DNA of 64,000 nucleotides from a virus. Below, in pieces: positions 1 through 64,000 of the stretch. The DNA lies in IMG/VR virus record IMGVR_UViG_3300035670_000075, positions 1 to 64,000 of that record; one strand, written 5' to 3'. A program made the position numbers and the translations under genes. The notes beneath the pieces are model-generated. The model saw nothing but the letters and a program-made list of their open reading frames with translations. It was not told the DNA's origin and did no database searches. Within the stretch, counting starts at the first letter, position 1; every line of letters starts with the position of its first letter.

Positions 1-48
1 TAGATGAATCTTTGTCTGCGCTTGGGAAAGGTGTTGAAGGTTTTTTTA

Positions 49-142
49 TCTCGTTCCCACGCGCCGCGTGGTAACGTTGAAGCACCGCGCTGCGGTGCGT
101 ACCTGAAAAATCGCTCCGCAGCGCGGTGATTCAGCAACGAGA
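49..142. repeat. REP/REPIN-like palindromic element, copy 1
   Basis: Inverted termini TCTCGTT...AACGAGA; internal hairpins CCACGCGCCGCGTGG and GCACCGCGCTGCGGTGC; near-identical copies at 513-626 and 6209-6321. Confidence 0.85.
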
Positions 143-156
143 AGAAAAGAGGATAA

Positions 157-510
157 ATGCCAATGACAATGAATATGAATGAGCTATTGCAGTCTAAAAC
201 TGTAACCGCTGTGCTAAAAAAGTACGGCATATCGGTCGAACACTATGTAACGTCAACCGAAAAGCAGGTGGCTTTTTACGAAAAACTGAAAGGTAAGTCA
301 CACGCATGGCATGTGATGAACCAAAGAAAATTATATTCAGATTTGCTTATTCCAATAGGCATAAGCAAGTCTGACGCGGAAAGATATTCAGACATGAACT
401 CTGCCAATTCATATCGCGGCGATCCACCAGATAAGGTGTCTGAGTTTATGTTCATTGTAGCGCTGTCTACATCGCTAGTTACTGAATATATACAGAGACT
501 TAACGACTAG
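157..510 (+). CDS. hypothetical protein flanked by two REP-like elements
   Basis: 117-aa ORF with GAGGA RBS; stop codon 2 nt before the next repeat. Confidence 0.75.
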   Translation: MPMTMNMNELLQSKTVTAVLKKYGISVEHYVTSTEKQVAFYEKLKGKSHAWHVMNQRKLYSDLLIPIGISKSDAERYSDMNSANSYRGDPPDKVSEFMFIVALSTSLVTEYIQRLND

Positions 511-512
511 CA

Positions 513-682
513 TCTCGTTCCAACGCGCCGCATTGGGACGCCGAATCACCGCGCTGCGGTGCGTACCTAAAAAACCGCTCCGCAGCGCGGAGATACCGCA
601 TTACCACGCGGCGCGTGGTAACGAGAAGAACCTCTCCGCAGCGCGGAGATGCCGCATTCCCACGCGGCGCGTGGGAACGAGA
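513..682. repeat. REP/REPIN-like element, copy 2 (513-626) plus duplicated right half (about 634-682)
   Basis: TCTCGTT...AACGAGA at 513-626; CTCCGCAGCGCGGAGAT.CCGCATT.CCACGCGGCGCGTGG.AACGAGA occurs twice in tandem. Confidence 0.85.
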
Positions 683-703
683 AGAAACTCACAACACCAA
701 CCC

Positions 704-740
704 AAACCTGCCAGCCATTAAAAGCCCGGCAGGTTTTTTT
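704..740 (+). terminator. intrinsic terminator-like hairpin upstream of the helicase
   Basis: AAACCTGCC...GGCAGGTTT stem followed by a T run. Confidence 0.6.
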
Positions 741-755
741 ATACCTGGAGGCTCA

Positions 756-3700
756 ATGATTTTCGACAAAGAAAGACTACAAAACCACCAACTGCAAGCA
801 CTTGGAATTGCGCTTGACGGCTTGGAAACCATCAAACTGATCGATGCCAACGACGCATCGCAAACCCACGAATACACGCCGGAATTGATTTGCGGTGACG
901 GCATGGGCGCTGGTAAGACCATCACTGAGATCGCCGTGCTGCTTGCCATGCTGGAGCGCGGCGGTGGGCGTGCGGTGTTCTTTTGTCCCAATACCGACTG
1001 GGGTTACGGCAACGTCATCAATGACTCGCTGAAAATCGGCGTCCCTAACCCCGCTGAGATTTTCTTCAAGTTCACCGATGTTGTGAGCGACCTAACCACG
1101 CTGCCTAAGCGCGACGGCGTTGCGCTGGTGAGCTACCCGCAGATGATCGGCAACAAGATGGTTGACGGTATTTATCAGTCGCGTTACGAGCAGGTGGTGC
1201 GTTGGTTGACACATGACCGCACGCGGGAGTTTCGCGGTGCTGTCGTGTTTGACGAAAGCCATATGTTTACAGGCTTGATTCAGCCTGTCGGACAGCGAGG
1301 GCGGCGCAAGCCTTCACAAACAGCGAAAACACTGGTGGCGTTCAAGATGGACGAGCACCTACGCCACGCAACGATGTACAACTTCAGCGCCACGTCGTTC
1401 AAGTATTACACCGATTTAGCGGCGTATCCGCGACTCGGCTTGTTCGGGCTTGGGCGTCCGTTTAACAGTCAGTTCGACTTGCTCGAATACCTGCGCAAAG
1501 GCGGTGCGTCGGTAATGGAGTTGGTGTCTACCCACCTCAAAGCCAAGGGTCAGTATTGCCGCCGCGAGGTCAGCATGGCGGGTGTCGAGATTATCGACAA
1601 GTCACGCACCACGGTCGAGTTGACGGCTGAGCAGCGGCGTGAATACAACACGATAGTAGCCTTCTTGCGTGAGATCGCCAGTAATCTCAATCAGGCGTTT
1701 ATTGCCACCGGCATCATTGGCGAAGAAGCCACGGAAGGCAAGAAGAAAGGTAGTGTCATGTCGATGTTTTACGGCATGGTGTATGTGCTTACCAAGTCGC
1801 TGTTGGCGGCGTACAAAGTGCCGCGCTTGCTGGAACTGATGGAAGAACTTGACGGCGAGCTTGAGGATGGCGCGTCGTTCGTGATTTATTCATCGCTGAC
1901 AGGGGCGGCAACAGAGAGCCGCGCTTACCGCGTGGCGAGCGAATTCAACGATGAAGACGATGATTCTAGCGAGATTGACCTTGACACGGTAGAGGTTAAT
2001 GATCGCGGTCGCTTGATTGAATGGTTGCGGCAGCAGTGTCCGGTTTATCAGTATCGCACCGAGTACGACGACAACGGCAATCCGCGCCAGGTACTCGACA
2101 AGGATGAGCATGGTAATCCGATTATCAGCATTGAAGCTGAGCAAATTCGTGACGAAATGATCGAAGCCTTGCTGGATGTGCAGTTCCCTGAAAACGCCTT
2201 TACCGTGCTGCTGGAAACGCTTGGCGACACGTTGGGTGAGTACAGCGGACGCGAATACCGCTTCAAGCGCAACGCGCAAGGCAAACGAGTGCGGATGCCG
2301 CATGGCGTGAAGGGGCGCGCGGCAGACATGAAGCGCTTCCACGACGGCGAGATGCAGCACATGCTGCTTGGGCAAGCCGGGCAAGCGGGAATTAACCTGC
2401 ACTGTGCGCCGGAGTATGAGAATCAGCGTACCCGCGTGTTCGCTGCATTGTCCGTGTCAGAGCAGGTACAGGGCATGGTGCAGGCAACTGGGCGTGTCAA
2501 TCGGTTCGGGCAGACTAAGTCGCCGTACATGGCACTTATGACGACAACGCTGGCGTGTGAGCAGCGCTATATCGCCGCCGTAGCGTCCAAGATGGCGGAG
2601 ATGGGCGCGCTTATCAGTGGTAGTCGCGACAACTTCGACGAGGGTGGCTTTATCACCACCGACATGGGGTTGATGGATGGTTACGCTTACGATGCCATGC
2701 AGCAGTTGTTCGCTGAGATTATCGACGGCGATCACGAAGAACTCGGCGTAGATCGCAGCGCAATCGAGATGATGGGGTTCGGTGCCGACTTGATTGACAG
2801 TAATAACCTGACGTTCAAGCGTGAGAATAATGTCAGCGTCAAGCAATTCATGAATCGGCTGGTAATTCTGCCAATTGCCGAGCAGCCTGGCGAGCCTGGG
2901 TTGCAGGACGTGGTTTTCGATTTGTTCTATCAGAAGCGTCTTGAAGTGATTGACCGGGCGATAGACAGAGGCACTTACGATCACGGCCCGCAAAGCCTGA
3001 AAGCGCAGAGCATAAAGCTTGTCAAGAAAGAGCTAGTTCATACCCACGCCGACGGTCAGGTGACGCACTTGTTGACGCTTGATGCGGAATTCAAGAACAA
3101 GCGCGTACCCTATAGAGATTTGCCGCACGGCAATGGCTTTTGGGTTTACACAAGCAAAGACGGCAGCTTGCGTGCCGCGTGGTACAGCAACAGCCTGCAA
3201 AAGCGGATGTCGTGGGCGCAACCTGACGGACGCAGAGGTTCGCTGTCGGTTGATATTTTCGATGAAACACACCGCGAAGTCACCGGATATTCAGCCGGTG
3301 AGTTGCAAGCGATGTGGGAAAGTGCGTACAACGCCGCGCCGGAAGTGCGAACGGAAACGATTTACCTGGTCAGCGGCGGCGAGTTGCACCTTGGAAAAGT
3401 GCTGAATAGTGAGAACCTGCGCGTGGTGCGTGACACCACGGACGACGGTGAGCATGTATCAGGTATCCGCCTGGGTTATTCCGACATGCAGGATTTCCTC
3501 GCTCACTTCCAACGCAGTGCCGATGTACCGGACTTAACGCCGCAGCAGATTATCGATATGGTGATGGAGCAGCGTAAAGTCGTCAAGCTGTACGGCGGCA
3601 TTGAGTTCCGGCGTACTACGTCGTACATGAAGGGAACCGCCTATCTGGAAGTGTGCGCAAGCGGCGGCAAAATGCTGCCAAAACACATGCATCCAGCAAT

Positions 3701-3839
3701 GATTGCGTGCGGTGTGATGAAGGTTAGTAATAAACGCCGTAAGTTTTTCTTGGTGACGAATGACATGGTTGGCGTTGTGACTGCTGTTTGCAGACAGTTG
3801 ACAGGTGGGGTTGGTAGTGCGGTGGTGGGGATTGTTTGA
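756..3839 (+). CDS. strawberry notch (SBNO)-like SF2 helicase/NTPase
   Basis: GDGMGAGKT (motif I), VFDESH (II), SAT (III), GGASVMELVSTHLKAKGQYCRREVS, AGQAGINLH, QATGRVNRFGQ, EQRYIAAVASKMAEMGAL match SBNO-type motifs. Start moved to ATG 756 (GGAGG RBS) because 615-755 lies in the repeat and terminator. Confidence 0.85.
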   Translation: MIFDKERLQNHQLQALGIALDGLETIKLIDANDASQTHEYTPELICGDGMGAGKTITEIAVLLAMLERGGGRAVFFCPNTDWGYGNVINDSLKIGVPNPAEIFFKFTDVVSDLTTLPKRDGVALVSYPQMIGNKMVDGIYQSRYEQVVRWLTHDRTREFRGAVVFDESHMFTGLIQPVGQRGRRKPSQTAKTLVAFKMDEHLRHATMYNFSATSFKYYTDLAAYPRLGLFGLGRPFNSQFDLLEYLRKGGASVMELVSTHLKAKGQYCRREVSMAGVEIIDKSRTTVELTAEQRREYNTIVAFLREIASNLNQAFIATGIIGEEATEGKKKGSVMSMFYGMVYVLTKSLLAAYKVPRLLELMEELDGELEDGASFVIYSSLTGAATESRAYRVASEFNDEDDDSSEIDLDTVEVNDRGRLIEWLRQQCPVYQYRTEYDDNGNPRQVLDKDEHGNPIISIEAEQIRDEMIEALLDVQFPENAFTVLLETLGDTLGEYSGREYRFKRNAQGKRVRMPHGVKGRAADMKRFHDGEMQHMLLGQAGQAGINLHCAPEYENQRTRVFAALSVSEQVQGMVQATGRVNRFGQTKSPYMALMTTTLACEQRYIAAVASKMAEMGALISGSRDNFDEGGFITTDMGLMDGYAYDAMQQLFAEIIDGDHEELGVDRSAIEMMGFGADLIDSNNLTFKRENNVSVKQFMNRLVILPIAEQPGEPGLQDVVFDLFYQKRLEVIDRAIDRGTYDHGPQSLKAQSIKLVKKELVHTHADGQVTHLLTLDAEFKNKRVPYRDLPHGNGFWVYTSKDGSLRAAWYSNSLQKRMSWAQPDGRRGSLSVDIFDETHREVTGYSAGELQAMWESAYNAAPEVRTETIYLVSGGELHLGKVLNSENLRVVRDTTDDGEHVSGIRLGYSDMQDFLAHFQRSADVPDLTPQQIIDMVMEQRKVVKLYGGIEFRRTTSYMKGTAYLEVCASGGKMLPKHMHPAMIACGVMKVSNKRRKFFLVTNDMVGVVTAVCRQLTGGVGSAVVGIV

Positions 3840-3881
3840 TTGGGTGTTGTGTGTTAACATGAGTTTTGATTGGAGGATTAC

Positions 3882-4103
3882 ATGACTAAAGAGTGCTACG
3901 AAATTAGACCTAAAGATATTCCTAATGATTTCCCTGTCAAGCCTGTATCCGATAAGTCTCTTGCAAAAAAACCAACAACATGCGGTTGCTGCGGGCTTAC
4001 GTGGGATGACTCAATTATCACATCATATACTCCATCACCATCTGGTAGATGTCCGTTTGAGTATTATCATGAGTATTTTGAGCCTGATGATTGGGGGCAA
4101 TAA
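3882..4103 (+). CDS. small Cys-containing hypothetical protein
   Basis: GGAGG RBS before ATG 3882; CGCC...CPFEYYH. Confidence 0.7.
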   Translation: MTKECYEIRPKDIPNDFPVKPVSDKSLAKKPTTCGCCGLTWDDSIITSYTPSPSGRCPFEYYHEYFEPDDWGQ

Positions 4104-4118
4104 AGTTAAACTCATTTT

Positions 4119-4145
4119 TCTCGTTACCACGCGCCGCGTGGAATG
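4119..4145. repeat. solo REP-like half element
   Basis: TCTCGTTACCACGCGCCGCGTGG, identical to the left end of the 6209 copy. Confidence 0.8.
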
Positions 4146-4166
4146 ATAAAAATTGTGTGGTGATAT

Positions 4167-4775
4167 ATGACTAACTTTGACTGCTGGAACGACCCTGATC
4201 TATACAGTGATGGATTTGAACAACCGGATGGTGACATGGGTAACGGACACTTGTTTGATGGCTTAGATGGCGACGCAACAAAATGGGGTATTAGTGATTT
4301 TTACGATGAAAATGCTGATGTGCTTAAAAATGCCGTGCAGTCTGGAGAGCCTTTCGATACCGGGTGGTTTTCTTGCAAAAAAGAAGTCATCACTGGTCGT
4401 GTAAGTCGCTCAGTTAAAGGCGGTAAAATCTCCGTTGAAGTTAGTGAGTGCATGGATGAAGCGAGATATTTGGTTGATACAGACTATTATGAGGCAACCG
4501 ACAAAAAGCATAGCGACGGATATTCCGCGCTTGAATCACTTGGGCTTGATGACGAGCAAATTAAAGAAGTCATCGAGAGCACGGCAAGCTCATGCGGACT
4601 TGGCGAAGAAAACTGCAAGCGTGCGTCGAGCGCAATTGACGCTAGTAGTTCTTATGATAAGGTCTGTGAAGAGCTTGATAAGCTTGCTGTGCAAACCTCA
4701 AGCGAGCTTGAAGCATGGTATCAGCAAGTTATCGCTGAATGTAAAGCGAGAATAGAGGAAGGTTTTGATGAATAA
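4167..4775 (+). CDS. acidic hypothetical protein
   Basis: 202-aa D/E-rich ORF, GGTG RBS, overlaps the next gene. Confidence 0.75.
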   Translation: MTNFDCWNDPDLYSDGFEQPDGDMGNGHLFDGLDGDATKWGISDFYDENADVLKNAVQSGEPFDTGWFSCKKEVITGRVSRSVKGGKISVEVSECMDEARYLVDTDYYEATDKKHSDGYSALESLGLDDEQIKEVIESTASSCGLGEENCKRASSAIDASSSYDKVCEELDKLAVQTSSELEAWYQQVIAECKARIEEGFDE

Positions 4776-5181
4776 GCACGAAGCCAAAAAGCTCCTCGGT
4801 AGAACTGTAAAGGCATGGACGGCGGTTAATGGCGTTTATGTTGGTCGTCTGGTTGGGATTGATACAAGACGCGGAAAATGGCGAGGTTTCGTGTTGATTA
4901 CGGGTATCATAAGCCCTGCTTGCCATTTTGACGGTACTCGCCGTCACGGGTTTCGTGTTGGTGAATTGATTGATGTCGGCGGCATCAGCATCAATCCAGC
5001 ACCAGGAATGCTTGGCAAAGCAGATTATATGGATGCTGTAAAGTTAGAGCGTGATGCCATGTCTAACTATGATCCAAGCAAACCAAAAATGGGGTGGGTG
5101 ACTGGTGCATTAAGTCGTTTTGACGCTGAAATAGAAAGGCTTAAGAAAGGAAAGCCTGACTACGCCACAAGGTATTTGTGA
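4768..5181 (+). CDS. hypothetical protein
   Basis: ORF coupled to the upstream gene; GAGGA RBS. Confidence 0.7.
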   Translation: MNKHEAKKLLGRTVKAWTAVNGVYVGRLVGIDTRRGKWRGFVLITGIISPACHFDGTRRHGFRVGELIDVGGISINPAPGMLGKADYMDAVKLERDAMSNYDPSKPKMGWVTGALSRFDAEIERLKKGKPDYATRYL

Positions 5182-5217
5182 TTTATTCGCGCCGCAGTGC
5201 GTAAGCGTAAATTGAAG

Positions 5218-5281
5218 TGCCAGTCTCCAGACTGGCATACGCCGCTATAAGCGGCGTCTGTGCTAAGCCGGTGCTTAGCAC
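5218..5281. repeat. three abutting perfect inverted repeats
   Basis: TGCCAGTCT-cc-AGACTGGCA; ACGCCGCT-ata-AGCGGCGT; GTGCTAAGC-cggt-GCTTAGCAC. Confidence 0.85.
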
Positions 5282-5315
5282 TCCCAGTTGCCATACAAAA
5301 CAACAAGGAGGCTTT

Positions 5316-5717
5316 ATGCCAAGAATCAAAATAGAATTACCAACATCCAGTGGCAGGCGCACTGGTGTCGTGTGGAAAGTTGATAGCGTTGATACGTCAA
5401 AGAAAGACGGACACGCCTTCGTCGGTAGCTTCCTGCGCGAGCAACAATACGACTTTGATGTGGGCACTGTAATCGTGATGAAAGTGCCTGAAGGCAGTGT
5501 TAAACGAGGTTATCACAGCGGCGTTGCTTATCGCCTTACCGAAGGCGGCGAACTGGAAAAGTTTGCCAGCGCAGACGATTGGCGCGGTGATTTCCTCGAC
5601 TTCCGCGATTCGGTTGCTGCTGAGATTAACAAATCAGCGCATGAGGAAAATAACCCATTGGCTGATTTCTCTGACGAGCAAATCTATGCTGAAGCAAAGC
5701 GGAGAGGGATAGTATGA
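5316..5717 (+). CDS. hypothetical protein
   Basis: AAGGAGG RBS before ATG 5316; ATGA overlap with the next gene. Confidence 0.8.
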   Translation: MPRIKIELPTSSGRRTGVVWKVDSVDTSKKDGHAFVGSFLREQQYDFDVGTVIVMKVPEGSVKRGYHSGVAYRLTEGGELEKFASADDWRGDFLDFRDSVAAEINKSAHEENNPLADFSDEQIYAEAKRRGIV

Positions 5718-6136
5718 ACAGAGAATTAATTGCGCAGATTTACGCTAAATTCTGTAATGACAACCAAGGGGATAATCAATATCTATTATTTATGCCGCCT
5801 GTTAAGTTCATCGAGCTTACAGGAAGGCAAGACCCGTCCGATTACGCTGATGTGTTTGACGAGCAGAGATTCATGCGTTCGCTCGAAGATGACGGCTTTC
5901 CTGAGCTTGAAGTACACAAGGACGGGCAGGTTATGAGCAGCGAAGGAATGCACCGTGCTGTTGCCGCGCGTGACGCAGGTATTGACGAGATTCCAGTTTT
6001 CATCGCTGTAGTCGATTACGACTTGGTGAGAGGTCATGTCAACGGCAGCTTAACGCTTGACGATGTAATGAGCAGGATTGTCGATTTGCCATTGCCGCAA
6101 GTATTCAAAAAATTTGACGAAAGTGTTTATAAGTGA
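5714..6136 (+). CDS. ParB/Srx N-terminal-like domain protein
   Basis: EGMHRAVAARDAGIDEIPV resembles the ParB DGxHR..AA..G...IPV motif. Confidence 0.55.
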   Translation: MNRELIAQIYAKFCNDNQGDNQYLLFMPPVKFIELTGRQDPSDYADVFDEQRFMRSLEDDGFPELEVHKDGQVMSSEGMHRAVAARDAGIDEIPVFIAVVDYDLVRGHVNGSLTLDDVMSRIVDLPLPQVFKKFDESVYK

Positions 6137-6208
6137 GGATTTTTCATGACCACGCAAAGTAATAATTCACAAATTAATGATGTGCGGATTGCTGTTTTTT
6201 AGGTATTC

Positions 6209-6321
6209 TCTCGTTACCACGCGCCGCGTGGTAACGATGAATCTCCGCGCTGCGGAGCGGTTTTAAGGTACGCACCGCAGCGCGGTGCTTCGGCATTCCC
6301 ACGCGGCGCGTGGGAACGAGA
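6209..6321. repeat. REP/REPIN-like element, copy 3 (inverted relative to copies 1 and 2)
   Basis: TCTCGTT...AACGAGA; core GGTACGCACCGCAGCGCGGTG is the reverse complement of that in copies 1 and 2. Confidence 0.85.
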
Positions 6322-6340
6322 AAAATAAAACGAGATTAAT

Positions 6341-6526
6341 ATGCACATTAAAAAATTCCCATGCCAGATATGCGGAAAGGAAGTTGAAAAACTTAATCTT
6401 GAAGTTGAAGATGGCAAGGGAAATAGAAAAAAGTATGTTTACTGTAGTCATGGGCATAGACGTGAGCATGAAGAAAAACTTAAAAGTAAGAGTTTTAATG
6501 TTATAGATATTGCTTACAGGAAGTGA
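6341..6526 (+). CDS. small putative zinc-finger protein
   Basis: CQIC...CSHGH; followed by hairpin ATGATGGGT...ACCCATCAT (6529-6560). Confidence 0.55.
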   Translation: MHIKKFPCQICGKEVEKLNLEVEDGKGNRKKYVYCSHGHRREHEEKLKSKSFNVIDIAYRK

Positions 6527-6608
6527 GTATGATGGGTAGAGCAATAGCTAAACCCATCATGCGACACACAGGCTACCACAGAAAACAACCAAGGATTCCT
6601 TACTACAA

Positions 6609-7067
6609 ATGATTCCAGATAACATCCAACTCATCATCTTCGACGCCGACGGCACGCTGCGCCAGGCAAAATCAAACCCCATCGCGCCATCGACGGCTGA
6701 CGATTGGGACTTTCTGCCTGGTGTGGAAGAATGGTTTAGCGCCAACCGCAAGCGATACCATATCGGCTTCGCCAGCAACCAGGGCGGAGTCGAGAAAGGC
6801 TACGTCAAGCACGACGTAGCGCTATATGCGCTGGTGAGCATGGCGCAGCAGTTGAGAATTTTCGACATGGCTGCGGTCAGGATGTGCGAACACTATGGCG
6901 AACATCCGCGCCGCAAGCCAAACGCCGGTATGCTGGTAGAGTTGATGGACTATTTCGGCGTGTCACCGCAAGATACGCTGATGGTTGGCGATATGAAGTC
7001 GGATGAACAGGCGGCAGCAAACGCTGGATGCTGTTATTTGCATCCGCGTGAGTTGTTTTTGTGGTGA
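6609..7067 (+). CDS. HAD-IIIA family phosphatase (GmhB/PNKP-phosphatase-like)
   Basis: FDADGTL, SNQGG, RKPNAGM, VGDMKSDEQAA motifs. Confidence 0.85.
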   Translation: MIPDNIQLIIFDADGTLRQAKSNPIAPSTADDWDFLPGVEEWFSANRKRYHIGFASNQGGVEKGYVKHDVALYALVSMAQQLRIFDMAAVRMCEHYGEHPRRKPNAGMLVELMDYFGVSPQDTLMVGDMKSDEQAAANAGCCYLHPRELFLW

Positions 7068-7077
7068 TCACGTATGA

Positions 7078-7509
7078 TTAGATCGCCACGCCTGACAAAA
7101 TAGAGGCTTTCTCGGTGTCAGTAACAAAGCCTTTCGACTCAAGCATTGAAACGCCATCGGTGATGCGCTGATCAGGTAAGCCTGTCTGCGCATCAAAAAT
7201 CTTGAAGCTTTCCATTGCCTGCACCCACTGCCAAAGCGTAGAAACTTCCCAGTCGTAAACCGGACTTCCGCTTTGCGCGGCGGCAATGATTGATTGTTGC
7301 TTGAGTCCGAAAAGCTCAACAAATTGTTGTCTACCGATAACAACGTCAATCACTTGCGGGTCATCCGCCCACTGACCATTTTGATATAATTTGCCGAGCG
7401 GATTTTCATTGTCCGCAACGGCGATCATGAATGGGTCATTGATAGTGGTTGGCAGGTCTGATAACGCAATGCATTTACTTGCTGCGTTAATTTGCGCGTA
7501 TCTTTGCAT
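7078..7509 (-). CDS. hypothetical protein, last gene of tail operon (possible fibre assembly protein)
   Basis: Position and translational coupling only. Confidence 0.6.
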   Translation of the reverse strand: MQRYAQINAASKCIALSDLPTTINDPFMIAVADNENPLGKLYQNGQWADDPQVIDVVIGRQQFVELFGLKQQSIIAAAQSGSPVYDWEVSTLWQWVQAMESFKIFDAQTGLPDQRITDGVSMLESKGFVTDTEKASILSGVAI

Positions 7510-7835
7510 TAGTAAAACTCCAGAACCGTATAGCGCCCTGAGATTATCGGTGTACCCAAATTAGTATTTGCTGATATTCTTACGTTTGTCGTGCTTGTTA
7601 GGCGCGCTGTACAGCTTGATGATGAAGCAGAGCTGGCGGTCAGAAGTCTTGCATTGACCGCAGAACTGCCAGTGCCACCTAAAAAAAACACAACAGATTT
7701 CGCAGTGTTGACGGCGCTGATTGTCACATCGACATAAACAACATCCTCGCCAGAACCAGCGCTTGCACTGGCTTCAACATAGCCTGTAATAACTTGTTTT
7801 ACACCTATTGAAAACAGGTCTTCCAATGTAGCCAT
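7509..7835 (-). CDS. small virion/tail fibre-associated protein
   Basis: Ser/Thr/Val-rich; VDVTISAVNTAKS and C-terminal VLEFY resemble small phage fibre proteins. Confidence 0.55.
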   Translation of the reverse strand: MATLEDLFSIGVKQVITGYVEASASAGSGEDVVYVDVTISAVNTAKSVVFFLGGTGSSAVNARLLTASSASSSSCTARLTSTTNVRISANTNLGTPIISGRYTVLEFY

Positions 7836-7842
7836 TATTGCC

Positions 7843-8505
7843 TCACAATATCACTTTCCAGCCTATCGACGCATCGATATAGCGGAACAGTACGGTAACA
7901 TTTTTCATGGATAACGTAATATCTTGCGCTGACGACATGATATTACTGCCATTTCTGCCAACAACCGTGTTTACAAAGTTGCCGACAGCTATCTCAACTT
8001 CGTCACCGGGAGACGGCGACGAAGGTAGCGTTTGCGTTGTTCCTGCCGCCGTGACCTCAACATGATCATCGTCAACCGCAGTCCTGCTTATTGCGGTGAC
8101 AACAACTGTTTTTTGCGTTGAAATAGTGCTGCCGACAATGGCTGTTCCGCCTGCGTTAATTCTGATGTATTGCAATGCGCTCGCGGTTCCTGGGGAAAGA
8201 TCGGTGATATTCAAATCTCCGGGGGCAGCGCCACCGCCAATCAGCCCGTTCGCTTGCGCAAGCGTTACATAATCTTGCAGGTCAACCGCGTCTGAGGCCG
8301 ATGTTACTCTGTAGCCGTTAATGTCGAGATTTTGCATTAACCCCGCAACATCAACCTTGAGCGATAACTTGGCGCTCAGACTAACTTCGCCGTCACGCGC
8401 AACCTCTATTTCTGTCGCCCAATCGTCATTGAATGCGACTAACGCATTTAGCTTTTCAATGTAATCAAGATCGCCTGACGCGAATATTACGCCGCTAGAA
8501 GCCAT
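7843..8505 (-). CDS. tail fibre-like protein, paralog A
   Basis: DAVDLQDYVTLAQ neck-like motif; TLPSSPSPGDEV...VGRNGSNI...GWKV domain. Confidence 0.65.
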   Translation of the reverse strand: MASSGVIFASGDLDYIEKLNALVAFNDDWATEIEVARDGEVSLSAKLSLKVDVAGLMQNLDINGYRVTSASDAVDLQDYVTLAQANGLIGGGAAPGDLNITDLSPGTASALQYIRINAGGTAIVGSTISTQKTVVVTAISRTAVDDDHVEVTAAGTTQTLPSSPSPGDEVEIAVGNFVNTVVGRNGSNIMSSAQDITLSMKNVTVLFRYIDASIGWKVIL

Positions 8506-8517
8506 TCAGATACTCCG

Positions 8518-9252
8518 TCATAACGATACTTGAAAACCTCGCCCACTCAAAACCTTCCAGCCTATCGATGCATTGATATACCTGAAAGTTCGTGTTGTAT
8601 AGGCTTTGTTTAACGTTAAGTCCTCAGCAAGCCCCATGATGTTGTTGCCATTCCTGGCAACGACGGTATTCAGGAAATTGCCGACGCCAATAACCACCTC
8701 GTCACCAACAGAAGGCGATGATGGCAGCGTTTGCGTAGTGCCATCAGCGGTCACTTCAACGTGCTCTGCCACGGCAGCATTTCGGCTTATTGCGGTGACA
8801 ACAACTGACTTTTGCATTTCAAACGTGACGCCTTCCAAACCGTCGCCACCTGAATTAACCCTGATAAACTGATCTCCTATAGCTGAGCCAGGCTGAAGAT
8901 TTGTCAGTTCTATAAAATACGGATCACCACCACTGAGTATCAGCGCATTAATCTGTGACAGGGTAACGTAATCCTGTCCAGCTACGGCATTTGCCGCATT
9001 AAACATCCGATTGCCGCCAGCAGAAAAATTTCCGCTTATTGCGCCGTACTCTAGCTTTGTTGGCACTTCCGGCGGCGTCAAAACAGGCGTGTTATCACGC
9101 CATGTCATCTGTTCGCCGCTAAGCCACGACATTTCAGAGCCAGCCAACACCTGCGCTTCGGCAGACCATAGCTCGGCAAATGCCGTGATCGCGTTGAGCG
9201 ACTCAACGCGGTCAGGTTGTCTTGCGTAAAAGTTGATACCTGACGCAGCCAA
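8518..9252 (-). CDS. tail fibre-like protein, paralog B
   Basis: Colinear similarity to 7843-8505. Confidence 0.65.
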   Translation of the reverse strand: MAASGINFYARQPDRVESLNAITAFAELWSAEAQVLAGSEMSWLSGEQMTWRDNTPVLTPPEVPTKLEYGAISGNFSAGGNRMFNAANAVAGQDYVTLSQINALILSGGDPYFIELTNLQPGSAIGDQFIRVNSGGDGLEGVTFEMQKSVVVTAISRNAAVAEHVEVTADGTTQTLPSSPSVGDEVVIGVGNFLNTVVARNGNNIMGLAEDLTLNKAYTTRTFRYINASIGWKVLSGRGFQVSL

Positions 9253-9254
9253 AC

Positions 9255-10091
9255 CTATGACTCCTCTAACTCGAAAGCAGTGGCGAAATTATTATAGAAT
9301 GTCGGCGTCATTGCTGACGCCTGCTGCACGTTTTTGCAGATAAACGTACCATCCCGGCGCAGTGAAGCGCCAGCATCCGGGTGCAGAGAAACCAAAATAT
9401 CTCTATATCCGCCGGTAGAGTAGAACATATCGAAAAATGTTGAGCGTTCTGTTGTGCTCAGATAGCGTAAATCAAACGCCGACTTCCTGAAGCGGATACC
9501 TCTGTTTGCTCTCAATCCACCGTCGTTCATGCGGATTTGGGTATCTGTATTGACCCAGCTAATCGGCAAATCACCCCATAACGGATTTTTTTCAGGTGTG
9601 ATGTAATTGCCGCTGATTAGCCGTCCGTAGTCAAGGTGTCCGTCTTCGTTATCAGGATCGGATACAAACACGTCAACCGTGTATACCCCGCTGATTACAG
9701 TATCCAGCCAAATCACCGAAAAAGGCTCCCCCCACCCGGTAAATATCGACGCGCCAAGCTCGTCAATACCCCAGTCAAGATCGCCTAGCGATTTTATCTC
9801 ATACGCGGATTGCAAACCGCTGGCGTATAACGTGTTATCAACACTATCCTTGGCTGTAACACTCCACGTCGCCGTGGTGCTCAGGTTATGGTAAAAAAGA
9901 CCGATGACAGACAATACAGATGGTTTTGCATAAGTTATTGTCATCGTGTGCTCAGTATCAAGCACGCGGCCTTTCGGGTTTCGCCCGTCGCGCTGCAAAT
10001 TTGTTATTGGCAGCGTCGAAACAAATGCAATATCGCTGCTTAGCGTGGCGGCGTCGCTCTCGTTTGACCTGACGATTCTAATATTACTCAT
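9255..10091 (-). CDS. distal tail/baseplate protein
   Basis: Position after TMP and hub; IGLFYHNLS and YGRLISG motifs of proteobacterial siphophage tail proteins. Confidence 0.6.
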   Translation of the reverse strand: MSNIRIVRSNESDAATLSSDIAFVSTLPITNLQRDGRNPKGRVLDTEHTMTITYAKPSVLSVIGLFYHNLSTTATWSVTAKDSVDNTLYASGLQSAYEIKSLGDLDWGIDELGASIFTGWGEPFSVIWLDTVISGVYTVDVFVSDPDNEDGHLDYGRLISGNYITPEKNPLWGDLPISWVNTDTQIRMNDGGLRANRGIRFRKSAFDLRYLSTTERSTFFDMFYSTGGYRDILVSLHPDAGASLRRDGTFICKNVQQASAMTPTFYNNFATAFELEES

Positions 10092-11590
10092 GCAATAACT
10101 TTCAATTCTAGCACGTTGGTTGTCAACGATTCAGTTAAACTTATGATAACCGCGTTTTTACCAGCATCAAAGCCAAATCTTTCGGTAAATATTTTAATTG
10201 TATCACCTAAGTTTACAGTTGACGATGATATTGAGCATTTTAAGCTGTAGATAACCCTTCTCTCACCCCACAAAGTCAAGAGCCTTGACGCTTCTGCTGA
10301 TGCTTGCGTTTGGTCTTGTAGTGCTGTTTCTACAACTTTGGCGTCCGGTGATAGCGGGAACGCGGTTTTAATTGCGGTATCCTCGGCTGATACTTGACGC
10401 CATTCTTGCGCGTACAAGCCTTTTTGGTCTTCATTCAGTGAGCCAGCCAGCGAATCCTCACTTTGCGGGCTGTAGTTCTTTTTGTAGCCTACGGTGATTT
10501 TCCAGCTTGGCTCTATGATTTCTTCTACTCTAAATGAACTTTCTTCTATATCCCAGTCGTTGACTTCTATAACTGGCGATGTGCCTGGTAGTTCAAGTCG
10601 CCTGACTTTTATTTTCCCGGTTCTGTCGATGTAGTAGTAAGCGCCAACAGAGCTTAGTATAAATGAGATAACACTACTGGCGTTGTCGCCGTCCGCAACA
10701 AAAACACCCGTGGTTTGCGTACACAGGGCAGCTAAAGCTGTAAACGATGTGGCATCTATGTCGGCGCTTGGGAATTCAGTGTAATCAGTGATGATCAGCT
10801 TGGCGATCTCGGCAGCATTGGCGGTGTATACCGCAGACGGCGCAGCGCCTTTAATATCGCATGTCACCGTCCCGACGGGCTGCGCAACCAAGTCGAACGT
10901 GCCGTTGTTATGATTTTCTGTGGGCGCGCTACCGCCTGTCAGTGAAGCGCCGTTGTCTCTGATGTCGGGAAAATCGTTTAATTGCCCATCATGCCCCTGG
11001 TAGCGGTGATTTGCGTTGCTGATAAGAGGCGGTTTGGCGTTAAATATCTCCCCGAAGCTCAGTGGTATTTTGTGACCGACATCAGGCCCGGTGGTTATTT
11101 CATCGGGTTGTATTTGCGCATTCAGATACTCGTCTTTACCGCGCATAGTGAAAGAAATGGTCGTTTCATCAAAGCTTGCGTCAATGCATATGCCGCTAAA
11201 AACCAGGCGAAAATCAGATAGACCCCAGGTTTCGTCGCCACGGTAAATTCTGATCTGATGCCCAAGAAACGGGCGATCTATCCATTCATCCAAGTCGCCG
11301 TTGACATTAGATACCGATAGCTCACCCCAACCGCTTTCAGTTTCAAGTGTAATATCGCCGTTGGCAGGGTTTGGCAGTTTTAGTGAGGTCGTAAATACAG
11401 GGTATTGCTCTAAAATTGGATCATAGGAAATATTACCGTCGGTAGGCGACGAAATATAACCTGTGTTGGACGCATAAGATGTCTCTATGCCGGGTGATGT
11501 AATGTCGTACCAATCTATTTCTACCAAGATGACCCGGCGGTTTTTGTCGTTATCAAGCCATGCTTGGTACTGACTGTCGCTAATCGGCAT
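10088..11590 (-). CDS. tail tip/hub protein
   Basis: Coupled to TMP stop; KIPLSFGEIFNAKP, SVGAYYYIDRTGKI, VNLGDTIKI motifs. Confidence 0.7.
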   Translation of the reverse strand: MPISDSQYQAWLDNDKNRRVILVEIDWYDITSPGIETSYASNTGYISSPTDGNISYDPILEQYPVFTTSLKLPNPANGDITLETESGWGELSVSNVNGDLDEWIDRPFLGHQIRIYRGDETWGLSDFRLVFSGICIDASFDETTISFTMRGKDEYLNAQIQPDEITTGPDVGHKIPLSFGEIFNAKPPLISNANHRYQGHDGQLNDFPDIRDNGASLTGGSAPTENHNNGTFDLVAQPVGTVTCDIKGAAPSAVYTANAAEIAKLIITDYTEFPSADIDATSFTALAALCTQTTGVFVADGDNASSVISFILSSVGAYYYIDRTGKIKVRRLELPGTSPVIEVNDWDIEESSFRVEEIIEPSWKITVGYKKNYSPQSEDSLAGSLNEDQKGLYAQEWRQVSAEDTAIKTAFPLSPDAKVVETALQDQTQASAEASRLLTLWGERRVIYSLKCSISSSTVNLGDTIKIFTERFGFDAGKNAVIISLTESLTTNVLELKVIA

Positions 11591-14500
11591 TATTTTTTGC
11601 TCCGCGTTCTGCGCTCTTTTTCAATTTCGCGTTTAAGCGCATCCAAATCCTCTTTGCCGAGGCGCGTCAGCGCCCTTACAATGGCGTCTGTTTGCGCTTG
11701 TGCGTCACCCGCATTTTCCTCTCTCAGTGCGCGTAATTCAGCAAGTAGATCGCGCAGCAGTTGTTTTGTTTCCTCGTCGTCACCGCCGTCTGATTGTACT
11801 CTAATACCGTAATCAGACAATATACGCGAACTCACCGGATCAATAATTTTCTCGTCTTTATGAACACGCGCAACCTGATCGGCAGCAAGCCCGGCAGAAC
11901 CGGAATCATAAGACGGCAGATTGTCTATGCCGTAGGTTCTTGCGGCTTCAAATATTTTATCTATTTCTCCCGCATCAACACCGTAAGCAGTGCCAATTTG
12001 CGCTGTGCTCACATTATTGGCGATGGCGGCTTGCTCTATGTAGCGCAGCGTTTGATCGGTCAATCCGTTCTGCGCAATCTGGTTATCAGTCCATTCTCTG
12101 ATCACGGCGTATAACGCAGGGTCATCTGACTGCTGCGTTTGCACCGCTGATGATTGCTGCGCCGAGACTTGAGTAATCGCTTGCGCTGCGGCTTGAGCGG
12201 CAACTTGTGCGGCGGATTGCGAATCACTGTACGCTTGAATCTGCAATTGAACTTGCGCGGCATAATTGCCAAGCGATTCATGCATCAAGGTAACAGCGGA
12301 CGTTATTTGACCAAGCCCGATACCGATTGAGTTACCAAGATTAAACAACTCAAAGCCAAGGTCTGTTGCAGTAGCCGTACTCATGGTAAGCAGGGAGCTA
12401 TCAATGCCCTCAAGTGTCAATGCAGTTTCAGTTTTTTGCGCTTCAAGCTGCTGCTGCAAACCAACCTCAGCACCCAGCGCAATCTCATCTAAAGCCTGAA
12501 GCTGCTTGATCGCCTCATCGTATAGCTTTTGTGTTTGCGCACTGTAGACGCCATTACTTAGCGGGTCTGACGGCATTGAACCGGCGTTAGATTCAAGCTG
12601 CCCGGCAAAACCAGATAAGTCACCAGTTACCATGCTGAAAATATCGGAGTAAGGCGCTGAGCTTGCGTAAAAGCTTTGTGCTTCAGTAAGAAACTGATCC
12701 GATACGGTTTTCAGTTTAGAGATCGCGTCTTCGTCGCCGCCCTTAGCCAAATTCAGTGTTTGCCGATACTGCTTTTCAGCTTCAGCCATACGCTCCGCGT
12801 TGGTCAGCGTTGATTTGTCAGATAGCATTAAGCTGTCAACGTAATCACGCAGTTCCTTGGCGTATTTCATCAGGTTATCGTAATTTTCTTTTTGCGCCTG
12901 ATAGACCTCTTGTTCTTTGTTAAGCTGCTCATCAAGGCGGTTACTAATCAAACCTCTGACCTGCTCGGCAATCTCAAGTTGCTGCGCAAAATCTCCGCTT
13001 GCAACCGCAGAGTCGAGATCGCCTTGCAGCAAGTCTATTTGCTCGGTAACGCCAAGCCCTTCAAAGCGTTTTTTGCCGCCAATCTCTTTGATGTCATTGG
13101 CGATTGAACCGCGTAAGCTTTGCGCCGAACTGATAAGCTCTTGCGTTGCATCAAACATCGTTTGCGCCGATGTCATCACGGCGTTGCGATACTCGTCATG
13201 CACCGTAATTGCGGATTTCACACTGTCAGCATCACCGGCAACATACTGCAAAGACTCGAATGCTGATTTAGCATCGGCAAGCTTCTGTGTATCAGTCCTG
13301 AAGTCTGTAAGCTCAGTGATTTGGGCTCTCAGGTCTTGGCTCAGTTCTTCTATACCGCCAAGCATATCGCGGTATTCGCCAATCATGGTTTCAGCGTGAG
13401 ACTTAAAGATGTCGATGCGCTGCTGCTGATAAATTTCCTCGGCAACCGCAAGCGCCTGGTTATTGCCGTTAAGTCCTTCGCGCTGCTTGGCATAGCTAAG
13501 CTCTAGCTCGCGCAACTCTCTATCAATGCCTGTGAGCATCATCATTTCGCGTTCGCGTTGCAGGTCTTCTAATGCCTGATTGCCATCACTCATGACTGAT
13601 AAAGTATCGTCGGCAAAGGAGATAAATTCATCAAGCCCCATACCAAGGCTTTGAGCAAGCGCCGTTATTTCGGCGTTACTCATACTGCTTAATAGCCCGG
13701 CAATATCGGTTTCGCTAAAACCTTGATTCAATAAATCAAGCCCGGTAGTTTGCGCGGCAGTCTTGCCGTCCAAATAGGTCGAGCCAAGCTTATCGCGGAA
13801 GTCGTTTAACTTGCCTGTGGTTTCATCAACAATCTTAAGCACATCATCGGCAAAGCCCTTAAATTCTTCCAGCCCCATAGCGAAGTAACCGGCGAGTTCA
13901 ATCAGATCAGCCCCGCTCGCCTGAGATAGTATCGCGGCCAAGTCGTCAGCGCCAACATCACTGTTAATCGCTGTCATCGCGGTTTGTTGTGCTTGCGTTT
14001 GCTCGCCAAGGTATGTTTGGCGAAGGCTTTGCTGCCAATCCATTAACCCCTTCAGCGTTTCCAATACCCCATCAGCAAAACTGGTGAACTCATCATCAGC
14101 AAGCTTGAAGAATTTGGCGTAATCACGCAACTGCTCATCTGTCGCACTGGATAAAATATCGGCACTGCTCGCCGCCGTAAACCCGGTATCCTTAAGAGCT
14201 ACCGCAACTTTTTCGATGTCGCTGGATGCGCCAAGGTAGGTTTCTTTGAGTTTCTTTTGCCATTCAGCAAAATCGAACAACTCTTTAGCTGTTTCCTCTG
14301 TCGTATCTTTGGTTTCATTCAGTCCATCAAGGAAAGACTGATTCGCAGTAACAAAGCTATTCATCGGTGCGACTGCGGTATAAAGGTTCTCCGCCGCATA
14401 CCCCATTACGTCGCTGACGCCTTCAATCGCACTCTTGATTTCAGGATCGTTCATCACCTCAGCGTAAACATCAATCGCATCTTTGATTTTTTTCTTGATG

Positions 14501-17500
14501 TCAGTGTAATCTTTCTTTATTCCGCCTGAAGCATCAGCAACGTCATTGTAAAAACGAACCCCACTATCTTCAAGTTCGCCGCCAGCCGTTGCGCCGGATG
14601 CCGTCAAATTAGCGCCCGCCGCCGTGCCTCCGGTGATAATCATGTTTGATTGCGCGATAGTGCCGTTAATCATTGGCATGATTACGCCCTGCATAATCAT
14701 TTGCGATACGGAGTTGAACACGGTATCCATCATGCGCTCGGCAAACATCGCCGAAAATGCGTGGCTGGCGCGCTGTCCGGCTTCTTCCGCGCTGGATGCG
14801 TCCATGACGGATGACTTTAGGATGCCTGATACATCGCTGGCGCTGAATTGGTTACGCAAATCCAATAACTGCGAAGCAAACACTTGGACTTCAGTGCCGA
14901 ATTCCGCGAGTGAGTTGACATAGCTGATTACAGCCTCTTGATTTGCCGCCAGTTGCAAAGCCAGTTTCTTATGCGACTCGTTTTCCATGTCGAGGGAGTT
15001 CATCAGGTTCTCCATCTCGATAGCGTTACGAGGCACAGCAATACCAAGTTCATCAAAGGTTTGCAGGATATTGGATTCGCTGATTTCACGCCCGGCTTTA
15101 TTGAATACAGCAAGGCGTTGCTCAAACTCGGTAGAGAAGTTGGTAGCCAAAGCTTGAATATTCTCTACGCCGACACCCTGCACGTCATCAAAGGTAAGCC
15201 CACCTGCGCCTTTTACGCCGAGGTCTTTCAGCGTATCCGTCAAATCTTTTAACCCTTCTTTGGCGGTATAAAACACACCCATCTGACCTGCCATTGAAGT
15301 CAGTGCATTGTAGGCGTTCTGCCCTTCTACCGTAGTCAGGTCAAGCGATTCCACCAGCAAGCGGTATTGCTCACGGGTTGCCGGTAAGCCGTCCGCGCTC
15401 ATCTGAATACCATTCGCGGCGGCAATTGCATCAATGCCGAAGTTACTGAAGATGTTGGCGAACTGCGCCGATGTGGTAGCAAACTGCTTGCTATTGCGCT
15501 CTGACTCGGAATAGAAATTCTCGTAGAACGATTGCGTGTTTGCTGTCAGCGTGCCAAGCCCGCCTGACAGGTCAATAAACTCCTTGGTCAGTAAGTTGAC
15601 ATCGAACCCCGCCTGCTGGAACACAGTGCCAAGCTGCTGGAAGTCACCGGCAATCTGGTTAAAGTTGTCACCCGTCAACTCATCACCAAGCCCCTGCATG
15701 TACGTCAACATGGCTTTGTTTACGCCGGTCATTTTACTGGCGTCGAGATGTTGAATAGCGAATTGCAATGCGTCTTGCCCAGTTTCTTCCATCCAGGTTT
15801 GCAACTGCTCTTGCAAGTCGTCCTTGCCTTTAACGTCAAGCTCAGGATTAAATTCGGCTTGGAATATAGTCAAAATATCCTGTCCAAACATCTGCCCAAC
15901 GCTGGATACCATGCTGTCAAGTTGCGAAGCAAATGCGGCAAGCGGGTCATAAACGCCCTTCGCCATTTCAGCATAACCAACCCAGTCACCTGTAAGTTGA
16001 TCCTTGGTTCCGGTTCCAAATCCACCTGTCTCTGCATTATAGGCGTCATATTGGTGTCTGCGACCCCCAAAGGTTTTCTTTCTACTTCTATTAACACCAA
16101 CCTCTACGTCACGCAGACTACCTTTTGCTGAAATATCATCCAAGCGGTATGATTTGTCGAAACTCACAAAACTGCTCAGCGCCTTGATTGCAAAGCCAGC
16201 GGCAGTACCCCACCCAGGTATCATTGAAACACCAGCCGCAATACCGTCTACAATACCCTTCTGCCAGTTACCATTAGCAAAGCTAAGCAAGGATGACCCA
16301 ATATCCATCCACGGCACAGAACCAAGCTTGCCAAGCCCACCAGAAGAACTGAATAGCTTGTCCATGCCAAGCGACTTGCCGATATTTCCAAGCTTCTCCA
16401 TTCCCCAGTCTTTGATGCCGCCTAGCCACTTGGTTGCATCAGGAAAAGACTTACTGACCCATCCTTTCGCCGTATCCCACATACCGCTAATGCCGGTCTT
16501 CATGGATTTTGCAACGTCGCCACCAAACAAGCCTTCGTTCTGCGCCTGAATCATCTCGTCTTGCTGCGAACCAGGGACAGTCCAATTCTGCGGTGCCGCG
16601 CCAATCATCGCCGCCGCGTTCATGCTTTGTGCTGCAAGCATGTTAAAGCTTTGTGCCACCGCACCAGCGGAGTTAACCACTTCCATGTCAGCCGCAACGC
16701 GCGGATTCGATTCTTGTCCGAACAACTGATCCAGCACTGAATCCACTTGCTTCTTGTACATTGCTGTCAGGCGTTGGGTGAACATGTCTTTCAGCGAATT
16801 TCCCATGTCCTTGAAGCCGTCACTGGCGGATTTTTGCCCGGACATAATTTCAGCGAAACTCTGCGACACGGCATCTTGCACGCCGTACCAGAAGTCTTGC
16901 GATTCTTTAACTGAGTCGATGTACTCGCGCTGCGCCAGGATTAAGTTTTGCGTGCCTTCGTCGGCGTGCTGCAAGCCTTGGTCACGCAGGTAGTTGTAAT
17001 CCGTCTGCTCCTTGCGCGACATGCCGAGTAGCTTCAATTCCTCGTTCATGCCGTCAATCACGCCAGCCAAGTTTGCGCGGTCTTTCTCCAGCGCTAACTG
17101 TTGGATTTTTTCTTTGTTGAGATTCGCCGCCGCCTTGCCGTGCTTCTGCTCATACTCGAACAGCAGTTGTTGGTAAGTGGTCAGCGACTTGTTGTTCTTA
17201 ATCCTTTCAACTTCCAGCGCCTTCAGTTCATTGGCAACATCCGCCTGCGCGTTCATCGCCTGCACGCCAAGGATCGTCCCCGCGTCAACGCCTTTGTCTT
17301 TTTGCTCGTAAGCGAACTTCTCGCCTTCGCTCATGCCCGCTACAGCCAGGTTTTTCGAGGCGTCCTGAAGGAGTTTGGCGGCTTCGGCTTGTTTACGCAG
17401 TTCGACAGTGCGATTCACCAAGTCCATGTTCGACTTGACCACTTCTGCGCCGTATTCGTTTTCCAGGTCGAGAATAAACCGCTGATCCTCGGTTATATTG

Positions 17501-20500
17501 CCCATCACCAGGTTATGTTCGATGACCTGCTTGTTGAGTTTTTCGCGTAGTTTTTCAGACTCAGAAAGCTCTTTCTTTTCTTCCTTAGCCGAATCCTTTG
17601 CGGCTTTAGCACCGTCGATCTTGGCTTGGTTAATTGCCATCTCTGCGGCTTTGCGGCGCACATCAGCCTCAACCATCGCCTCAGCGCCAGCGATGTTGCC
17701 GTATATTAATTTTCTCTCTTCTCTGTATCTTTGTAGTTCGTCAAGACCAGCAAAAGATATGGCTTGCTGTAATTTATGCTGTTCTTTTTGATGCTCAGTG
17801 ATAATGGATACATCACGTCTGACTTGCGCCAGATTTTTCAGGCGTTCTTCTTCAGCAGCAATCGCCGCTTGATCAGCGTTTGGCGCAGCACGCATGTCGG
17901 CAATGTTTTTGGCAATGCGTTGCTGGTCTTGGAATAACTGAGCATCCGCCGAGTTCATACCAAGCGTCGCCATTTCATCAGCCATGCCCTTAATGGAGTT
18001 GGTGATGTCTTGCATATGACTGCGCATGTCACCCATCGCGGCGTTGGCGTTTTGGATGTTCTGCACGACCTGCGCAAGAATCCTGCTGCCGTAATCTTCA
18101 GTCAGTTGATTGAGTTTGATTTGCTCATCCGTCAGCCCGATGTTTTTTTGTTCGGACATGAGGGTGTTGAGTTCCTCATTGAAGTTATTGAGCTTTTCTC
18201 TATGTATTGCCTCGTTAGCGCCAGCTTCAGTAACCCCTTCCTGAGCCATCTTCATGCGCTTTTGCGCTTCAGCAAGAGAAATGCTCATCTTCACAGATAA
18301 GGCGAGTGCTTGTGAGCGTTTGTTCTCGGCATCTATGTAGCCTTCGATAAGCGCCTTGTCGCGAAGCTTTTGCTCGTATGACTTAAGATCGCCTTTCCAT
18401 CCTTCCTCTTTCATCTGGTTTATCTTGATGGTGACGGCATCAAGTCCAAGATTGGCAATCTCTTTGTCGATGTCAGCGTTCATCTTTTTGAGTTCGCCAA
18501 CTTGCTCTTCGAGCATTAATATTTCAGATAGCTTGGATATTTCCTCTTTCGATGCCTTATCAGAGAACCACCCCTTGCTGTCCTCATGGAGTTGGTCGAA
18601 GATTTCTTTCTGGCGTTTTTGCCATTTACCAAGCTCTTCTTCTTGTTTTTTGAGTCTAATCTCAGAAACTTTATCGTCAAACACTTTACTGCGCAGGTTT
18701 TCAACTTCAGGCGTGACAACTTTGCCTTGTACCATCTGCGTTCTGGTGTTGATGTTTTTTGCCGATTCGTCTAGATCGGTAAAGTCATGCCCGCTAAACT
18801 TTGCCAACACTCCAAATGCGCTGTCGCGGATACCAGTAAATATTCCGCTCCAGTCTATGTTAGCAACCCACTCGTAGAAGTCAGTGACGTAAGATCGCGC
18901 AATATCAAGCGCATCACTAATAGGTGATTCGATTCCAAAGAAAGCATCTCCAATTGCCATGACAGCAACTATAATCATGGTTATTGGAAGTAATGCCGCC
19001 GCCCACGCAGAACTCATTGCTGCGGCGGCAACTCTGCCAGCAGCAGAAGCACGCAAAGCCGATACAGCCATGAGTCCGTACCATGTTACAGCGCGTCCGA
19101 GCATGGTATTTTGCGCAAGCCACAAAGCTGTCGTTTTGATTAGCCAGATTGTTTGAGTGCGGAAGAACGCCAGGGAGAATGCTGTTATAACGGCGAGTAA
19201 TTTAATTCCTTGCTCTATAGGCCCAAGTAATGCACTCCAGCCATCGACATAAACCGCTGTTGCTGCGCCAGCCAGTGAAATCATGGTTACAATGGTTGTG
19301 AATGCGCCCATTGATGCTGATAGTAACGCCATTGCGCCAGCCGCCACTCTTGCGACGAAAGAGAACATAGCAGTTGTTTTTGATGCGCCGATGGTCGCTG
19401 CGCTGTATCTGAATACACCAAGCGTGAGCGCGTTCCACAATGTTGTTAGCGGTGCAAGTATGGCTTGCATTCCAGCCATCAGCCCGCCTTGCTTATAGGC
19501 AACCGCAAACGAGGCTGATAGCAGTTGGACTTTTCCAATTAACATGCCAAGCGTAAGTAATAGTGGTTGCATTGCTGCTGATAACGCAGATAACGCACCG
19601 CCTGACGCAAACGCGGCAAGCACTGATTTCATGTAGTTGGCAACAAAAGAAACCAGGAATGTCGCGGTGAATTTTGCATTTAGCGCGGTCAACATGCTCA
19701 TTACAATGCTTGATGCAAAACCAAGCATTGCTGCGTACATCACGGCTTCTCCGGCAGATATATTTTTGTAAAAATCCAGCCAGAATCTAGCTGTTTCTCC
19801 GCCTGCTTGTTTTATTGAGTCATCGAGCCTACCGAATACACTTCCAAGCATAACGGCAGCGCCGCCGACCATTGACAGAACGCCAAATAGAATTTTTAAT
19901 TTAGCATTCGACGAAGATATTCCTGCTTCAAGCGCCACGAATACAGTACGCAGTCCAATAAGAATTGTTGACAATGAGAATAGAACTTTGAATAAAACAA
20001 AGAATCTGTCATAAGCATTATCAGCAAGCGAAACAAGTAGACTCAATATGCTGATAACTATAACGAATCCAAGCTTAAGTCTTTTTGCCATAACATCACT
20101 TAAGCCTGACATCAAATTTCTTAAAATCTCAGTCGGAGCCAAAAGCATCCCAATTAGCGATGCCCCGTTCTTTGCTCCCCTCTCTAATTTGATGATGTTT
20201 AGAGCAAGCAGTCCTATTGGCGCTACCGTCGTCAGCAATACATCACTTAGCGCACCGAAAGAATCTTCCGTGTTCATAACAGAATCAATAACAGGAGATA
20301 TAACTCCTGAAAAGAAAGACAACCCGGCAGTGACAACGCTAATCGCTGCCGCAACCTGAAGATTAGCACCAGCAAACCCTGCAAACCCAGCAATTAGTGG
20401 GACTAATGCAATGCCAATACCGAATAGAAGTTTTTCGTAGTCAGAGTTGATTTCAGGTAGCGCCATGCTCTCTCCGCGCTTTGCCATTGCATCGAACTCT

Positions 20501-23500
20501 GCATTGCGCTTATTGATTGCTCTGGTTTCACTGTCGAACAACCCCATCCATGTATCATGAACAGATTGCCATGCGCCGGAAAATGTAGATACGATTGAAG
20601 TACCCAAGTCAGCCCAATACGACTTGACCATATCGAGATTGCCAAACCCGCCAGTTACAATCCCAAGCATACTTTGGTTTGCAATGCCTTCTTGCTCTTG
20701 AGCGATGTTTTTGAATAGCTCGTTATTGCGTTTTCTTGCTTCGGCAAGATTATTTTCTTCGGCGATGAACTTGTTATATTCAGCGAGCATTGCGGATGCT
20801 TGTTTGGCCTGCTCTTTCAATGAATCATCGCCAGCGAGATATTTGCTGATAACCTGTTTTTGCTGCGCAGCCTGCAAATCGTACAAAGACTTAGCTTGTT
20901 CAAGCGTTGCTTTCGCGCCGATGTCGCGGCGTATTTTCTCAAGCTCAAGCGCATGTCCGGTTAATTTTGACAGTGCAAGCTCATCTCTTGCCGCCTGAAT
21001 CTTAGACTTGTAACTGTCAGTAAGCTCTTTTTGTGCTCTTACAGCATCTTCAGCAGCCATCTTGCGTGCTTTCTCAGCGTCCACCTGATCGTATATCGTC
21101 TCAGTTAGCATGATGGTTTCAGCATCGACACCTTGTAGTTCGGCTTGGTATTTTGCCCACCCTCTCTCTGTCATGCTTTCTTGCAATAATTTTTCTTGCG
21201 CCGCCGCAAGGTACTTGGCTGATTCAGATTGATCTCTTTTGGAGACAAGATTCATCGCCACATCGACACTGATATTTTGACGCAACAAATCGTCAACGAA
21301 TTTGTCACGCTCGCTCATTCCGGCTTGTGCAATCGCCTTCTCCGTGTCTTGAATCGCCTTAAGCGCCTCTTTTTCTGCTTGTGCGCGTTGCTTAGTTGCT
21401 TCCGCAGCCTGCTCAAGTTCTTCTCGCTCTTTGATAACCGCTTGGAGGCGTTGCAGATGAATATTGTTATTTCCAGCGCCAATCTCTCTTAAGGTAGAAA
21501 TAGCATCAGATGTATTTAGCTCGTCTTTCTTAAGCTTGTTGATGTCCTGCTGAATCTCTTTGATTGCTTCTTTAGCAACACGCTCTTGCATGAGAGACGC
21601 AACAACTTCTATTTCACGCGCAACCGCATCAGCACCAAGCGCATCTGAGCCGCCAATGCCAAACCAGCCTTCTTTGCCTTTTGCTAACGTATCGCGCAAC
21701 TCATTTAGCTTAATCATTTCGTCTGAAAATCCAAGCTTGCCGATCTCTTTGTCAAGCTTTTCAATTTCCTTGCGCTGTTCTTGAGCTACTTTTTTCGATT
21801 CCTTGCTGAGTGACTGTATTTCTTCCGCAATCTTGCGCTGACGCAATGATTCAGCAGCGTCTACCGCCGCTTGATTAACCTGTTTGACGGCAACGGCAAG
21901 TTCGTTTTCCTTGTCTATGATGCGGCGCAAATCATTATCGACATACTCAAGTGATTTCTGAAACTCGTCGTTAGCAACTGGCTTGCCTCCGGCTTTTGGC
22001 ATGGAGACTTCAGGTATTGATAATTCGGGCTTGCCGAACAACGATTTAACCCAGTCAATTGCGCCGCTGAACGCAGACTTAACGGCGTCCCAAAGGTATT
22101 TTGCTCCATTGGTAATACCTTCGGAAAACGCTTGCATCATGCCCATGCCGCTTGCGGTCAGGCTTGAGAACGGGCCTTCTTTAGCGTCAGAACCGGGGAA
22201 TAGATTCCACACCCAGCCGAATACGCCGCTAATCGCATCCCACAGAGATTGTGCTGCGGATGCCACGCCTTCGGCAATCGTGGTGATAATTGCCGCGCCG
22301 ATGCCGAGCGTAGCTTTTGGTATTGCGAGCAAAGTACCAACAATAAGCTTTCCGACTTTATAAAGACCATACAAAGCCGCAACCAGAACAGCAACACCGG
22401 CAGCAACCGCCAAAACAGTCGCCGTCACAGGGCTTGTGGCAACCATGACCGCTAACGCCCACCCACGCCAAATAGCCGTACCTTTTATGAGCGTCAGCAT
22501 GGATGCTTGCGTCACTTTGCTTGCCGCGATTTGTGCAAGTTGATATGCTGTTACCGCAGTTCTAGCAAGGATATAAGCATTCTGCATGGCAAGCATAACA
22601 ACCGGGACGCCAACGAAAATACCAATAGACCAGGCGATAGTGTTTGCCAATACCTTGTGTTCTTCGGCAAATGCAGCCCAATCGTCTTTTAGTGCGGCAA
22701 TTAACGTGAATGCGATACTTAATCTTGCTGCCATCAATTGCATAGGCGTCAATGTCGCCATAAATGCAACGATAGCAGGGATAGCGAACATCTTGATTGC
22801 AGTGTAAGCGCCCATGATACCAGCGGTAATCATCACCAGCATTTGTCCGCCTTCACCAAGTCCGTTCCACAGGTTGTAAAGCGAACTTCCAATGTCTTTG
22901 ATAGCCAGCCAAACTGACTGCACCGCGCTTAAAAGCTCTTCTCTGAAAGCCCACGCCAACTTAACAACAGCAACCGCAAACCCGCCCCAAATACCGGCAG
23001 CCGCACCGAACTTCATGGTCAGCGCAAGAATAACCAGCATGTCAGCAGATATGGCTTTGACAATATTTTGAACCGGACTCCACATGCCATTCCAGCGTGC
23101 GGCGATGGACTCAGAAAGCAGTTTTATTTCATCGAAGATACCGCGAAGCTTATCAAACGCCGAACGCACCGGAGCAATCAACCCATTCTCAGTCGTCTTA
23201 AGCCAATTGATAAAGCCTGTCCACAGACCTTTTGCGTATTGAATCGCGCCGTCAAGACCGGATTGCACCGCGCCTTTGACGGTGGTGAAGGCGGCTTTGA
23301 ATGCGTTGCCGATGCCGTCGGTGACAGTTGCCAAGTTAAGTGACGGCAGTTTGATTTCAGGCAGCTTGAAAGCACCCAAGCTTGGCATCTTGGCGTTGAG
23401 CGAAAGCCCGCTAACGGCTGACTTGATTTGCGCCACGCCTTCACGGATGGGTTCTACGGCGCGGACGATGTTTTCACCGAAGGCGTCAAAGATGGCGCTG

Positions 23501-26500
23501 ATGCCGCGTTTCAGTCCGTTGGAAATAAACTTGATGGCGCGGGTAGCGAAGGTCAGTTCGACCAGCAGTGCTTTGAGTGCGTCTTGCACACGCGGCGGCA
23601 GGCTGTGGAATGCGCCTGAGATATTATTACCAAGCGCCACAGCGCCTTGCGCCAATGGATTATTGGATGCGGCAAGCGCTGCACCGGCAGGCGCGAGGGC
23701 GGAGATTATGCCACCAGTTACGCCGTCGAACACCCACACGTTGCCTTTGGTAATATGCTCTCCGGTAGTTTGCGTGGCGTGCAGTAATGCGCCCGTCACC
23801 TCGGATGAGAAGGTGTCTCCAATCGCCAGCGCCAGACTACTCAGCATGTCGGTGAACAGTTTGTAGAGATAATCCACCCCATCCCGCACCGCAACCGCAG
23901 CCACATCAAACATACCACGCAGCGACACCAACATGGCGCTGTAATCCATGCCGGAGAACAGGGTTTGCAGGCTTTGTTGCGCTTGAGTAGCGAAATTTGC
24001 AACGTAACTCATGGAATTTGTGAAATTTTCACGAATTTGACGAGTTACGGCGTCCAAACTGGAAATTAACGGCGCGACCCACGGCGAACTGGAGAACGCA
24101 ACCAGCGCCGCTTCCATGATGCCGAGGTATTTTTTGACGGTATCGACCATGTACATGAACTCGAATTTAATGTCATCCATGTTGTTCATGATGTACTCAA
24201 AGGCGAACATAAACGCCATTTCCATCGCCATCGCGCCAATCATTCCAGTGGCGAATGACGCCGCCAGCGCCACGCCTTTCAGCGCAAAGCTCATGGTTTT
24301 CAGTCCCGCGCTTCCGGCTTTGGTGAGCGTGGGGAAGCGGGATAGTTGTTGATTGACGAGTTGCGATTGGTGCGTGGTGTTGGTCAGTTCTTTGTTGTAG
24401 GCGGCGATGCCTGGTGCTGCGTCACCATAATTGGCGATTGGCGACTGGCGATTGGCGACTGACCCCATCCCACCCACCGGCGCACCATGCACCGTCGCAC
24501 GGAATGCCTCAGCAAACGCCTCGCGGCTATTGGTTTTGGCGTAGGCACTGACTTGGGCGAATGCGTCCTTGTTGGCGGCTACAAACGCGGCGTGGCGTTT
24601 GCTGTCGGTGCGTGACAGGTGGTTGTCGAGGGCGTGACCGGCTTCGTGACTGAGTACAGCCAAGTTATCCGCCATTTTTGACATCTTGAACGCGGCTTTA
24701 TTGAGGAAAATATCGGTCTTGCCGGTAGTTTCATTGTAGCGTGCCAGTCCGGGCGTGACTTCGCCGCGTTGCAGGCGGTCTGCGGCTACGTCAGGGCGCA
24801 GCATCGACAGTTCGCGCTCGCCGAACTTGGTCAGTTTGACTTCGCCAATCGCTTTGCTCAGTTCCGGCACGCGGGCTTTGAGGTCGGCAAGGTGTGCGTC
24901 AACCTGCTTCTGCATTTTGGACGTGGATTGGCTGTAGCCGCACACGGGGATGCATTTGCCGGTTTTGATACCGCGCGCGGGGTCGGCAGTGTTGGATTTG
25001 AGTTTTGATTCTAGGGCGCGTAGTTCCTTATTGGTTTCATCACGAAACTCTTGGTTGCGCTTGATGTTTCTTTGTAGCTCTGCTCTTTCTTTAAGTTCAT
25101 CAGTGCTAAGCGGAGATTTCTTTTCCTTTCTGGTCAATGCGCCAAGTCTGTTTGCGAAAGCTCTGTTTTCTTTAGTGAACAGATCGAGCTTGGTGTTTAG
25201 CCTTCTGATCTCATGCGTAAGCGCAGTAATCTCTCTAATCGTCGCAGAGTCCTCGCCAAGCATCTTCTTGAATTCAGCGTTGGTGTTTTTAATCGGCAGT
25301 TCGCTATCCACTCTGCGTTGCGGCAAAGAATCTATCGAGCGTATCGTAGTGCCTTTGTAGTACGGCTCAATCTGCTTAAGCGCAGACAAAGCCTCCTTGC
25401 CTTCTTTGTTGATAGTGCGCAAGTGTTCGTTAAGCAGGTTTACCCTGTCGTGATTGGCTTTGATTTGTTTTGATATTAAATCAGATTCTTCTTTGTTTTC
25501 TTTAGCGCGCTTTTTGTCCCACGCCAAGTCGCTGTTACGCATTCCAAGTGAGCGAATTTCTTTCTCTACGCTTTCTTTATAGGTCTTCAGTCCGTAGACT
25601 TGGTTTTCGTAAAAACGCACATCAGCAGCTTTGCTGCTTTCACGGTAAACGTCGAGTTGGCTTTGCAGCTTACCTTCTGCGTCAAGTCTCTCTTTTACGC
25701 CATGACCAGCACCAATTGCTATGCGCTGCTGTTCTTGCACGTAATACCTGTCAAGCGCATCAAGCGACGCGGCACGTTTGGCGCGAATGGTTTTTTCTTG
25801 CAGGTCGTAAGTATCTTCCAGTGCGTCAATGCTAAACTTGACTGGCATCAGGCTCTTTCCGGCTTCATCCTTACCGCGTAAGTTGCCGACGAGTAATTGT
25901 TCAAGATAAGCACGCTCACGCTTTGACTGCATTTTTTTGAATGCGGTCAGTGCGGCTTGATGCTCGGTAACGAAGTTGCTGACAATCTGCTTGCGCATTT
26001 GCTCACGCAACGCCATAAACTCCTTGGTCATCTTAGGTGACTTACCCGGCGCTCTTGCCTCAAAGACTTTGACGCCTGATTTTTCGGCTTGGAGCATTGA
26101 CTCCTGAGTGGCTTTGTTGAGTAGGTTCTTGCCTTTCAGGTTTTGCGCCTTGGCGCGTTGCTCAGACTCGAATAAGTCAAGTTCTTTGTCCAAGCGACCG
26201 CGATAGTCCGTCAGTTTTTTATTGATGTATTCGTTAAGCGGTATTGGTTCTTTGCTGCCACTTGGCTTAACCATCTTATCGACAGACGCAATAAGCCTAT
26301 TGCGTTCTTCAGACAGACCGCCCCACATGGCTTGGATTTTTCTTTCCGTCTCTTTGTTGAATTTGTTGATTTGAGATAGGTTGAGTTTCTGGAGTTGCTC
26401 AAGTTCAGACAATGTTGCCGCGTATCTCTTTGGCTTGAATTTAGGCTGAATAGGGTCATAACTTTTCACCGTGGAATAGAAGTCGGCATCATTCTTCCAG

Positions 26501-29500
26501 TGCGTTGCAGGTTTTTTTGTTTGCTTGGTAAATGCGTAGCCGTCAACATCAATGCCTTTGCGTGCAGATGCGGTCTGCTTAACTGCCTTAGTGACTTTCT
26601 GCTGTTCATTAACCACTGATTCCGTGGTCTTTGCAGTCTTAACTGTTGCGCTGTTAATGCCCTGCATAACACGAAGCTGCTTTTCATGTTCGGAAATAAG
26701 CTTTTTCTGAAACTCGATTGCCTTCGCAATATTTCTGGTTTTTTGTGAGTCACCAAGTACGGCATTAAGTTTTTCAGCCTTGCGCTGCATAATTGCCAAC
26801 TCTTCGTTGGCAACTCTAATTCTGTCAGCCAACCTTGCCGCAGAATCCTGTCTGGTTTGCGTGGTTTCTTCAGTCCTTAGTTTAAGGATGCCAACATTTG
26901 ACGCCGATTGATAATCAGCCATGCGCTGAGAAAAAACACCTTGCTGACTTCTCACTGCCTCGTCAAACAGCGCCTTTCTTCCCGCTGCAATAGCCGCCTT
27001 TCTCGCCTCACGCTCAGCCTTGATATTATTCATCACCACAGCATGTTCGCGCTTGCGGTTGGCGATATACTCTTCCACCCCGTCATTAGAAAGCGCAGCG
27101 CGCTTCAGCAACCACTTCGGATTGGTGATGCGCTTCATGGCGACATCCCAGCGCTTGAAGAAGTTCTCAATCATCTTCCCAAAATCAAACCAAATCGCCT
27201 TGCCAGAAGCCTTTTCAGCAACCGCTTTATAATGCTTGTCGATAACGCGCTGCTGCTTGCTCAGCACATCTTCCAGGTTCATGCCTTTACGCACGCCGCG
27301 ATTGACGATTTTCGCCAGTTCGTCGTCGGCGGATTTACCCCAAAAGCCTTTGCCTTGTTTGCGCAGATTGTCTTCGATTGCCTGGCGCTGTTTCTTCAGG
27401 CTTTCCAGTTCGCCTTTGACCAAATCGCGTTGCGCTTTGGCAGACAAGATGCGCGCGGAAGCTTCGTCGCTGGCGAGTTGATAGCCGCGCTCTTGGTTTC
27501 TGAACAGTTCATGCGATGCCGATCTTAGCTCGCCACTGGCTTGCTTGTAGTGCTTCGGCATATCCTTGTGGACTTGCGCCCAGTCTTTTGCCGACAGTCT
27601 ATGTGTGCGCTCGTATTTCTCCAGAATCTCAGTCATGCGCTTGGCTTCGGCTTTGCCGCTGAAGCCCTGATGATCCATTGTCTTGCGCCCGTCGGCTTTT
27701 TCCTTTTCCAAGAAAGCGACGCGCTGGAGTAATTCGATAGCCGCTTTATCATTGACGCGAGCGGCTTTCATCACCTCGTCATCAATGCTGACGCGGCGAC
27801 CTTTGCGCGGTTGAGTGAAGCTACTGTCACCCAGTACAGCGCCCTTGCCATACTTACTGATTTCAGATGACAACTCACGCTGCATCTGTGACAGTTTGTT
27901 AATCCGGTTAATGGTTTCAGTGAGTTTCTGTTGTCCGTCACCAAAGTTTACGTCTGCTTTGAACAAGCGCGAGAAGATGCCTTGTGAGCGTCCGACACCA
28001 TCATTCACGCCGTCGCTGACGCCCTTGCTGATTTTGTCGGCAATGTCACTGGACTTAAACAGGTTGCCAACGCTCTTGCGTGCCGACTTGCTACCCTTAG
28101 CAACGCCAGCGCCGAAGCACTTGGAAATATCTTTGTTGTTACAGAACGCGCCGCGTAAGATTTCGTTGGCGTTCTTCGCCCCCGCCAGCATGTTCTTGCG
28201 CACGGTCTTGTCGTCAACACCAAACGCCATGAGGATCGGGTTTTTGTTGATGTAGTCGGCGGCTTTGGCTTTGGCGGATGCCATGCGTTTCCAGTTGAAT
28301 GCCCATTTAACAGCCAATGCCGTCAACACACCGCCAAGCAGGATCAGCGCGCCGATGAGGTAGGTTTTGATGGTTTCGGCAATGTCTTGTGTTGCGCCGA
28401 TGAAGTCGTGCGCAAATCCTGATACATCAATTCCAAATACTTCTTCGATATACGCAGCAAATAACTTGAATGGTGATGAAATAATTTGGAGAAAACCGGC
28501 AAGTTCAGACAGGTAGTTTATTAACGCAAGGATAACGCCGATTGGCGTTGCAAGCGCGTTAGAGATAGCCGTCAACAATACGTCAATAACCTTGAATACA
28601 ACGACAATCTCATCATGGAACACAGCCAAAGCACCCAGCGCAGTACCGCCAAGCGTGCTGAAAACCATGAACAGATTGGCGGACGCGGCTGCGGCGAGAA
28701 AACTTGCGGAGGTGAATATTGCCAAGCTACCGACAATGGCGATAACCGAGTAGCGGAATACCGTGTTGTTTTCCCACAGGTCGGCAATGGTTTGACCGAA
28801 CTGCGCAATCTCACCACGGAAGGCGTAAATCACGCGAATCAGTCCAATAACAACTGGCGCAAGCGGGTGAATCATGAATGCCAACGCAAGATTGGCAAAC
28901 TCGAAGCTAAGCGCAGAGAATACTTTTTGCCCAAGATCACCCATTGATTCCCAAGTGCCAATGATAGCTTCAGAAAACCAAAGTATTTTTGCAGCAGCAA
29001 AAGAAACAGCACCGGCTAACATATAAGCAACCGCAACTGGCGCGCCTAAATTAATAGCCAGAGAAGCCGTTGCAACTGACGCAGATATAATTGCAATACC
29101 TTTCAAAGCGAAAATAATAGCGCTAAATATTTTATCTAAAGTTGACGACTGGCTTCTGAGATCGGAGATTATTGATAGGATGTTTTGCCCAAACAGTCCG
29201 GCTTCTTGGTTTAACGTATCAAAGATGTTTTTGGCTTTATCTTGCTTTGGCATTTCACTCAAGGCTTCCCAGGCTTTGTCTATAGAACCCGTAAACTCAA
29301 TGATCGACATGACGATATAGCCAATTGCAGAACCAAAAGCCAATGCTGCAATCGTTGGCGCGCCAAAACTTACGGCGGCAGCCGCAGATGCTAAAGAAGA
29401 AATCCCAATTATCAGGTATTGAATTGCTACGCTGGCGTATAAAGTGCCTTTACTTAATTCCATGTAGAATGACTTAATGCCTTCTTGAACACGCACTCTG

Positions 29501-32500
29501 GTTGAATCAAGGTTGCGAAATACTCTGGTGAATTTGTTTATCGCTTCGTTTGCGCCATCTATTCCGCCAATGTAGTCGGTTATACGATCTTTCAGTTCCA
29601 GCAATTCTTTACTAAAAAACGACAGCAACAGCACGATCAGGCTCAGTGTCGATGTCGCTGGGTTAAGCATCAACAAGAACGATGCAAAGCCCATGATCTG
29701 CTGCAAGCCCGCTGCCGTACTTGCGGTGTCTGATAGCATATCGACAAACGCGCTCCACAACAGAGAAAAGTCGCCAATATCCCTCATCACCACGGCAAAT
29801 GAGGCGGGTACTTCCTGATAGACGCGAGACAGTCTGATCAGCGCATCCGCAAACATAAAGATAACGGGAATGCTGACGCCAAAGGTGCGCAGCATGAACT
29901 GGTCAACTTGCGCCAGCGCGGTGAGGAACTGGAACGACACCATTGATAAGTCGCGGAAGGCGTTAGCCAGCATTGGGAAAATTGCCAGCGCCGCTTTACT
30001 CAGGGTCGGGATTGACTTGAATAGCGCAGCGAAGAAGCGTCCGATTTGCTCCCACGCAGAACCTTGACCAAGCCTGACCAGTTGCGCATTCAGTGCGTCG
30101 ATAAAGTAGTTCAACGGCTGAATGAACATGCGATTCATCAAAAATTGCAGGTGGGTAGCGTTTTTCGGCCAGACGGCGGTGAAGATTTCCAGTACGCTTT
30201 CTGCCACTTGGCTTAATATCGGACCCCACTGGACGATGGTGCGAGATAGTGCGGGGAATCTTGATGCCAACGTGTAGGTGAAGTCATCAACGCCAGCCAA
30301 GATTGCCGCCCAAATACGCGGTTGGTTTTTGGCGAATGAGTTGGTGACGTTGTAAATCTGTTTCAGGTTTGCATGTAATGTCGCACGAACGCGATCAACT
30401 TGCCCGTAAGTGCTGGTAGCATAGGCTTTCTTGCTCATCAGGTTTTGCGGGAACAAGGCAACCAACAGCACTTTAGCCAAGTCTGCTACGGGTATCTTGT
30501 GCGTCATCAAGAACTGCAATCGCTTGATGGCCGCAAAGTACGCCGGATATACCGCATTGACCAGCGAGTAATTGAAGTAATCGTGAACTTTGCCGCCGAC
30601 ACCGAAAATACTCAGCGCCCAGTCGCGCACATGGGTTAGGAAGATATGCGCAAAGGGGAATTGCTGCATCAGGTTATTGGTCAGCGTAATCAGGCTGCGC
30701 AAAACACTGGCGAAAATTTGCAGTGAGGCGTGATGTAGTGCTTCAGCCAGCGTGTAAAACGCTGCACGCAGTTGTCTCCAGGCGCGAAGGTTTTTGATGT
30801 AGCGCATCAATCCGCCCATCTCGCCAAAATACATGCGCCCGATTTCTTGGAACATGCCGGAAAGCAGGAACAGCGATACCATCTCGAAATTAAAGATAGC
30901 CTCTTGCAGCAGCGTCCCCATGTCGCCAAACAAATCTTTAATCAGCCCACCAAAAGCGTTACCCATATCAGCAAAGAAATTGCCGTTGACGAAGGCGGTA
31001 AAGAAGTTGCGGGTGAAGCGCAAGAGTGACCGGGTAACATTGACAGTGAAGTTATCAATGGCATCGATAAAGTTGGTGGCAGCTTTGGCGATCAGCGTGG
31101 CTACGCCAAGCAATGCGGCGACGAGCGTATCAAGCAATGCTTGCTTGATGTCGAAGTTGCCGAAGCTCAGGCTTTTCTGTAGGCGACCTAAAGCACCGCC
31201 GATTTCCTTGCTGGTTTTGTCACCTCTAAACGCTGTATCAAGCTCGTCAGAAATCCACTCGCCAATCCATACTACTGGTGTCAACAGACCTTTCTGCTGT
31301 GCCAACACGCTGTCAGCCGCGTCATGCACGGCGGCAACCGCGTCACCAAAGAAGCCGTAAGCAGACTCTTTGATGTCAACGGTTTTCTGTTCACCCATCG
31401 CAATTGACAGGTATTTAGACGGCGCGAATTGCCCAGTCGTGAGGTCGTAAATGCCTTGCCCGGTGGCATTAAGGAAGTTCTTCACGTAGCCGGTCAGGAA
31501 TACGGAAGTCATCGCCGTGCCAAAGGAGATAGCGCTAAGCGATAGCGCCCCATTGAAGCCAGCGAATAATGGTGCGACAACCGGCATGAACTGCGCGATG
31601 GTAATGCCAGCAATGCCGATAGCCATTGCTTTAACGATGAGATCGGCAATCAACTCCCATCTGATGCTGCCGACATACTGCGCAAATCCGCGCCAAATAT
31701 TCGCCAGCGCATCACCAAACGCCGCAAAAGCTGCCGTGCCGTCAAAGATTGACAGCCCAAGCGCGGCAAACGAAATGACCAGCGTATCGAATAATGCGCC
31801 AAGCAGTTTAAGTGGAATCAGCGCTACCTTGACTGAATTCGCGAACGATTCAAATGTGACGCGCCCATCAAACAGCGCGCTAAGCGACAGCATTTTATCG
31901 AACGCCACACCGAATACGATGCCAACGGCGGCAGATAGCGACGGTCCAGCACCGAGGAAGCCAAAGGTAAACGTGTTGAGTAATGATGCCCCGGCTTTGT
32001 CGATAGTCGAGAACGGGCCTTCTTTGGCGGGGGAGTGCGGGAACAGTCTGTCAACCCATGCGAACACGTCAACAATGGCTGTCCACAGGTTTTGTGCTGC
32101 GCTGGTGACGCCAGCGGAGAAGGTTTCGATGAGCGAGGCACCGAATGCGCTGTAATCAAAATTCATTGCTGAGTACAGCACACCGCCAATAATCAGCATT
32201 GATTTTTTGATAGCAGCAGCAACCGCAATTTCAACCACGCTCAGTATGGCGAAACTTTGCTGTATCGCCATTGCCGTCGCCTGTTTGCCATACGCAGACA
32301 GCGCTTTCAGTAGCAATTGCGCGCCAGGAATCGACAATCCAGCAGAGATCAGATTAACCACCCGATACCCAAGTGCCGCCCAGTCGATTTCCTTAACCCG
32401 CTTGGTGAGGTCGGTGAAGATGCCAAGCAGCGCATCACCGAGCACACTGAAACGGAATTCGCCCTTGAACAGCGTATTGATTGCCGCCGCGACAGTGCCG

Positions 32501-35500
32501 ATTAAGCGCCCGGCGATAACCAACAGGTGAACCAACGCACCCAAACCGCCAGCCATGAGTTGCATGGCGTGGGCGGCGAAGCGGAATGCTTCGGCAAGAC
32601 CTTTGCCGAGCAGCATACCAACACCCTCTCCGGCGCTGGCAAGTCCGACGAGTTCGACTTGCGCCGCGCCTGCGGTATCCATCATCAGCAGTAAACCGGC
32701 GACGGTTGGCGCAACGGCAACAGCCAGCGGCTTGAAGGCTTCGACGAGCGGCTTCATGGATTGCGCCATGTTGTTCAGAAAGTCGGTATCGTGAAAGGCC
32801 GAGAAAACCCCGCTTAGATGGTCGCCAAACACGCGCAATTCTGCGCTGACAATTTTCAGCGACGGCAACATGCCCTGCATCAGTCCGGTGAAGAACGGCT
32901 CAACTGCAATCCAAGCGCGGGCGAAACCCTCGCCAGCCGCGCGACCGAATGAGGCAAAATAACCAATCGCCACGCCCATTACGTCGATGGTAGCGACCAG
33001 CAGTTTCGTCCAGCCGTCAAGCGCTGCCATGAGCACGCCGCCGATGATTTTGCCGAGGAAGTGGGCGGAACCGGCGAAGAATACCAGGGTGCTGCGGCTG
33101 TCTTGGCTGGCAGCATCAAGCCCTAACAGCATGGACACAAAGCGCTGCACGGCGGCGATGACGGGGGCAAGCGCAGTGGTGATCGGCTCGAAGGCGGCGG
33201 CTAGAGCGCCTTGGATGGTCAGTAGAGCATCACCAAGCGGGCTGAGTGCGTCGAGCAAACCTTTGCCGAAGTAGATTGCCATGTATTTGCCGACTTCAGC
33301 GGCAAAGGCAATCACGTTGCGCAGCGGGCGTGTCAGCAGTTCTACATAACCAGCGGCAACCGCCGCAACTTCACCCATAAACTTGAATGCATTGGTCAGG
33401 CGGATGATTCCGTTTGTACCTGACTGCGTAAGGAATCTGAGCGCAGGAGAAAGCCCTGAGTAAATCGTCAACTGAAGCTCTGACAATGCTGATTTATACA
33501 ACCGCACATCGCCAGCCAGGTTTTCCAGGCGGGTTTTCGCCATCATTTCAGAGGTTTGGCTGTCAACATTCTTCAGGCTGTCGGCGTAACTCCCCATTTC
33601 CTTAGTCGCGCTACCAGTGGCTTTAACCAGCACATCCATTACGGTTAGCGCGTTCATACCGAAAATGCGCTTGTAAATACCTGCTCTATCAGCCTCATCC
33701 AAGTGCGCTGTGCGCTCTCTGATCTCCGTGAGGAGTTCGGTCATGGACTTCATGCCGCCCGTGGAGTTCTTGGCGCTGACACCGATTGCGCTTAATGCGC
33801 CGCCAACATCGTCAGCCAAGGCTTCGAGGTCGCCGATGTCGTCACCGGCTTCAATCATTTGGTTGGCAAATTTCTGAAAATCTTTATCGGCAATCTTGGT
33901 CGGTGCTGCCAGGCGCAGTAATGCTTGGCGTAAGGCTGTGCCTGACATGGAGCCTTTCAGTGCGGCGTCGCCAGCCAAGCCGATTGCGGCTGACATTTCT
34001 TCAAACGACATACCCAGTGATTCTGAAATTGGCGCGACGTACTTGGCTGATTCGTAGAACTGTTCGAGATTGACGTTACTGGTGCTCATCACTTTGGCGA
34101 ATACATCGACCATGTGCGGCAGTTCGTCAACGCTCTTGCCGAAGCCTGTCATCAGGTCTGATACGATGTCTGATGTCCGCGCCAACTCAGTGCCACCGGC
34201 AGCGGCGAGATTCAGCACCTCGCCTGTAGATTTCATGATTTGCTGCGTGCTGAAGCCGGCCATCCCAAGGTAATATTGCGCGTCTGCCGCTTCTTTAGCG
34301 GTAAATGCGGTTGCTTGCCCCAGGCTGCGTGCCTGGTCTTCCAGTAGCTTAAGCTCTTTGCGTCCGTCTCCGGTATTGATGTTGATACCTTTGACGGCGG
34401 CGACACTGGCAATCGCTTCCTCGAACGCCATGCCAGTATTGACAATGGCATCGAAGCTCTTGGTGAGCGTGCGAAAACCAACCACAGCCGCCGCGACCGC
34501 ACCGCCGACCAAGGCTGTTTTGGCAATCAGGCGACCCAAAGAGGCTTCGCCAACCTTGGCGCTGCCGGACATGTCTTTGATGTCGGCGTTAAATTCTTTG
34601 ATGTGTTTGCCGGATGTTTGATAGGCGGATGCCGCGCCGGACTTGAACGAACCCCAAAAACCTGCGAGTTGCGCCGGGGCTGATTTTAGGAATGAAGCAA
34701 AGCTTGAGAATGCGTCTTTGAAGGAGAAATTTTTGATGAAATTCGCAATGCCGCTACCAGCGCTGCGGAGCATAGTGACGAAGTTGGCGACTGTCAGTTG
34801 GCTGCGATCAAAGTTCTGCGCCATCGTCCACGCGGCGACGCTGGTGGCAATGATTTTGGCTTGGACGAACGAGGCGATACGCGCCAGCCTGTCTAAGCTG
34901 ACGTATGAAATTACTAAAATATTGTTCAAGCCGGAGAGCGTTTGCATGATCACACTGACTTTGGTAAACGTGTTCATGCTTTGCGCCAACCCGTAAGTGG
35001 CAACGGCAAGCTTAGCAATCTCCTCACGGTTGCGAACTGCACTAACCGCCATGCTTGCCAACATTAAACTGTGACCACTGCTGGCGGCGGTCGCCTCGCG
35101 GGTGGCTGCGGTGTTTTCTTTTAACGCTTGGGTATCTGCTTGCGTGTTCGCGGCAACAGGCGCAGGTAGAGCCGCAATTTTTTCTCTCTCGGCACGAAGT
35201 TCTTGGAAAGACTTGATGAGTTCTTCATTCGCCTGCTTCAGTTTTTGCGTAGAAGTCAATGCGTCGTCGAGTGCTTTGACGCCGTCTCCATCGACAGACA
35301 CGGTGATTTTTTGATTGATTACCGCCGTCCCGCCAATCCCTGCTGCCTTTTTGCCGGTCTTGTCCAGTTCTTTGTTGAGTTCACGCACTTGCTTGGTGAT
35401 GTTGCCGATAGCGGACGCGGATTGGTTTAGGCTTTTCGCGTCTAGTGCGCCACTGACTTTGACGGCATTCTTCTGGAACTGCTCGAACTCGCGTGCGGTT

Positions 35501-35700
35501 TTGGCAAGCTCGGCAAATTGCGCCAAGCCCTCCATGCTTTTCGCCATGCGCTCGGCGTCTTGCATCATCCTCCGCGTGGACTTGTCGAACCGCTCGGCAG
35601 TACGCTCGGCGGCTTCGCCAAGCTTGTCAACTTTCTTGCCAGCGCGATCAATGTCGCTTTCGTTGACGCCAATTTTGTATTCCAAGTCGTGTTCTTGCAT
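11590..35700 (-). CDS. giant tail tape measure protein (8036 aa)
   Basis: TP901-type TMP core at about 33480-34430 (ARSLGQATAFTAKEAADAQYYLGMAG, NVNLEQFYESAKYVAP, LKGSMSGTALR, RLENLAGD); long Ala/Gly-rich amphipathic tracts; C-terminal LPSYDSGS...VHKDEKII; followed by tail-tip genes. Confidence 0.92.
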   Translation of the reverse strand: MQEHDLEYKIGVNESDIDRAGKKVDKLGEAAERTAERFDKSTRRMMQDAERMAKSMEGLAQFAELAKTAREFEQFQKNAVKVSGALDAKSLNQSASAIGNITKQVRELNKELDKTGKKAAGIGGTAVINQKITVSVDGDGVKALDDALTSTQKLKQANEELIKSFQELRAEREKIAALPAPVAANTQADTQALKENTAATREATAASSGHSLMLASMAVSAVRNREEIAKLAVATYGLAQSMNTFTKVSVIMQTLSGLNNILVISYVSLDRLARIASFVQAKIIATSVAAWTMAQNFDRSQLTVANFVTMLRSAGSGIANFIKNFSFKDAFSSFASFLKSAPAQLAGFWGSFKSGAASAYQTSGKHIKEFNADIKDMSGSAKVGEASLGRLIAKTALVGGAVAAAVVGFRTLTKSFDAIVNTGMAFEEAIASVAAVKGININTGDGRKELKLLEDQARSLGQATAFTAKEAADAQYYLGMAGFSTQQIMKSTGEVLNLAAAGGTELARTSDIVSDLMTGFGKSVDELPHMVDVFAKVMSTSNVNLEQFYESAKYVAPISESLGMSFEEMSAAIGLAGDAALKGSMSGTALRQALLRLAAPTKIADKDFQKFANQMIEAGDDIGDLEALADDVGGALSAIGVSAKNSTGGMKSMTELLTEIRERTAHLDEADRAGIYKRIFGMNALTVMDVLVKATGSATKEMGSYADSLKNVDSQTSEMMAKTRLENLAGDVRLYKSALSELQLTIYSGLSPALRFLTQSGTNGIIRLTNAFKFMGEVAAVAAGYVELLTRPLRNVIAFAAEVGKYMAIYFGKGLLDALSPLGDALLTIQGALAAAFEPITTALAPVIAAVQRFVSMLLGLDAASQDSRSTLVFFAGSAHFLGKIIGGVLMAALDGWTKLLVATIDVMGVAIGYFASFGRAAGEGFARAWIAVEPFFTGLMQGMLPSLKIVSAELRVFGDHLSGVFSAFHDTDFLNNMAQSMKPLVEAFKPLAVAVAPTVAGLLLMMDTAGAAQVELVGLASAGEGVGMLLGKGLAEAFRFAAHAMQLMAGGLGALVHLLVIAGRLIGTVAAAINTLFKGEFRFSVLGDALLGIFTDLTKRVKEIDWAALGYRVVNLISAGLSIPGAQLLLKALSAYGKQATAMAIQQSFAILSVVEIAVAAAIKKSMLIIGGVLYSAMNFDYSAFGASLIETFSAGVTSAAQNLWTAIVDVFAWVDRLFPHSPAKEGPFSTIDKAGASLLNTFTFGFLGAGPSLSAAVGIVFGVAFDKMLSLSALFDGRVTFESFANSVKVALIPLKLLGALFDTLVISFAALGLSIFDGTAAFAAFGDALANIWRGFAQYVGSIRWELIADLIVKAMAIGIAGITIAQFMPVVAPLFAGFNGALSLSAISFGTAMTSVFLTGYVKNFLNATGQGIYDLTTGQFAPSKYLSIAMGEQKTVDIKESAYGFFGDAVAAVHDAADSVLAQQKGLLTPVVWIGEWISDELDTAFRGDKTSKEIGGALGRLQKSLSFGNFDIKQALLDTLVAALLGVATLIAKAATNFIDAIDNFTVNVTRSLLRFTRNFFTAFVNGNFFADMGNAFGGLIKDLFGDMGTLLQEAIFNFEMVSLFLLSGMFQEIGRMYFGEMGGLMRYIKNLRAWRQLRAAFYTLAEALHHASLQIFASVLRSLITLTNNLMQQFPFAHIFLTHVRDWALSIFGVGGKVHDYFNYSLVNAVYPAYFAAIKRLQFLMTHKIPVADLAKVLLVALFPQNLMSKKAYATSTYGQVDRVRATLHANLKQIYNVTNSFAKNQPRIWAAILAGVDDFTYTLASRFPALSRTIVQWGPILSQVAESVLEIFTAVWPKNATHLQFLMNRMFIQPLNYFIDALNAQLVRLGQGSAWEQIGRFFAALFKSIPTLSKAALAIFPMLANAFRDLSMVSFQFLTALAQVDQFMLRTFGVSIPVIFMFADALIRLSRVYQEVPASFAVVMRDIGDFSLLWSAFVDMLSDTASTAAGLQQIMGFASFLLMLNPATSTLSLIVLLLSFFSKELLELKDRITDYIGGIDGANEAINKFTRVFRNLDSTRVRVQEGIKSFYMELSKGTLYASVAIQYLIIGISSLASAAAAVSFGAPTIAALAFGSAIGYIVMSIIEFTGSIDKAWEALSEMPKQDKAKNIFDTLNQEAGLFGQNILSIISDLRSQSSTLDKIFSAIIFALKGIAIISASVATASLAINLGAPVAVAYMLAGAVSFAAAKILWFSEAIIGTWESMGDLGQKVFSALSFEFANLALAFMIHPLAPVVIGLIRVIYAFRGEIAQFGQTIADLWENNTVFRYSVIAIVGSLAIFTSASFLAAAASANLFMVFSTLGGTALGALAVFHDEIVVVFKVIDVLLTAISNALATPIGVILALINYLSELAGFLQIISSPFKLFAAYIEEVFGIDVSGFAHDFIGATQDIAETIKTYLIGALILLGGVLTALAVKWAFNWKRMASAKAKAADYINKNPILMAFGVDDKTVRKNMLAGAKNANEILRGAFCNNKDISKCFGAGVAKGSKSARKSVGNLFKSSDIADKISKGVSDGVNDGVGRSQGIFSRLFKADVNFGDGQQKLTETINRINKLSQMQRELSSEISKYGKGAVLGDSSFTQPRKGRRVSIDDEVMKAARVNDKAAIELLQRVAFLEKEKADGRKTMDHQGFSGKAEAKRMTEILEKYERTHRLSAKDWAQVHKDMPKHYKQASGELRSASHELFRNQERGYQLASDEASARILSAKAQRDLVKGELESLKKQRQAIEDNLRKQGKGFWGKSADDELAKIVNRGVRKGMNLEDVLSKQQRVIDKHYKAVAEKASGKAIWFDFGKMIENFFKRWDVAMKRITNPKWLLKRAALSNDGVEEYIANRKREHAVVMNNIKAEREARKAAIAAGRKALFDEAVRSQQGVFSQRMADYQSASNVGILKLRTEETTQTRQDSAARLADRIRVANEELAIMQRKAEKLNAVLGDSQKTRNIAKAIEFQKKLISEHEKQLRVMQGINSATVKTAKTTESVVNEQQKVTKAVKQTASARKGIDVDGYAFTKQTKKPATHWKNDADFYSTVKSYDPIQPKFKPKRYAATLSELEQLQKLNLSQINKFNKETERKIQAMWGGLSEERNRLIASVDKMVKPSGSKEPIPLNEYINKKLTDYRGRLDKELDLFESEQRAKAQNLKGKNLLNKATQESMLQAEKSGVKVFEARAPGKSPKMTKEFMALREQMRKQIVSNFVTEHQAALTAFKKMQSKRERAYLEQLLVGNLRGKDEAGKSLMPVKFSIDALEDTYDLQEKTIRAKRAASLDALDRYYVQEQQRIAIGAGHGVKERLDAEGKLQSQLDVYRESSKAADVRFYENQVYGLKTYKESVEKEIRSLGMRNSDLAWDKKRAKENKEESDLISKQIKANHDRVNLLNEHLRTINKEGKEALSALKQIEPYYKGTTIRSIDSLPQRRVDSELPIKNTNAEFKKMLGEDSATIREITALTHEIRRLNTKLDLFTKENRAFANRLGALTRKEKKSPLSTDELKERAELQRNIKRNQEFRDETNKELRALESKLKSNTADPARGIKTGKCIPVCGYSQSTSKMQKQVDAHLADLKARVPELSKAIGEVKLTKFGERELSMLRPDVAADRLQRGEVTPGLARYNETTGKTDIFLNKAAFKMSKMADNLAVLSHEAGHALDNHLSRTDSKRHAAFVAANKDAFAQVSAYAKTNSREAFAEAFRATVHGAPVGGMGSVANRQSPIANYGDAAPGIAAYNKELTNTTHQSQLVNQQLSRFPTLTKAGSAGLKTMSFALKGVALAASFATGMIGAMAMEMAFMFAFEYIMNNMDDIKFEFMYMVDTVKKYLGIMEAALVAFSSSPWVAPLISSLDAVTRQIRENFTNSMSYVANFATQAQQSLQTLFSGMDYSAMLVSLRGMFDVAAVAVRDGVDYLYKLFTDMLSSLALAIGDTFSSEVTGALLHATQTTGEHITKGNVWVFDGVTGGIISALAPAGAALAASNNPLAQGAVALGNNISGAFHSLPPRVQDALKALLVELTFATRAIKFISNGLKRGISAIFDAFGENIVRAVEPIREGVAQIKSAVSGLSLNAKMPSLGAFKLPEIKLPSLNLATVTDGIGNAFKAAFTTVKGAVQSGLDGAIQYAKGLWTGFINWLKTTENGLIAPVRSAFDKLRGIFDEIKLLSESIAARWNGMWSPVQNIVKAISADMLVILALTMKFGAAAGIWGGFAVAVVKLAWAFREELLSAVQSVWLAIKDIGSSLYNLWNGLGEGGQMLVMITAGIMGAYTAIKMFAIPAIVAFMATLTPMQLMAARLSIAFTLIAALKDDWAAFAEEHKVLANTIAWSIGIFVGVPVVMLAMQNAYILARTAVTAYQLAQIAASKVTQASMLTLIKGTAIWRGWALAVMVATSPVTATVLAVAAGVAVLVAALYGLYKVGKLIVGTLLAIPKATLGIGAAIITTIAEGVASAAQSLWDAISGVFGWVWNLFPGSDAKEGPFSSLTASGMGMMQAFSEGITNGAKYLWDAVKSAFSGAIDWVKSLFGKPELSIPEVSMPKAGGKPVANDEFQKSLEYVDNDLRRIIDKENELAVAVKQVNQAAVDAAESLRQRKIAEEIQSLSKESKKVAQEQRKEIEKLDKEIGKLGFSDEMIKLNELRDTLAKGKEGWFGIGGSDALGADAVAREIEVVASLMQERVAKEAIKEIQQDINKLKKDELNTSDAISTLREIGAGNNNIHLQRLQAVIKEREELEQAAEATKQRAQAEKEALKAIQDTEKAIAQAGMSERDKFVDDLLRQNISVDVAMNLVSKRDQSESAKYLAAAQEKLLQESMTERGWAKYQAELQGVDAETIMLTETIYDQVDAEKARKMAAEDAVRAQKELTDSYKSKIQAARDELALSKLTGHALELEKIRRDIGAKATLEQAKSLYDLQAAQQKQVISKYLAGDDSLKEQAKQASAMLAEYNKFIAEENNLAEARKRNNELFKNIAQEQEGIANQSMLGIVTGGFGNLDMVKSYWADLGTSIVSTFSGAWQSVHDTWMGLFDSETRAINKRNAEFDAMAKRGESMALPEINSDYEKLLFGIGIALVPLIAGFAGFAGANLQVAAAISVVTAGLSFFSGVISPVIDSVMNTEDSFGALSDVLLTTVAPIGLLALNIIKLERGAKNGASLIGMLLAPTEILRNLMSGLSDVMAKRLKLGFVIVISILSLLVSLADNAYDRFFVLFKVLFSLSTILIGLRTVFVALEAGISSSNAKLKILFGVLSMVGGAAVMLGSVFGRLDDSIKQAGGETARFWLDFYKNISAGEAVMYAAMLGFASSIVMSMLTALNAKFTATFLVSFVANYMKSVLAAFASGGALSALSAAMQPLLLTLGMLIGKVQLLSASFAVAYKQGGLMAGMQAILAPLTTLWNALTLGVFRYSAATIGASKTTAMFSFVARVAAGAMALLSASMGAFTTIVTMISLAGAATAVYVDGWSALLGPIEQGIKLLAVITAFSLAFFRTQTIWLIKTTALWLAQNTMLGRAVTWYGLMAVSALRASAAGRVAAAAMSSAWAAALLPITMIIVAVMAIGDAFFGIESPISDALDIARSYVTDFYEWVANIDWSGIFTGIRDSAFGVLAKFSGHDFTDLDESAKNINTRTQMVQGKVVTPEVENLRSKVFDDKVSEIRLKKQEEELGKWQKRQKEIFDQLHEDSKGWFSDKASKEEISKLSEILMLEEQVGELKKMNADIDKEIANLGLDAVTIKINQMKEEGWKGDLKSYEQKLRDKALIEGYIDAENKRSQALALSVKMSISLAEAQKRMKMAQEGVTEAGANEAIHREKLNNFNEELNTLMSEQKNIGLTDEQIKLNQLTEDYGSRILAQVVQNIQNANAAMGDMRSHMQDITNSIKGMADEMATLGMNSADAQLFQDQQRIAKNIADMRAAPNADQAAIAAEEERLKNLAQVRRDVSIITEHQKEQHKLQQAISFAGLDELQRYREERKLIYGNIAGAEAMVEADVRRKAAEMAINQAKIDGAKAAKDSAKEEKKELSESEKLREKLNKQVIEHNLVMGNITEDQRFILDLENEYGAEVVKSNMDLVNRTVELRKQAEAAKLLQDASKNLAVAGMSEGEKFAYEQKDKGVDAGTILGVQAMNAQADVANELKALEVERIKNNKSLTTYQQLLFEYEQKHGKAAANLNKEKIQQLALEKDRANLAGVIDGMNEELKLLGMSRKEQTDYNYLRDQGLQHADEGTQNLILAQREYIDSVKESQDFWYGVQDAVSQSFAEIMSGQKSASDGFKDMGNSLKDMFTQRLTAMYKKQVDSVLDQLFGQESNPRVAADMEVVNSAGAVAQSFNMLAAQSMNAAAMIGAAPQNWTVPGSQQDEMIQAQNEGLFGGDVAKSMKTGISGMWDTAKGWVSKSFPDATKWLGGIKDWGMEKLGNIGKSLGMDKLFSSSGGLGKLGSVPWMDIGSSLLSFANGNWQKGIVDGIAAGVSMIPGWGTAAGFAIKALSSFVSFDKSYRLDDISAKGSLRDVEVGVNRSRKKTFGGRRHQYDAYNAETGGFGTGTKDQLTGDWVGYAEMAKGVYDPLAAFASQLDSMVSSVGQMFGQDILTIFQAEFNPELDVKGKDDLQEQLQTWMEETGQDALQFAIQHLDASKMTGVNKAMLTYMQGLGDELTGDNFNQIAGDFQQLGTVFQQAGFDVNLLTKEFIDLSGGLGTLTANTQSFYENFYSESERNSKQFATTSAQFANIFSNFGIDAIAAANGIQMSADGLPATREQYRLLVESLDLTTVEGQNAYNALTSMAGQMGVFYTAKEGLKDLTDTLKDLGVKGAGGLTFDDVQGVGVENIQALATNFSTEFEQRLAVFNKAGREISESNILQTFDELGIAVPRNAIEMENLMNSLDMENESHKKLALQLAANQEAVISYVNSLAEFGTEVQVFASQLLDLRNQFSASDVSGILKSSVMDASSAEEAGQRASHAFSAMFAERMMDTVFNSVSQMIMQGVIMPMINGTIAQSNMIITGGTAAGANLTASGATAGGELEDSGVRFYNDVADASGGIKKDYTDIKKKIKDAIDVYAEVMNDPEIKSAIEGVSDVMGYAAENLYTAVAPMNSFVTANQSFLDGLNETKDTTEETAKELFDFAEWQKKLKETYLGASSDIEKVAVALKDTGFTAASSADILSSATDEQLRDYAKFFKLADDEFTSFADGVLETLKGLMDWQQSLRQTYLGEQTQAQQTAMTAINSDVGADDLAAILSQASGADLIELAGYFAMGLEEFKGFADDVLKIVDETTGKLNDFRDKLGSTYLDGKTAAQTTGLDLLNQGFSETDIAGLLSSMSNAEITALAQSLGMGLDEFISFADDTLSVMSDGNQALEDLQREREMMMLTGIDRELRELELSYAKQREGLNGNNQALAVAEEIYQQQRIDIFKSHAETMIGEYRDMLGGIEELSQDLRAQITELTDFRTDTQKLADAKSAFESLQYVAGDADSVKSAITVHDEYRNAVMTSAQTMFDATQELISSAQSLRGSIANDIKEIGGKKRFEGLGVTEQIDLLQGDLDSAVASGDFAQQLEIAEQVRGLISNRLDEQLNKEQEVYQAQKENYDNLMKYAKELRDYVDSLMLSDKSTLTNAERMAEAEKQYRQTLNLAKGGDEDAISKLKTVSDQFLTEAQSFYASSAPYSDIFSMVTGDLSGFAGQLESNAGSMPSDPLSNGVYSAQTQKLYDEAIKQLQALDEIALGAEVGLQQQLEAQKTETALTLEGIDSSLLTMSTATATDLGFELFNLGNSIGIGLGQITSAVTLMHESLGNYAAQVQLQIQAYSDSQSAAQVAAQAAAQAITQVSAQQSSAVQTQQSDDPALYAVIREWTDNQIAQNGLTDQTLRYIEQAAIANNVSTAQIGTAYGVDAGEIDKIFEAARTYGIDNLPSYDSGSAGLAADQVARVHKDEKIIDPVSSRILSDYGIRVQSDGGDDEETKQLLRDLLAELRALREENAGDAQAQTDAIVRALTRLGKEDLDALKREIEKERRTRSKK

Positions 35701-35735
35701 ACTAAAAGCCTAGTGTTTATGCGGTTCGATTGGGT

Positions 35736-35744
35736 ATTATAGCA
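35736..35744 (-). promoter_or_regulatory. extended -10 promoter candidate for the TMP operon
   Basis: TGCTATAAT on the minus strand, 35 nt upstream of the TMP ATG. Confidence 0.55.
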
Positions 35745-35759
35745 TTGGTTTACTGTGTG

Positions 35760-35788
35760 TTGACAAATTTGTTAGCGGCGTTTATTAT
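35760..35788 (+). promoter_or_regulatory. sigma70-type promoter for the rightward island
   Basis: TTGACA-17 nt-TATTAT. Confidence 0.7.
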
Positions 35789-35850
35789 GCTTGTCGCTGT
35801 TTGTGTTAACTTAAATCGCCTAGCAATTAACGATCATCGTGGAGATTACA

Positions 35851-36087
35851 ATGTTTAATCGCTTTAATCTTGATTACAGAAAACCCGCCAATAAAGGCGG
35901 GGAAAAACGAGAGCCGGTGATGAATTTAGCTGAACTAGCAAGGGTGACAGGTAAAAGTCGTTCAGTTTTAGAACTACGCTTGAAAAAAGCAAACCCGCCA
36001 TTAGAGGTGAAACTAATATTGAAAGGTAAAAAATATTACAGTCGTGAAGAGATGTTAAAATTGGGCAGTAGTATTGGAGTCGAGTAG
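35851..36087 (+). CDS. small HTH/excisionase-like DNA-binding protein
   Basis: MNLAELARVTGKSRSVLELRL...KKYYSREE; GGAG RBS. Confidence 0.55.
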   Translation: MFNRFNLDYRKPANKGGEKREPVMNLAELARVTGKSRSVLELRLKKANPPLEVKLILKGKKYYSREEMLKLGSSIGVE

Positions 36088-36120
36088 TGTGTTTTCCGGA
36101 TCAATAAGGAAATTAATAGA

Positions 36121-36321
36121 ATGGACAAGCCAAGCCCAATCAAAGCAGAGTTAAGCGCCAGACTGATTCCAATTGCGCCGCAAGGTTTTCGACTGTTAAA
36201 GACAAAGGACAGGACACAGAACGGCGATTATTTTTATGTCCACGGGCATTGGCATCCGGTGTTCAAGGCGGGCGTGGAGATGGATGCTCGGTGTACGCAA
36301 CATTGTAGACCAGGTGGTTAG
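36121..36321 (+). CDS. hypothetical protein
   Basis: AAGGA RBS; 66 aa. Confidence 0.6.
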   Translation: MDKPSPIKAELSARLIPIAPQGFRLLKTKDRTQNGDYFYVHGHWHPVFKAGVEMDARCTQHCRPGG

Positions 36322-36322
36322 T

Positions 36323-36769
36323 GTGACTGATAAAAAACAAAACCAGTTGAATCAAATCAAAGAGTTCATCAACTCTCAAACCTTCAGCGAAATAGCGCCG
36401 CTGGTTGCGCACGCGATTAATCTCGGCTACCTCAGTTTTGATGGACTTGCGTATCCTGATGAAATCTCAAAAGCGCTGCGCAGAATGCGCAAGGTTGCGA
36501 AGCGTGAGACGCATAAGATTGTCAAAGCTTGCAATGCGGCAATCTCGTCTGGTTTCGTGTCGTTTGACGGTATCGTGACAAAAGATAATGTCGAGTTATT
36601 TTTTAAGTCTGCGCTTAAGCAGTTGGGAGATGGCTCTGGCGGCGGCATGGGTAGAATTGCCAATATGCTCTTAAGCAGTGGCTACAATTCTGAATTCAAG
36701 CCAATCAGTGATGAGTTTATTCTTAAGGTCAAGAAGAAGCTGATTGAAATGATGTTGAGTAATGGGTGA
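36323..36769 (+). CDS. hypothetical protein
   Basis: GTG directly after the upstream stop chosen as start. Confidence 0.65.
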   Translation: MTDKKQNQLNQIKEFINSQTFSEIAPLVAHAINLGYLSFDGLAYPDEISKALRRMRKVAKRETHKIVKACNAAISSGFVSFDGIVTKDNVELFFKSALKQLGDGSGGGMGRIANMLLSSGYNSEFKPISDEFILKVKKKLIEMMLSNG

Positions 36770-36782
36770 TTGAGAGGCAGCT

Positions 36783-37688
36783 ATGAACCAGGTCTTATTT
36801 GGCGACTGCCGCGACAGCATGAGAAAGCTTATTGCTGACGGCGTGAAGGTGCAGACGTGCATTACGTCGCCACCTTATTATGGCTTACGTGACTATGGGC
36901 ATGAAGGGCAAATTGGACTGGAAGAAAAACCAAGCGAGTATGTTGGTAAGTTGGTGGAAGTGTTCTCGCTGGTGTGGGATTTGTTGGTTGATGATGGGGT
37001 GATGTGGGTTAATCTTGGGGATAGCTACGGAGGAGATAGAGGGAATGTCAGCCACGCTCCTGATAACAAACACAAACATAATGCTGCCGATACTCCGGGT
37101 AAATCGAAAAGTGGTACGTTAAGAAAACAGCTTCTTGGCATCCCGTGGCGCGTAGCATTCGCATTGCAAGATGCTGGCTGGTATTTGCGTCAAGACATCA
37201 TCTGGAGCAAGCCTAATGCAATGCCGGAAAGCGTTACTGATCGCTGTACGAAATCTCATGAGTATGTTTTCTTACTAGCCAAGCAAGAACGGTATTATTT
37301 TGATAACGAGGCGATAAAAGAGAAAGCTAATCCAGATAGTTCTATTCGCGACAGAGATGCGACCAGACTTAACAACACGCCAGGCAGAACAAAAATGGGT
37401 GGACTCAAGAAAAACGATTACGAAATGAGAAATAAGCGCAGCGTATGGACAGTGCCAACCAAGCCATACAGCGGCGCGCACTTCGCAGTATTCCCGCCAG
37501 CGCTTATCGAACCTATGGTGTTGGCGAGTACGCGCGCTGGTGATATTGTGCTTGACCCGTTTTTAGGTAGCGGCACGACCGCGCAAGTGGCGCAAGACTT
37601 GGGGCGCAACTGGATAGGCTGCGAACTTAACCCGGATTACGCGCAACTGCAACAGCAGCGCACAGCGCAGCAGGCGTTGTGCTTGTGA
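36783..37688 (+). CDS. DNA amino-methyltransferase, N4C/N6A beta class
   Basis: TSPPY catalytic motif precedes the VLDPFLGSGTT SAM-binding motif; IIWSKPNAMPESVTDR. Confidence 0.92.
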   Translation: MNQVLFGDCRDSMRKLIADGVKVQTCITSPPYYGLRDYGHEGQIGLEEKPSEYVGKLVEVFSLVWDLLVDDGVMWVNLGDSYGGDRGNVSHAPDNKHKHNAADTPGKSKSGTLRKQLLGIPWRVAFALQDAGWYLRQDIIWSKPNAMPESVTDRCTKSHEYVFLLAKQERYYFDNEAIKEKANPDSSIRDRDATRLNNTPGRTKMGGLKKNDYEMRNKRSVWTVPTKPYSGAHFAVFPPALIEPMVLASTRAGDIVLDPFLGSGTTAQVAQDLGRNWIGCELNPDYAQLQQQRTAQQALCL

Positions 37689-37707
37689 TGGTAGAGGATT
37701 AATAGCT

Positions 37708-38256
37708 ATGCAACAGGCAAAAAACATAGAAGGCTATTCTGGTGATGCAGGATGGTTTTGCGACATGTCATTGGATGCGCAAATTATTAAAAAATTTGGC
37801 GTTCTCGACCCTGGGTTGACACTGATGTATTTGATTCGCAGATTCGGCTTCCCGCTGCATGGCTGCGACGAATACAAAGAAATTGCGCAATGGCTAATAA
37901 CAACCGCGCACGACGGAATTATATTGGGTGTGTCACCTAAGCCGCATAGAGTTTATTTTCATTACTTGGCATCTAAGCAGTTAATAAGCAGTTTATACTC
38001 CTCAGACGAGGCAGAAAAAACAAAAACTCAGGAATTTGTTTTGCTTCATTTGATTAATGCTGTCGAAGATATGATTAACAAACCAATCTCTGTCAGAGAC
38101 ACTTGGTTTAACCCAATTGCAACTGGCGATCATCTACTTGATGGACACATCCCTGAAGATGATGACGATGACTTTATCAATGTCGCTGAGCGTCACGTAT
38201 CCAGTGGATATGGACTTTTGTTCTGGAATGAAAAAGGCTTCGACATTGATTTGTAA
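37708..38256 (+). CDS. hypothetical protein
   Basis: 182-aa ORF with GAGGA RBS. Confidence 0.75.
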   Translation: MQQAKNIEGYSGDAGWFCDMSLDAQIIKKFGVLDPGLTLMYLIRRFGFPLHGCDEYKEIAQWLITTAHDGIILGVSPKPHRVYFHYLASKQLISSLYSSDEAEKTKTQEFVLLHLINAVEDMINKPISVRDTWFNPIATGDHLLDGHIPEDDDDDFINVAERHVSSGYGLLFWNEKGFDIDL

Positions 38257-38443
38257 ATGCTGCGGTAAAGAATTTCCGCAAACCAGCACGCCAAAAATAT
38301 ACTGCTCGCGGGCTTGCGCGATACGAAAGGTAGGGATGCCACAAATTATTGGCAAGGAGAAAAGAAAAAAGCTGCGTAAACAGGGTGTGTGGTATACTGA
38401 AAAACAAGTTCCTTTAGGGGACTTGGTTGATTACAATGAATAA
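38228..38443 (+). CDS. small zinc-finger protein
   Basis: CKCCGKEF...YCSRAC. Confidence 0.6.
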   Translation: MKKASTLICKCCGKEFPQTSTPKIYCSRACAIRKVGMPQIIGKEKRKKLRKQGVWYTEKQVPLGDLVDYNE

Positions 38444-38502
38444 ACAGAATCTCGTTGGCATCCGTTTCCAGGTATCGGTAAAACCTGGATGATTTTAGAG
38501 TG

Positions 38503-38569
38503 TATTTACAAATCCATATTGTCGCGCGCTTCGACAAGCTCAGCGAGCGGCAATATGGATTTGTAAATA
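38503..38569. repeat. 28-bp stem hairpin immediately upstream of tmRNA
   Basis: TATTTACAAATCCATATTGTCGCGCGCT / AGCGAGCGGCAATATGGATTTGTAAATA, 2 non-Watson-Crick positions, 11-nt loop. Confidence 0.85.
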
Positions 38570-38577
38570 GATTTTAC

Positions 38578-38914
38578 GGGGACGACAAGGCTTCGACAGT
38601 GTGAGTGAGGTATGTCGTGCAGGTAGGTGAGAGTGTCACCTTAAAAAAACTCAAACCAGCAATCGCAAACGACGAACGCTACGCCGTAGCTGCTTAAGCT
38701 ACGCTGCATCGCGGCGGTGCTTGTATACCGCGAATCGCAGTCATTTACAAGATCGTCATGCCTGATGTCTGCGACGGCTTGATTAAATCGGCGGACTCTC
38801 CGCGCCTAAGCCTTTCGCTCGGCGTCGTCGCGGTAACCCAATAGAGCGAATAAACCTGTAGATCGGCATGGTGAAACATGCTGGACGTGGGTTCGATTCC
38901 CACCGTCTCCACCA
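38578..38914 (+). ncRNA. ssrA: tmRNA, one-piece, 337 nt; tag ANDERYAVAA
   Basis: 5' GGGGACG pairs with 3' CGTCTCC-ACCA including the G3-U alanine identity pair; T-arm GTGGGTTCGATTCCCAC; resume codon GCA 38665 to TAA 38697. Confidence 0.95.
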
Positions 38915-38938
38915 TGTTTATTTTTAACCCATATAAAA

Positions 38939-39133
38939 ATGCCTGAAGAAAAAGATAGGTACTGTTCGTTTTGTGGACAGCCTAGCGACATCGTGGATTT
39001 GCTTATCGCCGCGCCTGGAGAGCAGGCGTTTATCTGCAATGAGTGCGTGGTGTCATGTGTTGACCTAATCAATAAAGTTTACATCGAGAGACGCAATGGG
39101 AAACAGAACAAACGCAAAGAAGTTCAGAGCTAA
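38939..39133 (+). CDS. stand-alone ClpX C4-type zinc-binding domain protein
   Basis: YCSFCG...LIAAP...ICNECVVSCVDLI mirrors the ClpX N-domain (YCSFCG...LIAGP..ICDECVDLCNDII); no ATPase domain. Confidence 0.85.
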   Translation: MPEEKDRYCSFCGQPSDIVDLLIAAPGEQAFICNECVVSCVDLINKVYIERRNGKQNKRKEVQS

Positions 39134-39419
39134 TCTACGCCAACGCACGACTGAAGCACTCCTCCAACATTCAAAGCAGATGCTCGCGGGAGTAGCCGCC
39201 GAAACCAAAGAAGATGCGGCTATCAATACGCCGGTCGATACTGGTGAACTGCAAGAAGGATGGGATACTGAAGCTTCTGACAATGGGCTTACGCAGTCAA
39301 TTTTTAATGACACCCCGTATGCGAACGAGCGTGAGTTTGCGCCTGGCGGTGGCATGTTGCGCATGGCGACGTTGCCCGGCGTAATGGAAGATCGCGGAAA
39401 GAGGCACTGGAACAAATGA
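39096..39419 (+). CDS. HK97 gp10-like neck/tail completion protein
   Basis: TPVDTGELQEGW...NDTPYA...E motif. Confidence 0.75.
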   Translation: MGNRTNAKKFRANLRQRTTEALLQHSKQMLAGVAAETKEDAAINTPVDTGELQEGWDTEASDNGLTQSIFNDTPYANEREFAPGGGMLRMATLPGVMEDRGKRHWNK

Positions 39420-39811
39420 ACACTTGTGTCAGTATCAATCTCATTGCCGCAGTAGGTAAGAGCGGACAAATTGGGCTTGACGGCGTGCTGCCTTGGTATG
39501 AACCGCGCGACTTGGCGTGGTTTCGCTGTATGACAATGAATAATATCGTTGTTGTTGGTTGGAGAACGGCGCAGAAGCTACCGTCGTTACCTGGGCGAGA
39601 GTTGATTGTATTTCAGCGTGGCGGGATGTCGATTGATGATATTATCCGGCACGCTAACGCCGCCAACAAAGATATTTTTGTGTGCGGTGGCGCTGCAACC
39701 TACAATGCTTGGATGAGTAAGATAGACAGGTTTTATATCAGCCGTATTGATTACGATGGTGAGGCTGACACATTTATGGACGTATCAATATCATGTCGTA
39801 CAGCCAGTTAA
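39416..39811 (+). CDS. dihydrofolate reductase
   Basis: LIAAV...IG...LPW...DLAWF...T...VVGWRT, LPGR, VCGGAATY, ADTF. Confidence 0.9.
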   Translation: MNTCVSINLIAAVGKSGQIGLDGVLPWYEPRDLAWFRCMTMNNIVVVGWRTAQKLPSLPGRELIVFQRGGMSIDDIIRHANAANKDIFVCGGAATYNAWMSKIDRFYISRIDYDGEADTFMDVSISCRTAS

Positions 39812-40227
39812 AAAGAATAGCCGCTAAAGCGGTCAAAGTCGGACAGCAGTGGACTGATCCTGAAAAGCAATCTATCACCTTCATCCACACGCCGGTTGCC
39901 ACGCAAGCGGCGTATCGCCCAGGTCAGCGCTACACGCAACCTTCAGTGACTCCAACAGAATACCCTGAAGCCACTGGCTTTCTTGTGCGTGCTGAATTCA
40001 AGGAATCAGAGAACGGACATGATGTAATCGTCCACGGCTGGATGTTTACCAAAGAGATTGATAAGTTAGGTGACGTGATAGCCGAGATTGTCAGTTCGCA
40101 AGCAGGCATCGAGAAGCTGTGCCAAGGCGGTTCCGAGTGGACGGTGCAGACTGCTTACGGTTTATGCAAAGTGCGCGCCGTGGTGATGAATAACCCAATG
40201 GTTGTTTTTGAGTTGCGGGGTGTTTGA
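39793..40227 (+). CDS. hypothetical protein, possible head-closure protein
   Basis: N-terminal YSQLKRIA, Y.P loop and C-terminal PMVVFELR resemble siphophage head-closure proteins; function uncertain. Confidence 0.5.
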   Translation: MSYSQLKRIAAKAVKVGQQWTDPEKQSITFIHTPVATQAAYRPGQRYTQPSVTPTEYPEATGFLVRAEFKESENGHDVIVHGWMFTKEIDKLGDVIAEIVSSQAGIEKLCQGGSEWTVQTAYGLCKVRAVVMNNPMVVFELRGV

Positions 40228-40370
40228 TGATGAAAGCATCAAGTTTATTACTGGCGTGCATGATTGGATTAGCGCCCATTGTCGGTGAGCGACAGAAGAA
40301 GGTGATAGGAAAGCATCATCGCGCAAGCAAGGATGTTAAGGCACGCCGTAAGCGGAGTAGACGTAGATAG
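40227..40370 (+). CDS. 47-aa peptide with hydrophobic N-terminus and Arg/Lys-rich C-terminus
   Basis: TGATG coupling to the upstream gene; ends just before the terminator; below ORF-track cutoff. Confidence 0.5.
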   Translation: MMKASSLLLACMIGLAPIVGERQKKVIGKHHRASKDVKARRKRSRRR

Positions 40371-40378
40371 TTTTAACC

Positions 40379-40429
40379 CACACAAAAAAGCCCGCCATGC
40401 GTTTATTGCGTGGCGGGCTTTTTTGTGTG
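40379..40429. terminator. bidirectional intrinsic terminator
   Basis: CACACAAAAAAGCCCGCCA...TGGCGGGCTTTTTTGTGTG between convergent genes. Confidence 0.9.
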
Positions 40430-40435
40430 TCACGA

Positions 40436-40744
40436 TCATCTATTGTAAGTATAAATAACCTTATCGCCTTGCATTACAATATCGGCTGACGCCAATGTGT
40501 TCATTGCGAACCCGCAATTACAGCAATATATTGCGGGTTTATAAAAGCCTTCTCCGCTAATATTCCAACCAATGTATTCACCAGGATTTCCGCATGAGCA
40601 GCACTTCCTTATGACCAATGGGATATTACGAAAGTCCAAACTTGCATCCAAATCAAAAACAGTAGGCTCATTTGATTCATGGCTACCAATTAAGCCTCTC
40701 AAAATTGATTCTGCTTGTTCTGCGCTTTTTATTTCATGTAGCAT
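40436..40744 (-). CDS. small zinc-ribbon protein
   Basis: CCSC...CCNC; GAGG RBS. Confidence 0.65.
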   Translation of the reverse strand: MLHEIKSAEQAESILRGLIGSHESNEPTVFDLDASLDFRNIPLVIRKCCSCGNPGEYIGWNISGEGFYKPAIYCCNCGFAMNTLASADIVMQGDKVIYTYNR

Positions 40745-40767
40745 ACCGACCTCTAATGTTGATTTTT

Positions 40768-42171
40768 TTAACGCGCAGCCAGCACAAACGCTTCGTCTGC
40801 GCCGAATCTGCTTAGCGGTACATCTGGAATTTCCTCAATAACACGCTTATTCCACAGTTTATAGTCGGCACTACCATACTGCTGCTTTGCTTTTATAACC
40901 GCATCTGATACCTGCTTATTACTCACATACGGCGTTTGCAATGTCAGCGCGCTTGCGCCGTAAACAAATATGCACTCGCCTTTTTGCGATAGCTTCTGCG
41001 CCCCCGACATGCCAAGAATGGTTTGACTGGCATTGTGGTCTGGAACGCGGAATGCGATACGCGCATCAAAGTTGTTACGCATCGCGGTATCAATAATCTG
41101 CGCGTCAGGCGACTGCGTTGCGACCATCGGCAGGATGCCAGCGCTTCGTCGCAGCGATACCAAACGAAAGAAAAGTGCTTGGCATTCTTTAATGATGGGC
41201 TTTTCTTCTTCAGTCAGCATCTTACTGCGCGTCAACATCGATAACTCATCAATAACCACCATGATAAACGGGAATGGCAGCGGCTTACCATCCTCAACGT
41301 AGTTGTCGAGTTTCTTTTTGCCGCGCGCTTGCAGTTCAATTTGCCGCCTATCGCCCTCAGCATCAAGCCACTGCAAAATCTCGTAGGCAGACTGCAAATC
41401 TTTGGCGATTGGCGCTAACAGGTGCGGCATGTCATCGTAAAAACCAAGCTCTGCACCATTCTTCAGGTCGATGCCGACCATGCGGAAAACGTTCGGTTTG
41501 TTATTACTGACCCATTGCACGATTGCACTGTTGAGGAAGTTTGACTTACCCCAACCCTTAGTTCCAGCAGCCAAATAAGATGCGTCACGACCGACGTAAA
41601 TCTTTTTACCTTCAGCACTTTCGCCGAGGTAGATATTTAGCGGGTGTGGATCAGGATTTTGGTATTCAGCGTGGGCGGAAACTTCATTTGCTGCTGACTG
41701 CTCAACAACCTGCGCCACCTTTTCTTGTACAACCGCAACAGGCATCTGCTCACTTCTTTGTTGCATCTTCTTCAGTGCCGCCAAAGCCTGCTGATACCTC
41801 GCGCTAACAGATTTGAGTTCGCCAGAAAGATGCTCGACTTGTGCGACGTACTTACGCTCAGCCTCGTTGCGCGCCGCTGCAATATCAGCGGCGCGAGACT
41901 TCTTCAGCGCATCGAGTGCGCTTGAAGTCACCTTCAGTTGGCGCGTGACCGACTTGAAATCGGCTTCTAATTTATCGTAAGCCAGTCTCAGGTCGGCAAA
42001 GCGGCTTTTAATCGCGTCAATCTTGCCTATCAGTTTGGTTTTCTCGCCATTCTTCCACTGACGCCACCGGGCGTCGTAGCGCTTCCATAGTTCTTTGTGA
42101 GCTATCAACGCTCCCCACATCGCCGTGGGGACGATAAAGAACGCTGCCAGTGTCCAGTTTGGATCAAGCAT
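40768..42171 (-). CDS. FtsK/SpoIIIE-family ATPase with N-terminal TM and coiled coil
   Basis: AGTKGWGKS (Walker A), IDLKNGAEL, VVIDEL (Walker B), RSAGILPMVATQ, NFDARIAFRV. Confidence 0.9.
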   Translation of the reverse strand: MLDPNWTLAAFFIVPTAMWGALIAHKELWKRYDARWRQWKNGEKTKLIGKIDAIKSRFADLRLAYDKLEADFKSVTRQLKVTSSALDALKKSRAADIAAARNEAERKYVAQVEHLSGELKSVSARYQQALAALKKMQQRSEQMPVAVVQEKVAQVVEQSAANEVSAHAEYQNPDPHPLNIYLGESAEGKKIYVGRDASYLAAGTKGWGKSNFLNSAIVQWVSNNKPNVFRMVGIDLKNGAELGFYDDMPHLLAPIAKDLQSAYEILQWLDAEGDRRQIELQARGKKKLDNYVEDGKPLPFPFIMVVIDELSMLTRSKMLTEEEKPIIKECQALFFRLVSLRRSAGILPMVATQSPDAQIIDTAMRNNFDARIAFRVPDHNASQTILGMSGAQKLSQKGECIFVYGASALTLQTPYVSNKQVSDAVIKAKQQYGSADYKLWNKRVIEEIPDVPLSRFGADEAFVLAAR

Positions 42172-43948
42172 TTGCTGCTCCTTCGAGTTTGAAATTAGCC
42201 CACATTCCTGAGTCTATTTCCGGTTGGATTTTTTTAGTTCCGTAGCGCGATATATGCCCGTCATTGCATTTGAATGCTTCTTGAGCAGTTGACGCTTTTT
42301 CGCCCAACACAACCATCCGGTAACGAAACTTGCACGTCCAGTCATTACAATTTTCAATGACACGTCCATTTTCGTCTAAACCAGGATGCCCAAACCCTTT
42401 TCCAGTCACTTCATCCCACGACTGACTTAGCTTGGCGATTTCATCAGAAACCGATGCGGTTTCATGTGCCGATTCAACAACGCCAGCAGGCATTGCAAAA
42501 TCACGTTGCGATGCACGGCTTAAAAAATCAATCACGTCAGCTTTCTGCTGGACTGGTTCAACATCTCCAAAACTAACGGCAACAGCCGTAGCGCCCTGGA
42601 CTGGGTATTGAACCACTGCGTCATGACTTCCACCGTAGGCTGTTACACCAGCACTGGCAACCACTGGTGAAGATGTGGCGCTGAATCCGCCGCCGAACAC
42701 GCTGCCTTGTGCGCTTGGTTGCTCTTTGGCGGGTTCTTTTCTGGTGGTTGGGCGTGGCGGTACGGGGTCGTTATCGCCATCATCATCGCCAATACTTGCC
42801 AATTTGTCTCTGGCTTTTTCAATTTGCCGAGAGAAAAATCTTTTTGCCGCGCCAGGCAGAATAGATGCTTCATTATCTGCAACCTCGTCAATAATAGTGC
42901 CGTCATCATCTCGCAAAAATCTTAACTGCCCCTTATACATGACATGCAGCGCCCATAAAATAGCGAAACTCGCCGTCATAGCCAATAGCGTAGAGACTCT
43001 TTCAGGTGACGTTCCTACCAACTCGCCAATGCGATGTATCGCAGGCATATAAACATCGCCACCTGCGCTCCCGCTTTTAATTACAGACTGGTCGTATTCT
43101 CTCTGCGCAATAACAACCGCCTGCTCTGCCGCGTTCAACTGCTGAGCATACTGATGGTACATTGAATACTTACCAAGTTCAGCCTGTAATTGAGCTATCA
43201 GCGGTGAGGTTGTTTCTGCTGGCTTTGATTGCTTAATTCTGTTCCAGTCGTCGCATACAGCCTTCGCTGCTGATTTCATCAACCCATAGGACGTTGTTTT
43301 AGGCGTACATGATTGGTCGGTGATTTGTCCTCTGGTAAACTCGGCGTTGTATTGAGCATTCCAAAATTCGGCAACCTGCTTATTGTAAACGATCATCTTG
43401 CTTTCATTTGCAGCGTTAAGACGCTCGCGTTCAGCATCTATTTGAGCTTGTATGCTGCTGTACTTGGATACGTTTTCAGATAACTCAGATTCGCTGAATT
43501 TCCCGCCAGCACCAACTTTACTCAGTTCATTAACTGGAACTCCCGCTATTCTTGCCATTTGATTTTTTGCGGCATCCAAGTTTGAGCTTGAAGCGGTAAC
43601 ACCGGCAGAGCTTACGATGCTTTTAACCCTGTAGTCATTGAATACATCGGTGAAAAATGATGTCATCGAGAACATGGTAATAACAAGCGTAAGCCCATTC
43701 ACAATGCGCGCGCTATTGGCAAGTCCATGATCCCCGATTTCAAGCGCAATAATTTCAGTTGCAATTAGCATTCTTCTGATGTAAACCAGCCCAATTGCAA
43801 AGCCAATGAGGATTGCTTGCGTGAGTTCATCATCTGACATGCGCGCCCATGTGTACGCTTCAGCAGCGAATACCAAGATCAGCATCCCCCATATGGCTGT
43901 GCTGTAGTTTGCGGCTATATCAGTTCTCTGTCTGTTGGTAACTGCCAT
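42164..43948 (-). CDS. polytopic membrane protein with long coiled-coil domain
   Basis: Three N-terminal hydrophobic helices, about 220-aa helical region, fourth TM, low-complexity linker, Cys-containing C-terminus; overlaps both neighbours. Confidence 0.75.
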   Translation of the reverse strand: MAVTNRQRTDIAANYSTAIWGMLILVFAAEAYTWARMSDDELTQAILIGFAIGLVYIRRMLIATEIIALEIGDHGLANSARIVNGLTLVITMFSMTSFFTDVFNDYRVKSIVSSAGVTASSSNLDAAKNQMARIAGVPVNELSKVGAGGKFSESELSENVSKYSSIQAQIDAERERLNAANESKMIVYNKQVAEFWNAQYNAEFTRGQITDQSCTPKTTSYGLMKSAAKAVCDDWNRIKQSKPAETTSPLIAQLQAELGKYSMYHQYAQQLNAAEQAVVIAQREYDQSVIKSGSAGGDVYMPAIHRIGELVGTSPERVSTLLAMTASFAILWALHVMYKGQLRFLRDDDGTIIDEVADNEASILPGAAKRFFSRQIEKARDKLASIGDDDGDNDPVPPRPTTRKEPAKEQPSAQGSVFGGGFSATSSPVVASAGVTAYGGSHDAVVQYPVQGATAVAVSFGDVEPVQQKADVIDFLSRASQRDFAMPAGVVESAHETASVSDEIAKLSQSWDEVTGKGFGHPGLDENGRVIENCNDWTCKFRYRMVVLGEKASTAQEAFKCNDGHISRYGTKKIQPEIDSGMWANFKLEGAANA

Positions 43949-45048
43949 CACACTTCTCCTGTTTTGATTAATGGTTCTATGTCAGCGTAAACTTGTTGTG
44001 ACTTAATAAATGACGCAAACTTGTTTGCTGCGTTTACGGTATTAAACTCAACGTGAATATGACCTCCTGTTGAGCCTTTTGATGATTGCTTATACTCATC
44101 AATTACATCAAAATCTTTATCTTTCATCCCGGCAGATAACAGCCATCCATTAATTTTGCTTGCATAGTTGGCGCTCTTGTCGTGCTCAGAGATTATGAAA
44201 TCCAAAGCCAATCCATCCGTATGCAGGCTTTCTGGTTTTTTATTTTTGTGCCACGCATCATTGAGCGACGTAAACCTAATAAAAGAGCTATCAACATCGG
44301 CTTTCTGAATCATTCCAGCTAAAATCCAGATAGCCTCATGGCTATCTCCGCCTTCAACAGCCTGCCCGTATCGACCTCCTTTGATCACTAGCTCGCTTTT
44401 TTGATACTGCCTAAAATCTGAGGTTATATTTGCAACGTAGGCTCTTGTTTCTTTGAATGGAGGAATCGTGTTTTGGTACTTGCGCACGTTACCTTGTCCG
44501 GCGTTATATGCCGCCAAAGCCAAATCAACAGAGCCAAACATTTTCAGTAACTTGGCGAGATAAGATGCTCCGCAATCTAAATTTTTATCTATGTCGAAAA
44601 TGTATTCTTGCTCAAGACCGCATTCACCGCTTGCAGTAGCAGGCATCAACTGAGTTAAGCCTGAAGCACCTTTTGGTGAGCTAATGTTTTCAATCCATAC
44701 CGATTCCTTCGTTATAAGCGAACGAAACAAATACTTGTCAATGCCGTGGCTATCAGCATAGCAATCTGCTTTATTGCGCTTTCCTTCCACTTCGGCGCAA
44801 TTGCCAGTAATGGGCTTGTTATTTAACAAAAAATCAAACGACAACTCCTGTTTGGCAATGCTTGCAGAAGCACTTCTAATATAAAAATCAAAGCCTGGAA
44901 TACTCGGCATCTTGAGGAAATCGAAAGCCACCATGACAGCTATGATGCATAGTGCTGGCGCAATGTTGTACCGTAACGGATACCTGTCATTCCAAAAAAC
45001 CTTAACCACGATTAAGGTGATAATTACTCCAAATATAGACTCGTTCAT
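43948..45048 (-). CDS. membrane-anchored lytic transglycosylase (SLT) fused to an M15/DD-peptidase-like domain
   Basis: KES, SPKGASGLTQLMPATA, ALAAYNAG, PPFKETRAYV; C-terminal SLHTDGLALD...HIHVE (H-x6-D...HxH); two N-terminal hydrophobic segments. Confidence 0.85.
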   Translation of the reverse strand: MNESIFGVIITLIVVKVFWNDRYPLRYNIAPALCIIAVMVAFDFLKMPSIPGFDFYIRSASASIAKQELSFDFLLNNKPITGNCAEVEGKRNKADCYADSHGIDKYLFRSLITKESVWIENISSPKGASGLTQLMPATASGECGLEQEYIFDIDKNLDCGASYLAKLLKMFGSVDLALAAYNAGQGNVRKYQNTIPPFKETRAYVANITSDFRQYQKSELVIKGGRYGQAVEGGDSHEAIWILAGMIQKADVDSSFIRFTSLNDAWHKNKKPESLHTDGLALDFIISEHDKSANYASKINGWLLSAGMKDKDFDVIDEYKQSSKGSTGGHIHVEFNTVNAANKFASFIKSQQVYADIEPLIKTGEV

Positions 45049-45072
45049 TGTTTGATTCTTCTATGTGATTGA

Positions 45073-45139
45073 TATATGATTTGCACATATACTCGTATAC
45101 CAAATACTATATCATAACGATATATGATGCAAGCATATA
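45073..45139. promoter_or_regulatory. two palindromic operator-like sites TATATG-N7-CATATA
   Basis: At 45073-45091 and 45121-45139 in the divergent intergenic region. Confidence 0.6.
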
Positions 45140-45178
45140 TGCGTCACATATCGCCAAACGCGACACAAAGGATATACA

Positions 45179-45553
45179 ATGGCTGCGCAAGCTAAACTTA
45201 CTGATGAGTTAAATCGTGATGAATGCCTCGGTGATGAGGTATTCATGGGGAGAGTTATCGCTGTGGCGGAAGGAAAACCGAAAGTAAAGCAGCTATCAGT
45301 GCCGGGTGTTCTTTTTGATGAATGCCAAGAATCGTCGAGAGCGCTTGGACTGCCGTTTAATGAGTGGATCGTTCAAGCCATGCGTGACAAGCTTGCGCGT
45401 GAGCGCGGCGTATCTTTATTGACGGAACCCGATATAAAACTGATAGAGGAAACGGCGCGCAGAATGGCTGAGCAAGTCGGTGATGTAGTTGCGGAAAGAA
45501 CCGCTGGTCAGTACGGAATGCTGATCGAGCTATGCAGGAATGGAAAAGACTAA
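45179..45553 (+). CDS. putative ribbon-helix-helix regulator
   Basis: KQLSVPGVLFDECQESSRALGLPFNEWIVQAMRDKL fits the RHH pattern; AAGGA RBS. Confidence 0.6.
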   Translation: MAAQAKLTDELNRDECLGDEVFMGRVIAVAEGKPKVKQLSVPGVLFDECQESSRALGLPFNEWIVQAMRDKLARERGVSLLTEPDIKLIEETARRMAEQVGDVVAERTAGQYGMLIELCRNGKD

Positions 45554-45593
45554 AAAAAACGCCGCCATAAAAAAATCAGACGGCGCGAAGCGA

Positions 45594-45634
45594 GAAAAGA
45601 AAAGCAGTGCATAGCCTCCATGCCATGCACTGCT
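45594..45634 (-). terminator. terminator downstream of the tail tube gene
   Basis: AGCAGTGCAT...ATGCACTGCT stem followed on the minus strand by a T-rich tract. Confidence 0.55.
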
Positions 45635-45726
45635 GATACCTATAAGAACTCCATTTGAGCGCCATTCAGCCAGCGCACATCTTCGCCTGAAATCCATTGG
45701 CTAGGGTTCATGCTGGCTGTATTGAT

Positions 45727-47289
45727 TCACTCAAAAACGCTGATTTGACCGCAGAAGCTTACGCTGTTGCCGTCGCTGTCAGTTCCCGTCCACTTTGCCG
45801 CCGTCCATTCAGCTTCGGCGGTACGCGGGCCGTCGTTTTCACCGGCAGTCGGGGCGAAGCTCATGGTTACTTCAGCCGCGCTGAAGATCACCAGTTTGCC
45901 TGCGCCAGCGCAATCTTTCTCCTGCAACTTCAGGTCGATGCGCGACTTACAGTTGCGTTTCATCCGGTCGTAATACTTCACGGAGTTACCCACGAACAAG
46001 AACGTCACGCTGCCAGTCAGGTTGACATGATTCAGGTGAAAGTTGGTGTTGTAGTAACCCGCCAAGCTATCAGGGTTGTGTGCGTCAACACCGCATTTGG
46101 TGGTGCGAATGCCAGCGTAGCGTTCTTGCATGTTCCACGAACCGCTGGTGATGCAGAACGCGCCTGTCGTGCCTTCGGCACTGGAGTTGGTCGTGAATAC
46201 CATATTCGCGCCTACCAACGGATCGGTGATGGACGAGGCGGTGACGGTGGTGTGGTACGGGGCAGAAACGGCATCGTCTTCTTTGGGGTTGTAATCCAAA
46301 TCGGAAGTAACTACCGCCGTAAAGTTGCCGGTAGCGGTGCTTTCGATGTCGCAAGACATTTCAAAACCGCTGATGGCAACACCGTTGATCCGGCGATAGA
46401 ACGGAATACCGGAGTCGGACTCGTTGACTTGAAAGGTTTTGAAGGTGTTGCTGTCGCGGATGTACTTCGCCCGCACAAACGTCACCGCCACACCAGCTTC
46501 AGCCAGCAATGCGCGCGGGCCTTTGACGGTAATCTTGTGTGCGCCAGGGGTGCTGGTATCTTTGTCTTCGACCAAGAAAGGCTCATCGTTGGCGGAGGCG
46601 TTAATTACCAATCCGCTCATCTTGATGAACTGACCGATACCCACGTTAGCCAACCAGCCGTCGGTTGCGCACGCAATGTGGTAAGTGTCCGGCGTGCCAG
46701 CGGTAACGGTGATAGTGACGGTACGCGACGCGCTTTCTTGCGCAACCCAACCCGTATTATTGGTCATCACGGAGGGGATGAAATCGTCGAACTTGTCGTC
46801 GAGGCGCAGCGAATCTTCAACGGAGAAGCCAACGTCAAAGCCGTTGACGACGCGATGACCGTAACGCAAATCTTCAGAGATAACCGCACCGGCTTCGTCA
46901 TCGTAGCTCGCGCTGTCTTCAATGCCGCCGCCCTTGTAAACCAGTTCCTTCACGGTAGGCGGGACGGTAATACTGATCAACGTGTCGGTACTGAATGCCG
47001 CACCGTCAACCGTCAGCACATGGGGGTCGGCGCTAGTATCCACCGCTACCACATAACGGGTTTCGCCAGCCAGGGTGCCGCCATTGATAAGTACGGGATG
47101 ACCGGCTACCAAGCCGTCAAACTTGCTCGGCGATGCGGCGGCAACGGTAATGTCGTTGTCATTCAGCGCGCCATCGACTGCGGTGAACGTGCCGGTGCGG
47201 GTTTCCAGTTCGTACTGACCGCGATTGGTTTCTTCTTTGTACACCAAACCAACGCGAGCAGCGGTAGGGGTAGAGACTTGGGTTGTCAT
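45727..47289 (-). CDS. major tail tube protein with inserted beta domains
   Basis: Acidic Thr-rich 520 aa; ISEDLR, FDDFI, TFKTFQV, LTGSVTFLF...YYDR resemble siphophage tube proteins; start set at MTTQV (GAGGA RBS). Confidence 0.75.
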   Translation of the reverse strand: MTTQVSTPTAARVGLVYKEETNRGQYELETRTGTFTAVDGALNDNDITVAAASPSKFDGLVAGHPVLINGGTLAGETRYVVAVDTSADPHVLTVDGAAFSTDTLISITVPPTVKELVYKGGGIEDSASYDDEAGAVISEDLRYGHRVVNGFDVGFSVEDSLRLDDKFDDFIPSVMTNNTGWVAQESASRTVTITVTAGTPDTYHIACATDGWLANVGIGQFIKMSGLVINASANDEPFLVEDKDTSTPGAHKITVKGPRALLAEAGVAVTFVRAKYIRDSNTFKTFQVNESDSGIPFYRRINGVAISGFEMSCDIESTATGNFTAVVTSDLDYNPKEDDAVSAPYHTTVTASSITDPLVGANMVFTTNSSAEGTTGAFCITSGSWNMQERYAGIRTTKCGVDAHNPDSLAGYYNTNFHLNHVNLTGSVTFLFVGNSVKYYDRMKRNCKSRIDLKLQEKDCAGAGKLVIFSAAEVTMSFAPTAGENDGPRTAEAEWTAAKWTGTDSDGNSVSFCGQISVFE

Positions 47290-47436
47290 AGCAAAAATCC
47301 TCTGATAGTGAAATTGATTGTCAATCAATGAGTTGACACGCCTTTCACTATAGGGGAAGATGCGTGTATTTAATGTATTTTTTGTGTTAAATGTAGCGCT
47401 AAGCGTTGTTGCATGTCATAAAATCGGGTAAACTAA

Positions 47437-47727
47437 GTGTCAACAGAGAAAAACCACCAGTCCAACCCTGATGCGAAACTCAGGATGGAAAACTTGGGAG
47501 AGCCAATTAAAGAGTTTCGTATCCGTCCAGTGGCGGTCTATCTTTCTGACCGGCTTGGTATTTCGTACAAAGCCGCTTATATCAGGGTTTTGAGAGTGGT
47601 GCGTGAAAAGATGGTCGAGCACGATTATTTTGGCGCGCACGACAGGCTTATTCGCGCCGAATACAAAAAAATCGGCGGCACGATTTTGATCAGCCGCGAG
47701 GCTGTGGTGAAGTATTTTTTATCTTGA
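47437..47727 (+). CDS. hypothetical protein, possibly DNA-binding
   Basis: LSDRLGISYKAAY HTH-like segment; start uncertain. Confidence 0.55.
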   Translation: MSTEKNHQSNPDAKLRMENLGEPIKEFRIRPVAVYLSDRLGISYKAAYIRVLRVVREKMVEHDYFGAHDRLIRAEYKKIGGTILISREAVVKYFLS

Positions 47728-47731
47728 GGGC

Positions 47732-48052
47732 ATGAGAATGGAAAGAGGCACATTGATTCGTGAGTTGCAGAGAGTCATGCGTGATGAGAATGGCGACGAG
47801 GGTACGCCGACACAGGCGTTAATTGGCGATGTGTTTGATTCGCTGTGTACGTTTATGCATTCGCAATTGGCGGCTGGTGAAGACATTCGTTTCCCCGGCG
47901 TATGTCGCGTATTCGCCAAAGAGACGGTAAAGACATCACGCCAAAACCCGCGAACCAAAAAAAAGTTGCCAGGTCGCCGCAAGATGATGCTGAAAGTTAA
48001 AGCTATCGGCGAACTTGCTGCCGAGTTTAATGAATCGGCGGTTGAGTTGTGA
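47732..48052 (+). CDS. HU/IHF-like DNA-binding protein
   Basis: LAAGEDIRFPGVCRVF and RQNPRTKKKL arm motif. Confidence 0.75.
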   Translation: MRMERGTLIRELQRVMRDENGDEGTPTQALIGDVFDSLCTFMHSQLAAGEDIRFPGVCRVFAKETVKTSRQNPRTKKKLPGRRKMMLKVKAIGELAAEFNESAVEL

Positions 48053-48309
48053 AGTGGGCGCAAAGATACCCTACGGTTGGTGCTGTCGCCAAGGCATCGC
48101 TTGAAACGTTGCGTCAGTACGATACAAACCTGCCAGAACCAACAACGGATGTTGAGCGAACTGTGCGTAAGCGCATTACGCGCAGAATCGACGACATGAC
48201 GGCTCAGCAAGTCAGGGAGCAATCGCCGGATGTTGCTGACGCTTTCAACCGAATATTTGATAAGTTGGCGGATAAGGGTGTTAAAGTTCCCGGCGCGAGA
48301 AGGTTTTGA
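48049..48309 (+). CDS. hypothetical protein
   Basis: Coupled to both neighbours. Confidence 0.7.
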   Translation: MKWAQRYPTVGAVAKASLETLRQYDTNLPEPTTDVERTVRKRITRRIDDMTAQQVREQSPDVADAFNRIFDKLADKGVKVPGARRF

Positions 48310-48926
48310 TGGCGAGGCTTGATAAGCAGTTTGAATCTGCAACTGTCGAGTGGTCAACGCCGCCAGATATATTTAAGCCGCTTAATGATGAATTCGGATT
48401 CACTCTTGATGTGGCGGCGAACAGCCAAAACACACAATGCAAGAATTTTATATCAAAAGAGCAAGATGGACTTGTTGCGGAGTGGATCGGCGTCTGCTGG
48501 TGTAATCCGCCATACGGAAGAGACATAAAGAAGTGGGTTAAAAAAGCCGTAATCCACACATGGGATGGAGTTACAACGGTAATGCTTATTCCTGTACGGT
48601 CTAATACCGTGTGGTGGCATCAGTTGTGTATCCCGTTTGGTGAAATAAGGTTTGTTAAAGGGCGACCGAAGTTTGGTGGCGCTGACAAAGGACTTCCGTG
48701 GCCGCTTGCGGTTGTTGTTTTTCGCGGTAAGCCTTCGATTATTGCTGAAGTCTTGACTTGCGATATTTGCGGAAAAGAAATCACCGACTTTGACAACGAC
48801 CTTTTCCATCACACCGGAAAACTGCACGGCGAGAAAAATTCACATATTCACCTGTGCGGCGGATGTCATAACCAGGCGCTAATGGAAATTGACTTTGATT
48901 TGTTGATTCAGCAGGGGATTATTTGA
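48309..48926 (+). CDS. phage N6-adenine DNA methyltransferase (phage Dam family) with C-terminal Zn-finger extension
   Basis: WSTPPDIF...FTLDVAA, WCNPPYG, VMLIPVR, EIRFVKGR; tail CDIC...HLCGGC. Confidence 0.88.
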   Translation: MARLDKQFESATVEWSTPPDIFKPLNDEFGFTLDVAANSQNTQCKNFISKEQDGLVAEWIGVCWCNPPYGRDIKKWVKKAVIHTWDGVTTVMLIPVRSNTVWWHQLCIPFGEIRFVKGRPKFGGADKGLPWPLAVVVFRGKPSIIAEVLTCDICGKEITDFDNDLFHHTGKLHGEKNSHIHLCGGCHNQALMEIDFDLLIQQGII

Positions 48927-48930
48927 ATAC

Positions 48931-48962
48931 TCTAATTCCCGCGCGCTGCGCGGGCGACGAGA
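48931..48962. repeat. degenerate solo REP-like copy
   Basis: TTCCCGCGC-GCT-GCGCGGG...ACGAGA, 4 nt after the MTase stop. Confidence 0.6.
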
Positions 48963-49103
48963 AAAAACCACGCGCCCCAAAGACCTCGCGTGCGTGCTTG
49001 CACACGATAAAATGCACGCTGGCATCGTAATGCAACGGGCTTTGCTTTTTTGCCGAAACAAAGTCAAGGGGTTGTGCTAACAGCCCCGCCTAAATTCAAT
49101 CAC

Positions 49104-49134
49104 TCTCATTCCAACGCGGAGCGTGGTGAAGAGA
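49104..49134. repeat. degenerate solo REP-like copy
   Basis: TCTCATTCCAACGCGGAGCGTGGTGAAGAGA. Confidence 0.55.
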
Positions 49135-49178
49135 AAATAAGAACCCTCCAGTCCTTTCAGGGTATGGTTTGCGCCCAT

Positions 49179-49214
49179 GATAGCCACCAGTTACGGGAAT
49201 AACTGGTGGCTATC
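49179..49214. repeat. perfect 15-bp stem hairpin
   Basis: GATAGCCACCAGTTA-cgggaa-TAACTGGTGGCTATC, 8 nt past the upstream gene stop; no U tract. Confidence 0.8.
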
Positions 49215-49222
49215 GAAAACGC

Positions 49223-49894
49223 TCACCCCTTAACCAACTCCGCCCACCAGTTATACGAACAAATCCGCGTCCGATAACCGTCCTTGCGTTCATTGGTAGT
49301 TTCCACGCGGCGGCGCACGCCGTTACTAACGGTGAAATGCAATGAACCACATGTCCAGTCCTTGAAAATCGCATCGCAGCGGTCTTTGAAATCGAAACTG
49401 ACAAACGCACTTTCAGGGACATGCAAGCGAATATCCAGCAAGCCTTCCAGCTTCCAACTCGGCGGCGAATAGCACAGATGCGATTCGCGCTCGCCGACCA
49501 TCTCCAATTCCACATATGGCTTATCTTGCGGTAACTCGCCAACAATCCACTTGCCGCCTTCGTCCGTGGTGATGAAGTAAGCAGGCGTGTACCACATGAA
49601 CAACTGCTCGTCACCATCGCCTGACGCGGATGTAACTGACTCTGCCACGGTGATGCTGAAGGGTGAAACTGACGTGTTGACAGCCGCGATGGTGAATAGC
49701 TTGCCGTTGTTCGCGCCAAGTCCGTCGCGCGACTCTAGCCAATGACCAGGCTCGAAGCCGTCGAACGCGCCGATGTCGCTTGACTGGAACTTGTTTGGCG
49801 CGACAGCATCGATGGTGCCGGATTGCAGCAGACCCCATCCGTCGATAAAACGCTGCTCTATATCGCCGACAATATCTGCGTGCTTAGTGTACAT
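49223..49894 (-). CDS. putative tail terminator protein with inserted beta domain
   Basis: IEQRF...W, PYVELEM, EGLLDIRLHVP, CDAIFKDW pattern; start set at MYTKH (GGGG RBS). Confidence 0.6.
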   Translation of the reverse strand: MYTKHADIVGDIEQRFIDGWGLLQSGTIDAVAPNKFQSSDIGAFDGFEPGHWLESRDGLGANNGKLFTIAAVNTSVSPFSITVAESVTSASGDGDEQLFMWYTPAYFITTDEGGKWIVGELPQDKPYVELEMVGERESHLCYSPPSWKLEGLLDIRLHVPESAFVSFDFKDRCDAIFKDWTCGSLHFTVSNGVRRRVETTNERKDGYRTRICSYNWWAELVKG

Positions 49895-49949
49895 CGTGAC
49901 TACCCCATACAGTAAAGCCGGGCAGGTATCTCTACCTGTCCGGCTTGGG

Positions 49950-50381
49950 TTAATGCTTCTTGCCGCGTGACGGCTTCGGCGCGCTCTTTGAACTCTTGCT
50001 TTTTGCCTTTTCCTTCTCGCTTTCGAGGCGGAGAAACGCGGCATCGACTGCGTGCATCACATCGGCAAATCCGGGGATCAAAACAGCGATGCTGATACTG
50101 AGTATCATATCGCTGAATAGCAGGTTAGCAAACTCCAGGTAAGCGCTAGGCGGTATCGGATTATGCCCAAAGCCGCCACCCGGATTTGAGTTGCGTAGCC
50201 AGTAATACGCTTTCAACAACTCCATGTCGATGAACGACATGTCAGGGCGCTTATCCTCGATTTCCTTGAGTTCGTCAGGGACAATGCCTGTCGCTTCGGC
50301 AATATCCCTGAGTGCCTTTAGATTACGCCCCTTGTTTGAGGCGTAATTTTCCTGCCACTCAAGAAACGCGATTACTTTTCC
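49950..50381 (-). CDS. tail assembly chaperone, -1 frameshift extension (gpT part of gpGT)
   Basis: The -1 frame is open from GGAAAAG (50375-50381) through KVIAFLEWQ... into ORF 49950-50240 (AYYWLR...GGGFGHNPIP). Confidence 0.75.
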   Translation of the reverse strand, partial: GKVIAFLEWQENYASNKGRNLKALRDIAEATGIVPDELKEIEDKRPDMSFIDMELLKAYYWLRNSNPGGGFGHNPIPPSAYLEFANLLFSDMILSISIAVLIPGFADVMHAVDAAFLRLESEKEKAKSKSSKSAPKPSRGKKH

Positions 50382-51220
50382 GTGGCTGCGTCAGCCTCGG
50401 CTTCGGCAACTTTGCGGAAGTTCTCGTTCTCGTTGGCTTTGTCGATGACTTCGCCACGGAAGTTGATGGCATTCGCCGCCAACAAGCCGACATTCGCCGG
50501 GGTGAATTCAAACGGCGTGGTCTTGGCAGCAGCAATCGCTTCGTCGCTCATGAAGTTGGCTTTGACGAACAAAAGGTCATTACCGGCTTCATTCAAAATA
50601 GACGCAGCCAGTTCACGGTCTTCATGAAGCAAATCCATCATGCTTTCGCTGGTGATTGGCAGCTTTTCGTCACCGCTACCCAAATTCCAGTCAGCGACCA
50701 CTGCCAAAAGTTTTTCAACGGTTGCCTTGTCTTCGTCAGCCTGCTTGGGCGCGTCACCGACCGCCGTGCCGGACATCATCCGACTATTGGACTGGTAGAA
50801 CTGCTTGTGAGTTTCGGGCAGAGAAGAACTCCGTAGGGTGACTTCGATTTCAACAGACACACCATGCGCTTTGAACTTATGCGTTGTAGGCACGCCGGAT
50901 TTGGCTTTATCTTCGTCCAACGTGACCATTGCAGCATCGTATTCACTCATGCGCCAGCTTTGCAGCGCCAAGCCGAAATATTCACGGCTGGCTTTTTCGC
51001 TGTCATCGAATGAGTCTTGCAGCTTGCCGTAAGTTTGCTTGCCGCCGCCCTTCATCATTTTTTCGTATTGCCGACCCTTGGCTGTTTGGCGCAGCTTTTC
51101 GGCGCGCGGGTCTTTGTTTAAGTTACGCAGGGTAACAGGGACATCAATAGCATTGATGTTAATGGTTACTTCGGATTGACGTGCGCTTTTCAGCAAATTG
51201 AAATCGATCAGTTTACCCAT
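50372..51220 (-). CDS. tail assembly chaperone (gpG-like)
   Basis: VADWNL...LPIT and FEFTPANV...NENF motifs; ends at a slippery site. Confidence 0.75.
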   Translation of the reverse strand: MGKLIDFNLLKSARQSEVTININAIDVPVTLRNLNKDPRAEKLRQTAKGRQYEKMMKGGGKQTYGKLQDSFDDSEKASREYFGLALQSWRMSEYDAAMVTLDEDKAKSGVPTTHKFKAHGVSVEIEVTLRSSSLPETHKQFYQSNSRMMSGTAVGDAPKQADEDKATVEKLLAVVADWNLGSGDEKLPITSESMMDLLHEDRELAASILNEAGNDLLFVKANFMSDEAIAAAKTTPFEFTPANVGLLAANAINFRGEVIDKANENENFRKVAEAEADAATEK

Positions 51221-51348
51221 TTTCTCACTCGCTTCTGTAATGTAAAAGTGTATTTTTAACCAAAAATTACGATGCGCGATGGCATCTTCAAAAAACAACC
51301 ACGCCACCTCGCGCCAAATAACGCCTAGTGCGTGATAGGTTGTTACCA

Positions 51349-51819
51349 CTACTGTTCGGCGGCTTCTTCGCCTACCGCTTCCACCACTTCTTCATGCTTT
51401 CTCACCAACGGCAAGATTGGGCCTTGCCAACCGCAATCTTCGTCTCCTTCGTAATTAACCAATGCGTATTGGATAACGCCAAGCTCGACTGCGCTGCCTT
51501 TATTGGGGAACGCAACCGCGCCGTCGCCCTTGGTTTTTACGGTGACAGCGGTAATACCTGATGGCAGACCTTCGAGTACGCCTTTAGCGACATCCGTTGG
51601 CAGCGCCAAGAAATAAGTTCCAGGTTTAGTTGGGCGGTGAGTATCGAAGCAAATCACCTCGACGCCCATTGCCGACTGCATGATTGCCAACGAGTCGCGC
51701 ATGACTTCATGCGCCTCTTCAGGCGTAAGTGCTTTTCCGCCTGGCGAGTTGTCGCTTAACGCAATCGCGATGTCTTTGCCATTTAAGAAAACGTCTTTAA
51801 GCGTGTTGATGATGCCCAT
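51349..51819 (-). CDS. hypothetical protein
   Basis: GGTGG RBS; 156 aa. Confidence 0.7.
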   Translation of the reverse strand: MGIINTLKDVFLNGKDIAIALSDNSPGGKALTPEEAHEVMRDSLAIMQSAMGVEVICFDTHRPTKPGTYFLALPTDVAKGVLEGLPSGITAVTVKTKGDGAVAFPNKGSAVELGVIQYALVNYEGDEDCGWQGPILPLVRKHEEVVEAVGEEAAEQ

Positions 51820-51928
51820 ATAACCACCGAATTATCCTGTGTATATTGATGAATTTTATGTGTTTTTCCAAGTAAAATCAACACATTGTTACCTATAGTC
51901 GATTTAATGCGCTAGAGCTTACGTTAAC

Positions 51929-52444
51929 CTATCTATCATCCATCAGGCGATTGATTTTATCTTCGCTTTCTTGCTTTTTACGCATGTACTCAGCACGCAT
52001 TTGTTGTAACTCTTCGAGCGTCCAATCGCTGCTGCTGAAAAGATCGCGTGTTTTTTGGCTAAAATCGCTTTCGCTTATTTCGCTGTTTTTCTCGTCGCTG
52101 TTGCCATTGCTTTTGTCGCTAGGCTTGTCATCTTCTATGATCTTACCAAACCTAGACTCAAATAATTTTTTCAGCGCCCCGAATATGTAGGGGAGTCCAA
52201 CATAACCAGCAAAAACAGACATGCCAGTAGTGAACACAGTGTCGTTTTTGAGTTCAGGGAAAACCACTACCGTAACCGCAGCAAAAGCAATTGCAGCAAA
52301 GCCACCGCCCAAAACTTTACCGATAATATTCCTGGTAGTTAGATTGCCCTCAGCATTGAATACTGCCCCCAATGCAGATAGTGCGCCGACCAGCCAAATC
52401 AAACCTACTCTTGTGATCTCGGCATAGATATTTGGCTCCTGCAT
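51929..52444 (-). CDS. holin (3 TM, P2 gpY-like) with long charged tail
   Basis: Three hydrophobic helices; LTTRNIIGKVLGGG...FPEL...AGYVG. Confidence 0.7.
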   Translation of the reverse strand: MQEPNIYAEITRVGLIWLVGALSALGAVFNAEGNLTTRNIIGKVLGGGFAAIAFAAVTVVVFPELKNDTVFTTGMSVFAGYVGLPYIFGALKKLFESRFGKIIEDDKPSDKSNGNSDEKNSEISESDFSQKTRDLFSSSDWTLEELQQMRAEYMRKKQESEDKINRLMDDR

Positions 52445-52758
52445 TGGTTTTCATCGCCCTGTGCTATTCTGTGTTCATGACTTCTTAATTCTTGTTGAAT
52501 AATCGATCTAGTTTCACGACCTGATGAAATATAATAGTCATTGGCTATGAAGCCTACCCATGCTGATATGCCTATCGAAACAATCATCACAGCAATCATT
52601 ACAACCCGGAAAAGCCGATTAAAACCACGCTCTATGTTGTAGTCTGAGTGCAACTGTGAAATTTCAAATTCCAGTCGCTCCATTCGCTCTTTGTTTAATT
52701 TGCTGTCTGCTTCGATGCGAGCCAAGCGACCCTCAATGCTTTCGGCAAAGTCACCCAT
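52405..52758 (-). CDS. coiled-coil plus single-TM protein of the lysis cassette
   Basis: RLARIEA...RLEFEI coil followed by one hydrophobic helix. Confidence 0.6.
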   Translation of the reverse strand: MGDFAESIEGRLARIEADSKLNKERMERLEFEISQLHSDYNIERGFNRLFRVVMIAVMIVSIGISAWVGFIANDYYISSGRETRSIIQQELRSHEHRIAQGDENQCRSQISMPRSQE

Positions 52759-53320
52759 TCAATATCTCCACAAAACCGCCGTTTCCGTCTTCCATGTAAT
52801 GCCACTGGTAATCTAAAGAGTCCCATCGCCATACATGTTGCCAACGGTTATCAACTACATAATCACCTTCGTAGGTGTGAACGACTAGCACCATATGGTA
52901 TTCGGTACGTTCTCTATCTGCCCAACAGGTAGCTAATCGTAACTGGCTACGGTCAATACCTTCTAACATCAATAACAGTAATGCGAATACTGCGTGTCCA
53001 TCACAGTCATCAGCTATTTTGCCAGCAGGTGTTAAGTTTGGTACTTCCCAGTTGTCTATTTCACCATCAGGTGTGTAGATAAAGTTACGAAATAGAAAAC
53101 TTCTGACATCTTGAAGTATCGTTAAGATACTGGCGTTGTCGGAATGTAATTGATAACCCTCAATTCCGTTAAGACTGTATTTAAGGTAGGCAACGCGTAA
53201 ACTTCGCTGGAAAGCTTTGTAGCGTTGATAATGTGAATCAGAAAGCCAATGCTTTTCGCCGGTTTGAATAAACGGTTCTACAGCGAAAAACTCTTTTAGC
53301 TTTCTAAACAGCCATTTCAT
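52751..53320 (-). CDS. transglutaminase-like cysteine protease (BTLCP/C93, LapG-like)
   Basis: DNWEVP, DDCDGHA (Cys), LRLA, HMVLVV (His), VVDNR (Asp). Confidence 0.8.
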   Translation of the reverse strand: MKWLFRKLKEFFAVEPFIQTGEKHWLSDSHYQRYKAFQRSLRVAYLKYSLNGIEGYQLHSDNASILTILQDVRSFLFRNFIYTPDGEIDNWEVPNLTPAGKIADDCDGHAVFALLLLMLEGIDRSQLRLATCWADRERTEYHMVLVVHTYEGDYVVDNRWQHVWRWDSLDYQWHYMEDGNGGFVEILNG

Positions 53321-53856
53321 TATGCAGTTCCGTCCATATCGTAAACTGGCATCATGGTGCGAATTTGGAAGTTATTAATCACTTCACATTCGGTTGTAAG
53401 ATTAGCCAGGACGCTACCCAGCATGTAACCATGACATTCACAAGGGATTGCATAACGCCCGTCTGCTAAAGGGACTGGATAGAAGTTACCGTAAGTAGAA
53501 GTTTCTACCCATTGCTTCCAGGTACGTTGCATATTGTCAGCATCAAATGAACCGTTAAATCCAAGTGGTACTAATGCTGTTTCATAGTCTTCAGCGGCAA
53601 TTACAAAGAAGCATTTGAAGTTTTCCACTTCGCCACCGGATGCTACCACCGCTTGTACATGCGCGAAGTTAGGGGCAGATGTTTCTAACGCTCTGTCCGG
53701 TAAATGGTAGGTTGTAGTGCCGGATGGTGATGAGTCTTTCAACACATCAAAAGTTACATTCACCCATAAGGCTAAATTGAATAACGCACCACCAGGCTCT
53801 AAAGTAGCTGAAGGGGCGATGATTTTGAAATCACGTTGATAGTTGTCGATGTTCAT
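53320..53856 (-). CDS. hypothetical protein
   Basis: Coupled to both neighbours. Confidence 0.7.
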   Translation of the reverse strand: MNIDNYQRDFKIIAPSATLEPGGALFNLALWVNVTFDVLKDSSPSGTTTYHLPDRALETSAPNFAHVQAVVASGGEVENFKCFFVIAAEDYETALVPLGFNGSFDADNMQRTWKQWVETSTYGNFYPVPLADGRYAIPCECHGYMLGSVLANLTTECEVINNFQIRTMMPVYDMDGTA

Positions 53857-55772
53857 GATACTTTGTAGTTCCTTTCGCCGTCAGTGTTTACGTCTTTGGT
53901 GACGCCTGTGGTTGGTGACCCGAATGTAATTAAGGTGTCTTTAGGAATGCTTTTGTTTATTAGCTGTGCAGCACCTACTGAATTAATCGCTAACTTAGTT
54001 TCAGCACCATTATGCCCGTTAATAGCCGGATTTGTTAGTGGATTACCGTCAGCAGCGGAAACACCGCTTAACAGCGCTGGAATTTTGACTGCACCGCTTT
54101 GCCGGAATCCTTTAGTTAAATTCCAATGAAATGAACCTTGAGTAGTCCAAACAGGAGCGTTTACTAAAGTGGCGTGGTTACTGTTGTTGGTAACATTATA
54201 TACAGTAGAACCAGAACCTTCTGACAATGTATAGCGTGTACCATCGCTTAACTGTAAGTCCCAGCAAGTACCGGCTGTGAAATCGATTCTACCGGCTGAG
54301 ATTGAAGGTGTTGCAGTGCCACCTTTTAATACAACAGTTTCAGTACCGATTAAATGTGGTGCTGAAATATATTGACTAACACCATCAAACTGCAAACAAT
54401 TCGATTGCACCAACAATGCGTTGTAGGGTACTTTTCCGGTAAATTGCAGCGCATTGCCATAAGCATCCAGCGTGGCATTACGCGCCGGAATGAACGCGCC
54501 GACGTTGTTTGTTGAGAGCGTTTGTTGGTAGGCGGTTGCGACTGTACCCGCCTGAAATTGGATGTTTTCAATTTGAATTGTTGCTGTACTGGATGCCGTG
54601 TCACCTCTCAACGACGCCAGAGAATCAACAAGGCAAATATAATTTACAGAGCTTTCCAAGCCTGTATTCAATCCAACAACAACGACGCGCCAATACGCCC
54701 CGGCGTCAGTGACGGAAACAGTAGGAAACGGTGTGGCGCTTTGTGTTGCGCCAGTCGCAACGTCTATATTTAGGTATGATGCGACGCCCCAGCCTGTATT
54801 GCTAAATATCTGTAAAATTCCAGATCCCTTTACTACGTTGCACGATAGAACGTAACTAGCTCCAATCGTAGGCAGTGGATTAACGCCAATAGAGATATAT
54901 TTTTGCACTCCGCTCCCGGCATTGCCGGTTATCGTGTTTGCTGTTGCGGTGACGTTTAGTTTTATCCAGTTAGCCTGTGTAAAATCGCCTGAATTAGCGT
55001 AATAGTTCACGCCAACAGAATAGCCCAGTTGGTTGTTCGTGTCGTTCCCCGCGCCATCCGTAAACGTGGTATGTGTGACGCCGCCTACGTGCGTACCGTG
55101 GTAGCCATTGCCGCTAATGTCGTAGGCTGTTGTTCCGCTGCCTGCTGCCATCGGGTAATTAGCACGTAAAACGCCATCGGTTTTTATGCTGATGCTGTGA
55201 AGCGAGCCGTTAAAATACAGAAGCGGTGTTGAAAACGCGCGGAGACCAATTCTTGCGTTTGTCGTCGTGCTTATAGCGCCAGTATTGACAATAGATTTAG
55301 TTTCTGAATCTACGGTTATAGTCAATAATCCTGATGCCCAAATAACGCTAAAACGATGCCATAAATTATCATTGTAGTTTGCGTCGGTTTGAATTGTTGG
55401 ATTGATGTTGTTGTGATATACCGCCAATCTCCCCCCGTTAATCGCAACTAGCAGACCATCACCGCCGACATCCCTGCAATCGACAATTACCCCCAAAACG
55501 CCTAACAATGTTCTAAAATGGCCTGTGATTTCATAGCTGGATGTCGCGTTTATTGCGAGCGGTAAATTAACATAACCAGTTGAGCCATCAAACGTCAACG
55601 CCCGCCCAGGCTGCACCGCCCGCGCCGAGCCTTTCAATGCTGATTGGTCATAAACCGTACTATCAATTATATTCTGTCCGACTGTACGCTTATGACTCAA
55701 CAAACATTGAACAGCATTAGTTTCGGCTGAATAATTGACTGCAAGCCCTTGACGAATAACAGGCAATGTCAT
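53853..55772 (-). CDS. LamG/concanavalin-like domain fibre or spike protein
   Basis: LTFDGSTGYV, NDNLWHRF, YFNGSL, GSGTTAYDISGNGYHG; a second partial repeat; start set at MTLPV (ATGA overlap). Confidence 0.75.
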   Translation of the reverse strand: MTLPVIRQGLAVNYSAETNAVQCLLSHKRTVGQNIIDSTVYDQSALKGSARAVQPGRALTFDGSTGYVNLPLAINATSSYEITGHFRTLLGVLGVIVDCRDVGGDGLLVAINGGRLAVYHNNINPTIQTDANYNDNLWHRFSVIWASGLLTITVDSETKSIVNTGAISTTTNARIGLRAFSTPLLYFNGSLHSISIKTDGVLRANYPMAAGSGTTAYDISGNGYHGTHVGGVTHTTFTDGAGNDTNNQLGYSVGVNYYANSGDFTQANWIKLNVTATANTITGNAGSGVQKYISIGVNPLPTIGASYVLSCNVVKGSGILQIFSNTGWGVASYLNIDVATGATQSATPFPTVSVTDAGAYWRVVVVGLNTGLESSVNYICLVDSLASLRGDTASSTATIQIENIQFQAGTVATAYQQTLSTNNVGAFIPARNATLDAYGNALQFTGKVPYNALLVQSNCLQFDGVSQYISAPHLIGTETVVLKGGTATPSISAGRIDFTAGTCWDLQLSDGTRYTLSEGSGSTVYNVTNNSNHATLVNAPVWTTQGSFHWNLTKGFRQSGAVKIPALLSGVSAADGNPLTNPAINGHNGAETKLAINSVGAAQLINKSIPKDTLITFGSPTTGVTKDVNTDGERNYKVS

Positions 55773-56215
55773 GACGTTAATTCCCCAAATACATCCCAAG
55801 TGTCAGTACGTACTTTAACCATACTAAACCTGGAATACTGTCGCAACGTCTTCTTATCAGCGTTACGAATAGTAACACCACCAGCACCAGAAACGGTTAC
55901 TTGACCGGCACCAATCTGAATACCACCGATAGCAGTACCGATTGGGAAAGCGACGGTAGCGTTCAACGGAATCTGTACAGCAATAGCAGCGGCGTTGTTA
56001 AATTCGATGGTCTTATTTGCATCAGTTAGAGCTAACGTGTAACTAACACCGGTTTCTTCTCGAATACTTTCCAGCATTAACTTAGAAGCAACGGTAGTGA
56101 TCGCAGCAGCACCTTCACCGGTGCCACCGGAATTATGAACCAGTAAACGCCAACTGGTATCGAAGTCACCAGTGTTTAACGGCGTAGGGTATTGTTGATA
56201 GGCTGCTGTTCCCAT
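55769..56215 (-). CDS. fibre-associated structural protein
   Basis: SYTLALTDA...VAFPIGT...QIGAGQVT...QYS...DTWDVFGEL domain common in phage fibre proteins. Confidence 0.7.
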   Translation of the reverse strand: MGTAAYQQYPTPLNTGDFDTSWRLLVHNSGGTGEGAAAITTVASKLMLESIREETGVSYTLALTDANKTIEFNNAAAIAVQIPLNATVAFPIGTAIGGIQIGAGQVTVSGAGGVTIRNADKKTLRQYSRFSMVKVRTDTWDVFGELTS

Positions 56216-56219
56216 GATT

Positions 56220-57518
56220 CTAAATCTCCGCTCCGAATGCTGCACTGATAATCACATTGTCAGTGCCGGAAGTGCTATGTGTACAAATCACAATGTCACC
56301 AGGGGTTAACATGTATTTACCTAATCCATCTAACGGATTAGTGAAATTCATTGTGGAATTGATCGGTACAATGGCTGACAAAAGCCGAAAACAACCAGCG
56401 CTGGTGAAATCGAAAGTAGTAGCACCACCTTCATTATTGACGATGTACTCTACTGCACCAGTTAATGAATCCGGTGTCCAAGACTGTCCTACGATGTTTG
56501 AAATCTTTGTGCTGTCTCTGGTAATCCACACTTCAAAACTGGATTCATCAACAGCAGTAGCACTGATCTGTGCCAGCATCACATCAATCGTGTTTACCCA
56601 ACTATTACCGTTATCATTAGTGCGGGTAGACGGAATACGGAAAGCCATTGCAGGCTCATTAACTGAAGTGCTGGCGATTAAGCCAGTAGTAATTGAAGTG
56701 TAGGTTAAGCCTTCTGCTTGCCCACCTTGAGAAGTGACATCCCAACAACCAACGTGAATAGTGGGGTTAGAAGTGTCTGCGTATTCAAATTCCCAGAACA
56801 CGCCATTCTGTGAAGTACCTAATCCCCATCTTACTGCGCTACCAGTTCTGGCTAGACCACCTAAAGTGTGCGCCCCTTGTACCGCTTCATAGAACACCGG
56901 CATAGCAGGATTAGTAATGGTCAAAGCAGTGGTATTACCAAGCTTTTCAGCATGTGCAATTTCAGTTAAGTTACCGAAACCCCAGAAATCGCCAGCACCA
57001 CGCCACTGAAACACGCCATCAGTGACATTACCTTTAGAAAGGTCTAAGCCATGTCCGACAACTTCAGTTCTGGTATCAGTGACAGTAGTACCGACAATAG
57101 TGCGAAGTACCATATACAACTTACCAGTACCAGGACTGGTAATCCAGACTGAATCAGAATAACGATGTCCACGATTAGGTTGGTAACGGTAATGCCGTTT
57201 AGTTTGACAGCGGTACAGATTACCGCCGGAAGCAGTCACTTTCAAACGTCCATTGTCGGAATAGATGAAAGCATCAGCAGAAGTGTCATAAACTTCAGTG
57301 CCATTGATCATCTTCTTCCAATCAGCTTTAGGAACGGTGAAAGTGAATACACCAGCACCGAGGCTATGTGGTTGCACGAAAACTGGTTCACCCCAAGCAG
57401 AAGTTGCAAGGTCGTTTTTACCTAGCACACGTCTAGGGATGTATGGATCGTCAGTTGCACCAGTACCGAGAGCATCGAAATACTTGACGACATCGTTTTC
57501 AGTTGCGGTAAATGTCAT
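56220..57518 (-). CDS. putative beta-rich virion protein
   Basis: GAGG RBS; Gly/Thr-rich; RYQPNRG and FQWRGAG motifs. Confidence 0.65.
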   Translation of the reverse strand: MTFTATENDVVKYFDALGTGATDDPYIPRRVLGKNDLATSAWGEPVFVQPHSLGAGVFTFTVPKADWKKMINGTEVYDTSADAFIYSDNGRLKVTASGGNLYRCQTKRHYRYQPNRGHRYSDSVWITSPGTGKLYMVLRTIVGTTVTDTRTEVVGHGLDLSKGNVTDGVFQWRGAGDFWGFGNLTEIAHAEKLGNTTALTITNPAMPVFYEAVQGAHTLGGLARTGSAVRWGLGTSQNGVFWEFEYADTSNPTIHVGCWDVTSQGGQAEGLTYTSITTGLIASTSVNEPAMAFRIPSTRTNDNGNSWVNTIDVMLAQISATAVDESSFEVWITRDSTKISNIVGQSWTPDSLTGAVEYIVNNEGGATTFDFTSAGCFRLLSAIVPINSTMNFTNPLDGLGKYMLTPGDIVICTHSTSGTDNVIISAAFGAEI

Positions 57519-57526
57519 AGTTACCT

Positions 57527-57754
57527 CTACGTGACCGTGTTAAGCAGCCCATTTACCGTGCCGCTGTAAGTATCCATTGAGTAGCGCTGAGAAACATCAT
57601 TCCACGCTACCGAAAGCCCACCCAACCATTCCATTCCCCATCCATCAATCCATAGCGCAGCAGCATTATCTACAGGCGGATTGACTATGCTTATGCCGGG
57701 CTGAGAAGCCGTTACATATGGATACGGGTAGCCGGGCGACACCGATAGCTGCAT
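57527..57754 (-). CDS. hypothetical protein
   Basis: Fits the operon spacing. Confidence 0.55.
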   Translation of the reverse strand: MQLSVSPGYPYPYVTASQPGISIVNPPVDNAAALWIDGWGMEWLGGLSVAWNDVSQRYSMDTYSGTVNGLLNTVT

Positions 57755-57757
57755 GGA

Positions 57758-58090
57758 CTATTCTCGGCATGGATGAACGTATACGTTGCCGTTATCAGCG
57801 CCATCAAGCTTGATAAAAGCAAGTTTATGATTTTTGGGAATCCGCATTTGCCGTGTCAGCCCGCCCGTCAACACAGGCTGGCTTGTGGTGGCTGTAGGCG
57901 TGACGCCGTGAGTCCAGTGAACACTGGTCGTTGGCGTAATTTCTACTACCACATCGTCGCTGTGCAAATTTGCGTCAAGCCCATTGTCCGTCAAAAGTCC
58001 GGCAATGGTTTTGTTGCTCGGATGTGATGCCGTGTCAGCAAGACCAACAACTTCGCCCAGCGGGTACGGGGTGAGTAAATCCGATCTCAT
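57758..58090 (-). CDS. hypothetical (possibly virion) protein
   Basis: GAGGA RBS before ATG 58090. Confidence 0.65.
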   Translation of the reverse strand: MRSDLLTPYPLGEVVGLADTASHPSNKTIAGLLTDNGLDANLHSDDVVVEITPTTSVHWTHGVTPTATTSQPVLTGGLTRQMRIPKNHKLAFIKLDGADNGNVYVHPCRE

Positions 58091-58337
58091 GCGTTTGTCC
58101 TCTGTCATCTGACTGCGGAGTGTTAATTTTACGTGCCGCAACCAAGACTTTTACATTGCTGTGCGCTTTATCAGTCACAGCCCATCCGCCTCGTTCGACG
58201 CTGAATACCAGGTCGCCTGGATTGCAACCGCCTGATTTAATAATCTCCCACCCTGGAGGCGGATTGGTCGAACTGGCTACCAGTTCTGGCGGCAATGGAT
58301 CGCCGGGTAAATCACCACCAGTCATCTCCACCATCAC
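58035..58337 (-). CDS. hypothetical protein
   Basis: Fills the gap after the adaptor gene; overlaps both neighbours. Confidence 0.45.
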   Translation of the reverse strand: MMVEMTGGDLPGDPLPPELVASSTNPPPGWEIIKSGGCNPGDLVFSVERGGWAVTDKAHSNVKVLVAARKINTPQSDDRGQTHEIGFTHPVPAGRSCWSC

Positions 58338-59346
58338 CAGCCTCGATTAATGAAGATTCAGCACACGCACTGGTGCCGTAACCGCGCACTTCAGCGCACA
58401 GGTACGGCGATAGCAGGTGCAGAACCTCATCTGGAATATAAGAAAAACGGCTCAAGTCGGTGCTGTTAGATGTCTCGAACTCGACTTTTACCGCCTCGAA
58501 TACATCGACTTTCTTGACGGGCAAATCTTTGCCAGCCGGTTGCGCTTCTTGTTCGGAGAACATATCGCCGCGCAGAAAATTAATTGCCAGTAATGCGTTG
58601 GCATCGCTAAAAGCTTTTGGCGTTACGCTACTGGCTGGCATCGTCGCGGCGCGGTCTTCGCAAATCGTGCTGCCGCGATATAACGACCACTCACGCGGAA
58701 ATGATAGTCCTGGCTCGTAATACATGGTTAGCGTGGCATTGGCTGTCTCGTCCACTGACGGCGCATTCACCACTGTCAACACATGTGGGTCGGCGCTGGT
58801 ATTCAGGTCAACAACGGTAAACTTGCCGTTGTTACCATCATTACTGAAGCCAGTTAAATTCAGCGTGCCGTCTTGAGTGTAATCAGCCCAAGTAAAAGCA
58901 TTGTCCGCTGCTGGCGCGGTAAAGCACGAATTGAGATTGTCCGCCGTCACGCTGCCGGTATAACTACGCGCACGAAGAGTCGGCGGCGTACCGCATATCG
59001 CCTCAAGCCCACTCAGGATTGATGCCGCGCGATTCAGTGATTGCTGAATTAATACGTTTTCCGCTGCTGCTTTTGCGTTTGCGCCATCATTGATCGGCGC
59101 TGCCGTCCACGTCGCAAAATCTTTGAAATACCATGCGCCATCAGTACCGCCGTGAATCGCGGCGCGATTACTGGCTGACACTTGCGTTGTACCGAATACT
59201 CCGGCGACGTAATCGCCATTCGCATCAATCGCCCACGTCAGATACGAATAGCCGCCCCTGCGGGCGGCGTACATTCTGAAGTAATCGACTGTCACCAGCG
59301 ATGTTTGCGTGGGTGATAGTGCGGTTGCATCGAAGTAGACGGTCAT
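58312..59346 (-). CDS. head-tail adaptor (DnaT-like family) with inserted domains
   Basis: VTVDYF..Y..RRG, LNRAASIL, LSFPR, KKVDV...KVEF, LLSPYL; lies downstream of the capsid gene. Confidence 0.7.
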   Translation of the reverse strand: MTVYFDATALSPTQTSLVTVDYFRMYAARRGGYSYLTWAIDANGDYVAGVFGTTQVSASNRAAIHGGTDGAWYFKDFATWTAAPINDGANAKAAAENVLIQQSLNRAASILSGLEAICGTPPTLRARSYTGSVTADNLNSCFTAPAADNAFTWADYTQDGTLNLTGFSNDGNNGKFTVVDLNTSADPHVLTVVNAPSVDETANATLTMYYEPGLSFPREWSLYRGSTICEDRAATMPASSVTPKAFSDANALLAINFLRGDMFSEQEAQPAGKDLPVKKVDVFEAVKVEFETSNSTDLSRFSYIPDEVLHLLSPYLCAEVRGYGTSACAESSLIEAGDGGDDWW

Positions 59347-59353
59347 ATCAACC

Positions 59354-59638
59354 TTAAGTCACCCGCAGCTTGGGGTCTGCTTTCAATTCTGCCAACATAC
59401 TTTCAGTCAGGTCGGCAAGTTGCAAAACCGTTGGTTTGCGTCCGAAGTTCATTCCGCAGCGCCAACGACTGTCTTGCATCGCGACCACCGTGATTTCGGT
59501 TTGGCTTGATTGCGGTGATGGCTCTTTAGTTTCCGATGCTACTGACTGAAGCGCATCGACTTGATCTGGCTCGCCTGCTTGCGCGCTTTTGCGTCCACGG
59601 CGTTTTGCCGGTTCTTCAGTGAGTTCTTCGCTCATCAT
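59354..59638 (-). CDS. Mu gp35/HI1506-like protein
   Basis: RWRCGMNFGRKPT...LT...LAELKADPKLRV. Confidence 0.75.
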   Translation of the reverse strand: MMSEELTEEPAKRRGRKSAQAGEPDQVDALQSVASETKEPSPQSSQTEITVVAMQDSRWRCGMNFGRKPTVLQLADLTESMLAELKADPKLRVT

Positions 59639-59686
59639 CGTCTCCAGTTTGTGACGCGGCGCAAACCTCGCGCCGCGTCATTCAGC

Positions 59687-60577
59687 TTAATCCAGGTACT
59701 CGGATACCAGGACTTCGACGTTGTTCCAGTCGGGGTTGGTTGCGCCACTTGCCAAACGCTCGACCTTGATGACCTCGTTCGCGGCAGACTCGTTGCTCGG
59801 ACCGCACACCAACAAGGTTGGGCGGATACCCAGCGGACGGCCTTTGTCGCTCTTCAGGGTTTTCATCGCGGCGCGCGCTGCGCGGTAGTTGGTGGCGTCT
59901 AAGGTAGCATTGCTACGATACGCCATTTGCCAAAAACCGTAACCGCCATTGACGCGAGCATCGACGCCGTACAGGTATTCGTTGCGATGGAAAACGTTTT
60001 CATCGGTTTCGTCTACTTTGCTGACGAAGTTATAGCCCTTGCGCACCTGGAAGATAAACGGCTTCAACGGGCGACGGGTATCCAGCAAGAACCACGGCTT
60101 ACCGGCACCGGATTGATAGTTGGAAGTGGCGACAATACTGCCTGCCTCACCAACCGGATGATCAGTATCGAAGAATGCCTGACCGTCGTAGCAGTTATTG
60201 GTCGTGCCGTTCACCAGCAAATCGAAAACGATTTGGTCTGGATGCGTTGCGGCGGCGTAACCCATTTCCTGCATCATCGGCGAGTAGATGCCGTAGTTGT
60301 CATCTTCGATGTCGTCGCGCGACACACCAACTGTGGCTTCATGGCGCTTGTTGCTGATGGTGTAGTCATGTGCTGCCATGCTTTGAATTTGGCGGTCGCC
60401 AATCCATTCGCGCATTTGCGGGAACTGACCCAGCCAGGCATAACGGTTTTGCGAGCTAGTGCTAGGCACCATCGTCGCCAGCATGTTCCAGCGCGATTCC
60501 GCCATGCGGAACCCCATGTTGAACGCGGCGTTGTAAGCGATAAACAGATCGCTCAGGTTACTGCGATTGATGATCAT
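59687..60577 (-). CDS. major capsid protein, Mu gpT-like
   Basis: YAWLGQFPQMREWIGDR, CYDGQAFFDTDHPV, PWFLLDTRRPLKPFIFQ, YGVDARVNGGYGFWQMA; AAGGAG RBS. Confidence 0.95.
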   Translation of the reverse strand: MIINRSNLSDLFIAYNAAFNMGFRMAESRWNMLATMVPSTSSQNRYAWLGQFPQMREWIGDRQIQSMAAHDYTISNKRHEATVGVSRDDIEDDNYGIYSPMMQEMGYAAATHPDQIVFDLLVNGTTNNCYDGQAFFDTDHPVGEAGSIVATSNYQSGAGKPWFLLDTRRPLKPFIFQVRKGYNFVSKVDETDENVFHRNEYLYGVDARVNGGYGFWQMAYRSNATLDATNYRAARAAMKTLKSDKGRPLGIRPTLLVCGPSNESAANEVIKVERLASGATNPDWNNVEVLVSEYLD

Positions 60578-60587
60578 GTCTATCTCC

Positions 60588-60998
60588 TTACTTGATTTCG
60601 ACCCAGACACCCGTGGTGTCTAAATCGACAATTTTGCCAGCGGCGGATCGCGTGCCAGTGCCGTCGGTTTTCGCAACGGTTTGGTCATCGACGATATAGC
60701 AAGTGTCGCCAATTTGCGCTGCGGTGATTTCGTCAGCCGCCGCCGAGTTACCAAAGCGGAACACGCCTTTGCGTACCAGCACGTTGACGGCACCATCAGC
60801 GCCAGCCGAGTTATCGACCGTTGCTTGGTAAACGCCATCTGCAATCAAGCCGGTTGCGGTGCTGCCGGGCGCGGAATAACCCGTCGCATTCAACACGGCG
60901 ATACCGCCTGCGTAGCAAGTGGTGGTCGCGGCAACCGGACGGTTGAACTCGTCGCCTTTGCGCTCAGGGGTGGCGCGGTCTGCGGTTAAAGCTGCCAT
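60588..60998 (-). CDS. capsid cement/decoration protein
   Basis: ALTADRATP, VDNSAGADG, IGDTCYIVDDQTV, GVWV. Confidence 0.85.
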   Translation of the reverse strand: MAALTADRATPERKGDEFNRPVAATTTCYAGGIAVLNATGYSAPGSTATGLIADGVYQATVDNSAGADGAVNVLVRKGVFRFGNSAAADEITAAQIGDTCYIVDDQTVAKTDGTGTRSAAGKIVDLDTTGVWVEIK

Positions 60999-61001
60999 GT
61001 G

Positions 61002-61622
61002 TTAGCCCCCCATCAGCAGGTTGTTTTTGGAGCGCACTTGCTGTGCGGATTTTTTGAACGCATCAGCATCCAAGCCCATTTGACGCGCGATGGTAGACTG
61101 CGCGATGGTCAAGCCGCTGTCTTCGTCGTATTCGTGGACGCCGCCGGTTTGAGAAGCTGCAAACGCACGCATCGGCGTACATGCCGCCAAATACTCTTTC
61201 AGTCCGTCGATGTTTTGCGCACCCATGCGCTTAGCCCAGGTGACTTCGGCTTGGCTGACCAGCTTGCCGCTGGCTTGAGCTTCGGCAATCAGGGATTCCA
61301 ACTCGCGGGCTTTCGCGTCGCGCTCTTGGGCTTCCAGTTTTTCCGTCAGCTTGGCGATGATTTCTTTCTGCTCCATCAGCACACTCTGATCGGGCAGAAC
61401 ATCATTACCTTTGGTAGTTGCGGCGGGGGCAGCAGTGGATTGTTTATCGGCAAGAATTGCCGCGATTTTTTCGTCTTGCGCTTTCAAGTTGGCTTGCATC
61501 GTTTCGATAGCGGAGGATGCTTTGGCGGACTTGGCGATCAGATTACCGACCGCCTCAGCCACCGCGTCATCGCCAGCATCTTCCGGCAGGCCAAGCGCAG
61601 TTTTCATTGCTTGATAGTCCAT
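61002..61622 (-). CDS. scaffolding protein from an in-frame internal start
   Basis: AGGAG RBS 7 nt before internal ATG (MDYQAMKTALGLP); C-terminus resembles Mu I/Z. Confidence 0.7.
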   Translation of the reverse strand: MDYQAMKTALGLPEDAGDDAVAEAVGNLIAKSAKASSAIETMQANLKAQDEKIAAILADKQSTAAPAATTKGNDVLPDQSVLMEQKEIIAKLTEKLEAQERDAKARELESLIAEAQASGKLVSQAEVTWAKRMGAQNIDGLKEYLAACTPMRAFAASQTGGVHEYDEDSGLTIAQSTIARQMGLDADAFKKSAQQVRSKNNLLMGG

Positions 61623-62471
61623 TGAATGACTCCTGTTTTGAGTTTGCTTGGATTGACTGGGTGATAACTCGCTGATCACGGATTCCAGGCTACCCAACCT
61701 GTCCGCCAGCCCTGCTTCAACAGCCTTGGCTCCCGTCAGGATGCCGCCGCCACCGAATCTATTAAGAACTGTGTCGATTGATACGCCACGGTTTCGCGCC
61801 ACATCACGCACGAACACATCGGCTAAATCGTCCACGTTTTGTTGAATTTGCGAGCGCCCGTCTTCCGTCGCCGGATCGGGGCGTTTATTCGGGGATTGCG
61901 ATGACACGATTTCGTGCTCAACAACGCCAAGCCCCTCTTTCATCTTCCGGCTGTCAACATAAGTAGCAACAACACCGATAGAACCCAGTTGCGCGGTTTT
62001 ATCAACCACGATGTCGCCCTTCTTGACTGCGCTGGACAGCCAGTACGCAGCACTTGCCGCCATGCCACCAACGTAGGCTATGATTCGCTTCTGCTTGGCG
62101 TAGGCGCGAATGTGGGACGCCAACTCGCTAATCCCGGTGACATGCCCGCCTGGGCTGTCAACCAATAACACGATGCCGTTGACTTCCGGGTTATCGACCG
62201 CAGCGGAGATGTCTTTTGCCAACACTTCGACCGACGTTGCGCCGCTGATTTCCGTCATTAAATTGGCTTTGGGGAAAATCGCGCCTTCAATTGGAATGAT
62301 TGCAACGCCATCCCGATAGGTGACAGTGCGTGTATATTGCAGCGGCTCGCCACCACGCATCAGAACTGAGTGGTACTCGTTCTCGCGCTGCGCAATCGTG
62401 CGAATCATCTCCAGCCATTCGGCTGTAATCAGCCACGGCGCGGAGTCGATGAGGTGAATTAACGGTTTCAT
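61002..62471 (-). CDS. S49-family capsid maturation protease fused to scaffold
   Basis: VDSPGG, MAASAAYWL, GSIGVV, FVRDVARNRG, GLADRLG; start at MKPLI is uncertain. Confidence 0.88.
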   Translation of the reverse strand: MKPLIHLIDSAPWLITAEWLEMIRTIAQRENEYHSVLMRGGEPLQYTRTVTYRDGVAIIPIEGAIFPKANLMTEISGATSVEVLAKDISAAVDNPEVNGIVLLVDSPGGHVTGISELASHIRAYAKQKRIIAYVGGMAASAAYWLSSAVKKGDIVVDKTAQLGSIGVVATYVDSRKMKEGLGVVEHEIVSSQSPNKRPDPATEDGRSQIQQNVDDLADVFVRDVARNRGVSIDTVLNRFGGGGILTGAKAVEAGLADRLGSLESVISELSPSQSKQTQNRSHSMDYQAMKTALGLPEDAGDDAVAEAVGNLIAKSAKASSAIETMQANLKAQDEKIAAILADKQSTAAPAATTKGNDVLPDQSVLMEQKEIIAKLTEKLEAQERDAKARELESLIAEAQASGKLVSQAEVTWAKRMGAQNIDGLKEYLAACTPMRAFAASQTGGVHEYDEDSGLTIAQSTIARQMGLDADAFKKSAQQVRSKNNLLMGG

Positions 62472-62567
62472 GTATCGGATAATAACCTGTTTATTTTTGC
62501 AAGTCATTGTTATAATGGTAAAAATAGCCTGCTAGGTAGCTATGTATAAACTATAGAGGATTATGCG

Positions 62568-62789
62568 ATGACAGATTTGCCAGTAAACGAAGATAAACCA
62601 GCGAAGCCAGTGACAGCAGAACAGCAGGTGGTGCAGCTTAATGTGCGCGTGCCGCTGCACATGAGAATAAAGCTGTCTGCGCTGTCAGAAATAAATGGCG
62701 TTGACATGCAGGAACTTGTGCAGCAGTGGATTGCAGAGAAGTTGATTGAAAGCGAGGACGAGGTGCGGAAGTTTTTAAGTTTTCGTTGA
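62568..62789 (+). CDS. ribbon-helix-helix-like DNA-binding protein
   Basis: VQLNVRVPLHMRIKL...MQELVQQWI; GAGGA RBS; TGTTATAAT at 62508-62516. Confidence 0.65.
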   Translation: MTDLPVNEDKPAKPVTAEQQVVQLNVRVPLHMRIKLSALSEINGVDMQELVQQWIAEKLIESEDEVRKFLSFR

Positions 62790-62867
62790 TTTTTGTTGTG
62801 TTTATTTGTGTTAACGTGTAAACTATTGCTACTTGTTGCTTGATACAAAAAACAGGAGTGATCTGAT

Positions 62868-63236
62868 ATGGCAATGAACAAAACAGAAAAAGCTAAAATG
62901 CAAGAGCTTGAAGAGCAGATTCAGATTGCGCTGGCGCTACGCTGGACGGAAAAAGTGCTGCCTGACGTGGAAAAGCCCGAATCGTTTTCAAATAAAATAG
63001 CGAGAGGCTTTCTTTTCAACGCTTATACAGGTCAAGTAGATGAGATGTGGTCAGAATCTATACGCCACGGATATGCTACATCGCCTCAGCGCGGCTCTCA
63101 GGGCGGCATCAGCATGTACAGCACAAGGCTGTTGGCGTTAAAAGCGCTGCGCCACGCGGTAGAAGTGCGCAGTGCTGAGGCTCTGCGCGGCATTGATAAG
63201 AGAATTGCTGCTGAGTTGGCAGCGGATAATAAGTAA
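62868..63236 (+). CDS. phage hypothetical protein
   Basis: AGGAG RBS; 122 aa. Confidence 0.75.
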   Translation: MAMNKTEKAKMQELEEQIQIALALRWTEKVLPDVEKPESFSNKIARGFLFNAYTGQVDEMWSESIRHGYATSPQRGSQGGISMYSTRLLALKALRHAVEVRSAEALRGIDKRIAAELAADNK

Positions 63237-63337
63237 AATATTTCTACTGGAGTCTAGGTTGCAATGGATACCATTCTTGTGTTGTGCATCTTTATTTGTG
63301 GAACGGTGTCGGCTGTACCGCTAAGTTAGGGGTTATT

Positions 63338-63520
63338 ATGAATGAGAAAGAGTTGCTTGAGATAATCAACGCATACAAAAACGATATTTTATCCAACGAT
63401 GGAGATAAAGCAGATCGTTTTTTAATGATGCTTGCAAAAGAAGTTGAACGTCAAACACGCCATAAAGCAGTGAAAATTGCTTACGATATGGCAGAGAAAA
63501 TTAGCGATCTGAACTCCTAA
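63338..63520 (+). CDS. hypothetical protein within a cassette-like unit
   Basis: AGGGG RBS; stop TAA lies inside CCTAAC. Confidence 0.65.
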   Translation: MNEKELLEIINAYKNDILSNDGDKADRFLMMLAKEVERQTRHKAVKIAYDMAEKISDLNS

Positions 63521-63614
63521 CGCCGAGCTAAGCCTACCGGTGCTGCCGGTCAACTTGAACCAAAACCGAAAAATCTCGGCGGCACCGGGTCGGCCTTGAG
63601 CGATAAGTTATGGC
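63515..63614 (-). mobile_element. integron attC-like recombination site
   Basis: Minus strand: GCCATAAC-TTATC-GCTCAAGG-CCGACCCGGTGCCGCCG...CGGCAGCACCGGTAG-GCTTAGC-TCGGC-GTTAGGA, i.e. R''-L''...L'-R' with the extra C in L''. Confidence 0.75.
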
Positions 63615-63807
63615 AGATATTACAATGTGCATCAATCAAGCATGTGATATGCGTGAAGACTGCTATAGAGCAAAAGCGACACCTGCTGTTTTCCAAAGTT
63701 TGTGTTTTTTTGCTCCGATAAACGGTAATTGCGAGAATTATATTGAGTATAAGCAGCACACTAAAAAAGCAAAAAATACTGGTATTTGTAGCCATAACGC
63801 TTTATAG
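63610..63807 (+). CDS. small Cys-rich phage protein within a cassette-like unit
   Basis: MADITMC....C.MREDCYR; ATG lies within GTTATGGC. Confidence 0.7.
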   Translation: MADITMCINQACDMREDCYRAKATPAVFQSLCFFAPINGNCENYIEYKQHTKKAKNTGICSHNAL

Positions 63808-63885
63808 CCAGAAAAACTTCCGCCATATTAGATAATAGCCATTAAATACGGAGACAATGAATATTTTTTAGCTTGGTATGAAGCG

Positions 63886-64000
63886 CTATGATTTACCTAC
63901 AACAACAAGCTCACTCCACGCAACCCAATCAGCATCAAACACCATTCCATTGCCATCAACAACACCGACCAACGCCGACGTATTGATATTATCAACATCC
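63886..64000 (-). CDS. 3' end of a gene running off the window
   Basis: Open frame ...DVDNINTSALVGVVDGNGMVFDADWVAWSELVVVGKS*. Confidence 0.4.
   Translation of the reverse strand, partial: DVDNINTSALVGVVDGNGMVFDADWVAWSELVVVGKS

Follow-up and report, generated by a model that had tools for sequence, protein, structure and literature searches.

In the model built on lambda gpH and TP901-1, a phage tape measure protein (TMP) lies extended in the lumen of the tail tube at ~0.15 nm per residue. The longest TMP studied is P23-45 gp96 (5,002 aa), which "defines the length" of an 800-nm tail, also bears transmembrane and metallopeptidase domains, and includes ~1,100 N-terminal residues that are a polymerase and not a ruler (PMC10770324, PMC10034513). 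The tail of P74-26 reaches nearly 1 µm, siphoviruses with extremely long tails were observed by electron microscopy in marine sediment, and no maximum TMP length was given in the 2026 homorepeat paper.

Analysis of a 64,000-nt window (the whole stretch of DNA under study, positions 1 to 64,000 of IMG/VR record IMGVR_UViG_3300035670_000075) revealed a TMP gene of 8,036 codons, its product 60% longer than P23-45 gp96. The phage is uncultured and the gene is known from this single metagenome-derived record. Likenesses to P23-45 gp96 and the P74-26 TMP include a giant single chain with a large genome share, found there in long-tailed phages, and the combination of transmembrane-type segments with a metallopeptidase-type motif. 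Those two proteins are credited with tails of 0.8 to nearly 1 micrometre, whereas the giant is known from its gene alone. It displayed no detectable sequence relationship to gp96 and is without the N-terminal virion RNA polymerase of the P23-45 TMP, no DxDxD motif of that enzyme being present anywhere in its 8,036 residues. The features of the locus are as follows:

11590..35700, minus strand: giant TMP gene of 8,036 codons and a stop, accounting for 22.9% of the 105,387-bp record
35736..35763, minus strand: sigma-70-like promoter match, TCAACA-16 nt-TATAAT with TG (consensus match only)
31891..35700, minus strand: aa 1-1270, equivalent of a whole ordinary TP901-type TMP, from colinear homologues and PHROG TMP families
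33658..34341, minus strand: PF10145 (PhageMin_Tail) domain, aa 454-681, present once in the TMP
28306..33213, minus strand: hydrophobic helix cluster 1, aa ~830-2465, strongly periodic at the helical repeat and containing ~33 hydrophobic 19-mers
31897..32280, minus strand: motif copy 1, aa 1141-1268, containing FPHSPAKEGPFS, internal paralogue of copy 2
24751..28203, minus strand: charged helical spacer 1, aa ~2500-3650, 30-37% D/E/K/R
24481..24783, minus strand: zincin-like signature, aa ~3640-3740, with the single HExxH of the TMP, below the Pfam cut-off
22276..23073, minus strand: hydrophobic helix cluster 2, aa ~4210-4475
22036..22422, minus strand: motif copy 2, aa 4427-4555, containing FPGSDAKEGPFS, 45% identical to copy 1
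20551..22023, minus strand: charged helical spacer 2, aa ~4560-5050, a paralogue of spacer 3
18946..20433, minus strand: hydrophobic helix cluster 3, aa ~5090-5585, with the lowest GC3 of the gene
16861..18903, minus strand: charged helical spacer 3, aa ~5600-6280
15217..15591, minus strand: conserved block A, aa 6704-6828, common to TMPs of ~1,600-2,100 aa
13591..14298, minus strand: three repeats of 75-79 aa in tandem, aa ~7135-7370, within the ~600-aa insertion that separates blocks A and B
12271..13335, minus strand: conserved block B, aa 7456-7810, common to the vB_MaeS-yong1 TMP and 24 IMG/VR TMPs
10088..11590, minus strand: 500-aa tail-tip protein, phrog_8917, its ATG overlapping the TMP stop (TAATG)
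9255..10091, minus strand: 278-aa tail-tip protein, phrog_8610, from the next gene in the conserved cassette
7843..9252, minus strand: two genes with tail-fiber-like C-terminal parts, 244 and 220 aa (phrog_892 and phrog_31104, weak)

The gene begins with ATG and continues on the minus strand across 24 kb with zero internal stops. Its open frame exceeds the ORF by 3 codons only, so that this ATG is the first possible start, and its first residues, MQEHDLEYK, aligned with the beginning of an independent homologue fragment (P0004). In every 500-codon window, the coding signal was higher in this frame than in the other two, and the gene resembled the other 55 genes of the genome in codon use. The uninterrupted 24-kb ORF of 8036 aa proposed in the sequence-only reading was thus upheld in start, stop, frame, and coding signal.

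The first 1,270 residues comprise a charged N-terminus, a core that begins at approximately aa 350, hydrophobic helices, and an "AKEGPF" motif. A canonical TMP core had been read from the letters and was corroborated by PF10145 (aa 454-681; 151.9 bits against a cut-off of 33.2), TIGR01760 (aa 412-773; 162.8 bits against 28.8), and 14 PHROG TMP families with E-values down to 1e-75. The N-terminal end was colinear with the metagenomic 1,164-aa protein P0005 (29% identity, aa 53-1107) and with the fragments P0004 (42%, aa 1-579) and P0003 (37%, aa 409-1181), placing aa 1-1270 alongside the TP901-1-type TMPs (TIGR01760/PF10145) with closest relatives at 29-42% identity. Core domain, hydrophobic helices, and the "AKEGPF" motif are common to these proteins and the giant, and the copy-1 motif (FPHSPAKEGPFS) sits near the C-terminal end in ordinary 800-980-aa TMPs. 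However, ordinary TP901-1-type TMPs end at 400-1,900 aa (409-1,924 aa among the N-end relatives) while the giant runs 6,700 residues further and terminates in the C-terminal part of another TMP class.

That C-terminal module, the last ~1,350 residues, was colinear with the C-terminal part of ordinary TMPs of 1,000-2,400 residues. It is common to the 2,073-aa TMP of Microcystis phage vB_MaeS-yong1 (MT855965) and to TMPs of 957-2,377 aa on 24 IMG/VR contigs (L006-L029), with 25-37% identity across yong1 and the IMG/VR relatives. Several C-end-related proteins carry PF20155 and not PF10145. Block B lies at an equal distance from the C-terminal end in the giant, the yong1 TMP, and the 24 IMG/VR TMPs, whereas blocks A and B are 644 aa apart in the giant compared to 40-90 aa in the relatives, from which the ~600-aa insertion is absent. 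Homologous tail-tip genes of ~500 and ~278 aa follow the TMP in yong1 and the IMG/VR relatives, with a homologue of the 500-aa gene 3' of the TMP in yong1 and at 19 of 24 IMG/VR loci (best E 6.5e-50). Two further claims of the sequence-only reading were therefore sound, namely a canonical C-terminus (colinear over aa 7456-7810 with yong1 and the 24 IMG/VR TMPs) and tail-tip genes downstream (both the 278-aa and the 500-aa gene are conserved immediately 3' of the TMP in the relatives). The C-terminal part of the giant is translationally coupled to this conserved tail-tip cassette.

Relatives found at either end were all shorter than the giant, by about 4-8x (3.4-8x for the TMPs of yong1 and the 24 IMG/VR contigs). 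A near-length search for relatives above 4,400 aa (4,419-14,063 aa; query aa 200-1500) returned only P0002 (4,863 aa), which is barely related and has its similarity confined to the TMP core. The 500-aa neighbor, TMP core, and TMP C-terminal end as single-protein queries gave no related loci in viral contigs, and the N-end alignment A1 had no match in metagenome contigs or viral contigs. Alignment A2 identified only an ordinary TMP in a WOR-3 MAG among genome contigs, a 33-mer taken from the gene had no exact match in metagenome contigs or viral contigs, and megablast of 40-64 kb had none in the phage collection.

Between the two TMP ends, ~5,400 interior residues for which no relatives were found consist of three hydrophobic helix clusters alternating with charged helical spacers of ~1,150, 500, and 700 residues. 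The giant contains ~1.6% proline and 54 hydrophobic 19-mers, and hydrophobicity at the helical period exceeded that of shuffles in nine of ten blocks (z 2.4-17.9). An AF2 model of aa 6250-7449 was all-helix with low confidence (pLDDT 38.5; only secondary structure used). No domain was identified in aa 1,600-8,036 by Pfam, PHROG, or NCBIfam other than the weak zincin and one weak TMP match. Parts of the interior are paralogous: motif copies 1 and 2 (aa 1141-1268 and 4427-4555) matched with E 1e-17 to 6e-17, and spacer 2 matched spacer 3 (4593-4894 versus 5787-6174) with E 1.5e-6 to 2e-4. The internal duplications are judged to be old and evolutionary rather than an artefact, because the motif copies combine 45% protein identity with no DNA identity. 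The only four cysteines of the TMP bracket spacer 1 as two tight pairs (C2520/C2528 and C3583/C3587), an arrangement with a chance of ~1e-5.

The zincin-like site includes H3685-E-A-G-H3689 followed by Y3720 and E3727 within YAKTNSREAFAEAFR, and H3685, E3686, H3689, Y3720, and E3727 line up with residues that bind zinc or take part in catalysis in anthrax lethal factor. The likeness to lethal factor-type zincins (ATLF, PF07737) lies in an HExxH with Y..TN..E.FAEAFR ~35-45 residues on, but the match is sub-cut-off (17.1 bits against 27.4 for the ATLF model). A PDB sequence match to the region had an E-value of 0.025, and ~0.035 HExxH motifs would be expected by chance in the TMP (arithmetic from its His and Glu counts). 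No homologues of the region were found, an Atlas search gave no match, and single-sequence AF2 reached an unusable pLDDT of 40. Nothing suggests a toxin role for the putative zincin, which in a TMP more likely cuts wall or envelope material or processes the protein itself. T5 Pb2 is another TMP with a metallopeptidase motif.

The reading preferred here, with a probability of roughly 0.6, is that of a single intact TMP gene of a ~105-kb temperate phage with a probably non-contractile tail, enlarged to 8,036 residues as TMP-type modules were added and, long ago, duplicated within it, whose product would be the ruler of a ~1.2-micrometre tail. No tail sheath was recognized, and no second, ordinary-length TMP gene was found in the 105-kb record. 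Since the protein both starts and finishes as a TMP, the intervening chain is expected to run through the tail tube, which favors a real ruler. The sequence-only reading had left a choice between a very long tail and a polyprotein or non-measuring cargo; the first is better supported, by both TMP ends and by an interior with low proline, helical periodicity, and no recognizable globular domain beyond the weak ~100-residue zincin signature, and the second gained only slight support, with neither DxDxD nor any domain in aa 1,600-8,036 beyond the weak zincin and TMP matches.

As in the lambda gpH and TP901-1 model, a TMP trimer would dock by its C-terminal end on the tip complex and tube subunits would polymerize along it until the N-terminal end was reached. 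All residues between the ends would then be extended in the tube lumen at ~0.15 nm each, which predicts a tail ~1.2 micrometres long; scaling from P23-45 (800 nm for 5,002 aa) raises the estimate to 1.3. During infection, the TMP would be ejected and its hydrophobic clusters would enter the envelope as a conduit for DNA. The zincin-like domain may cleave part of the cell wall or envelope, a role that has been suggested for metallopeptidase motifs in other TMPs. The gene illustrates how giant TMPs arise through module accretion, duplication, and C-terminal capping: an ordinary TMP unit may have gained duplicated hydrophobic-plus-spacer modules and tandem repeats and been capped by the C-terminal module of another class. 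If the ruler rule holds, the tail would be ~30-50% longer than that of the record holder P74-26, and the known limits of tube assembly, DNA transit distance, and the chaperoning of a protein with ~40 hydrophobic helices would be extended. A more elaborate version, tentative and put at well below even odds, is a non-contractile tail of ~1.2-1.4 micrometres, the longest of any virus, in which the three clusters, spaced by rigid helical spacers of ~75-170 nm, would, once ejected, serve as a conduit with several stations across a host envelope of many layers or unusual thickness and the zincin would cut the path or process the TMP.

Several observations count against the giant ruler. No giant relative was found, with N-end relatives of 409-1,924 aa and C-end relatives of 957-2,377 aa, and the AF2 folds were of low confidence. 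The G/GT-type chaperone pair is absent directly upstream of the TMP, and a divergent plus-strand island (35839-40227; DNA methyltransferase and tmRNA) lies between the TMP and the remainder of the tail module. Among the minus-strand genes at 40436-58141, none was recognized as encoding a chaperone or tube protein; a 432-aa gene there (56220-57518) is without phage or Pfam match and has only unnamed viral look-alikes.

It is also conceivable, though on balance unlikely, that the protein is a genuine TMP of which much does not measure, owing to fold-back (e.g., spacer 1 doubling back in an antiparallel hairpin held by the cysteine pairs), cleavage during assembly, or use as an ejected effector or conduit, with a tail much shorter than 1.2 micrometres. 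Colinearity of aa 1-1270 with a complete 1,164-aa TMP, ending in the motif usual near the C-terminal end, suggests that the remainder might serve otherwise; the tight cysteine pairs at the ends of spacer 1 could mark the fold-back; the zincin-like signature could be a self-processing or effector protease; and the ~1,100 polymerase residues of the P23-45 TMP offer a precedent (PMC10770324, PMC10034513). However, a TMP-type C-terminal end and tip cassette at the far end of the chain place the interior topologically between tip and head, helical periodicity extends almost throughout, the polymerase motif is absent, and no globular domain was detectable in ~6,000 residues except the weak zincin signature.

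Very unlikely is an artefact, whether a chimeric join of genes from different phages or neighboring genes fused by lost stops or indels in a metagenome contig. It would fit the single metagenome-derived record, of which an independent copy was searched for and none found, the resemblance of the N- and C-terminal ends to different TMP classes, and a GC3 that varies in patches from 0.37 to 0.66 within the gene. Nevertheless, the other genes display equal patchiness (0.33-0.68), 24 kb are stop-free in one frame with coding signal everywhere, and the deep internal paralogy (45% protein identity without DNA identity) also argues against it. Mosaicism is ordinary among phage TMPs. No notable direct or inverted DNA repeats were found in the gene, the longest being 38 nt at 71%, and none are shared that would allow assembler switching. 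Misassembly joining several TMP genes therefore appears unlikely from the sequence, given a single TMP core and no repeats to mis-join.

Least credible of all is a decaying, non-functional gene of a defective element unrelated to any real tail, to which the two integrases of what may be a prophage and the plus-strand island interrupting the tail module could point, since a stop-free frame of 8,036 codons that keeps its coding bias cannot last unless selected for, and the record, with an estimated CheckV completeness of ~95%, carries intact head, tail-tip, and replication genes. The sigma-70-like promoter match sits 36 nt 5' of the TMP ATG and is overlapped by a divergent match on the plus strand.

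[quoted passage not shown] A 5,002-aa TMP is termed 'giant' in the literature, phAss-1 group TMPs measure 3,149-3,209 aa, and no published TMP above 5,002 aa was found in the searchable literature. The protein stands out by its size, by combining parts of two TMP classes, and by having relatives that are all of ordinary length.

The N-terminal end carries the canonical TMP core expected from the sequence-only reading, as confirmed by PF10145 (aa 454-681, E 2.6e-44; Pfam), TIGR01760 (aa 412-773, E 1.1e-47; NCBIfam), and 14 PHROG tape-measure families covering aa ~350-1,200. When aa 250-1449 were compared exhaustively with 1.84 billion representatives by phmmer, 34,045 relatives were returned, the best 150 of which were 409-1,924 aa long. 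The three closest relatives among the matches listed were P0004, a 603-aa fragment from a 2.6-kb contig that shares the N-terminus of the giant and is 42% identical to its aa 1-579; P0003, a fragment from a 2.4-kb contig that matches aa 409-1181 at 37% identity; and the 1,164-aa P0005/P0153, present at equal length on contigs of 7 and 11 kb and colinear with aa 53-1107 at 29% identity. Since these relatives are colinear and ordinary 800-980-aa TMPs carry the motif ...SPAKEGPFS... (aa 1225 in the giant) close to their C-end, aa 1-1270 is the equivalent of an entire ordinary TMP.

The C-terminal end belongs to a different set of relatives. The last 1,736 residues had only two tblastn matches in 50,697 phage records, both cyanobacterial siphovirus TMPs, including the 2,073-aa TMP of Microcystis phage vB_MaeS-yong1 (31% identity, E 1e-22, equal distance from the C-end). 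A protein search with aa 6250-8036 identified six TMPs of 1,659-1,922 aa that match colinearly in block A (aa 6704-6828) and block B (aa 7456-7781), and an alignment-based IMG/VR scan placed the module on 24 contigs with TMP ORFs of 957-2,377 aa, none of the 24 running off the locus upstream. The proposed tail-tip genes downstream were likewise recovered: a homologue of the 500-aa gene (10088..11590 -) directly follows the TMP in 19 of these contigs (E down to 6.5e-50) and in vB_MaeS-yong1 (512-aa 'tail protein', E 1e-16), and the 278-aa gene (9255..10091 -) is present in at least ten. Because module and tip genes are shared with ordinary TMP loci, the C-terminus, already regarded as canonical, is by homology a working TMP C-end joined to a conserved tip cassette.

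Division of the giant TMP by hydropathy and charge profiles, with its cysteine pairs
aa 1-200, charged segment
aa 200-800, TMP core
aa ~830-2465, hydrophobic cluster 1
aa ~2500-3650, charged spacer 1
C2520/C2528 (window 28117-28143), cysteine pair CX7C
C3583/C3587 (window 24940-24954), cysteine pair CX3C
aa ~3640-3740, zincin-like signature
aa ~4210-4475, hydrophobic cluster 2
aa ~4560-5050, charged spacer 2
aa ~5090-5585, hydrophobic cluster 3
aa ~5600-6280, charged spacer 3
aa 6280-8036, mixed character

Proline content is ~1.6%, and a hydrophobicity period of 3.5-3.67 residues stands well above shuffles in nine of ten blocks (maximum z 17.9 in cluster 1; the exception is spacer 3, z 1.2). 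AF2, run on the single sequence of aa 6250-7449, predicts helices throughout and no strand, which is weak support at a pLDDT of 38.5. Past aa 1,600, the only matches in Pfam, PHROG, and NCBIfam are a weak one to phrog_58 (TMP, aa ~4181-4556) and a sub-threshold one to ATLF. Sensitive self-comparison revealed old paralogy: aa 1141-1268 pairs with aa 4427-4549 (E 1e-17, 45% identity), spacer 2 with spacer 3 (aa 4593-4894 with aa 5787-6174, E between 1.5e-6 and 2e-4), and aa 2092-2153 with aa 2198-2259. A further pair (aa 7134-7210/aa 7291-7364) is part of three tandem 75-79-aa repeats within a ~600-aa insertion between blocks A and B, whose gap is 644 aa compared to 40-90 aa in relatives. Cysteine occurs just four times in the 8,036 residues, as two close pairs flanking the 1,150-residue spacer 1. 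This arrangement has a chance of ~1e-5, and the pairs may act as a metal or disulfide clasp.

In the lambda gpH/TP901-1 model, the TMP is seated in the tip complex by its C-end, and the tube extends along the protein and halts at the N-end. As both ends are recognizable as TMP ends, the interior would be topologically within the tube, such that ~6,000 residues would lie inside it. The predicted tail is ~1.2 micrometres at 0.15 nm per helical residue or ~1.3 micrometres at the ratio of Thermus phage P23-45 (800-nm tail, 5,002-aa TMP; PMC10770324, PMC10034513). Particles with tails of ~1.2-1.3 micrometres are plausible since siphoviruses whose tails are extremely long have been seen by electron microscopy in Baltic sediment. 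The 'S' in vB_MaeS conventionally denotes siphovirus morphology; given this name of a relative and that no sheath gene was recognized, the predicted tail is taken as probably non-contractile. The length estimate is weakened by chaperone and tube genes not being found, by a plus-strand island separating the TMP from the other tail genes, and by processing that is not predictable from sequence. It is also weakened by a possible metal- or disulfide-pinned hairpin at spacer 1, which the CX7C and CX3C pairs at opposite ends could mark and which would shorten the tail by ~80 nm. Between the long tail and the non-measuring cargo that the sequence-only reading had offered, the two TMP ends favor the long tail, while cargo gained no support from a P23-45-like polymerase signature, none being present in the giant TMP in contrast to the shorter P23-45 protein.

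The sole HExxH in the protein is H3685-E-A-G-H3689, compared to a chance count of ~0.035 reckoned from its His and Glu content. Thirty-one residues past H3689 lies YAKTNSREAFAEAFR. Both the Pfam ATLF model and a PDB sequence search matched it to the active-site Tyr and Glu of lethal factor (HEFGH ... YGRTNEAEFFAEAFR), with weak scores: 17.1 bits for ATLF, where the cut-off is 27.4, and E 0.025 for the PDB match. No homologue of the region was found among 8,000 scored candidates or in the ESM Atlas, and its predicted fold was unusable at pLDDT 40. A small metallopeptidase domain is probable, and such a domain has a precedent in the TMP P23-45 gp96. A toxin identity was set aside, the lethal factor likeness being read as metallopeptidase instead.

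The window covers bases 1-64000 of a linear IMG/VR virus record of 105,387 bp (~95% complete per CheckV), 22.9% of which is taken up by the gene. Its open frame spans only 8,039 codons, making the annotated ATG the first possible start; a promoter-like site lies 36 nt 5' of it, and at the other end the stop and the ATG of the following gene overlap in TAATG. A log-likelihood test against codon frequencies of the genome's other 55 genes favored frame 0 in each 500-codon window (0.28-0.45 per codon), upholding the uninterrupted 24-kb ORF, and synonymous codon use resembles the rest of the genome. GC3 varies within the gene (0.37-0.66) as it does among the 40 further genes with 200 aa or more (0.33-0.68), and its patchiness is therefore a genome property. 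A low-GC3 stretch at window 18900-23100 (aa ~4200-5700; 0.37-0.49 vs ~0.6 elsewhere in the gene) spans cluster 2, spacer 2, and cluster 3, consistent with a module that came from another background or was duplicated in one. A chimeric or assembly artefact, such as the misjoining of several TMP genes of which the sequence-only reading had warned, is improbable (residual doubt ~8%): no independent copy was found by an exact 33-mer in metagenome and viral contigs, but a chimera would predict several cores where one is present and would join at shared sequence where the repeat search detected none above 38 nt at 71% identity, and protein paralogy invisible at the DNA level marks ancient duplication.

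Head genes (terminase, portal, protease, and Mu gpT-like major head protein), replication genes, two integrases, and a tmRNA indicate, from gene content, a single coherent temperate phage with a probable proteobacterial host.

Features of the genome context
35839-40227 (+), island with several small ORFs, interrupting the minus-strand tail genes immediately 5' of the TMP
36783-37688, DNA methyltransferase within the island
38578-38914, tmRNA within the island, tag ANDERYAVAA
40768-45048 (-), three overlapping genes that separate the island from the remaining tail genes
45697-47331 (+) and 45727-47328 (-), opposite-strand ORFs on the same DNA, each >530 codons
52751-53320 (-), 189-aa protein in the tail region, BTLCP (PF06035), E 2.8e-13
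59687-60610 (-), Mu gpT-type major head protein, 307 aa, 53% identity to Vibrio and Pseudomonas D3112-like phages
G000 87689-90094 (L003:3689-6094), two adjacent tyrosine-integrase genes on opposite strands

The phages with the matching head protein are 37-40 kb compared to the 105-kb record, reflecting either a larger capsid triangulation number or a record size in need of checking. The three overlapping genes encode an SLT transglycosylase protein (366 aa), a family-less protein (595 aa), and an FtsK/SpoIIIE-type ATPase (467 aa), and could conceivably handle or translocate the giant TMP. BTLCP is the bacterial transglutaminase-like cysteine proteinase family. The minus-strand member of the opposite-strand ORFs matched phrog_290 (minor tail protein, E 7e-10) and its plus-strand partner had no family match.

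Follow-up and report, generated by a model that had tools for sequence, protein, structure and literature searches.

The window analysed here, 64,000 nucleotides in length, comprises the initial 64 kb of an IMG/VR virus record of 105,387 bp that was judged 95% complete; the record represents an uncultivated phage whose DNA was found in subsurface metagenomes. Its plus strand carries a block of cargo-like genes that includes, in this order, a DNA methyltransferase, several unknown genes, a small Zn-ribbon ORF, a tmRNA gene, an ORF for a stand-alone ClpX-type zinc-binding domain (ZBD), an HK97 gp10-like gene, a dihydrofolate reductase (DHFR) gene and another unknown gene. The elements of this region are listed by position in the window.

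38496-38576, no strand assigned: imperfect palindrome of about 79-81 nt with 35-nt arms that are 86% complementary, ending one base before the tmRNA 5' end
38578-38914, plus strand: one-piece tmRNA gene with encoded CCA (ARAGORN, Rfam RF00023)
38665-38697, plus strand: tmRNA tag reading frame, ANDERYAVAA and stop (ARAGORN, positions 88-120 of the gene; sequence)
38915-38938, plus strand: A/U-rich spacer of 24 nt without Shine-Dalgarno sequence or terminator (sequence)
38916-39095, plus strand: insertion/deletion polymorphism comprising the spacer and ZBD codons 1-52, absent in the ZBD-less relatives (X4 and X1, see below)
38939-39133, plus strand: 64-aa stand-alone ClpX-type ZBD with Cys 9, 12, 33 and 36, domain at residues 8-46 (Pfam, fold model)
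39096-39419, plus strand: HK97 gp10-like or tail-completion-like gene (Pfam, PHROG), located directly after the tmRNA in the X4 relative
39416-39811, plus strand: DHFR of 131 aa (Pfam, PHROG), a same-strand neighbour
40379-40429, no strand assigned: 22-bp inverted repeat with T and A runs, terminator-like, the first such element downstream of the tmRNA, closing the plus-strand block

The gp10-like gene, of tail-completion type, lies apart from the structural module and is start/stop-coupled to the short 131-aa DHFR gene (39096-39811). Upstream of the block, on the minus strand, a single ORF of 8036 aa (11590-35700) was read as a giant tape-measure gene. Although the genome measures 105 kb, its head genes resemble those of Mu (major head protein phrog_371, protease phrog_53); relatives of the capsid are at most 59% identical and reside in Mu-like contigs of roughly 38 kb, which are of no use for synteny.

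ARAGORN identified a single tmRNA (38578-38914, plus strand) with the tag ANDERYAVAA*. The Rfam model RF00023 matched at identical coordinates and untruncated, from model position 1 to 374, scoring 161 bits where the gathering threshold is 47 (E 1.2e-63). As read from the sequence, the acceptor stem pairs GGGGACG with CGUCUCC before the terminal ACCA and contains a G3:U wobble. The T-arm is GGUUCGAUUCC, and the end of the molecule is tRNA-Ala-like in all three respects considered (G3:U70, T-arm and CCA). The tag frame begins with the resume codon GCA, stops at TAA and encodes a C-terminus of degradation type. Both programs are thus in line with the first-pass annotation, which had described an intact tmRNA with a tag ending in VAA. 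The 105,387-bp record contains exactly one tmRNA; a second, weak tmRNA-like match at 153-207 coincides with an A-rich coding start and was taken as chance.

No SmpB is encoded anywhere in the 105,387-bp record, so the phage tmRNA would need host SmpB. As a canonical proteobacterial-type molecule dependent on this host factor, it would add ribosome-rescue capacity and would attach a normal degradation tag to proteins. Bacillus phage G likewise carries a complete tmRNA without an SmpB of its own, but it has full ClpX and ClpP proteins encoded far from the tmRNA, whereas here the docking domain only is present and adjoins the tmRNA gene (PMC12484599). Neither SspB nor a dedicated ClpP is encoded in our phage, the only match to a ClpP fold being the prohead protease.

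Many temperate elements integrate into ssrA, and the phage genome has two tyrosine recombinases. The tmRNA gene could accordingly serve mainly as an attachment site, or as a replacement copy of host ssrA after integration, with the ZBD as unrelated cargo. We consider this role highly improbable. The tmRNA has its full length and an undamaged tag frame and is not a 3' fragment, and the recombinases are about 50 kb distant, at 88-89.5 kb. In a BLAST search for the host against 401 sampled Pseudomonadota genomes, the tmRNA matched at its universally conserved ends and the tag region only. The two recombinase genes are adjacent to each other and in opposite orientations (record positions 88154-89506).

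The 64-aa ORF matches the Pfam family zf-C4_ClpX (PF06689) with 53.4 bits, well above the cut-off of 27 (E 2.4e-14). The match spans residues 8-45 of the protein and positions 2-38 of the 39 in the model, and it is the sole Pfam match of this ORF. Cysteines 9, 12, 33 and 36 are invariant in an alignment with other ZBDs. The above-threshold HMM match and the four cysteines confirm an earlier assignment of the ORF, namely that it consists only of the ClpX N-terminal C4 zinc domain. The ORF stops at residue 64 and is followed by the gp10-like gene; both the AAA+ module and the ClpP-docking loops are absent. Since it lacks the AAA+ module, the protein is not a ClpX. It is also the single ZBD in the 105,387-bp record.

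The AF2 model of the protein has a pLDDT of 87 and shows a treble-clef fold. Its best Foldseek matches are the E. coli ClpX ZBD structures 2DS5 and 2DS8 (TM 0.83-0.87 on target), from which it deviates by an rmsd of 1.3-1.4 A at 48% identity. A two-copy model gave an ipSAE of 0.73 against 0.00 for the best control, a value that may reflect memory of solved ZBD dimers; in the calibration of such predictions, 20 of 30 proteins whose solved structure is a pair attained the mark, as did 1 of 23 whose solved structure is a single chain. The dimer runs agreed in at least 96% of contacts, with a partner pLDDT of at least 79. By modelling, the 64-aa protein is a free copy of the ClpX N-domain that is predicted to dimerise. 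It resembles the ZBD of ClpX in its C4 treble-clef, with about 46-51% identity across about 40 residues, and may also share the symmetric dimer. In contrast to ClpX, it has no AAA+ motor, carries a two-residue loop insertion before the second Cys pair, takes its C-terminal tail from an overlapping frame and has free ZBD proteins as its closest kin.

The identity of the 64-aa protein to any known protein does not exceed about 61%. A comparison with 1.84 billion representative proteins placed it nearest to short proteins that contain one to four ZBDs and are not ClpX. The protein therefore falls in an old free-ZBD lineage and did not arise as a fresh copy of the 5' end of host clpX. The top-scoring relatives belong to a large set of proteins with two to four tandem ClpX-type ZBDs and no AAA+ domain, for which we know of no function. 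A word-indexed protein search and a search of viral contigs yielded no close relatives of the 64-aa protein, nor were any found for its gp10-like neighbour. When the 2.6-kb region was compared by blastn with 50,697 phage records, the DHFR was matched and nothing else.

The 3' end of the ZBD ORF overlaps the next gene. Residues 53-64 (12 codons) and the stop codon are encoded within the opening 38 nt of the gp10-like gene, which starts at 39096 and is read in another frame. The basic tail, which the first-pass annotation had counted as a part of the ZBD protein, is an out-of-frame read of the gp10-like gene start; it is a by-product of the frame-overlap junction and no designed appendage.

The distance of 24 nt between the tmRNA CCA end and the ZBD ORF (38915-38938) was correctly noted before. 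No Shine-Dalgarno sequence was found in this spacer upstream of the ORF, and a weak A-U hairpin can cover the AUG. No sigma-70-like promoter or terminator was detected between 38250 and 39600. The hairpin at 40379-40429 is bidirectional and stands at the end of the plus-strand block. Judged from these signals, the tmRNA and the ZBD ORF are probably transcribed together, since they are on the same strand, 24 nt apart, with no terminator or promoter-like site between them and no terminator until 40379.

Comparison with relatives shows that the content of this region varies. Public metagenome contigs were aligned to the region, and one independent relative was seen, in the form of a short contig from a run of a different study (X4). 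This contig of 573 nt is about 94% alike and extends from the upstream ORF over the tmRNA into the start of the gp10-like gene. It keeps the tmRNA without the ZBD gene, with position 38915 joined to 39123. The gp10-like homologue starts 13 bases past the CCA and has the in-frame N-terminus MSNRSKAKL, followed by FRANL and further residues. In the source sample itself, a minor variant skips from 38432 to 39093 (depth 6.1, side 44), and the palindrome, the tmRNA and the ZBD are all absent from it. A weaker variant of the same sample (X1) lacks the ZBD alone, with a joint of 38915 to 39101 whose shorter side is merely 24 letters long. The slot between the Zn-ribbon ORF and the gp10-like gene (38432-39100) thus occurs in an empty form, a tmRNA-only form and a form with the palindrome, the tmRNA and the ZBD.

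Because these variants differ in content, we regard the slot as hypervariable, with the tmRNA and the ZBD coming and going separately. The ZBD-less forms could be deletions and not the ancestral state. Such a population snapshot, in which two elements appear and disappear independently, argues against a module at the level of a pathway.

The palindrome adjoining the tmRNA varies as well. Its arms are unique within the phage genome. A direct repeat of 7 nt, GATTTTA, is located just upstream of the palindrome (38489-38495) and again in its right arm (38570-38576). The X4 relative has no palindrome; position 38490 is joined to 38570 with 7 letters that fit both sides, and GATTTTA stands at both skipped ends. 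By its sequence the palindrome looks like a small hairpin-type insertion of MITE-like character.

The explanation that we prefer, and hold to be somewhat better than an even chance, is that a single hypervariable slot received the tmRNA and the mini-ZBD in two separate insertions of accessory ('moron') genes, which do not form a conserved functional unit; the ZBD protein would itself likely act as a competitor. The two genes would have piled up between the Zn-ribbon ORF and the gp10-like gene by stepwise insertion of cargo at a hot spot. The exact placement of the ZBD right behind the tmRNA could be selected.

The same polymorphism is also compatible with the ZBD ORF being a recent, neutral or poorly expressed insertion, that is, a domain-sized fragment that gained its stop from the next gene. 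The presence or absence of the ZBD within the population, the missing Shine-Dalgarno sequence and a tail and stop that derive, out of frame, from the gp10-like gene all agree with this explanation. The state of the domain does not: its four cysteines and hydrophobic core are intact, it scores 53 bits, and it has a confident fold and a predicted dimer. Nor do the identity ceiling of about 61% and the abundance of comparable minis of 56-85 aa in phages speak for a neutral fragment, and we therefore see it as an unlikely origin of the ORF.

According to the first-pass annotation, the adjacency of the two genes marks a functional module: the phage would co-express the tmRNA and a ZBD decoy, ribosome rescue would be boosted, and SspB-enhanced delivery to ClpXP would be damped or redirected. 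The tight same-strand adjacency without a terminator between the two genes is in favour of such a module. So is the tag, which retains the SspB-binding AAND..Y part and the Ala-Ala end (tag modularity, PMC8512704), and a free ZBD competes for adaptors in vitro (PMC7226468). The comparative data, including the X4 relative with its tmRNA and no ZBD, point the other way.

A degenerate ZBD search of viral contigs returned 113 relatives, and the best 80 of the 113 loci were examined. Short ZBD ORFs (up to 150 aa) were present at 57 of these 80 loci; minis of 56-85 aa are among them, as is a family typical of P2-like prophages whose members measure 107-121 aa. No tmRNA was found within 5 kb of the mini-ZBD at any of the 57 loci from the best 80 of 113. 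Among 50 whole ZBD-bearing viral records, 28 of which are at least 90% complete, none had a tmRNA above the Rfam cut-off. Conversely, a ZBD was found in none of the five viral records with a likely phage-borne tmRNA. We also scanned for the junction itself, defined as a tmRNA 3' end followed by C-x-F-C-G within about 20-80 nt; neither 185,579 species genomes nor 241 million metagenome records nor IMG/VR contained another true junction.

The adjacency is thus private to this phage population as far as sequence comparison goes, and it has no comparative support as a sign of functional interplay; the claimed module was not kept in the X4 relative and has no second instance in the other phages searched. 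Moreover, cargo genes cluster in insertion hot spots, which raises the expected frequency of a tmRNA-ZBD adjacency above 2 in about 150 genes. On this balance the co-expressed module appears improbable, about as much so as the neutral insertion. Slightly less credible again is that the ZBD is fixed behind the tmRNA because the pair cooperates. In that event, 3' processing of the tmRNA would yield a short-leader mRNA for the docking-site decoy, and rescue would be uncoupled from adaptor-enhanced ClpXP degradation, or the phage would shield its own proteins.

The junction scan returned 0, 34 and 31 matches; the real-looking ones were ends of tRNA-Ala, tRNA-Tyr or tmRNA genes followed by a chance C-x-F-C-G. 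A tmRNA 5'-end pattern, tried on viral contigs as a census of phage tmRNAs, retrieved 44 tmRNAs that were mostly host ssrA at provirus edges and was therefore unsuited to that purpose. Most of these 44 carry the tag ANDENYALAA.

Stand-alone ZBDs are not peculiar to this phage. They are represented in the PHROG families 12435, 5259, 6797 and 20296, and examples include a 110-aa protein of the P2-like Escherichia phage PhiR44_2 and a small ORF of Caulobacter phage Cr30. Like the protein described here, they are small, consist of a ClpX-type ZBD or have one as their final part, and are cargo-like genes in varied contexts. In contrast to our locus, none of those examined is near a tmRNA, and the 64-aa protein is among the shortest. 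It is 33-52% identical to the other mini-ZBDs aligned. In other phages the neighbours of mini-ZBDs are heterogeneous and comprise HTH proteins, a terminase or Mu-type portal, and ThyX, with no common context. A literature search found no paper describing or testing a phage stand-alone ZBD. The present locus adds a very small natural free ZBD, with about 47 core residues.

A possible activity of these proteins is suggested by work on E. coli. The isolated E. coli ZBD, added in trans, inhibits sigma-S breakdown mediated by RssB, and ClpX deprived of its ZBD continues to degrade ssrA-tagged substrates (PMC7226468). SspB binds the AANDENY part of the tag and lowers the KM for ssrA substrates about seven-fold (PMC8512704). 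Because an isolated ZBD behaves in this way in vitro, we infer a decoy effect for the 64-aa protein. If expressed, it would soak up adaptors of SspB or RssB type, N-domain-dependent substrates and other partners of the ClpX N-domain. Substrates recognised at the pore, for example bare ssrA tags, would stay largely unaffected. The protein belongs to a widespread class of phage copies of the ClpX N-domain that, by analogy, plausibly titrate ClpX adaptors. Other small proteins for which an influence on the substrates of ClpXP through the adaptor step has been proposed or shown are the SspB homologue of phage pf16 (PMC5587285) and the anti-adaptors IraD, IraM and IraP. These mimic or block the adaptor, whereas the phage ZBD would mimic the docking site of the protease. 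If free ZBDs do titrate adaptors, copying of the docking site would be a simple and widespread route by which phages reshape host proteolysis.

Apart from such competition, the free ZBD could form mixed dimers with ClpX N-domains, or it could deliver a phage protein to ClpX as a minimal adaptor. The predicted dimer interface and core residues similar to those of E. coli ClpX are consistent with mixed dimers, and the longer phage ZBD proteins (107-121 aa) have an extra helical domain that could hold cargo. Our 64-aa protein has no second domain, however, and the ZBD dimers of ClpX are reportedly constitutive, a description attributed to Wojtyra et al. 2003 and to the Pfam family text. We regard either activity as rather remote for the 64-aa protein, more so than the module or the neutral insertion, and favour a competitor carried as separate cargo.

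The placement of free ZBDs in other viral contigs is diverse. One mini-ZBD is encoded directly past a large terminase and one beside ThyX. Another lies between a Mu-type portal gene and a gene for a 608-aa protein without a Pfam match, possibly a terminase. The ZBD-like frame of phage Cr30 extends across two small ORFs of the annotation and is located about 300 bp upstream of a tRNA-Arg gene.

Follow-up and report, generated by a model that had tools for sequence, protein, structure and literature searches.

In Streptomyces, TraB/Spd plasmid transfer and spread combines a membrane-associated FtsK-family motor, the dsDNA pump TraB, with polytopic membrane proteins and a divergent repressor (kil/kor-type repression), and TraB reads clt repeats through its own C-terminal wHTH. 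The coupling ATPases of Gram-positive conjugation (PDB 6o1w-6o1z, named 'DNA translocase coupling protein' by their depositors) are N-terminally anchored and FtsK-like, have no gamma domain, and occur together with a polytopic protein and a peptidoglycan hydrolase anchored in the membrane. In FtsEX-EnvC and SteAB-RipA, membrane complexes activate wall hydrolases through periplasmic coiled coils. The early membrane protein p16.7 of phi29 holds phage DNA at the membrane through a C-terminal DNA-binding domain. To our knowledge, no role has been assigned to the FtsK-type motors of phages. We describe here a phage operon in which such a motor is wired, via overlapping genes, to an unnamed protein family that would link a cytoplasmic DNA-binding domain with a periplasmic wall-cutting enzyme.

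Layout and control of the operon

The window, i.e., the whole stretch of 64,000 nucleotides that was analysed, comes from an uncultivated tailed phage with a 105 kb genome (95% complete), which is probably temperate. The operon consists of four minus-strand genes, running from 45048 to 40436, and the ORF calls placed them exactly where a preliminary description of this DNA had put them. The features are as follows.

43948..45048, minus strand: P0001, 366 aa; predicted membrane-anchored bifunctional murein hydrolase with two transmembrane (TM) segments, an SLT domain and a LAS/M15-type Zn peptidase domain
42164..43951 (start at 43951 or 43948), minus strand: P0002, 595 aa; 4-TM protein with a predicted periplasmic helical hairpin and a Cys-rich, HTH-like cytoplasmic tail
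40768..42171, minus strand: P0003, 467 aa; TM segment, coiled coil and FtsK/SpoIIIE motor domain
40436..40744, minus strand: P0004, 102 aa; small CxxC...CxxC protein, Zn-ribbon-like
45179..45553, plus strand: P0005, 124 aa; divergent candidate small regulator
45049..45178, no strand: divergent control region with operator-like repeats, read in the sequence
40384..40418, minus strand: intrinsic terminator closing the operon, read in the sequence

The first three genes are translationally coupled, as had been proposed, by overlapping start and stop codons. The P0001 stop and the P0002 start form GTGTGATG, preceded by AGGAGA, and the ATG of P0003, preceded by GAAGGAG, is located within P0002, 8 nt from its end; a 23-nt gap separates P0003 from P0004. 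The three coupled products all carry N-terminal TM segments, again in agreement with the preliminary description: two in P0001 (residues 1-19 and 29-47), four in total in P0002 (approximately 12-30, 46-64, 83-103, and 319-337), and one in P0003 (residues 6-24).

The 130-bp control region contains a 14-nt direct repeat in three copies (core GATATATGAT), a 26-nt repeat pair with a spacing of 48 bp, two inverted repeats (30 and 14 nt), and the palindromic sequence GCATATATGC. In P0005, a strand, helix, helix pattern read by eye at residues ~37-75 marks a ribbon-helix-helix candidate; we found no Pfam or PHROG family for this protein, and its match to YlcI/YnfO was weak (E 0.0013, under the cut-off). 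At the other end, the terminator (~40418..40384) has G+C-rich 11-nt arms, GCCCGCCA(C/T)GC, with one mismatch, and a 7-nt loop, with an A run before it and a T6 run after it. It follows P0004, in whose translation two CxxC pairs were recognized by eye and which matched no family in Pfam, PHROG, PADLOC, or NCBIfam. Thus, both the palindromic sites 5' of the operon and the strong terminator 3' of the Zn-ribbon-like gene, which had been read previously, are present. With its own divergent regulator gene, operator-like repeats, and terminator, the operon stands as the self-contained, regulated set of envelope proteins that had been envisaged. It is best explained as an accessory unit under its own candidate repressor, with a two-gene envelope module as its core.

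The wall hydrolase and the lysis genes

P0001 matched the SLT family (PF01464) in Pfam with 76.9 bits against a cut-off of 21.3 (residues 98-193), and its predicted model matched the SLT fold of 5o2n (Z 18.2, rmsd 2.3 Å, 135 residues). The catalytic E115-S116 pair was invariant in five homologues. By family score, predicted fold, and the Glu-Ser pair, P0001 is an SLT lytic transglycosylase. Further downstream, SLHTDGLALD ... GGHIHVEF supplies the putative H-x6-D and HxH ligands of a peptidase. SLHTDGLALD and HIHVE were conserved in three distant homologues, and the SxHxxGxAxD and HxH motifs were kept in those of L011 and L035. The structure matches within residues 226-340 were all of the LAS family, with Z scores of 6.0-7.9 in a part of the model whose pLDDT is only 55-85; they comprised the VldE C-domain (Z 7.9, rmsd 3.3 Å, 88 residues), hedgehog (6.4 and 6.3), and the Zn DD-peptidase 1lbu (Z 6.0). 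This region gave no Pfam M15_4 match, and a PDB profile search with it was empty. The Pfam SLT match, the retained motifs, and the LAS-type predicted fold agree with the earlier view of a dual peptidoglycan hydrolase, whose peptidase half is putative.

P0001 might serve in lysis or its timing, as an endolysin kept inactive in the membrane whose release or activation is controlled by P0002 and the ATPase. Membrane-tethered endolysins are a known type, the SAR endolysins. P0001 is the only SLT protein in the 95%-complete genome, where Phage_lysozyme, Amidase_2, M23, and M15_4 found no match (nor did GH19, although the control of that search also matched nothing anywhere). The hydrolase and 4-TM pair also occurs on two contigs, of G023 and G407, and neither of these had a match to Phage_lysozyme or Amidase_2. 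However, the only recognizable holin (PF04550, PHROG 175; 51929-52444) lies 7 kb from the operon among late genes. Its neighbours are a BTLCP cysteine peptidase and small membrane ORFs, and an endolysin would more usually be encoded there. The operon also has its own candidate repressor and terminator, members of the 4-TM family occur in Mu-like early operons without any hydrolase, and holins do not carry DNA-binding tails. We therefore judge a lysis function quite unlikely. A holin-endolysin cassette was rejected: the muralytic gene is not adjacent to the holin, which has other candidate partners beside it. The operon is separate from the holin cluster.

The 4-TM family and the FtsK-type motor

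The AlphaFold model of P0002 has a pLDDT of ~90 over residues 10-345. As had been described, P0002 is a 4-TM protein with a long helical domain, which is predicted to form a periplasmic helical hairpin of ~190 residues with a conserved Cys pair at its tip. The TM positions and flanking charges of the three proteins are consistent with a periplasmic hydrolase and hairpin and a cytoplasmic tail and motor; the conserved Cys at the hairpin tip fit an oxidizing compartment and thus support the periplasmic placement. P0002 has no family in Pfam, PHROG, NCBIfam, or PADLOC, and belongs to an unnamed family of ~25 representative clusters sharing the motif FW..C.PK..YG.MKSAA..C. The tails of the family stand behind a long low-complexity linker and vary. 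One member has significant HTH_7, HTH_28, and HTH_23 matches, others end in an HTH-like part or in a CxxC...CxxC Zn ribbon, and in the P0002 tail an HTH-like end comes after a Cys-rich domain. These tails, overlooked in the preliminary description, could provide the DNA binding that the motor is without.

P0003 proved to be a bona fide FtsK/SpoIIIE ATPase, as had been proposed. It matched FtsK_SpoIIIE (PF01580) with 77.8 bits against a cut-off of 24 (residues 171-396), PHROG 1358 with 192.6 bits, and FtsK of PDB 2iuu with E 8e-23 (residues 163-437), and its translation contains Walker A (GTKGWGKS) and Walker B (VVIDE) motifs. Its best cellular matches were FtsK proteins, with 33-36% identity over about half of the protein, and a single full-length relative (P0006, 43-46% identity) was found among 5.8 billion proteins. 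The gamma wHTH (PF09397), alpha (PF17854), and 4TM (PF13491) domains, carried by nearly all cellular FtsK matches, were not detected in P0003 at E ≤ 0.1. Only ~30 residues follow the motor domain, in line with the earlier reading that a C-terminal gamma domain is lacking. An assignment as a full cellular FtsK (NF007615) was rejected on these absent domains, the single TM segment, and a score of 77.8 bits against a cut-off of 1566.

Similar scores were obtained with the type VII ATPases EccCa (71.6 bits) and EssC (60.1 bits), so that, for P0003, a DNA pump cannot be told from a protein pump by HMM score. The ATPase might accordingly power the export of a small protein, e.g., P0004, through the membrane proteins and a wall opened by the hydrolase. 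These scores are, however, far under the family cut-offs (509 for EccCa and 778 for EssC), and P0003 has one ATPase domain instead of two or three in tandem, on which grounds it was rejected as an EccC/EssC protein. Neither a WXG-like substrate nor any further core protein of type VII systems was detected, and the candidate DNA-binding tails of its partner point to DNA. Protein export thus appears very improbable.

We examined the gene neighbourhoods of the 4-TM family at 10 loci, this phage included. At five of them, which differ greatly in G+C (0.38 to 0.64), the 4-TM gene is immediately preceded or overlapped by an SLT gene, with or without a LAS domain; the LAS domain is kept in three of these five hydrolases. 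No SLT gene was found at the other five within the sequence at hand, two of which are early operons of Mu-like prophages. An FtsK-like gene was present at none of the nine other loci, and each of 55 genomes of the order with Ca. Parabeggiatoa has a single cellular FtsK and no P0003-type ATPase. Consequently, the three genes are not a conserved unit, an outcome that speaks in part against the translocation system proposed earlier. The conserved core is the pair of hydrolase and 4-TM protein, and DNA pumping is not its general function. The pair probably gained an FtsK-type motor and a Zn-ribbon protein in one relative too. Strong matches to the 4-TM family occurred in six of the 55 genomes of this order, compared with none in a sample of 396 other Gammaproteobacteria. 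The phage presumably has a Gram-negative host, and the filamentous habit suggested earlier for this host gains circumstantial support from the concentration of the family in this order.

The tails and neighbourhoods also bear on a role of the 4-TM protein as a one-component transmembrane transcription factor. Its hairpin would sense the state of the wall, for example through what the partner hydrolase does or releases, or the tail of a superinfecting phage, and the tethered HTH would switch phage genes, with the FtsK-type motor as a later add-on of separate role. HTH and Zn-ribbon tails behind a long linker, genes in the early, regulatory regions of Mu-like prophages and beside an integrase, and nine of ten loci without the ATPase all favour this explanation. 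Nevertheless, no known regulator family matches P0002, a divergent candidate regulator already belongs to the operon, and tight coupling to a wall hydrolase and a DNA motor would be unexpected for a plain regulator. We consider it unlikely.

Alternatively, the operon may be an exclusion or defence module of the prophage, in which envelope proteins block or abort the entry of foreign phage DNA, the ATPase acts on the invading DNA, and the hydrolase is a suicide or repair effector. Its layout is moron-like, with its own promoter region and terminator, and in L033 the pair adjoins an integrase gene. In PADLOC, P0003 matched the FtsK-like ends of three proteins, best that of SspH (E 1.7e-27), besides those of mad8 and DndH. 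P0002 and P0125 are only ~25-30% identical in the periplasmic/TM part and ~90% identical in the tail, and P0001 and P0158 share 90% identity, a pattern expected under diversifying pressure, although P0158, P0125, and P0006 are possibly not from one genome. Against exclusion, no whole defence system matched, the PADLOC matches being confined to the P0003 ATPase domain with none for the other four proteins, and the injection-blocking proteins known to us are small and have no DNA-binding tails. This explanation has a small chance of being right.

Proposed function and comparison with known systems

We tentatively interpret the operon as a device handling DNA at the cell envelope, which we regard as possible rather than probable. 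The hydrolase would be anchored in the inner membrane by its two-helix hairpin, with the SLT and LAS-type Zn peptidase domains facing the periplasm. The hairpin of the 4-TM protein would reach through the periplasm towards the sacculus, and its cytoplasmic tail would carry, at the end of a long flexible linker, a small domain that binds DNA. We infer that the 4-TM protein tethers DNA to the membrane and positions or controls the hydrolase, which would restrict the opening of the wall to the spot where DNA is held. At that site, a hexameric, membrane-anchored FtsK-type motor without its own gamma domain may pump double-stranded DNA, with DNA binding supplied in trans by the P0002 tail. The motor could draw in the phage's own long genome, or it could export DNA from the cell or drive it through a septum. 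The assembly of a complex, the role of DNA as substrate, and the direction of movement are conjectural steps of this model. The operon contains no outer-membrane component, which counts against an envelope device. A transcription regulator bound to the membrane would account just as well for an HTH on a membrane protein, which counts against DNA handling.

In a more specific and highly doubtful version, the operon provides a virion-independent route for double-stranded DNA: the 4-TM protein tethers the phage genome at the inner membrane, the septal wall is opened by the anchored SLT-LAS enzyme, and the motor pumps the DNA into the neighbouring cell of a multicellular, filamentous sulfur bacterium. 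If true, this would be a Gram-negative, phage-borne counterpart of Streptomyces TraB/Spd spread, and the multicellular build of the hosts would be the reason why the 4-TM family is concentrated in the Ca. Parabeggiatoa order. More generally, a module that moves DNA would give phage genomes a new means of crossing or exploiting the envelope, while one that senses or regulates would represent a new class of membrane-bound phage regulators. The concentration of the family in prophages of large sulfur bacteria offers a defined place for testing either idea.

The likeness to TraB/Spd lies in the membrane-associated motor, the polytopic protein, and the divergent regulator, and no relaxase, VirB4, or pilus genes were seen near the phage operon; the five proteins matched no VirB4 or relaxase family in Pfam and NCBIfam. 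Unlike TraB, P0003 has no C-terminal wHTH, and P0002 matched neither Spd nor any other family. The phage hydrolase is a fused SLT and putative LAS enzyme, and the host of the phage presumably differs in being Gram-negative. P0003 was rejected as a Streptomyces TraB (NF041214) by a score of 15.4 bits against a cut-off of 800 and by the missing domain behind the motor.

The Gram-positive conjugation ATPases resemble P0003 in their anchoring and lack of gamma, and the operon shares their combination with a hydrolase and a polytopic protein. P0003 matched 6o1w-6o1z less strongly (E 1.4e-16) than FtsK (8e-23), and the phage operon differs in its tailed-phage setting without other transfer genes. 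With cellular FtsK/SpoIIIE, P0003 shares the RecA-like beta motor with intact Walker motifs, but a single TM segment replaces the 4TM domain, a coiled coil takes the place of alpha, and gamma is absent.

FtsEX-EnvC and SteAB-RipA have no DNA-binding tail. They resemble the operon in shape only, through a polytopic protein with a long periplasmic hairpin encoded beside a hydrolase gene and, in this phage, a cytoplasmic ATPase; the match of P0002 to SteB-RipA (Z 7.7, rmsd 15.8 Å) is within helical-protein noise, with no sequence relation. Phi29 p16.7 differs in having one TM segment, no periplasmic domain, and no hydrolase partner, and homology is not expected. Nevertheless, it shares with the 4-TM family a membrane anchor, a coiled coil, and a small C-terminal domain for DNA binding (putative in P0002), and its early expression is paralleled by the 4-TM genes in the early operons of Mu-like prophages.

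Operon architecture and the phage that carries it

The open reading frames read in the preliminary description were borne out: genes for a hydrolase (P0001), a four-transmembrane (4-TM) protein (P0002), an FtsK-type motor (P0003) and a CxxC...CxxC protein (P0004) run from 45048 to 40436 on the minus strand. The following features of the window bear on the operon and on the phage.

11590-35700 (-): uninterrupted ORF of 8036 aa
38578-38914: tmRNA
~40418-40384: operon terminator, a strong hairpin with a T run, 3' of P0004
51929-52444: holin (PF04550)
61002-62507: S49/Mu-I prohead protease
In the window: LamG tail-fibre-like gene

The stop codon of P0001 and the start codon of P0002 overlap (GTGTGATG) with AGGAGA ahead, and the ATG of P0003 lies 8 nt within the end of P0002, preceded by GAAGGAG; a gap of 23 nt separates P0003 from P0004. 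The 130-bp gap between P0001 and P0005, a divergent small regulator candidate (45179..45553, +), is crowded with direct and inverted repeats. Upstream, a late-gene ORF (47328-45727) stops at its own strong terminator (45634-45603). Given its own terminator, the repeat-rich divergent gap and the separately terminated upstream ORF, the operon is an independent transcription unit between structural genes. Two mirror ORFs of ~540 aa each occupy the same DNA at 45697-47331 (+) and 45727-47328 (-). The minus-strand product looks real and is probably structural; the plus-strand ORF, with its Arg-, Gly- and Val-rich product, is probably spurious.

The window covers the opening 64 kb of one virus record of 105,387 bp (CheckV completeness 95%, ends linear) from a subsurface metagenome. 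DNA of the record occurs in three sequencing runs of one subsurface-metagenome study, and no RNA run is listed. The prohead protease, holin, LamG gene, 8036-aa ORF, tmRNA, recombinases, and a DHFR gene and two DNA methylase genes in the window identify the phage as tailed. Two tyrosine recombinase genes, neighbours in opposite orientation, lie beyond the window (88154-89506 of the genome), and the phage is therefore probably temperate. The 8036-aa ORF sits upstream of tail-tip-like genes. The tmRNA encodes the tag ANDERYAVAA, and a 64-aa ORF containing two CxxC pairs lies 24 nt downstream (span 38578-39133).

The hydrolase, the 4-TM protein and the motor

P0001 carries two hydrophobic helices and an SLT domain (Pfam, 76.9 bits; Z 18.2 to a solved lytic transglycosylase). 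Its C-terminal domain contains the motifs S-x-H-x-x-G-x-A-x-D and H-x-H, both of which are kept in homologues at only 24-27% identity. For residues 226-340 of the predicted structure, the solved folds that aligned were of the LAS family only: VldE C-domain (Z 7.9), hedgehog (6.4 and 6.3) and Zn DD-peptidase (6.0). HMM and PDB profile searches did not confirm the LAS peptidase, and from the motif and fold matches we regard it as probable rather than established. The N-terminus is short and acidic and the interhelical loop contains Arg, which suggests that both ends lie outside, with the enzyme in the periplasm. A database relative of P0001, P0158, is 90% identical.

A hydrolase of this kind could belong to a phage lysis module. 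P0001 is the only SLT protein in the genome, in which we found no match to Phage_lysozyme, Amidase_2, M23 or M15_4, as would suit an endolysin. However, the holin sits among the late genes, 7 kb from the operon, with a BTLCP cysteine peptidase and small membrane ORFs next to it; the operon carries a putative repressor and a terminator of its own; and members of the 4-TM family occur in early operons. We consider an endolysin role for P0001 credible but less likely. A candidate lysis cluster spans 51349-53320 (-), comprising a BTLCP/LapG-type cysteine peptidase (PF06035), the holin, a 117-aa protein that combines a coiled coil with one TM helix, and a 156-aa protein outside known families.

P0002 matched no family in any of the libraries searched. 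HMMER, run exhaustively against 1.84 billion representatives, returned 25 matches, confined to residues 10-340 except for its own fragment and one relative, P0125. The AlphaFold model is confident over residues 10-345 (pLDDT ~90) and without confidence over residues 390-595. Alignment and model together place three TM helices first, then a long helical hairpin and a fourth TM helix, and, behind a low-complexity linker, a tail that varies. The positive-inside rule would put the hairpin in the periplasm and the tail in the cytoplasm. The hairpin tip bears a conserved motif, FW..C.PK..YG(GG).MKSAA..C, whose Cys pair fits the periplasmic placement. One family member gave significant HTH_7, HTH_28 and HTH_23 matches, most others have HTH-type ends, with which the final 45 residues of P0002 align, and some have CxxC...CxxC ribbons. 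Identity between P0002 and P0125 is ~25-30% over the TM/periplasmic part and ~90% over the last 200 residues, a sharp shift within one protein (window 42164-43951).

In structure searches with the P0002 model, Foldseek against the PDB returned nothing at E <= 0.001. Fold matches were of a generic long-helix type only, the best VIA match having Z 8.2 (rmsd 15 A), and were rejected. BFVD gave two uncharacterised phage proteins, and the ESM Atlas only unnamed phage clusters and DUF4407 (0.80), the last a weak lead.

Judged from its sequence, P0003 is a genuine FtsK/SpoIIIE motor with intact Walker motifs. One TM helix is followed by a ~130-residue coiled coil and the motor, with nothing after it; the alpha, gamma and 4TM domains of cellular FtsK were not found. 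The preliminary description had called for a check for a C-terminal gamma/wHTH domain, of which it saw no obvious sign, and none was found behind the motor. Among 5.8 billion proteins, P0003 has one full-length relative, P0006 (43-46% identity), and its other matches are motor-only. Model scores were 77.8 bits for FtsK, 71.6 for EccCa, 60.1 for EssC and 15.4 for TraB, all far under the cut-offs, and these scores do not distinguish DNA pumping from protein pumping.

A conserved pair of genes

We examined ten loci with a 4-TM family gene (the window, one metagenome contig, and eight loci from six genomes), searching each with HMMs of all three proteins. At five of the ten, the window among them, the 4-TM gene is either directly preceded or overlapped by an SLT gene, and the LAS domain is kept in 3/5 of these hydrolases. 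The other four loci with an SLT gene at the 4-TM gene are as follows.

L002: G+C 0.64
L011: 67.8-kb phage-like contig with a lambda-type terminase
L033: adjoins integrase and tail genes
L035

Two loci without a hydrolase, L034 and L036, belong to early operons of Mu-like prophages, in which the 4-TM gene follows MuB and Gam or an exonuclease. The preliminary description had called for a search for recurring triads of SLT, multi-TM and FtsK genes. The triad did not recur, as HMM searches found an FtsK-like gene at none of the nine loci besides the window. The conserved unit is thus the pair of hydrolase and 4-TM protein, to which the ATPase has been added.

Strong 4-TM family matches (E < 1e-50) occurred in 6/55 genomes of the GTDB order to which the Ca. 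Parabeggiatoa MAG belongs and in 0/396 genomes of other orders, the latter from an even sample of 400 Gammaproteobacteria. The naive p of ~3e-6 is indicative only, since related genomes were counted and the MAG bins include phage contigs. Each of the 55 genomes has one cellular FtsK and no other. In a search of that order only, the best matches of the window's prohead protease (38-40% identity) fell in the two genomes with the pair, one of them on the contig of L011. That contig (G023:C208, with L011 at 40000-59999) matches the S49 protease in almost the same way near either end, at 28-714 and at 66686-67387, so that it may represent an entire phage genome, circularly permuted, that was binned into a MAG. 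Positions 14110-15052 of L011 hold a tandem run of small paralogous ORFs.

If P0158, P0125 and P0006 come from one phage, the identity pattern (90%; ~25-30% then ~90%; 43-46%) would mean much faster divergence in the ATPase and in the periplasmic part of the 4-TM protein than in either the hydrolase or the tail. Megablast with the operon DNA found no similar phage or plasmid record, tblastn with P0002 found no match in phage and plasmid collections, and profile scans of a viral contig collection found no relative of P0002, P0003 or two family alignments.

Proposed role and relation to known phage genes

These features are best fitted by an envelope module that couples cytoplasmic DNA binding to local opening of the wall. 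In the window phage, the module would be fitted with a dsDNA motor without its own DNA-recognition domain. The module might serve to take up the genome, to export DNA or spread it through a septum, or to anchor it for replication. Three other readings are credible, namely that the proteins form a membrane-bound regulator, that they act as an exclusion device or that they are a lysis module.

We found no description of the operon's gene set in the literature. Compared with this envelope module, the FtsK-like genes of mycobacteriophage Omega and of a Bacillus phage stand in unrelated contexts, with neither an SLT gene nor a 4-TM gene.

Follow-up and report, generated by a model that had tools for sequence, protein, structure and literature searches.

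Organisation of the locus

The window analysed here comprises the first 64 kb (64,000 nucleotides) of a linear phage record of 105,387 bp in IMG/VR, which CheckV estimates to be 95% complete; positions marked "genome" refer to the whole record. Towards the right end of the window a small rightward gene block of 1.3 kb (62568-63807) is wedged between two leftward late genes, a head-maturation protease on its left (61002-62507) and a Mu-type portal on its right (genome 64275-65690), with the terminase beyond. Inside the block the GC content drops from about 0.55 to 0.37-0.39. At 62.5-63.8 kb both the GC skew and the AT (purine) skew flip sign, which fits coding on the + strand. The block opens with two + strand genes at 62568-63236 (73 aa; 122 aa, phrog_28248), and the two cassettes that are the subject of this work, each with one small gene, lie at its 3' end. 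Promoter and terminator scans showed no enrichment over shuffled sequence, and GC skew provided no usable signal for the direction of replication.

The left-hand cassette gene, ORF B (63338-63520, + strand), encodes a helical small protein of 60 aa and has a codon log-odds score of +27.3 bits. Its Shine-Dalgarno sequence lies inside GTTAGGGG, and its TAA stop codon falls inside the CCTAAC core of the neighboring recombination site, e1. The protein has 14 clusters of full-length homologues, with identities of 39-57%. Loci carrying the gene were sought with a 5-member subset of the 15-member family alignment, the full set being too divergent. A homologue with 54% identity on the viral contig L046 sits in a tightly packed, ordinary operon with no attC nearby, which implies that the ORF B family is phage-borne and only sometimes takes cassette form.

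The right-hand cassette gene, ORF A (63610-63807, + strand), encodes a Cys-rich small protein of phage type. The 65-aa product matches phrog_20586 (E 4.6e-6) and is 44% identical to a hypothetical protein of Maribacter phage Panino (E 2e-5), and its nearest clusters in the ESM Atlas are viral. The ATG lies inside the GTTATGG core of e1, and the last codons extend 10 nt beyond the end of the cassette. An antisense frame of 81 aa in the same cassette (63550-63795) was rejected as a gene on the grounds that it has no family match and a negative codon score (-14.5 bits, against -0.4 bits for ORF A). Our guess is that the cassette proteins have accessory functions in host takeover or counter-defence.

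The collections searched yielded no close relative of the phage. The portal had no relatives in IMG/VR and matched only itself in a set of 5.8 billion proteins; identities were at most 28% among the matches listed in a tblastn search of GenBank phages, and at most 34% in 401 genomes of the class of G001, a bacterial genome discussed below. Likewise, the protease had no relatives in JGI metagenomes, and a megablast search with 62500-64000 gave no match in GenBank phages or E. coli genomes.

The element between the two genes is an attC site

attC sites are imperfect palindromes of about 57-141 nt. Their outer R''/R' boxes end in AAC...GTT, and an unpaired spacer separates these from the inner L''/L' boxes. 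The element e1 at 63508-63616, with the minus strand as its top strand, has a core that runs from 63515 (TCCTAAC, the complement of R') to 63614 (GTTATGGC, the complement of R''), and its ~100 nt read TCCTAAC-GCCGA-GCTAAGCC ... GGCCTTGAGC-GATAA-GTTATGG. The stretch 63515-63614 is an imperfect palindrome with a GC-rich inner stem of 12 bp, formed by 63537-63548 and 63577-63588. As + strand RNA it folds better than 200 out of 200 shuffles (z -3.72). As single-stranded DNA in the context of the array it folds modestly better than shuffles, with a z of -1.98 for the bottom strand and -0.95 for the top strand.

Comparing the genome with itself by blast identified a second copy of the element at genome 81.3 kb. 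A 19-base core pattern common to both phage copies was then scanned in public collections, where it matched two viral contigs and 18 bacterial loci. Plain homology extends over the entire ~100-nt element in 14 of these bacterial loci. The bacteria bearing it are Thiotrichales, Thiomargarita, Chromatiales, a Beggiatoa-like MAG and a cyanobacterium, and some of the bacterial loci have tandem copies at a spacing of 554-1074 bp (L022, L007 and L024 with two copies each). A blastn search with the element returned nothing relevant from plasmids and phages; an Rfam scan of 62000-64000 at E <= 10 gave only chance-level matches and nothing attC-like; and patterns for the attC 5' half, for the stem type of sites e2/e5 and for the platform palindrome described below had no match in viral contigs.

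We built a covariance model of the family, R1, from 17 copies, all from outside the phage genome and with no site from a mobile integron included. The model scores e1 at 91.6 bits (E 3e-23) and detects seven full copies in the phage genome, all on the + strand and at three loci, with scores of 44.6-91.6 bits: e1 itself, a copy at genome 81317-81424 (66.4 bits) and a five-site array at genome 84992-86554 (44.6-86.4 bits). The best score after these seven is 13.8 bits. TAAC and GTTA are invariant in all seven phage copies. The stem is backed by covariation across 26 distinct copies, with 91.7% of cells paired, against 27-53% when the partners are slid, and compensatory changes in 10 of the 17 stem pairs. 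By reading of the sequences, the second bulged base of the element is C and not the usual T.

Two lines of evidence tie this family to bona fide integrons. First, R1 recognizes the 60-nt attC of aadA1 in R100 (37.8 bits, E 4e-9), and the conserved boxes of attC_aadA1 and the phage sites are near-identical. Second, in G001 a copy of the element (C11:72841-72949) lies 4.5 kb from an integron integrase gene, intI (C11:77446-78375; TIGR02249 379.5 bits, cut-off 265), which points away from the array in the geometry of classical integrons; a second genome with the element, G003, has an intI scoring 288 bits at a contig edge. On the basis of this intI adjacency and cross-recognition of the R100 site, together with the shifted complementarity of the cassette ends and the canonical fold of the joined ends that are presented below, we conclude that 63508-63616 is a true attC site. 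The initial annotation had read a full attC-like site on the minus strand here, to be checked by covariance model; the scores on e1 and attC_aadA1 are strongly positive, and the strand is upheld by calibration on R100.

Strand polarity of the attC sites

The two strands of an attC site are not equivalent, since the extrahelical bases are on the 3' ('') arm of the bottom strand. The shifted complementarity of the cassette ends is symmetric and the orientation must therefore come from other results. R1 itself is strongly directional, scoring e1 at 91.6 bits on the + strand versus 8.4 bits in the reverse orientation, and a bacterial copy at 118.7 versus 11.1 bits. In R100 it matches attC_aadA1 only on the strand antisense to aadA1 (37.8 versus 5.9 bits), and in Table S3 of Qi et al. 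2023 (PMC9892861) the strand of attC_aadA7 antisense to the gene is printed as the bottom strand. The folds of e4-e7, moreover, place the single-base bulges on the + strand's 3' arm, matching attC_aadA1. The directionality of R1, its calibration on R100 with Table S3 and the side of the bulges together assign the role of foldable, recombinogenic bottom strand to the + strand of the window, which places the attC on the minus strand.

Cassette genes elsewhere conform to this assignment. In five bacterial loci they run opposite to the strand of the model, with Pfam support for Thg1, HamA, ParE-like and BrnT proteins. Within the phage genome one cassette, the one closest to the right-hand end of the five-site array, carries a GNAT acetyltransferase gene of 28% GC and is fully canonical, with its gene on the minus (top) strand and starting 12 nt after G|TTAGAGG. 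This cassette provides internal confirmation of the polarity.

Cassette boundaries are recorded in the core sites

The integron integrase IntI acts on the folded bottom strand of an attC site, and crossover takes place at G|TT. Because R' splits on integration, the first bases of a cassette (TTRRRY...) are complementary to the R'' of its own attC. The phage genome has this pattern at all seven sites: the right-end GTTAxxxx of each site differs from that site's own left end and instead has its reverse complement in the ....TAAC that lies beyond the next gene to the right, with matches of 8/8, 10/10, 9/9, 9/9, 9/10, 8/8 and 9/9. Such shifted complementarity reads as the signature of circular cassettes opened at G|TT. 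When the far boundary is joined in silico, every one of the seven sites gains stability and folds in the canonical form, with an R box of 8-9 bp, an unpaired spacer, an L box with single-base bulges, and a stem. The DNA folding energy changes from -18.3 to -23.3 kcal/mol for e1 and from -26.7 to -32.0 kcal/mol for e7.

Cassette A (63521-63797, minus strand) is 277 bp long and comprises e1 and ORF A, with TAA|C crossover points at 63520/63521 and 63797/63798. Its core GTTATGGC at 63607-63614 and its far boundary core GCCATAAC at 63791-63798 are reverse complements in 8/8 positions, and the reconstituted R box has 8 bp paired. Cassette B (63237-63520, minus strand) comprises ORF B and a decayed attC; its right limit is the crossover in e1 and its left limit is uncertain. 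Here the end complementarity is weaker, at 6/7 between 63325 and 63515, or 7/8 when extended by one base (GTTAGGGG at 63325 with CTCCTAAC at 63514). The decayed site is represented by the half-site e0 (63308-63331, minus strand), the R''-L'' half of a degenerate attC of which the other half is missing or unrecognisable. e0 carries the invariant 3' block of the attC family (alignment A4). It was rejected as a full attC: R1 gives it 6.2 bits, a level at which about 3.6 matches are expected per shuffled genome, and the region forms no fold or hairpin (z -0.61). Only the position of e0 and its 7/8 match therefore speak for it. With just half of its attC left, cassette B probably no longer moves, and cassette A may be mobile at present.

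The right flank of the two-cassette array (63799-63877) is a non-coding, AT-rich junction. This flank is not attC-like by R1, forms no hairpin (z -0.52) and has no clear likeness to attI1; only a 9-nt stretch, TAGCCAGAA, weakly resembles TAGGCAGAA of the platform palindrome. The flank could be either a secondary (attG-like) target or a decayed platform.

These results largely agree with the initial annotation, whose core motifs GTTAGGG (63325-63331), TCCTAAC (63515-63521), GTTATGGC and GCCATAAC are all present at the positions it gave. Its proposal that the cassettes end at G/TT is matched by the shifted complementarity throughout the genome, and its view that the stretch past 63798 is not attC-like was borne out. 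The complementary ends that it described stand in full for the 63607/63791 pair and in weaker form for the 63325/63515 pair. The second attC half that it saw at 63308-63331 retains the family 3' block and the 7/8 match but fails on score and fold.

The cassette genes run against the usual polarity

A typical cassette consists of a single, usually promoterless gene on the attC top strand, followed by the attC. This orientation is typical and not obligatory, and reverse-oriented cassettes occur in bacterial arrays. ORF A and ORF B are single genes, but both lie on the bottom-strand side, as the initial annotation had recognized in calling them antisense to attC. The same is true of seven of the eight cassette genes in the phage genome, as judged by codon statistics, family matches or both, and each inverted gene starts just past the R'' end of its attC. 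Genes in this position would be read by the rightward transcript of the phage and not from an integron promoter.

A similar arrangement is found in other phages. The viral contig L006 has an ORF of 241 aa flanked by one short and one long attC, with all three elements on the same strand and a 7/7 boundary match, and the genes flanking the element on contig L005 also have the inverted polarity. These contigs and the present phage have only distant genes in common (beta clamp 41%, SSB 28% identity). For two phage sites with experimental tests, we also mapped the published bottom strands back to the genomes. All genes flanking the site in Pseudoalteromonas phage H101 have the bottom strand as their coding strand, an inverted arrangement, and in Tetrasphaera phage TJE1 the arrangement is canonical. 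Inversion thus recurs in phages but is not universal. Gene polarity is not mentioned in Qi et al. 2023 (PMC9892861), where the arrays are described as typical of bacterial ones.

The polarity may have a direct mechanistic consequence, since in V. cholerae placing the attC bottom strand on the lagging-strand template greatly raises cassette excision (PMC13108822). Co-orientation of the phage genes with replication would put the coding bottom strand on that template.

Integrase and platform palindrome

We detected no IntI in the phage record. The best scores were 28-31 bits with TIGR02249 (cut-off 265) and 22-24 bits with NF011946 (cut-off 435). The host of the cassettes is thus a temperate-type phage without an integron integrase of its own, with the qualification that the missing ~5% of the genome could encode intI. 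Where the initial annotation had invoked an integron integrase of host or phage, the cassettes are indeed of integron type but the phage source found no support in this search. As no IntI is encoded, a host IntI acting in trans is the best inference, and it fits the published findings that phage attC sites are substrates of IntI1 (Qi et al. 2023, PMC9892861) and that cassettes insert at non-att sites in genomes (bioRxiv 10.1101/2022.09.11.507474).

The phage does encode two tyrosine recombinases at genome 87.7-90.1 kb, an arm-type phage integrase and a Cre-like enzyme of 361 aa (genome 87689-88774). It is these two proteins that reach 28-31 bits with TIGR02249. The best solved relatives of the 361-aa enzyme in the PDB are Cre and Tre, with no IntI chain at E <= 0.01, and it aligns to TIGR02249 over positions 245-297 only. 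It has no relatives in IMG/VR; a homologue with 93% identity is present on a 3.5-kb ENA contig.

A palindrome of 45 nt, which we term the platform palindrome, occurs in exactly two copies in the genome, each 7 nt from a terminal cassette boundary. The two arrays outside the 63.3-63.8 kb locus both close at this palindrome, for which we found no match in metagenome contigs.

Origin of the cassettes

The 63.3-63.8 kb region is, with high probability, a pair of integron gene cassettes residing in a phage that has no integron integrase of its own, and forms a tiny insertion of the CALIN/SALIN type. In this mechanism the folded attC bottom strand (here the + strand) would be bound by an IntI-type integrase, most probably one provided in trans by the host, and cut between A and C of ..TAA|C, equivalent to G|TT on the top strand. 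Its partner in strand exchange would be a second attC, an attI or a secondary site, with the product resolved by replication. In known integrons intI is SOS-induced.

An alternative is that the phage acquired part of a chromosomal integron array from a bacterium, through illegitimate or homologous recombination, with no integrase acting in the phage. Routes of this kind have been proposed for phage CALINs (Qi et al. 2023, PMC9892861), and the idea is favored by the flanks of the array, which are a half attC to the left and sequence without att character to the right. We nevertheless consider passive acquisition unlikely. The cassettes occupy three or four separate loci with a single polarity, and their terminal boundaries are exact at TAA|C (matches of 8/8, 10/10 and 9/9). 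Two of the arrays end at the same palindrome, which is found nowhere else in the genome. The genes, too, are phage-type and inverted relative to bacterial copies of the same attC family, and one of them belongs to a family that is present in another phage as an ordinary gene without attC.

A second alternative, that the cassettes were moved by a non-IntI recombinase of the phage, has an obvious candidate in the 361-aa Cre-like enzyme encoded beside one copy of the palindrome. The arrangement mimics that of an integron, with the recombinase gene pointing away from the five-cassette array and the palindrome and a crossover point in between, and the restriction of the palindrome to two copies next to terminal cassette boundaries would also suit such an enzyme. 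However, the protein scores far below every IntI model and its relatives are Cre and Tre, genuine IntI enzymes use sites homologous to this attC family, and the 63.3-63.8 kb locus is 24 kb from the recombinase gene and has no palindrome. The palindrome beside the gene may moreover be the enzyme's own lox-like site. We therefore regard movement by the phage recombinase as very unlikely.

The idea that the elements are not integron-derived at all, but REP/MITE-like palindromic repeats or terminators whose ends resemble attC by chance, can draw on the strong + strand RNA fold without a matching Rfam family and on a view quoted in PMC9892861 that attC sites act as weak terminators, but its probability is close to negligible given that R1 cross-recognizes attC_aadA1 and bacterial copies lie near intI, that the shifted end complementarity spans whole genes at all seven sites, that canonical folds appear only once the cassette ends are joined, and that no T-run follows the stem on the + strand.

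Implications of the mirror-image arrangement

Integrons are familiar as devices with which bacteria capture genes. Chromosomal integrons have been reported as stores of anti-phage defence genes, and our data suggest that the phage side may shuffle its own genes with the same host recombination machinery. This idea is supported by the recurrence of the arrangement, which is found at a minimum of three loci in this phage, on a second viral contig and in the cultured phage H101.

A bolder proposition, which we put forward tentatively and regard as somewhat doubtful, is that phages keep a pool of mirror-image cassettes of their own, docked at dedicated platforms, which in the present phage would be the duplicated 45-nt palindrome followed by TACAAG|TT. 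Such a pool would be made up of phage accessory genes joined to attC sites whose recombinogenic bottom strand is the coding strand. If so, the cassettes would be silent in a bacterial integron and expressed from phage operons. The bottom strand would be the non-template strand and, if co-oriented with replication, the lagging-strand template, so that these cassettes might fold and recombine faster than bacterial ones. Accessory genes could then be swapped by the SOS-induced IntI of the host within one infection or induction. At a practical level, tools that assume co-orientation of gene and attC may label atypical phage arrays as "typical".

Comparison with known systems

A CALIN has at least two attC sites close together with intI absent nearby. 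The five-site array at genome 84992-86554 is a clear CALIN, and the 63.3-63.8 kb locus, with one full attC and a non-significant half-site, is formally closer to a SALIN. The presence of cassettes in a phage is not in itself new, since a 2023 study (Qi, Rajabal, Ghaly, Tetu, Gillings, Front Microbiol, PMC9892861) had already described integrons, CALINs and functional attC sites in phages. The phage CALINs of that report resemble the present arrays in their attC clusters, single small genes, lack of an integrase and otherwise normal phage genomes, and palindromes with inverted GTT boxes were likewise noted there at the borders of CALINs. The present genome differs in that seven of eight genes are on the bottom-strand side, the cassettes are spread over three or four loci and the 45-nt palindrome is duplicated. 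In the reports consulted on integron parts in phages we did not find described a systematic mirror polarity with phage-type genes, nor the spread over three or four loci or the common terminal palindrome.

The attC_aadA1/aadA7 sites of In2 in R100 share the box layout of the phage sites, CTAACGC.TGAG.TAAGCCG at one end and GTCGGC.TTGA.CGA...GTTA at the other, and attC_aadA1 is further alike in carrying extra bases on the 3' arm of the bottom strand and in being matched by R1. At 60 nt, however, attC_aadA1 is shorter than the phage sites, which have ~100 nt with a conserved loop of 30-35 nt. Furthermore, aadA1 lies on the top strand and is read from Pc beside intI1 and attI1; the phage genes occupy the opposite strand, with no intI present.

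The sedentary chromosomal integrons of Thiotrichales, Chromatiales and other MAGs have directly homologous attC sites (R1 97-123 bits) and tandem single-gene cassettes. An intI is nearby in at least one of these genomes, and none is found in the phage. The MAG cassettes carry top-strand genes with defence or toxin-antitoxin-like cargo, in contrast to the inverted genes for small phage-type proteins described here.

The 63.3-63.8 kb locus itself is comparable to attG insertions and SALINs (Loot et al., bioRxiv 10.1101/2022.09.11.507474), which likewise consist of one or two cassettes at a non-att site with no integrase nearby. SALIN cassettes are expressed from a neighboring promoter and their attC sites can decay, as reported in the same study. 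That study, however, deals with bacterial chromosomes and canonical cassettes, while the cassettes described here lie in the late-gene region of a phage and have inverted gene polarity.

Further cassettes in the phage genome

The largest group of cassettes lies outside the window at genome positions 84992-86554 (L004:2992-4554), where five attC sites of the e1 family, named for the full site within the window, are spaced 272-408 nt apart and all have their bottom strand on the + strand. This array delimits four inverted cassettes, in which the gene lies on the bottom-strand side of attC, and each carries a single gene (95, 101, 89 and 51 aa). The four are followed by a canonical GNAT cassette of 28% GC on the minus strand (genome 86629-87198). 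A lone cassette made up of attC e2 and an 81-aa + strand ORF is located at genome 81317-81687 (L003:19317-19687), with a boundary match of 10/10 (AAAGCCTAAC). The stems of e2 and e5 are almost identical, which suggests that the two sites have a common source.

A possible eighth, diverged attC is present close to the record's right end (genome 105245-105325; L038:10245-10325). The 3' block of this candidate (GTCGGACTGAAGCGCCAAGTTAGG) is good, its 5' half is weak, and it is followed by a Shine-Dalgarno sequence and an ATG. The covariance model R1, built from 17 copies of the attC family outside this genome, gave no match to this candidate at E ≤ 10.

Within cassette A an open frame of 81 aa runs antisense to ORF A on the minus strand (window 63550-63795), spanning the whole cassette. 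Its start codon is the ATG within GTTATGG on the opposite strand, and its N-terminus is hydrophobic. The frame has no family match and a negative codon score and is, therefore, probably not a gene.

A duplicated palindrome and the adjoining recombinases

The genome has precisely two copies of a near-perfect 45-nt palindrome (TAGGCAGAATGTT.AATAAC-T-GTTATT.AACATTCTGCCTA), one at 81694-81734 (L003:19694-19734) and the other at 87218-87255 (L004:5218-5255); a terminal cassette boundary (CTAAC/TTGTA.., with the slash at the boundary) lies 7 nt to the left of each copy. The lone arm mismatch is exchanged between the two copies, and no match to the palindrome was found in IMG/VR contigs or JGI metagenome contigs. 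The palindrome is a candidate attI-like platform or else a candidate lox-like site of the adjoining Cre-like tyrosine recombinase (361 aa; genome 87689-88774, L004:5689-6774). This recombinase is oriented away from the cassette array, an integron-like geometry, yet it is not an integron integrase (IntI); a homologue with 93% identity is found on an ENA contig of 3.5 kb. The next gene, convergent with it, encodes an arm-type phage integrase (genome 88919-90094, L004:6919-8094).

Elsewhere in the genome, the large subunit of the phage ribonucleotide reductase contains an intein (Intein_splicing and Hint matches; genome 72494-75142, L003:10494-13142), and genes for a DNA polymerase III beta clamp and a C5 cytosine methylase lie nearby.

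Related cassettes in bacteria and other viruses

Bacterial cassettes with e1-family attC sites (L020:251-793, L024:969-1742, L007:1078-1538 and L017:5248-5753) encode HamA, a Thg1-like enzyme, a ParE-like toxin and a BrnT toxin, cargo consistent with chromosomal integrons being stores of defence and toxin-antitoxin genes.

The mirror arrangement is shared by a second viral contig unrelated to the present phage (IMGVR_UViG_3300020576_001076, L006:8987-9816), in which two attC sites, one short and aadA-like, the other long and of the e1 family, flank an ORF of 241 aa. Both sites and the ORF are on the same strand, and the shifted end match is 7/7. In Pseudoalteromonas phage H101 (NC_029094, L044, 75-78 kb), the bottom strand of PH101_attC2, which has been published and experimentally tested (PMC9892861), is the coding strand of all annotated flanking genes. 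The cassettes of this cultured phage are thus inverted too, a polarity that passes without comment in the paper describing it (PMC9892861). Tetrasphaera phage TJE1 (L045), unlike H101 and the present phage, has canonical polarity.
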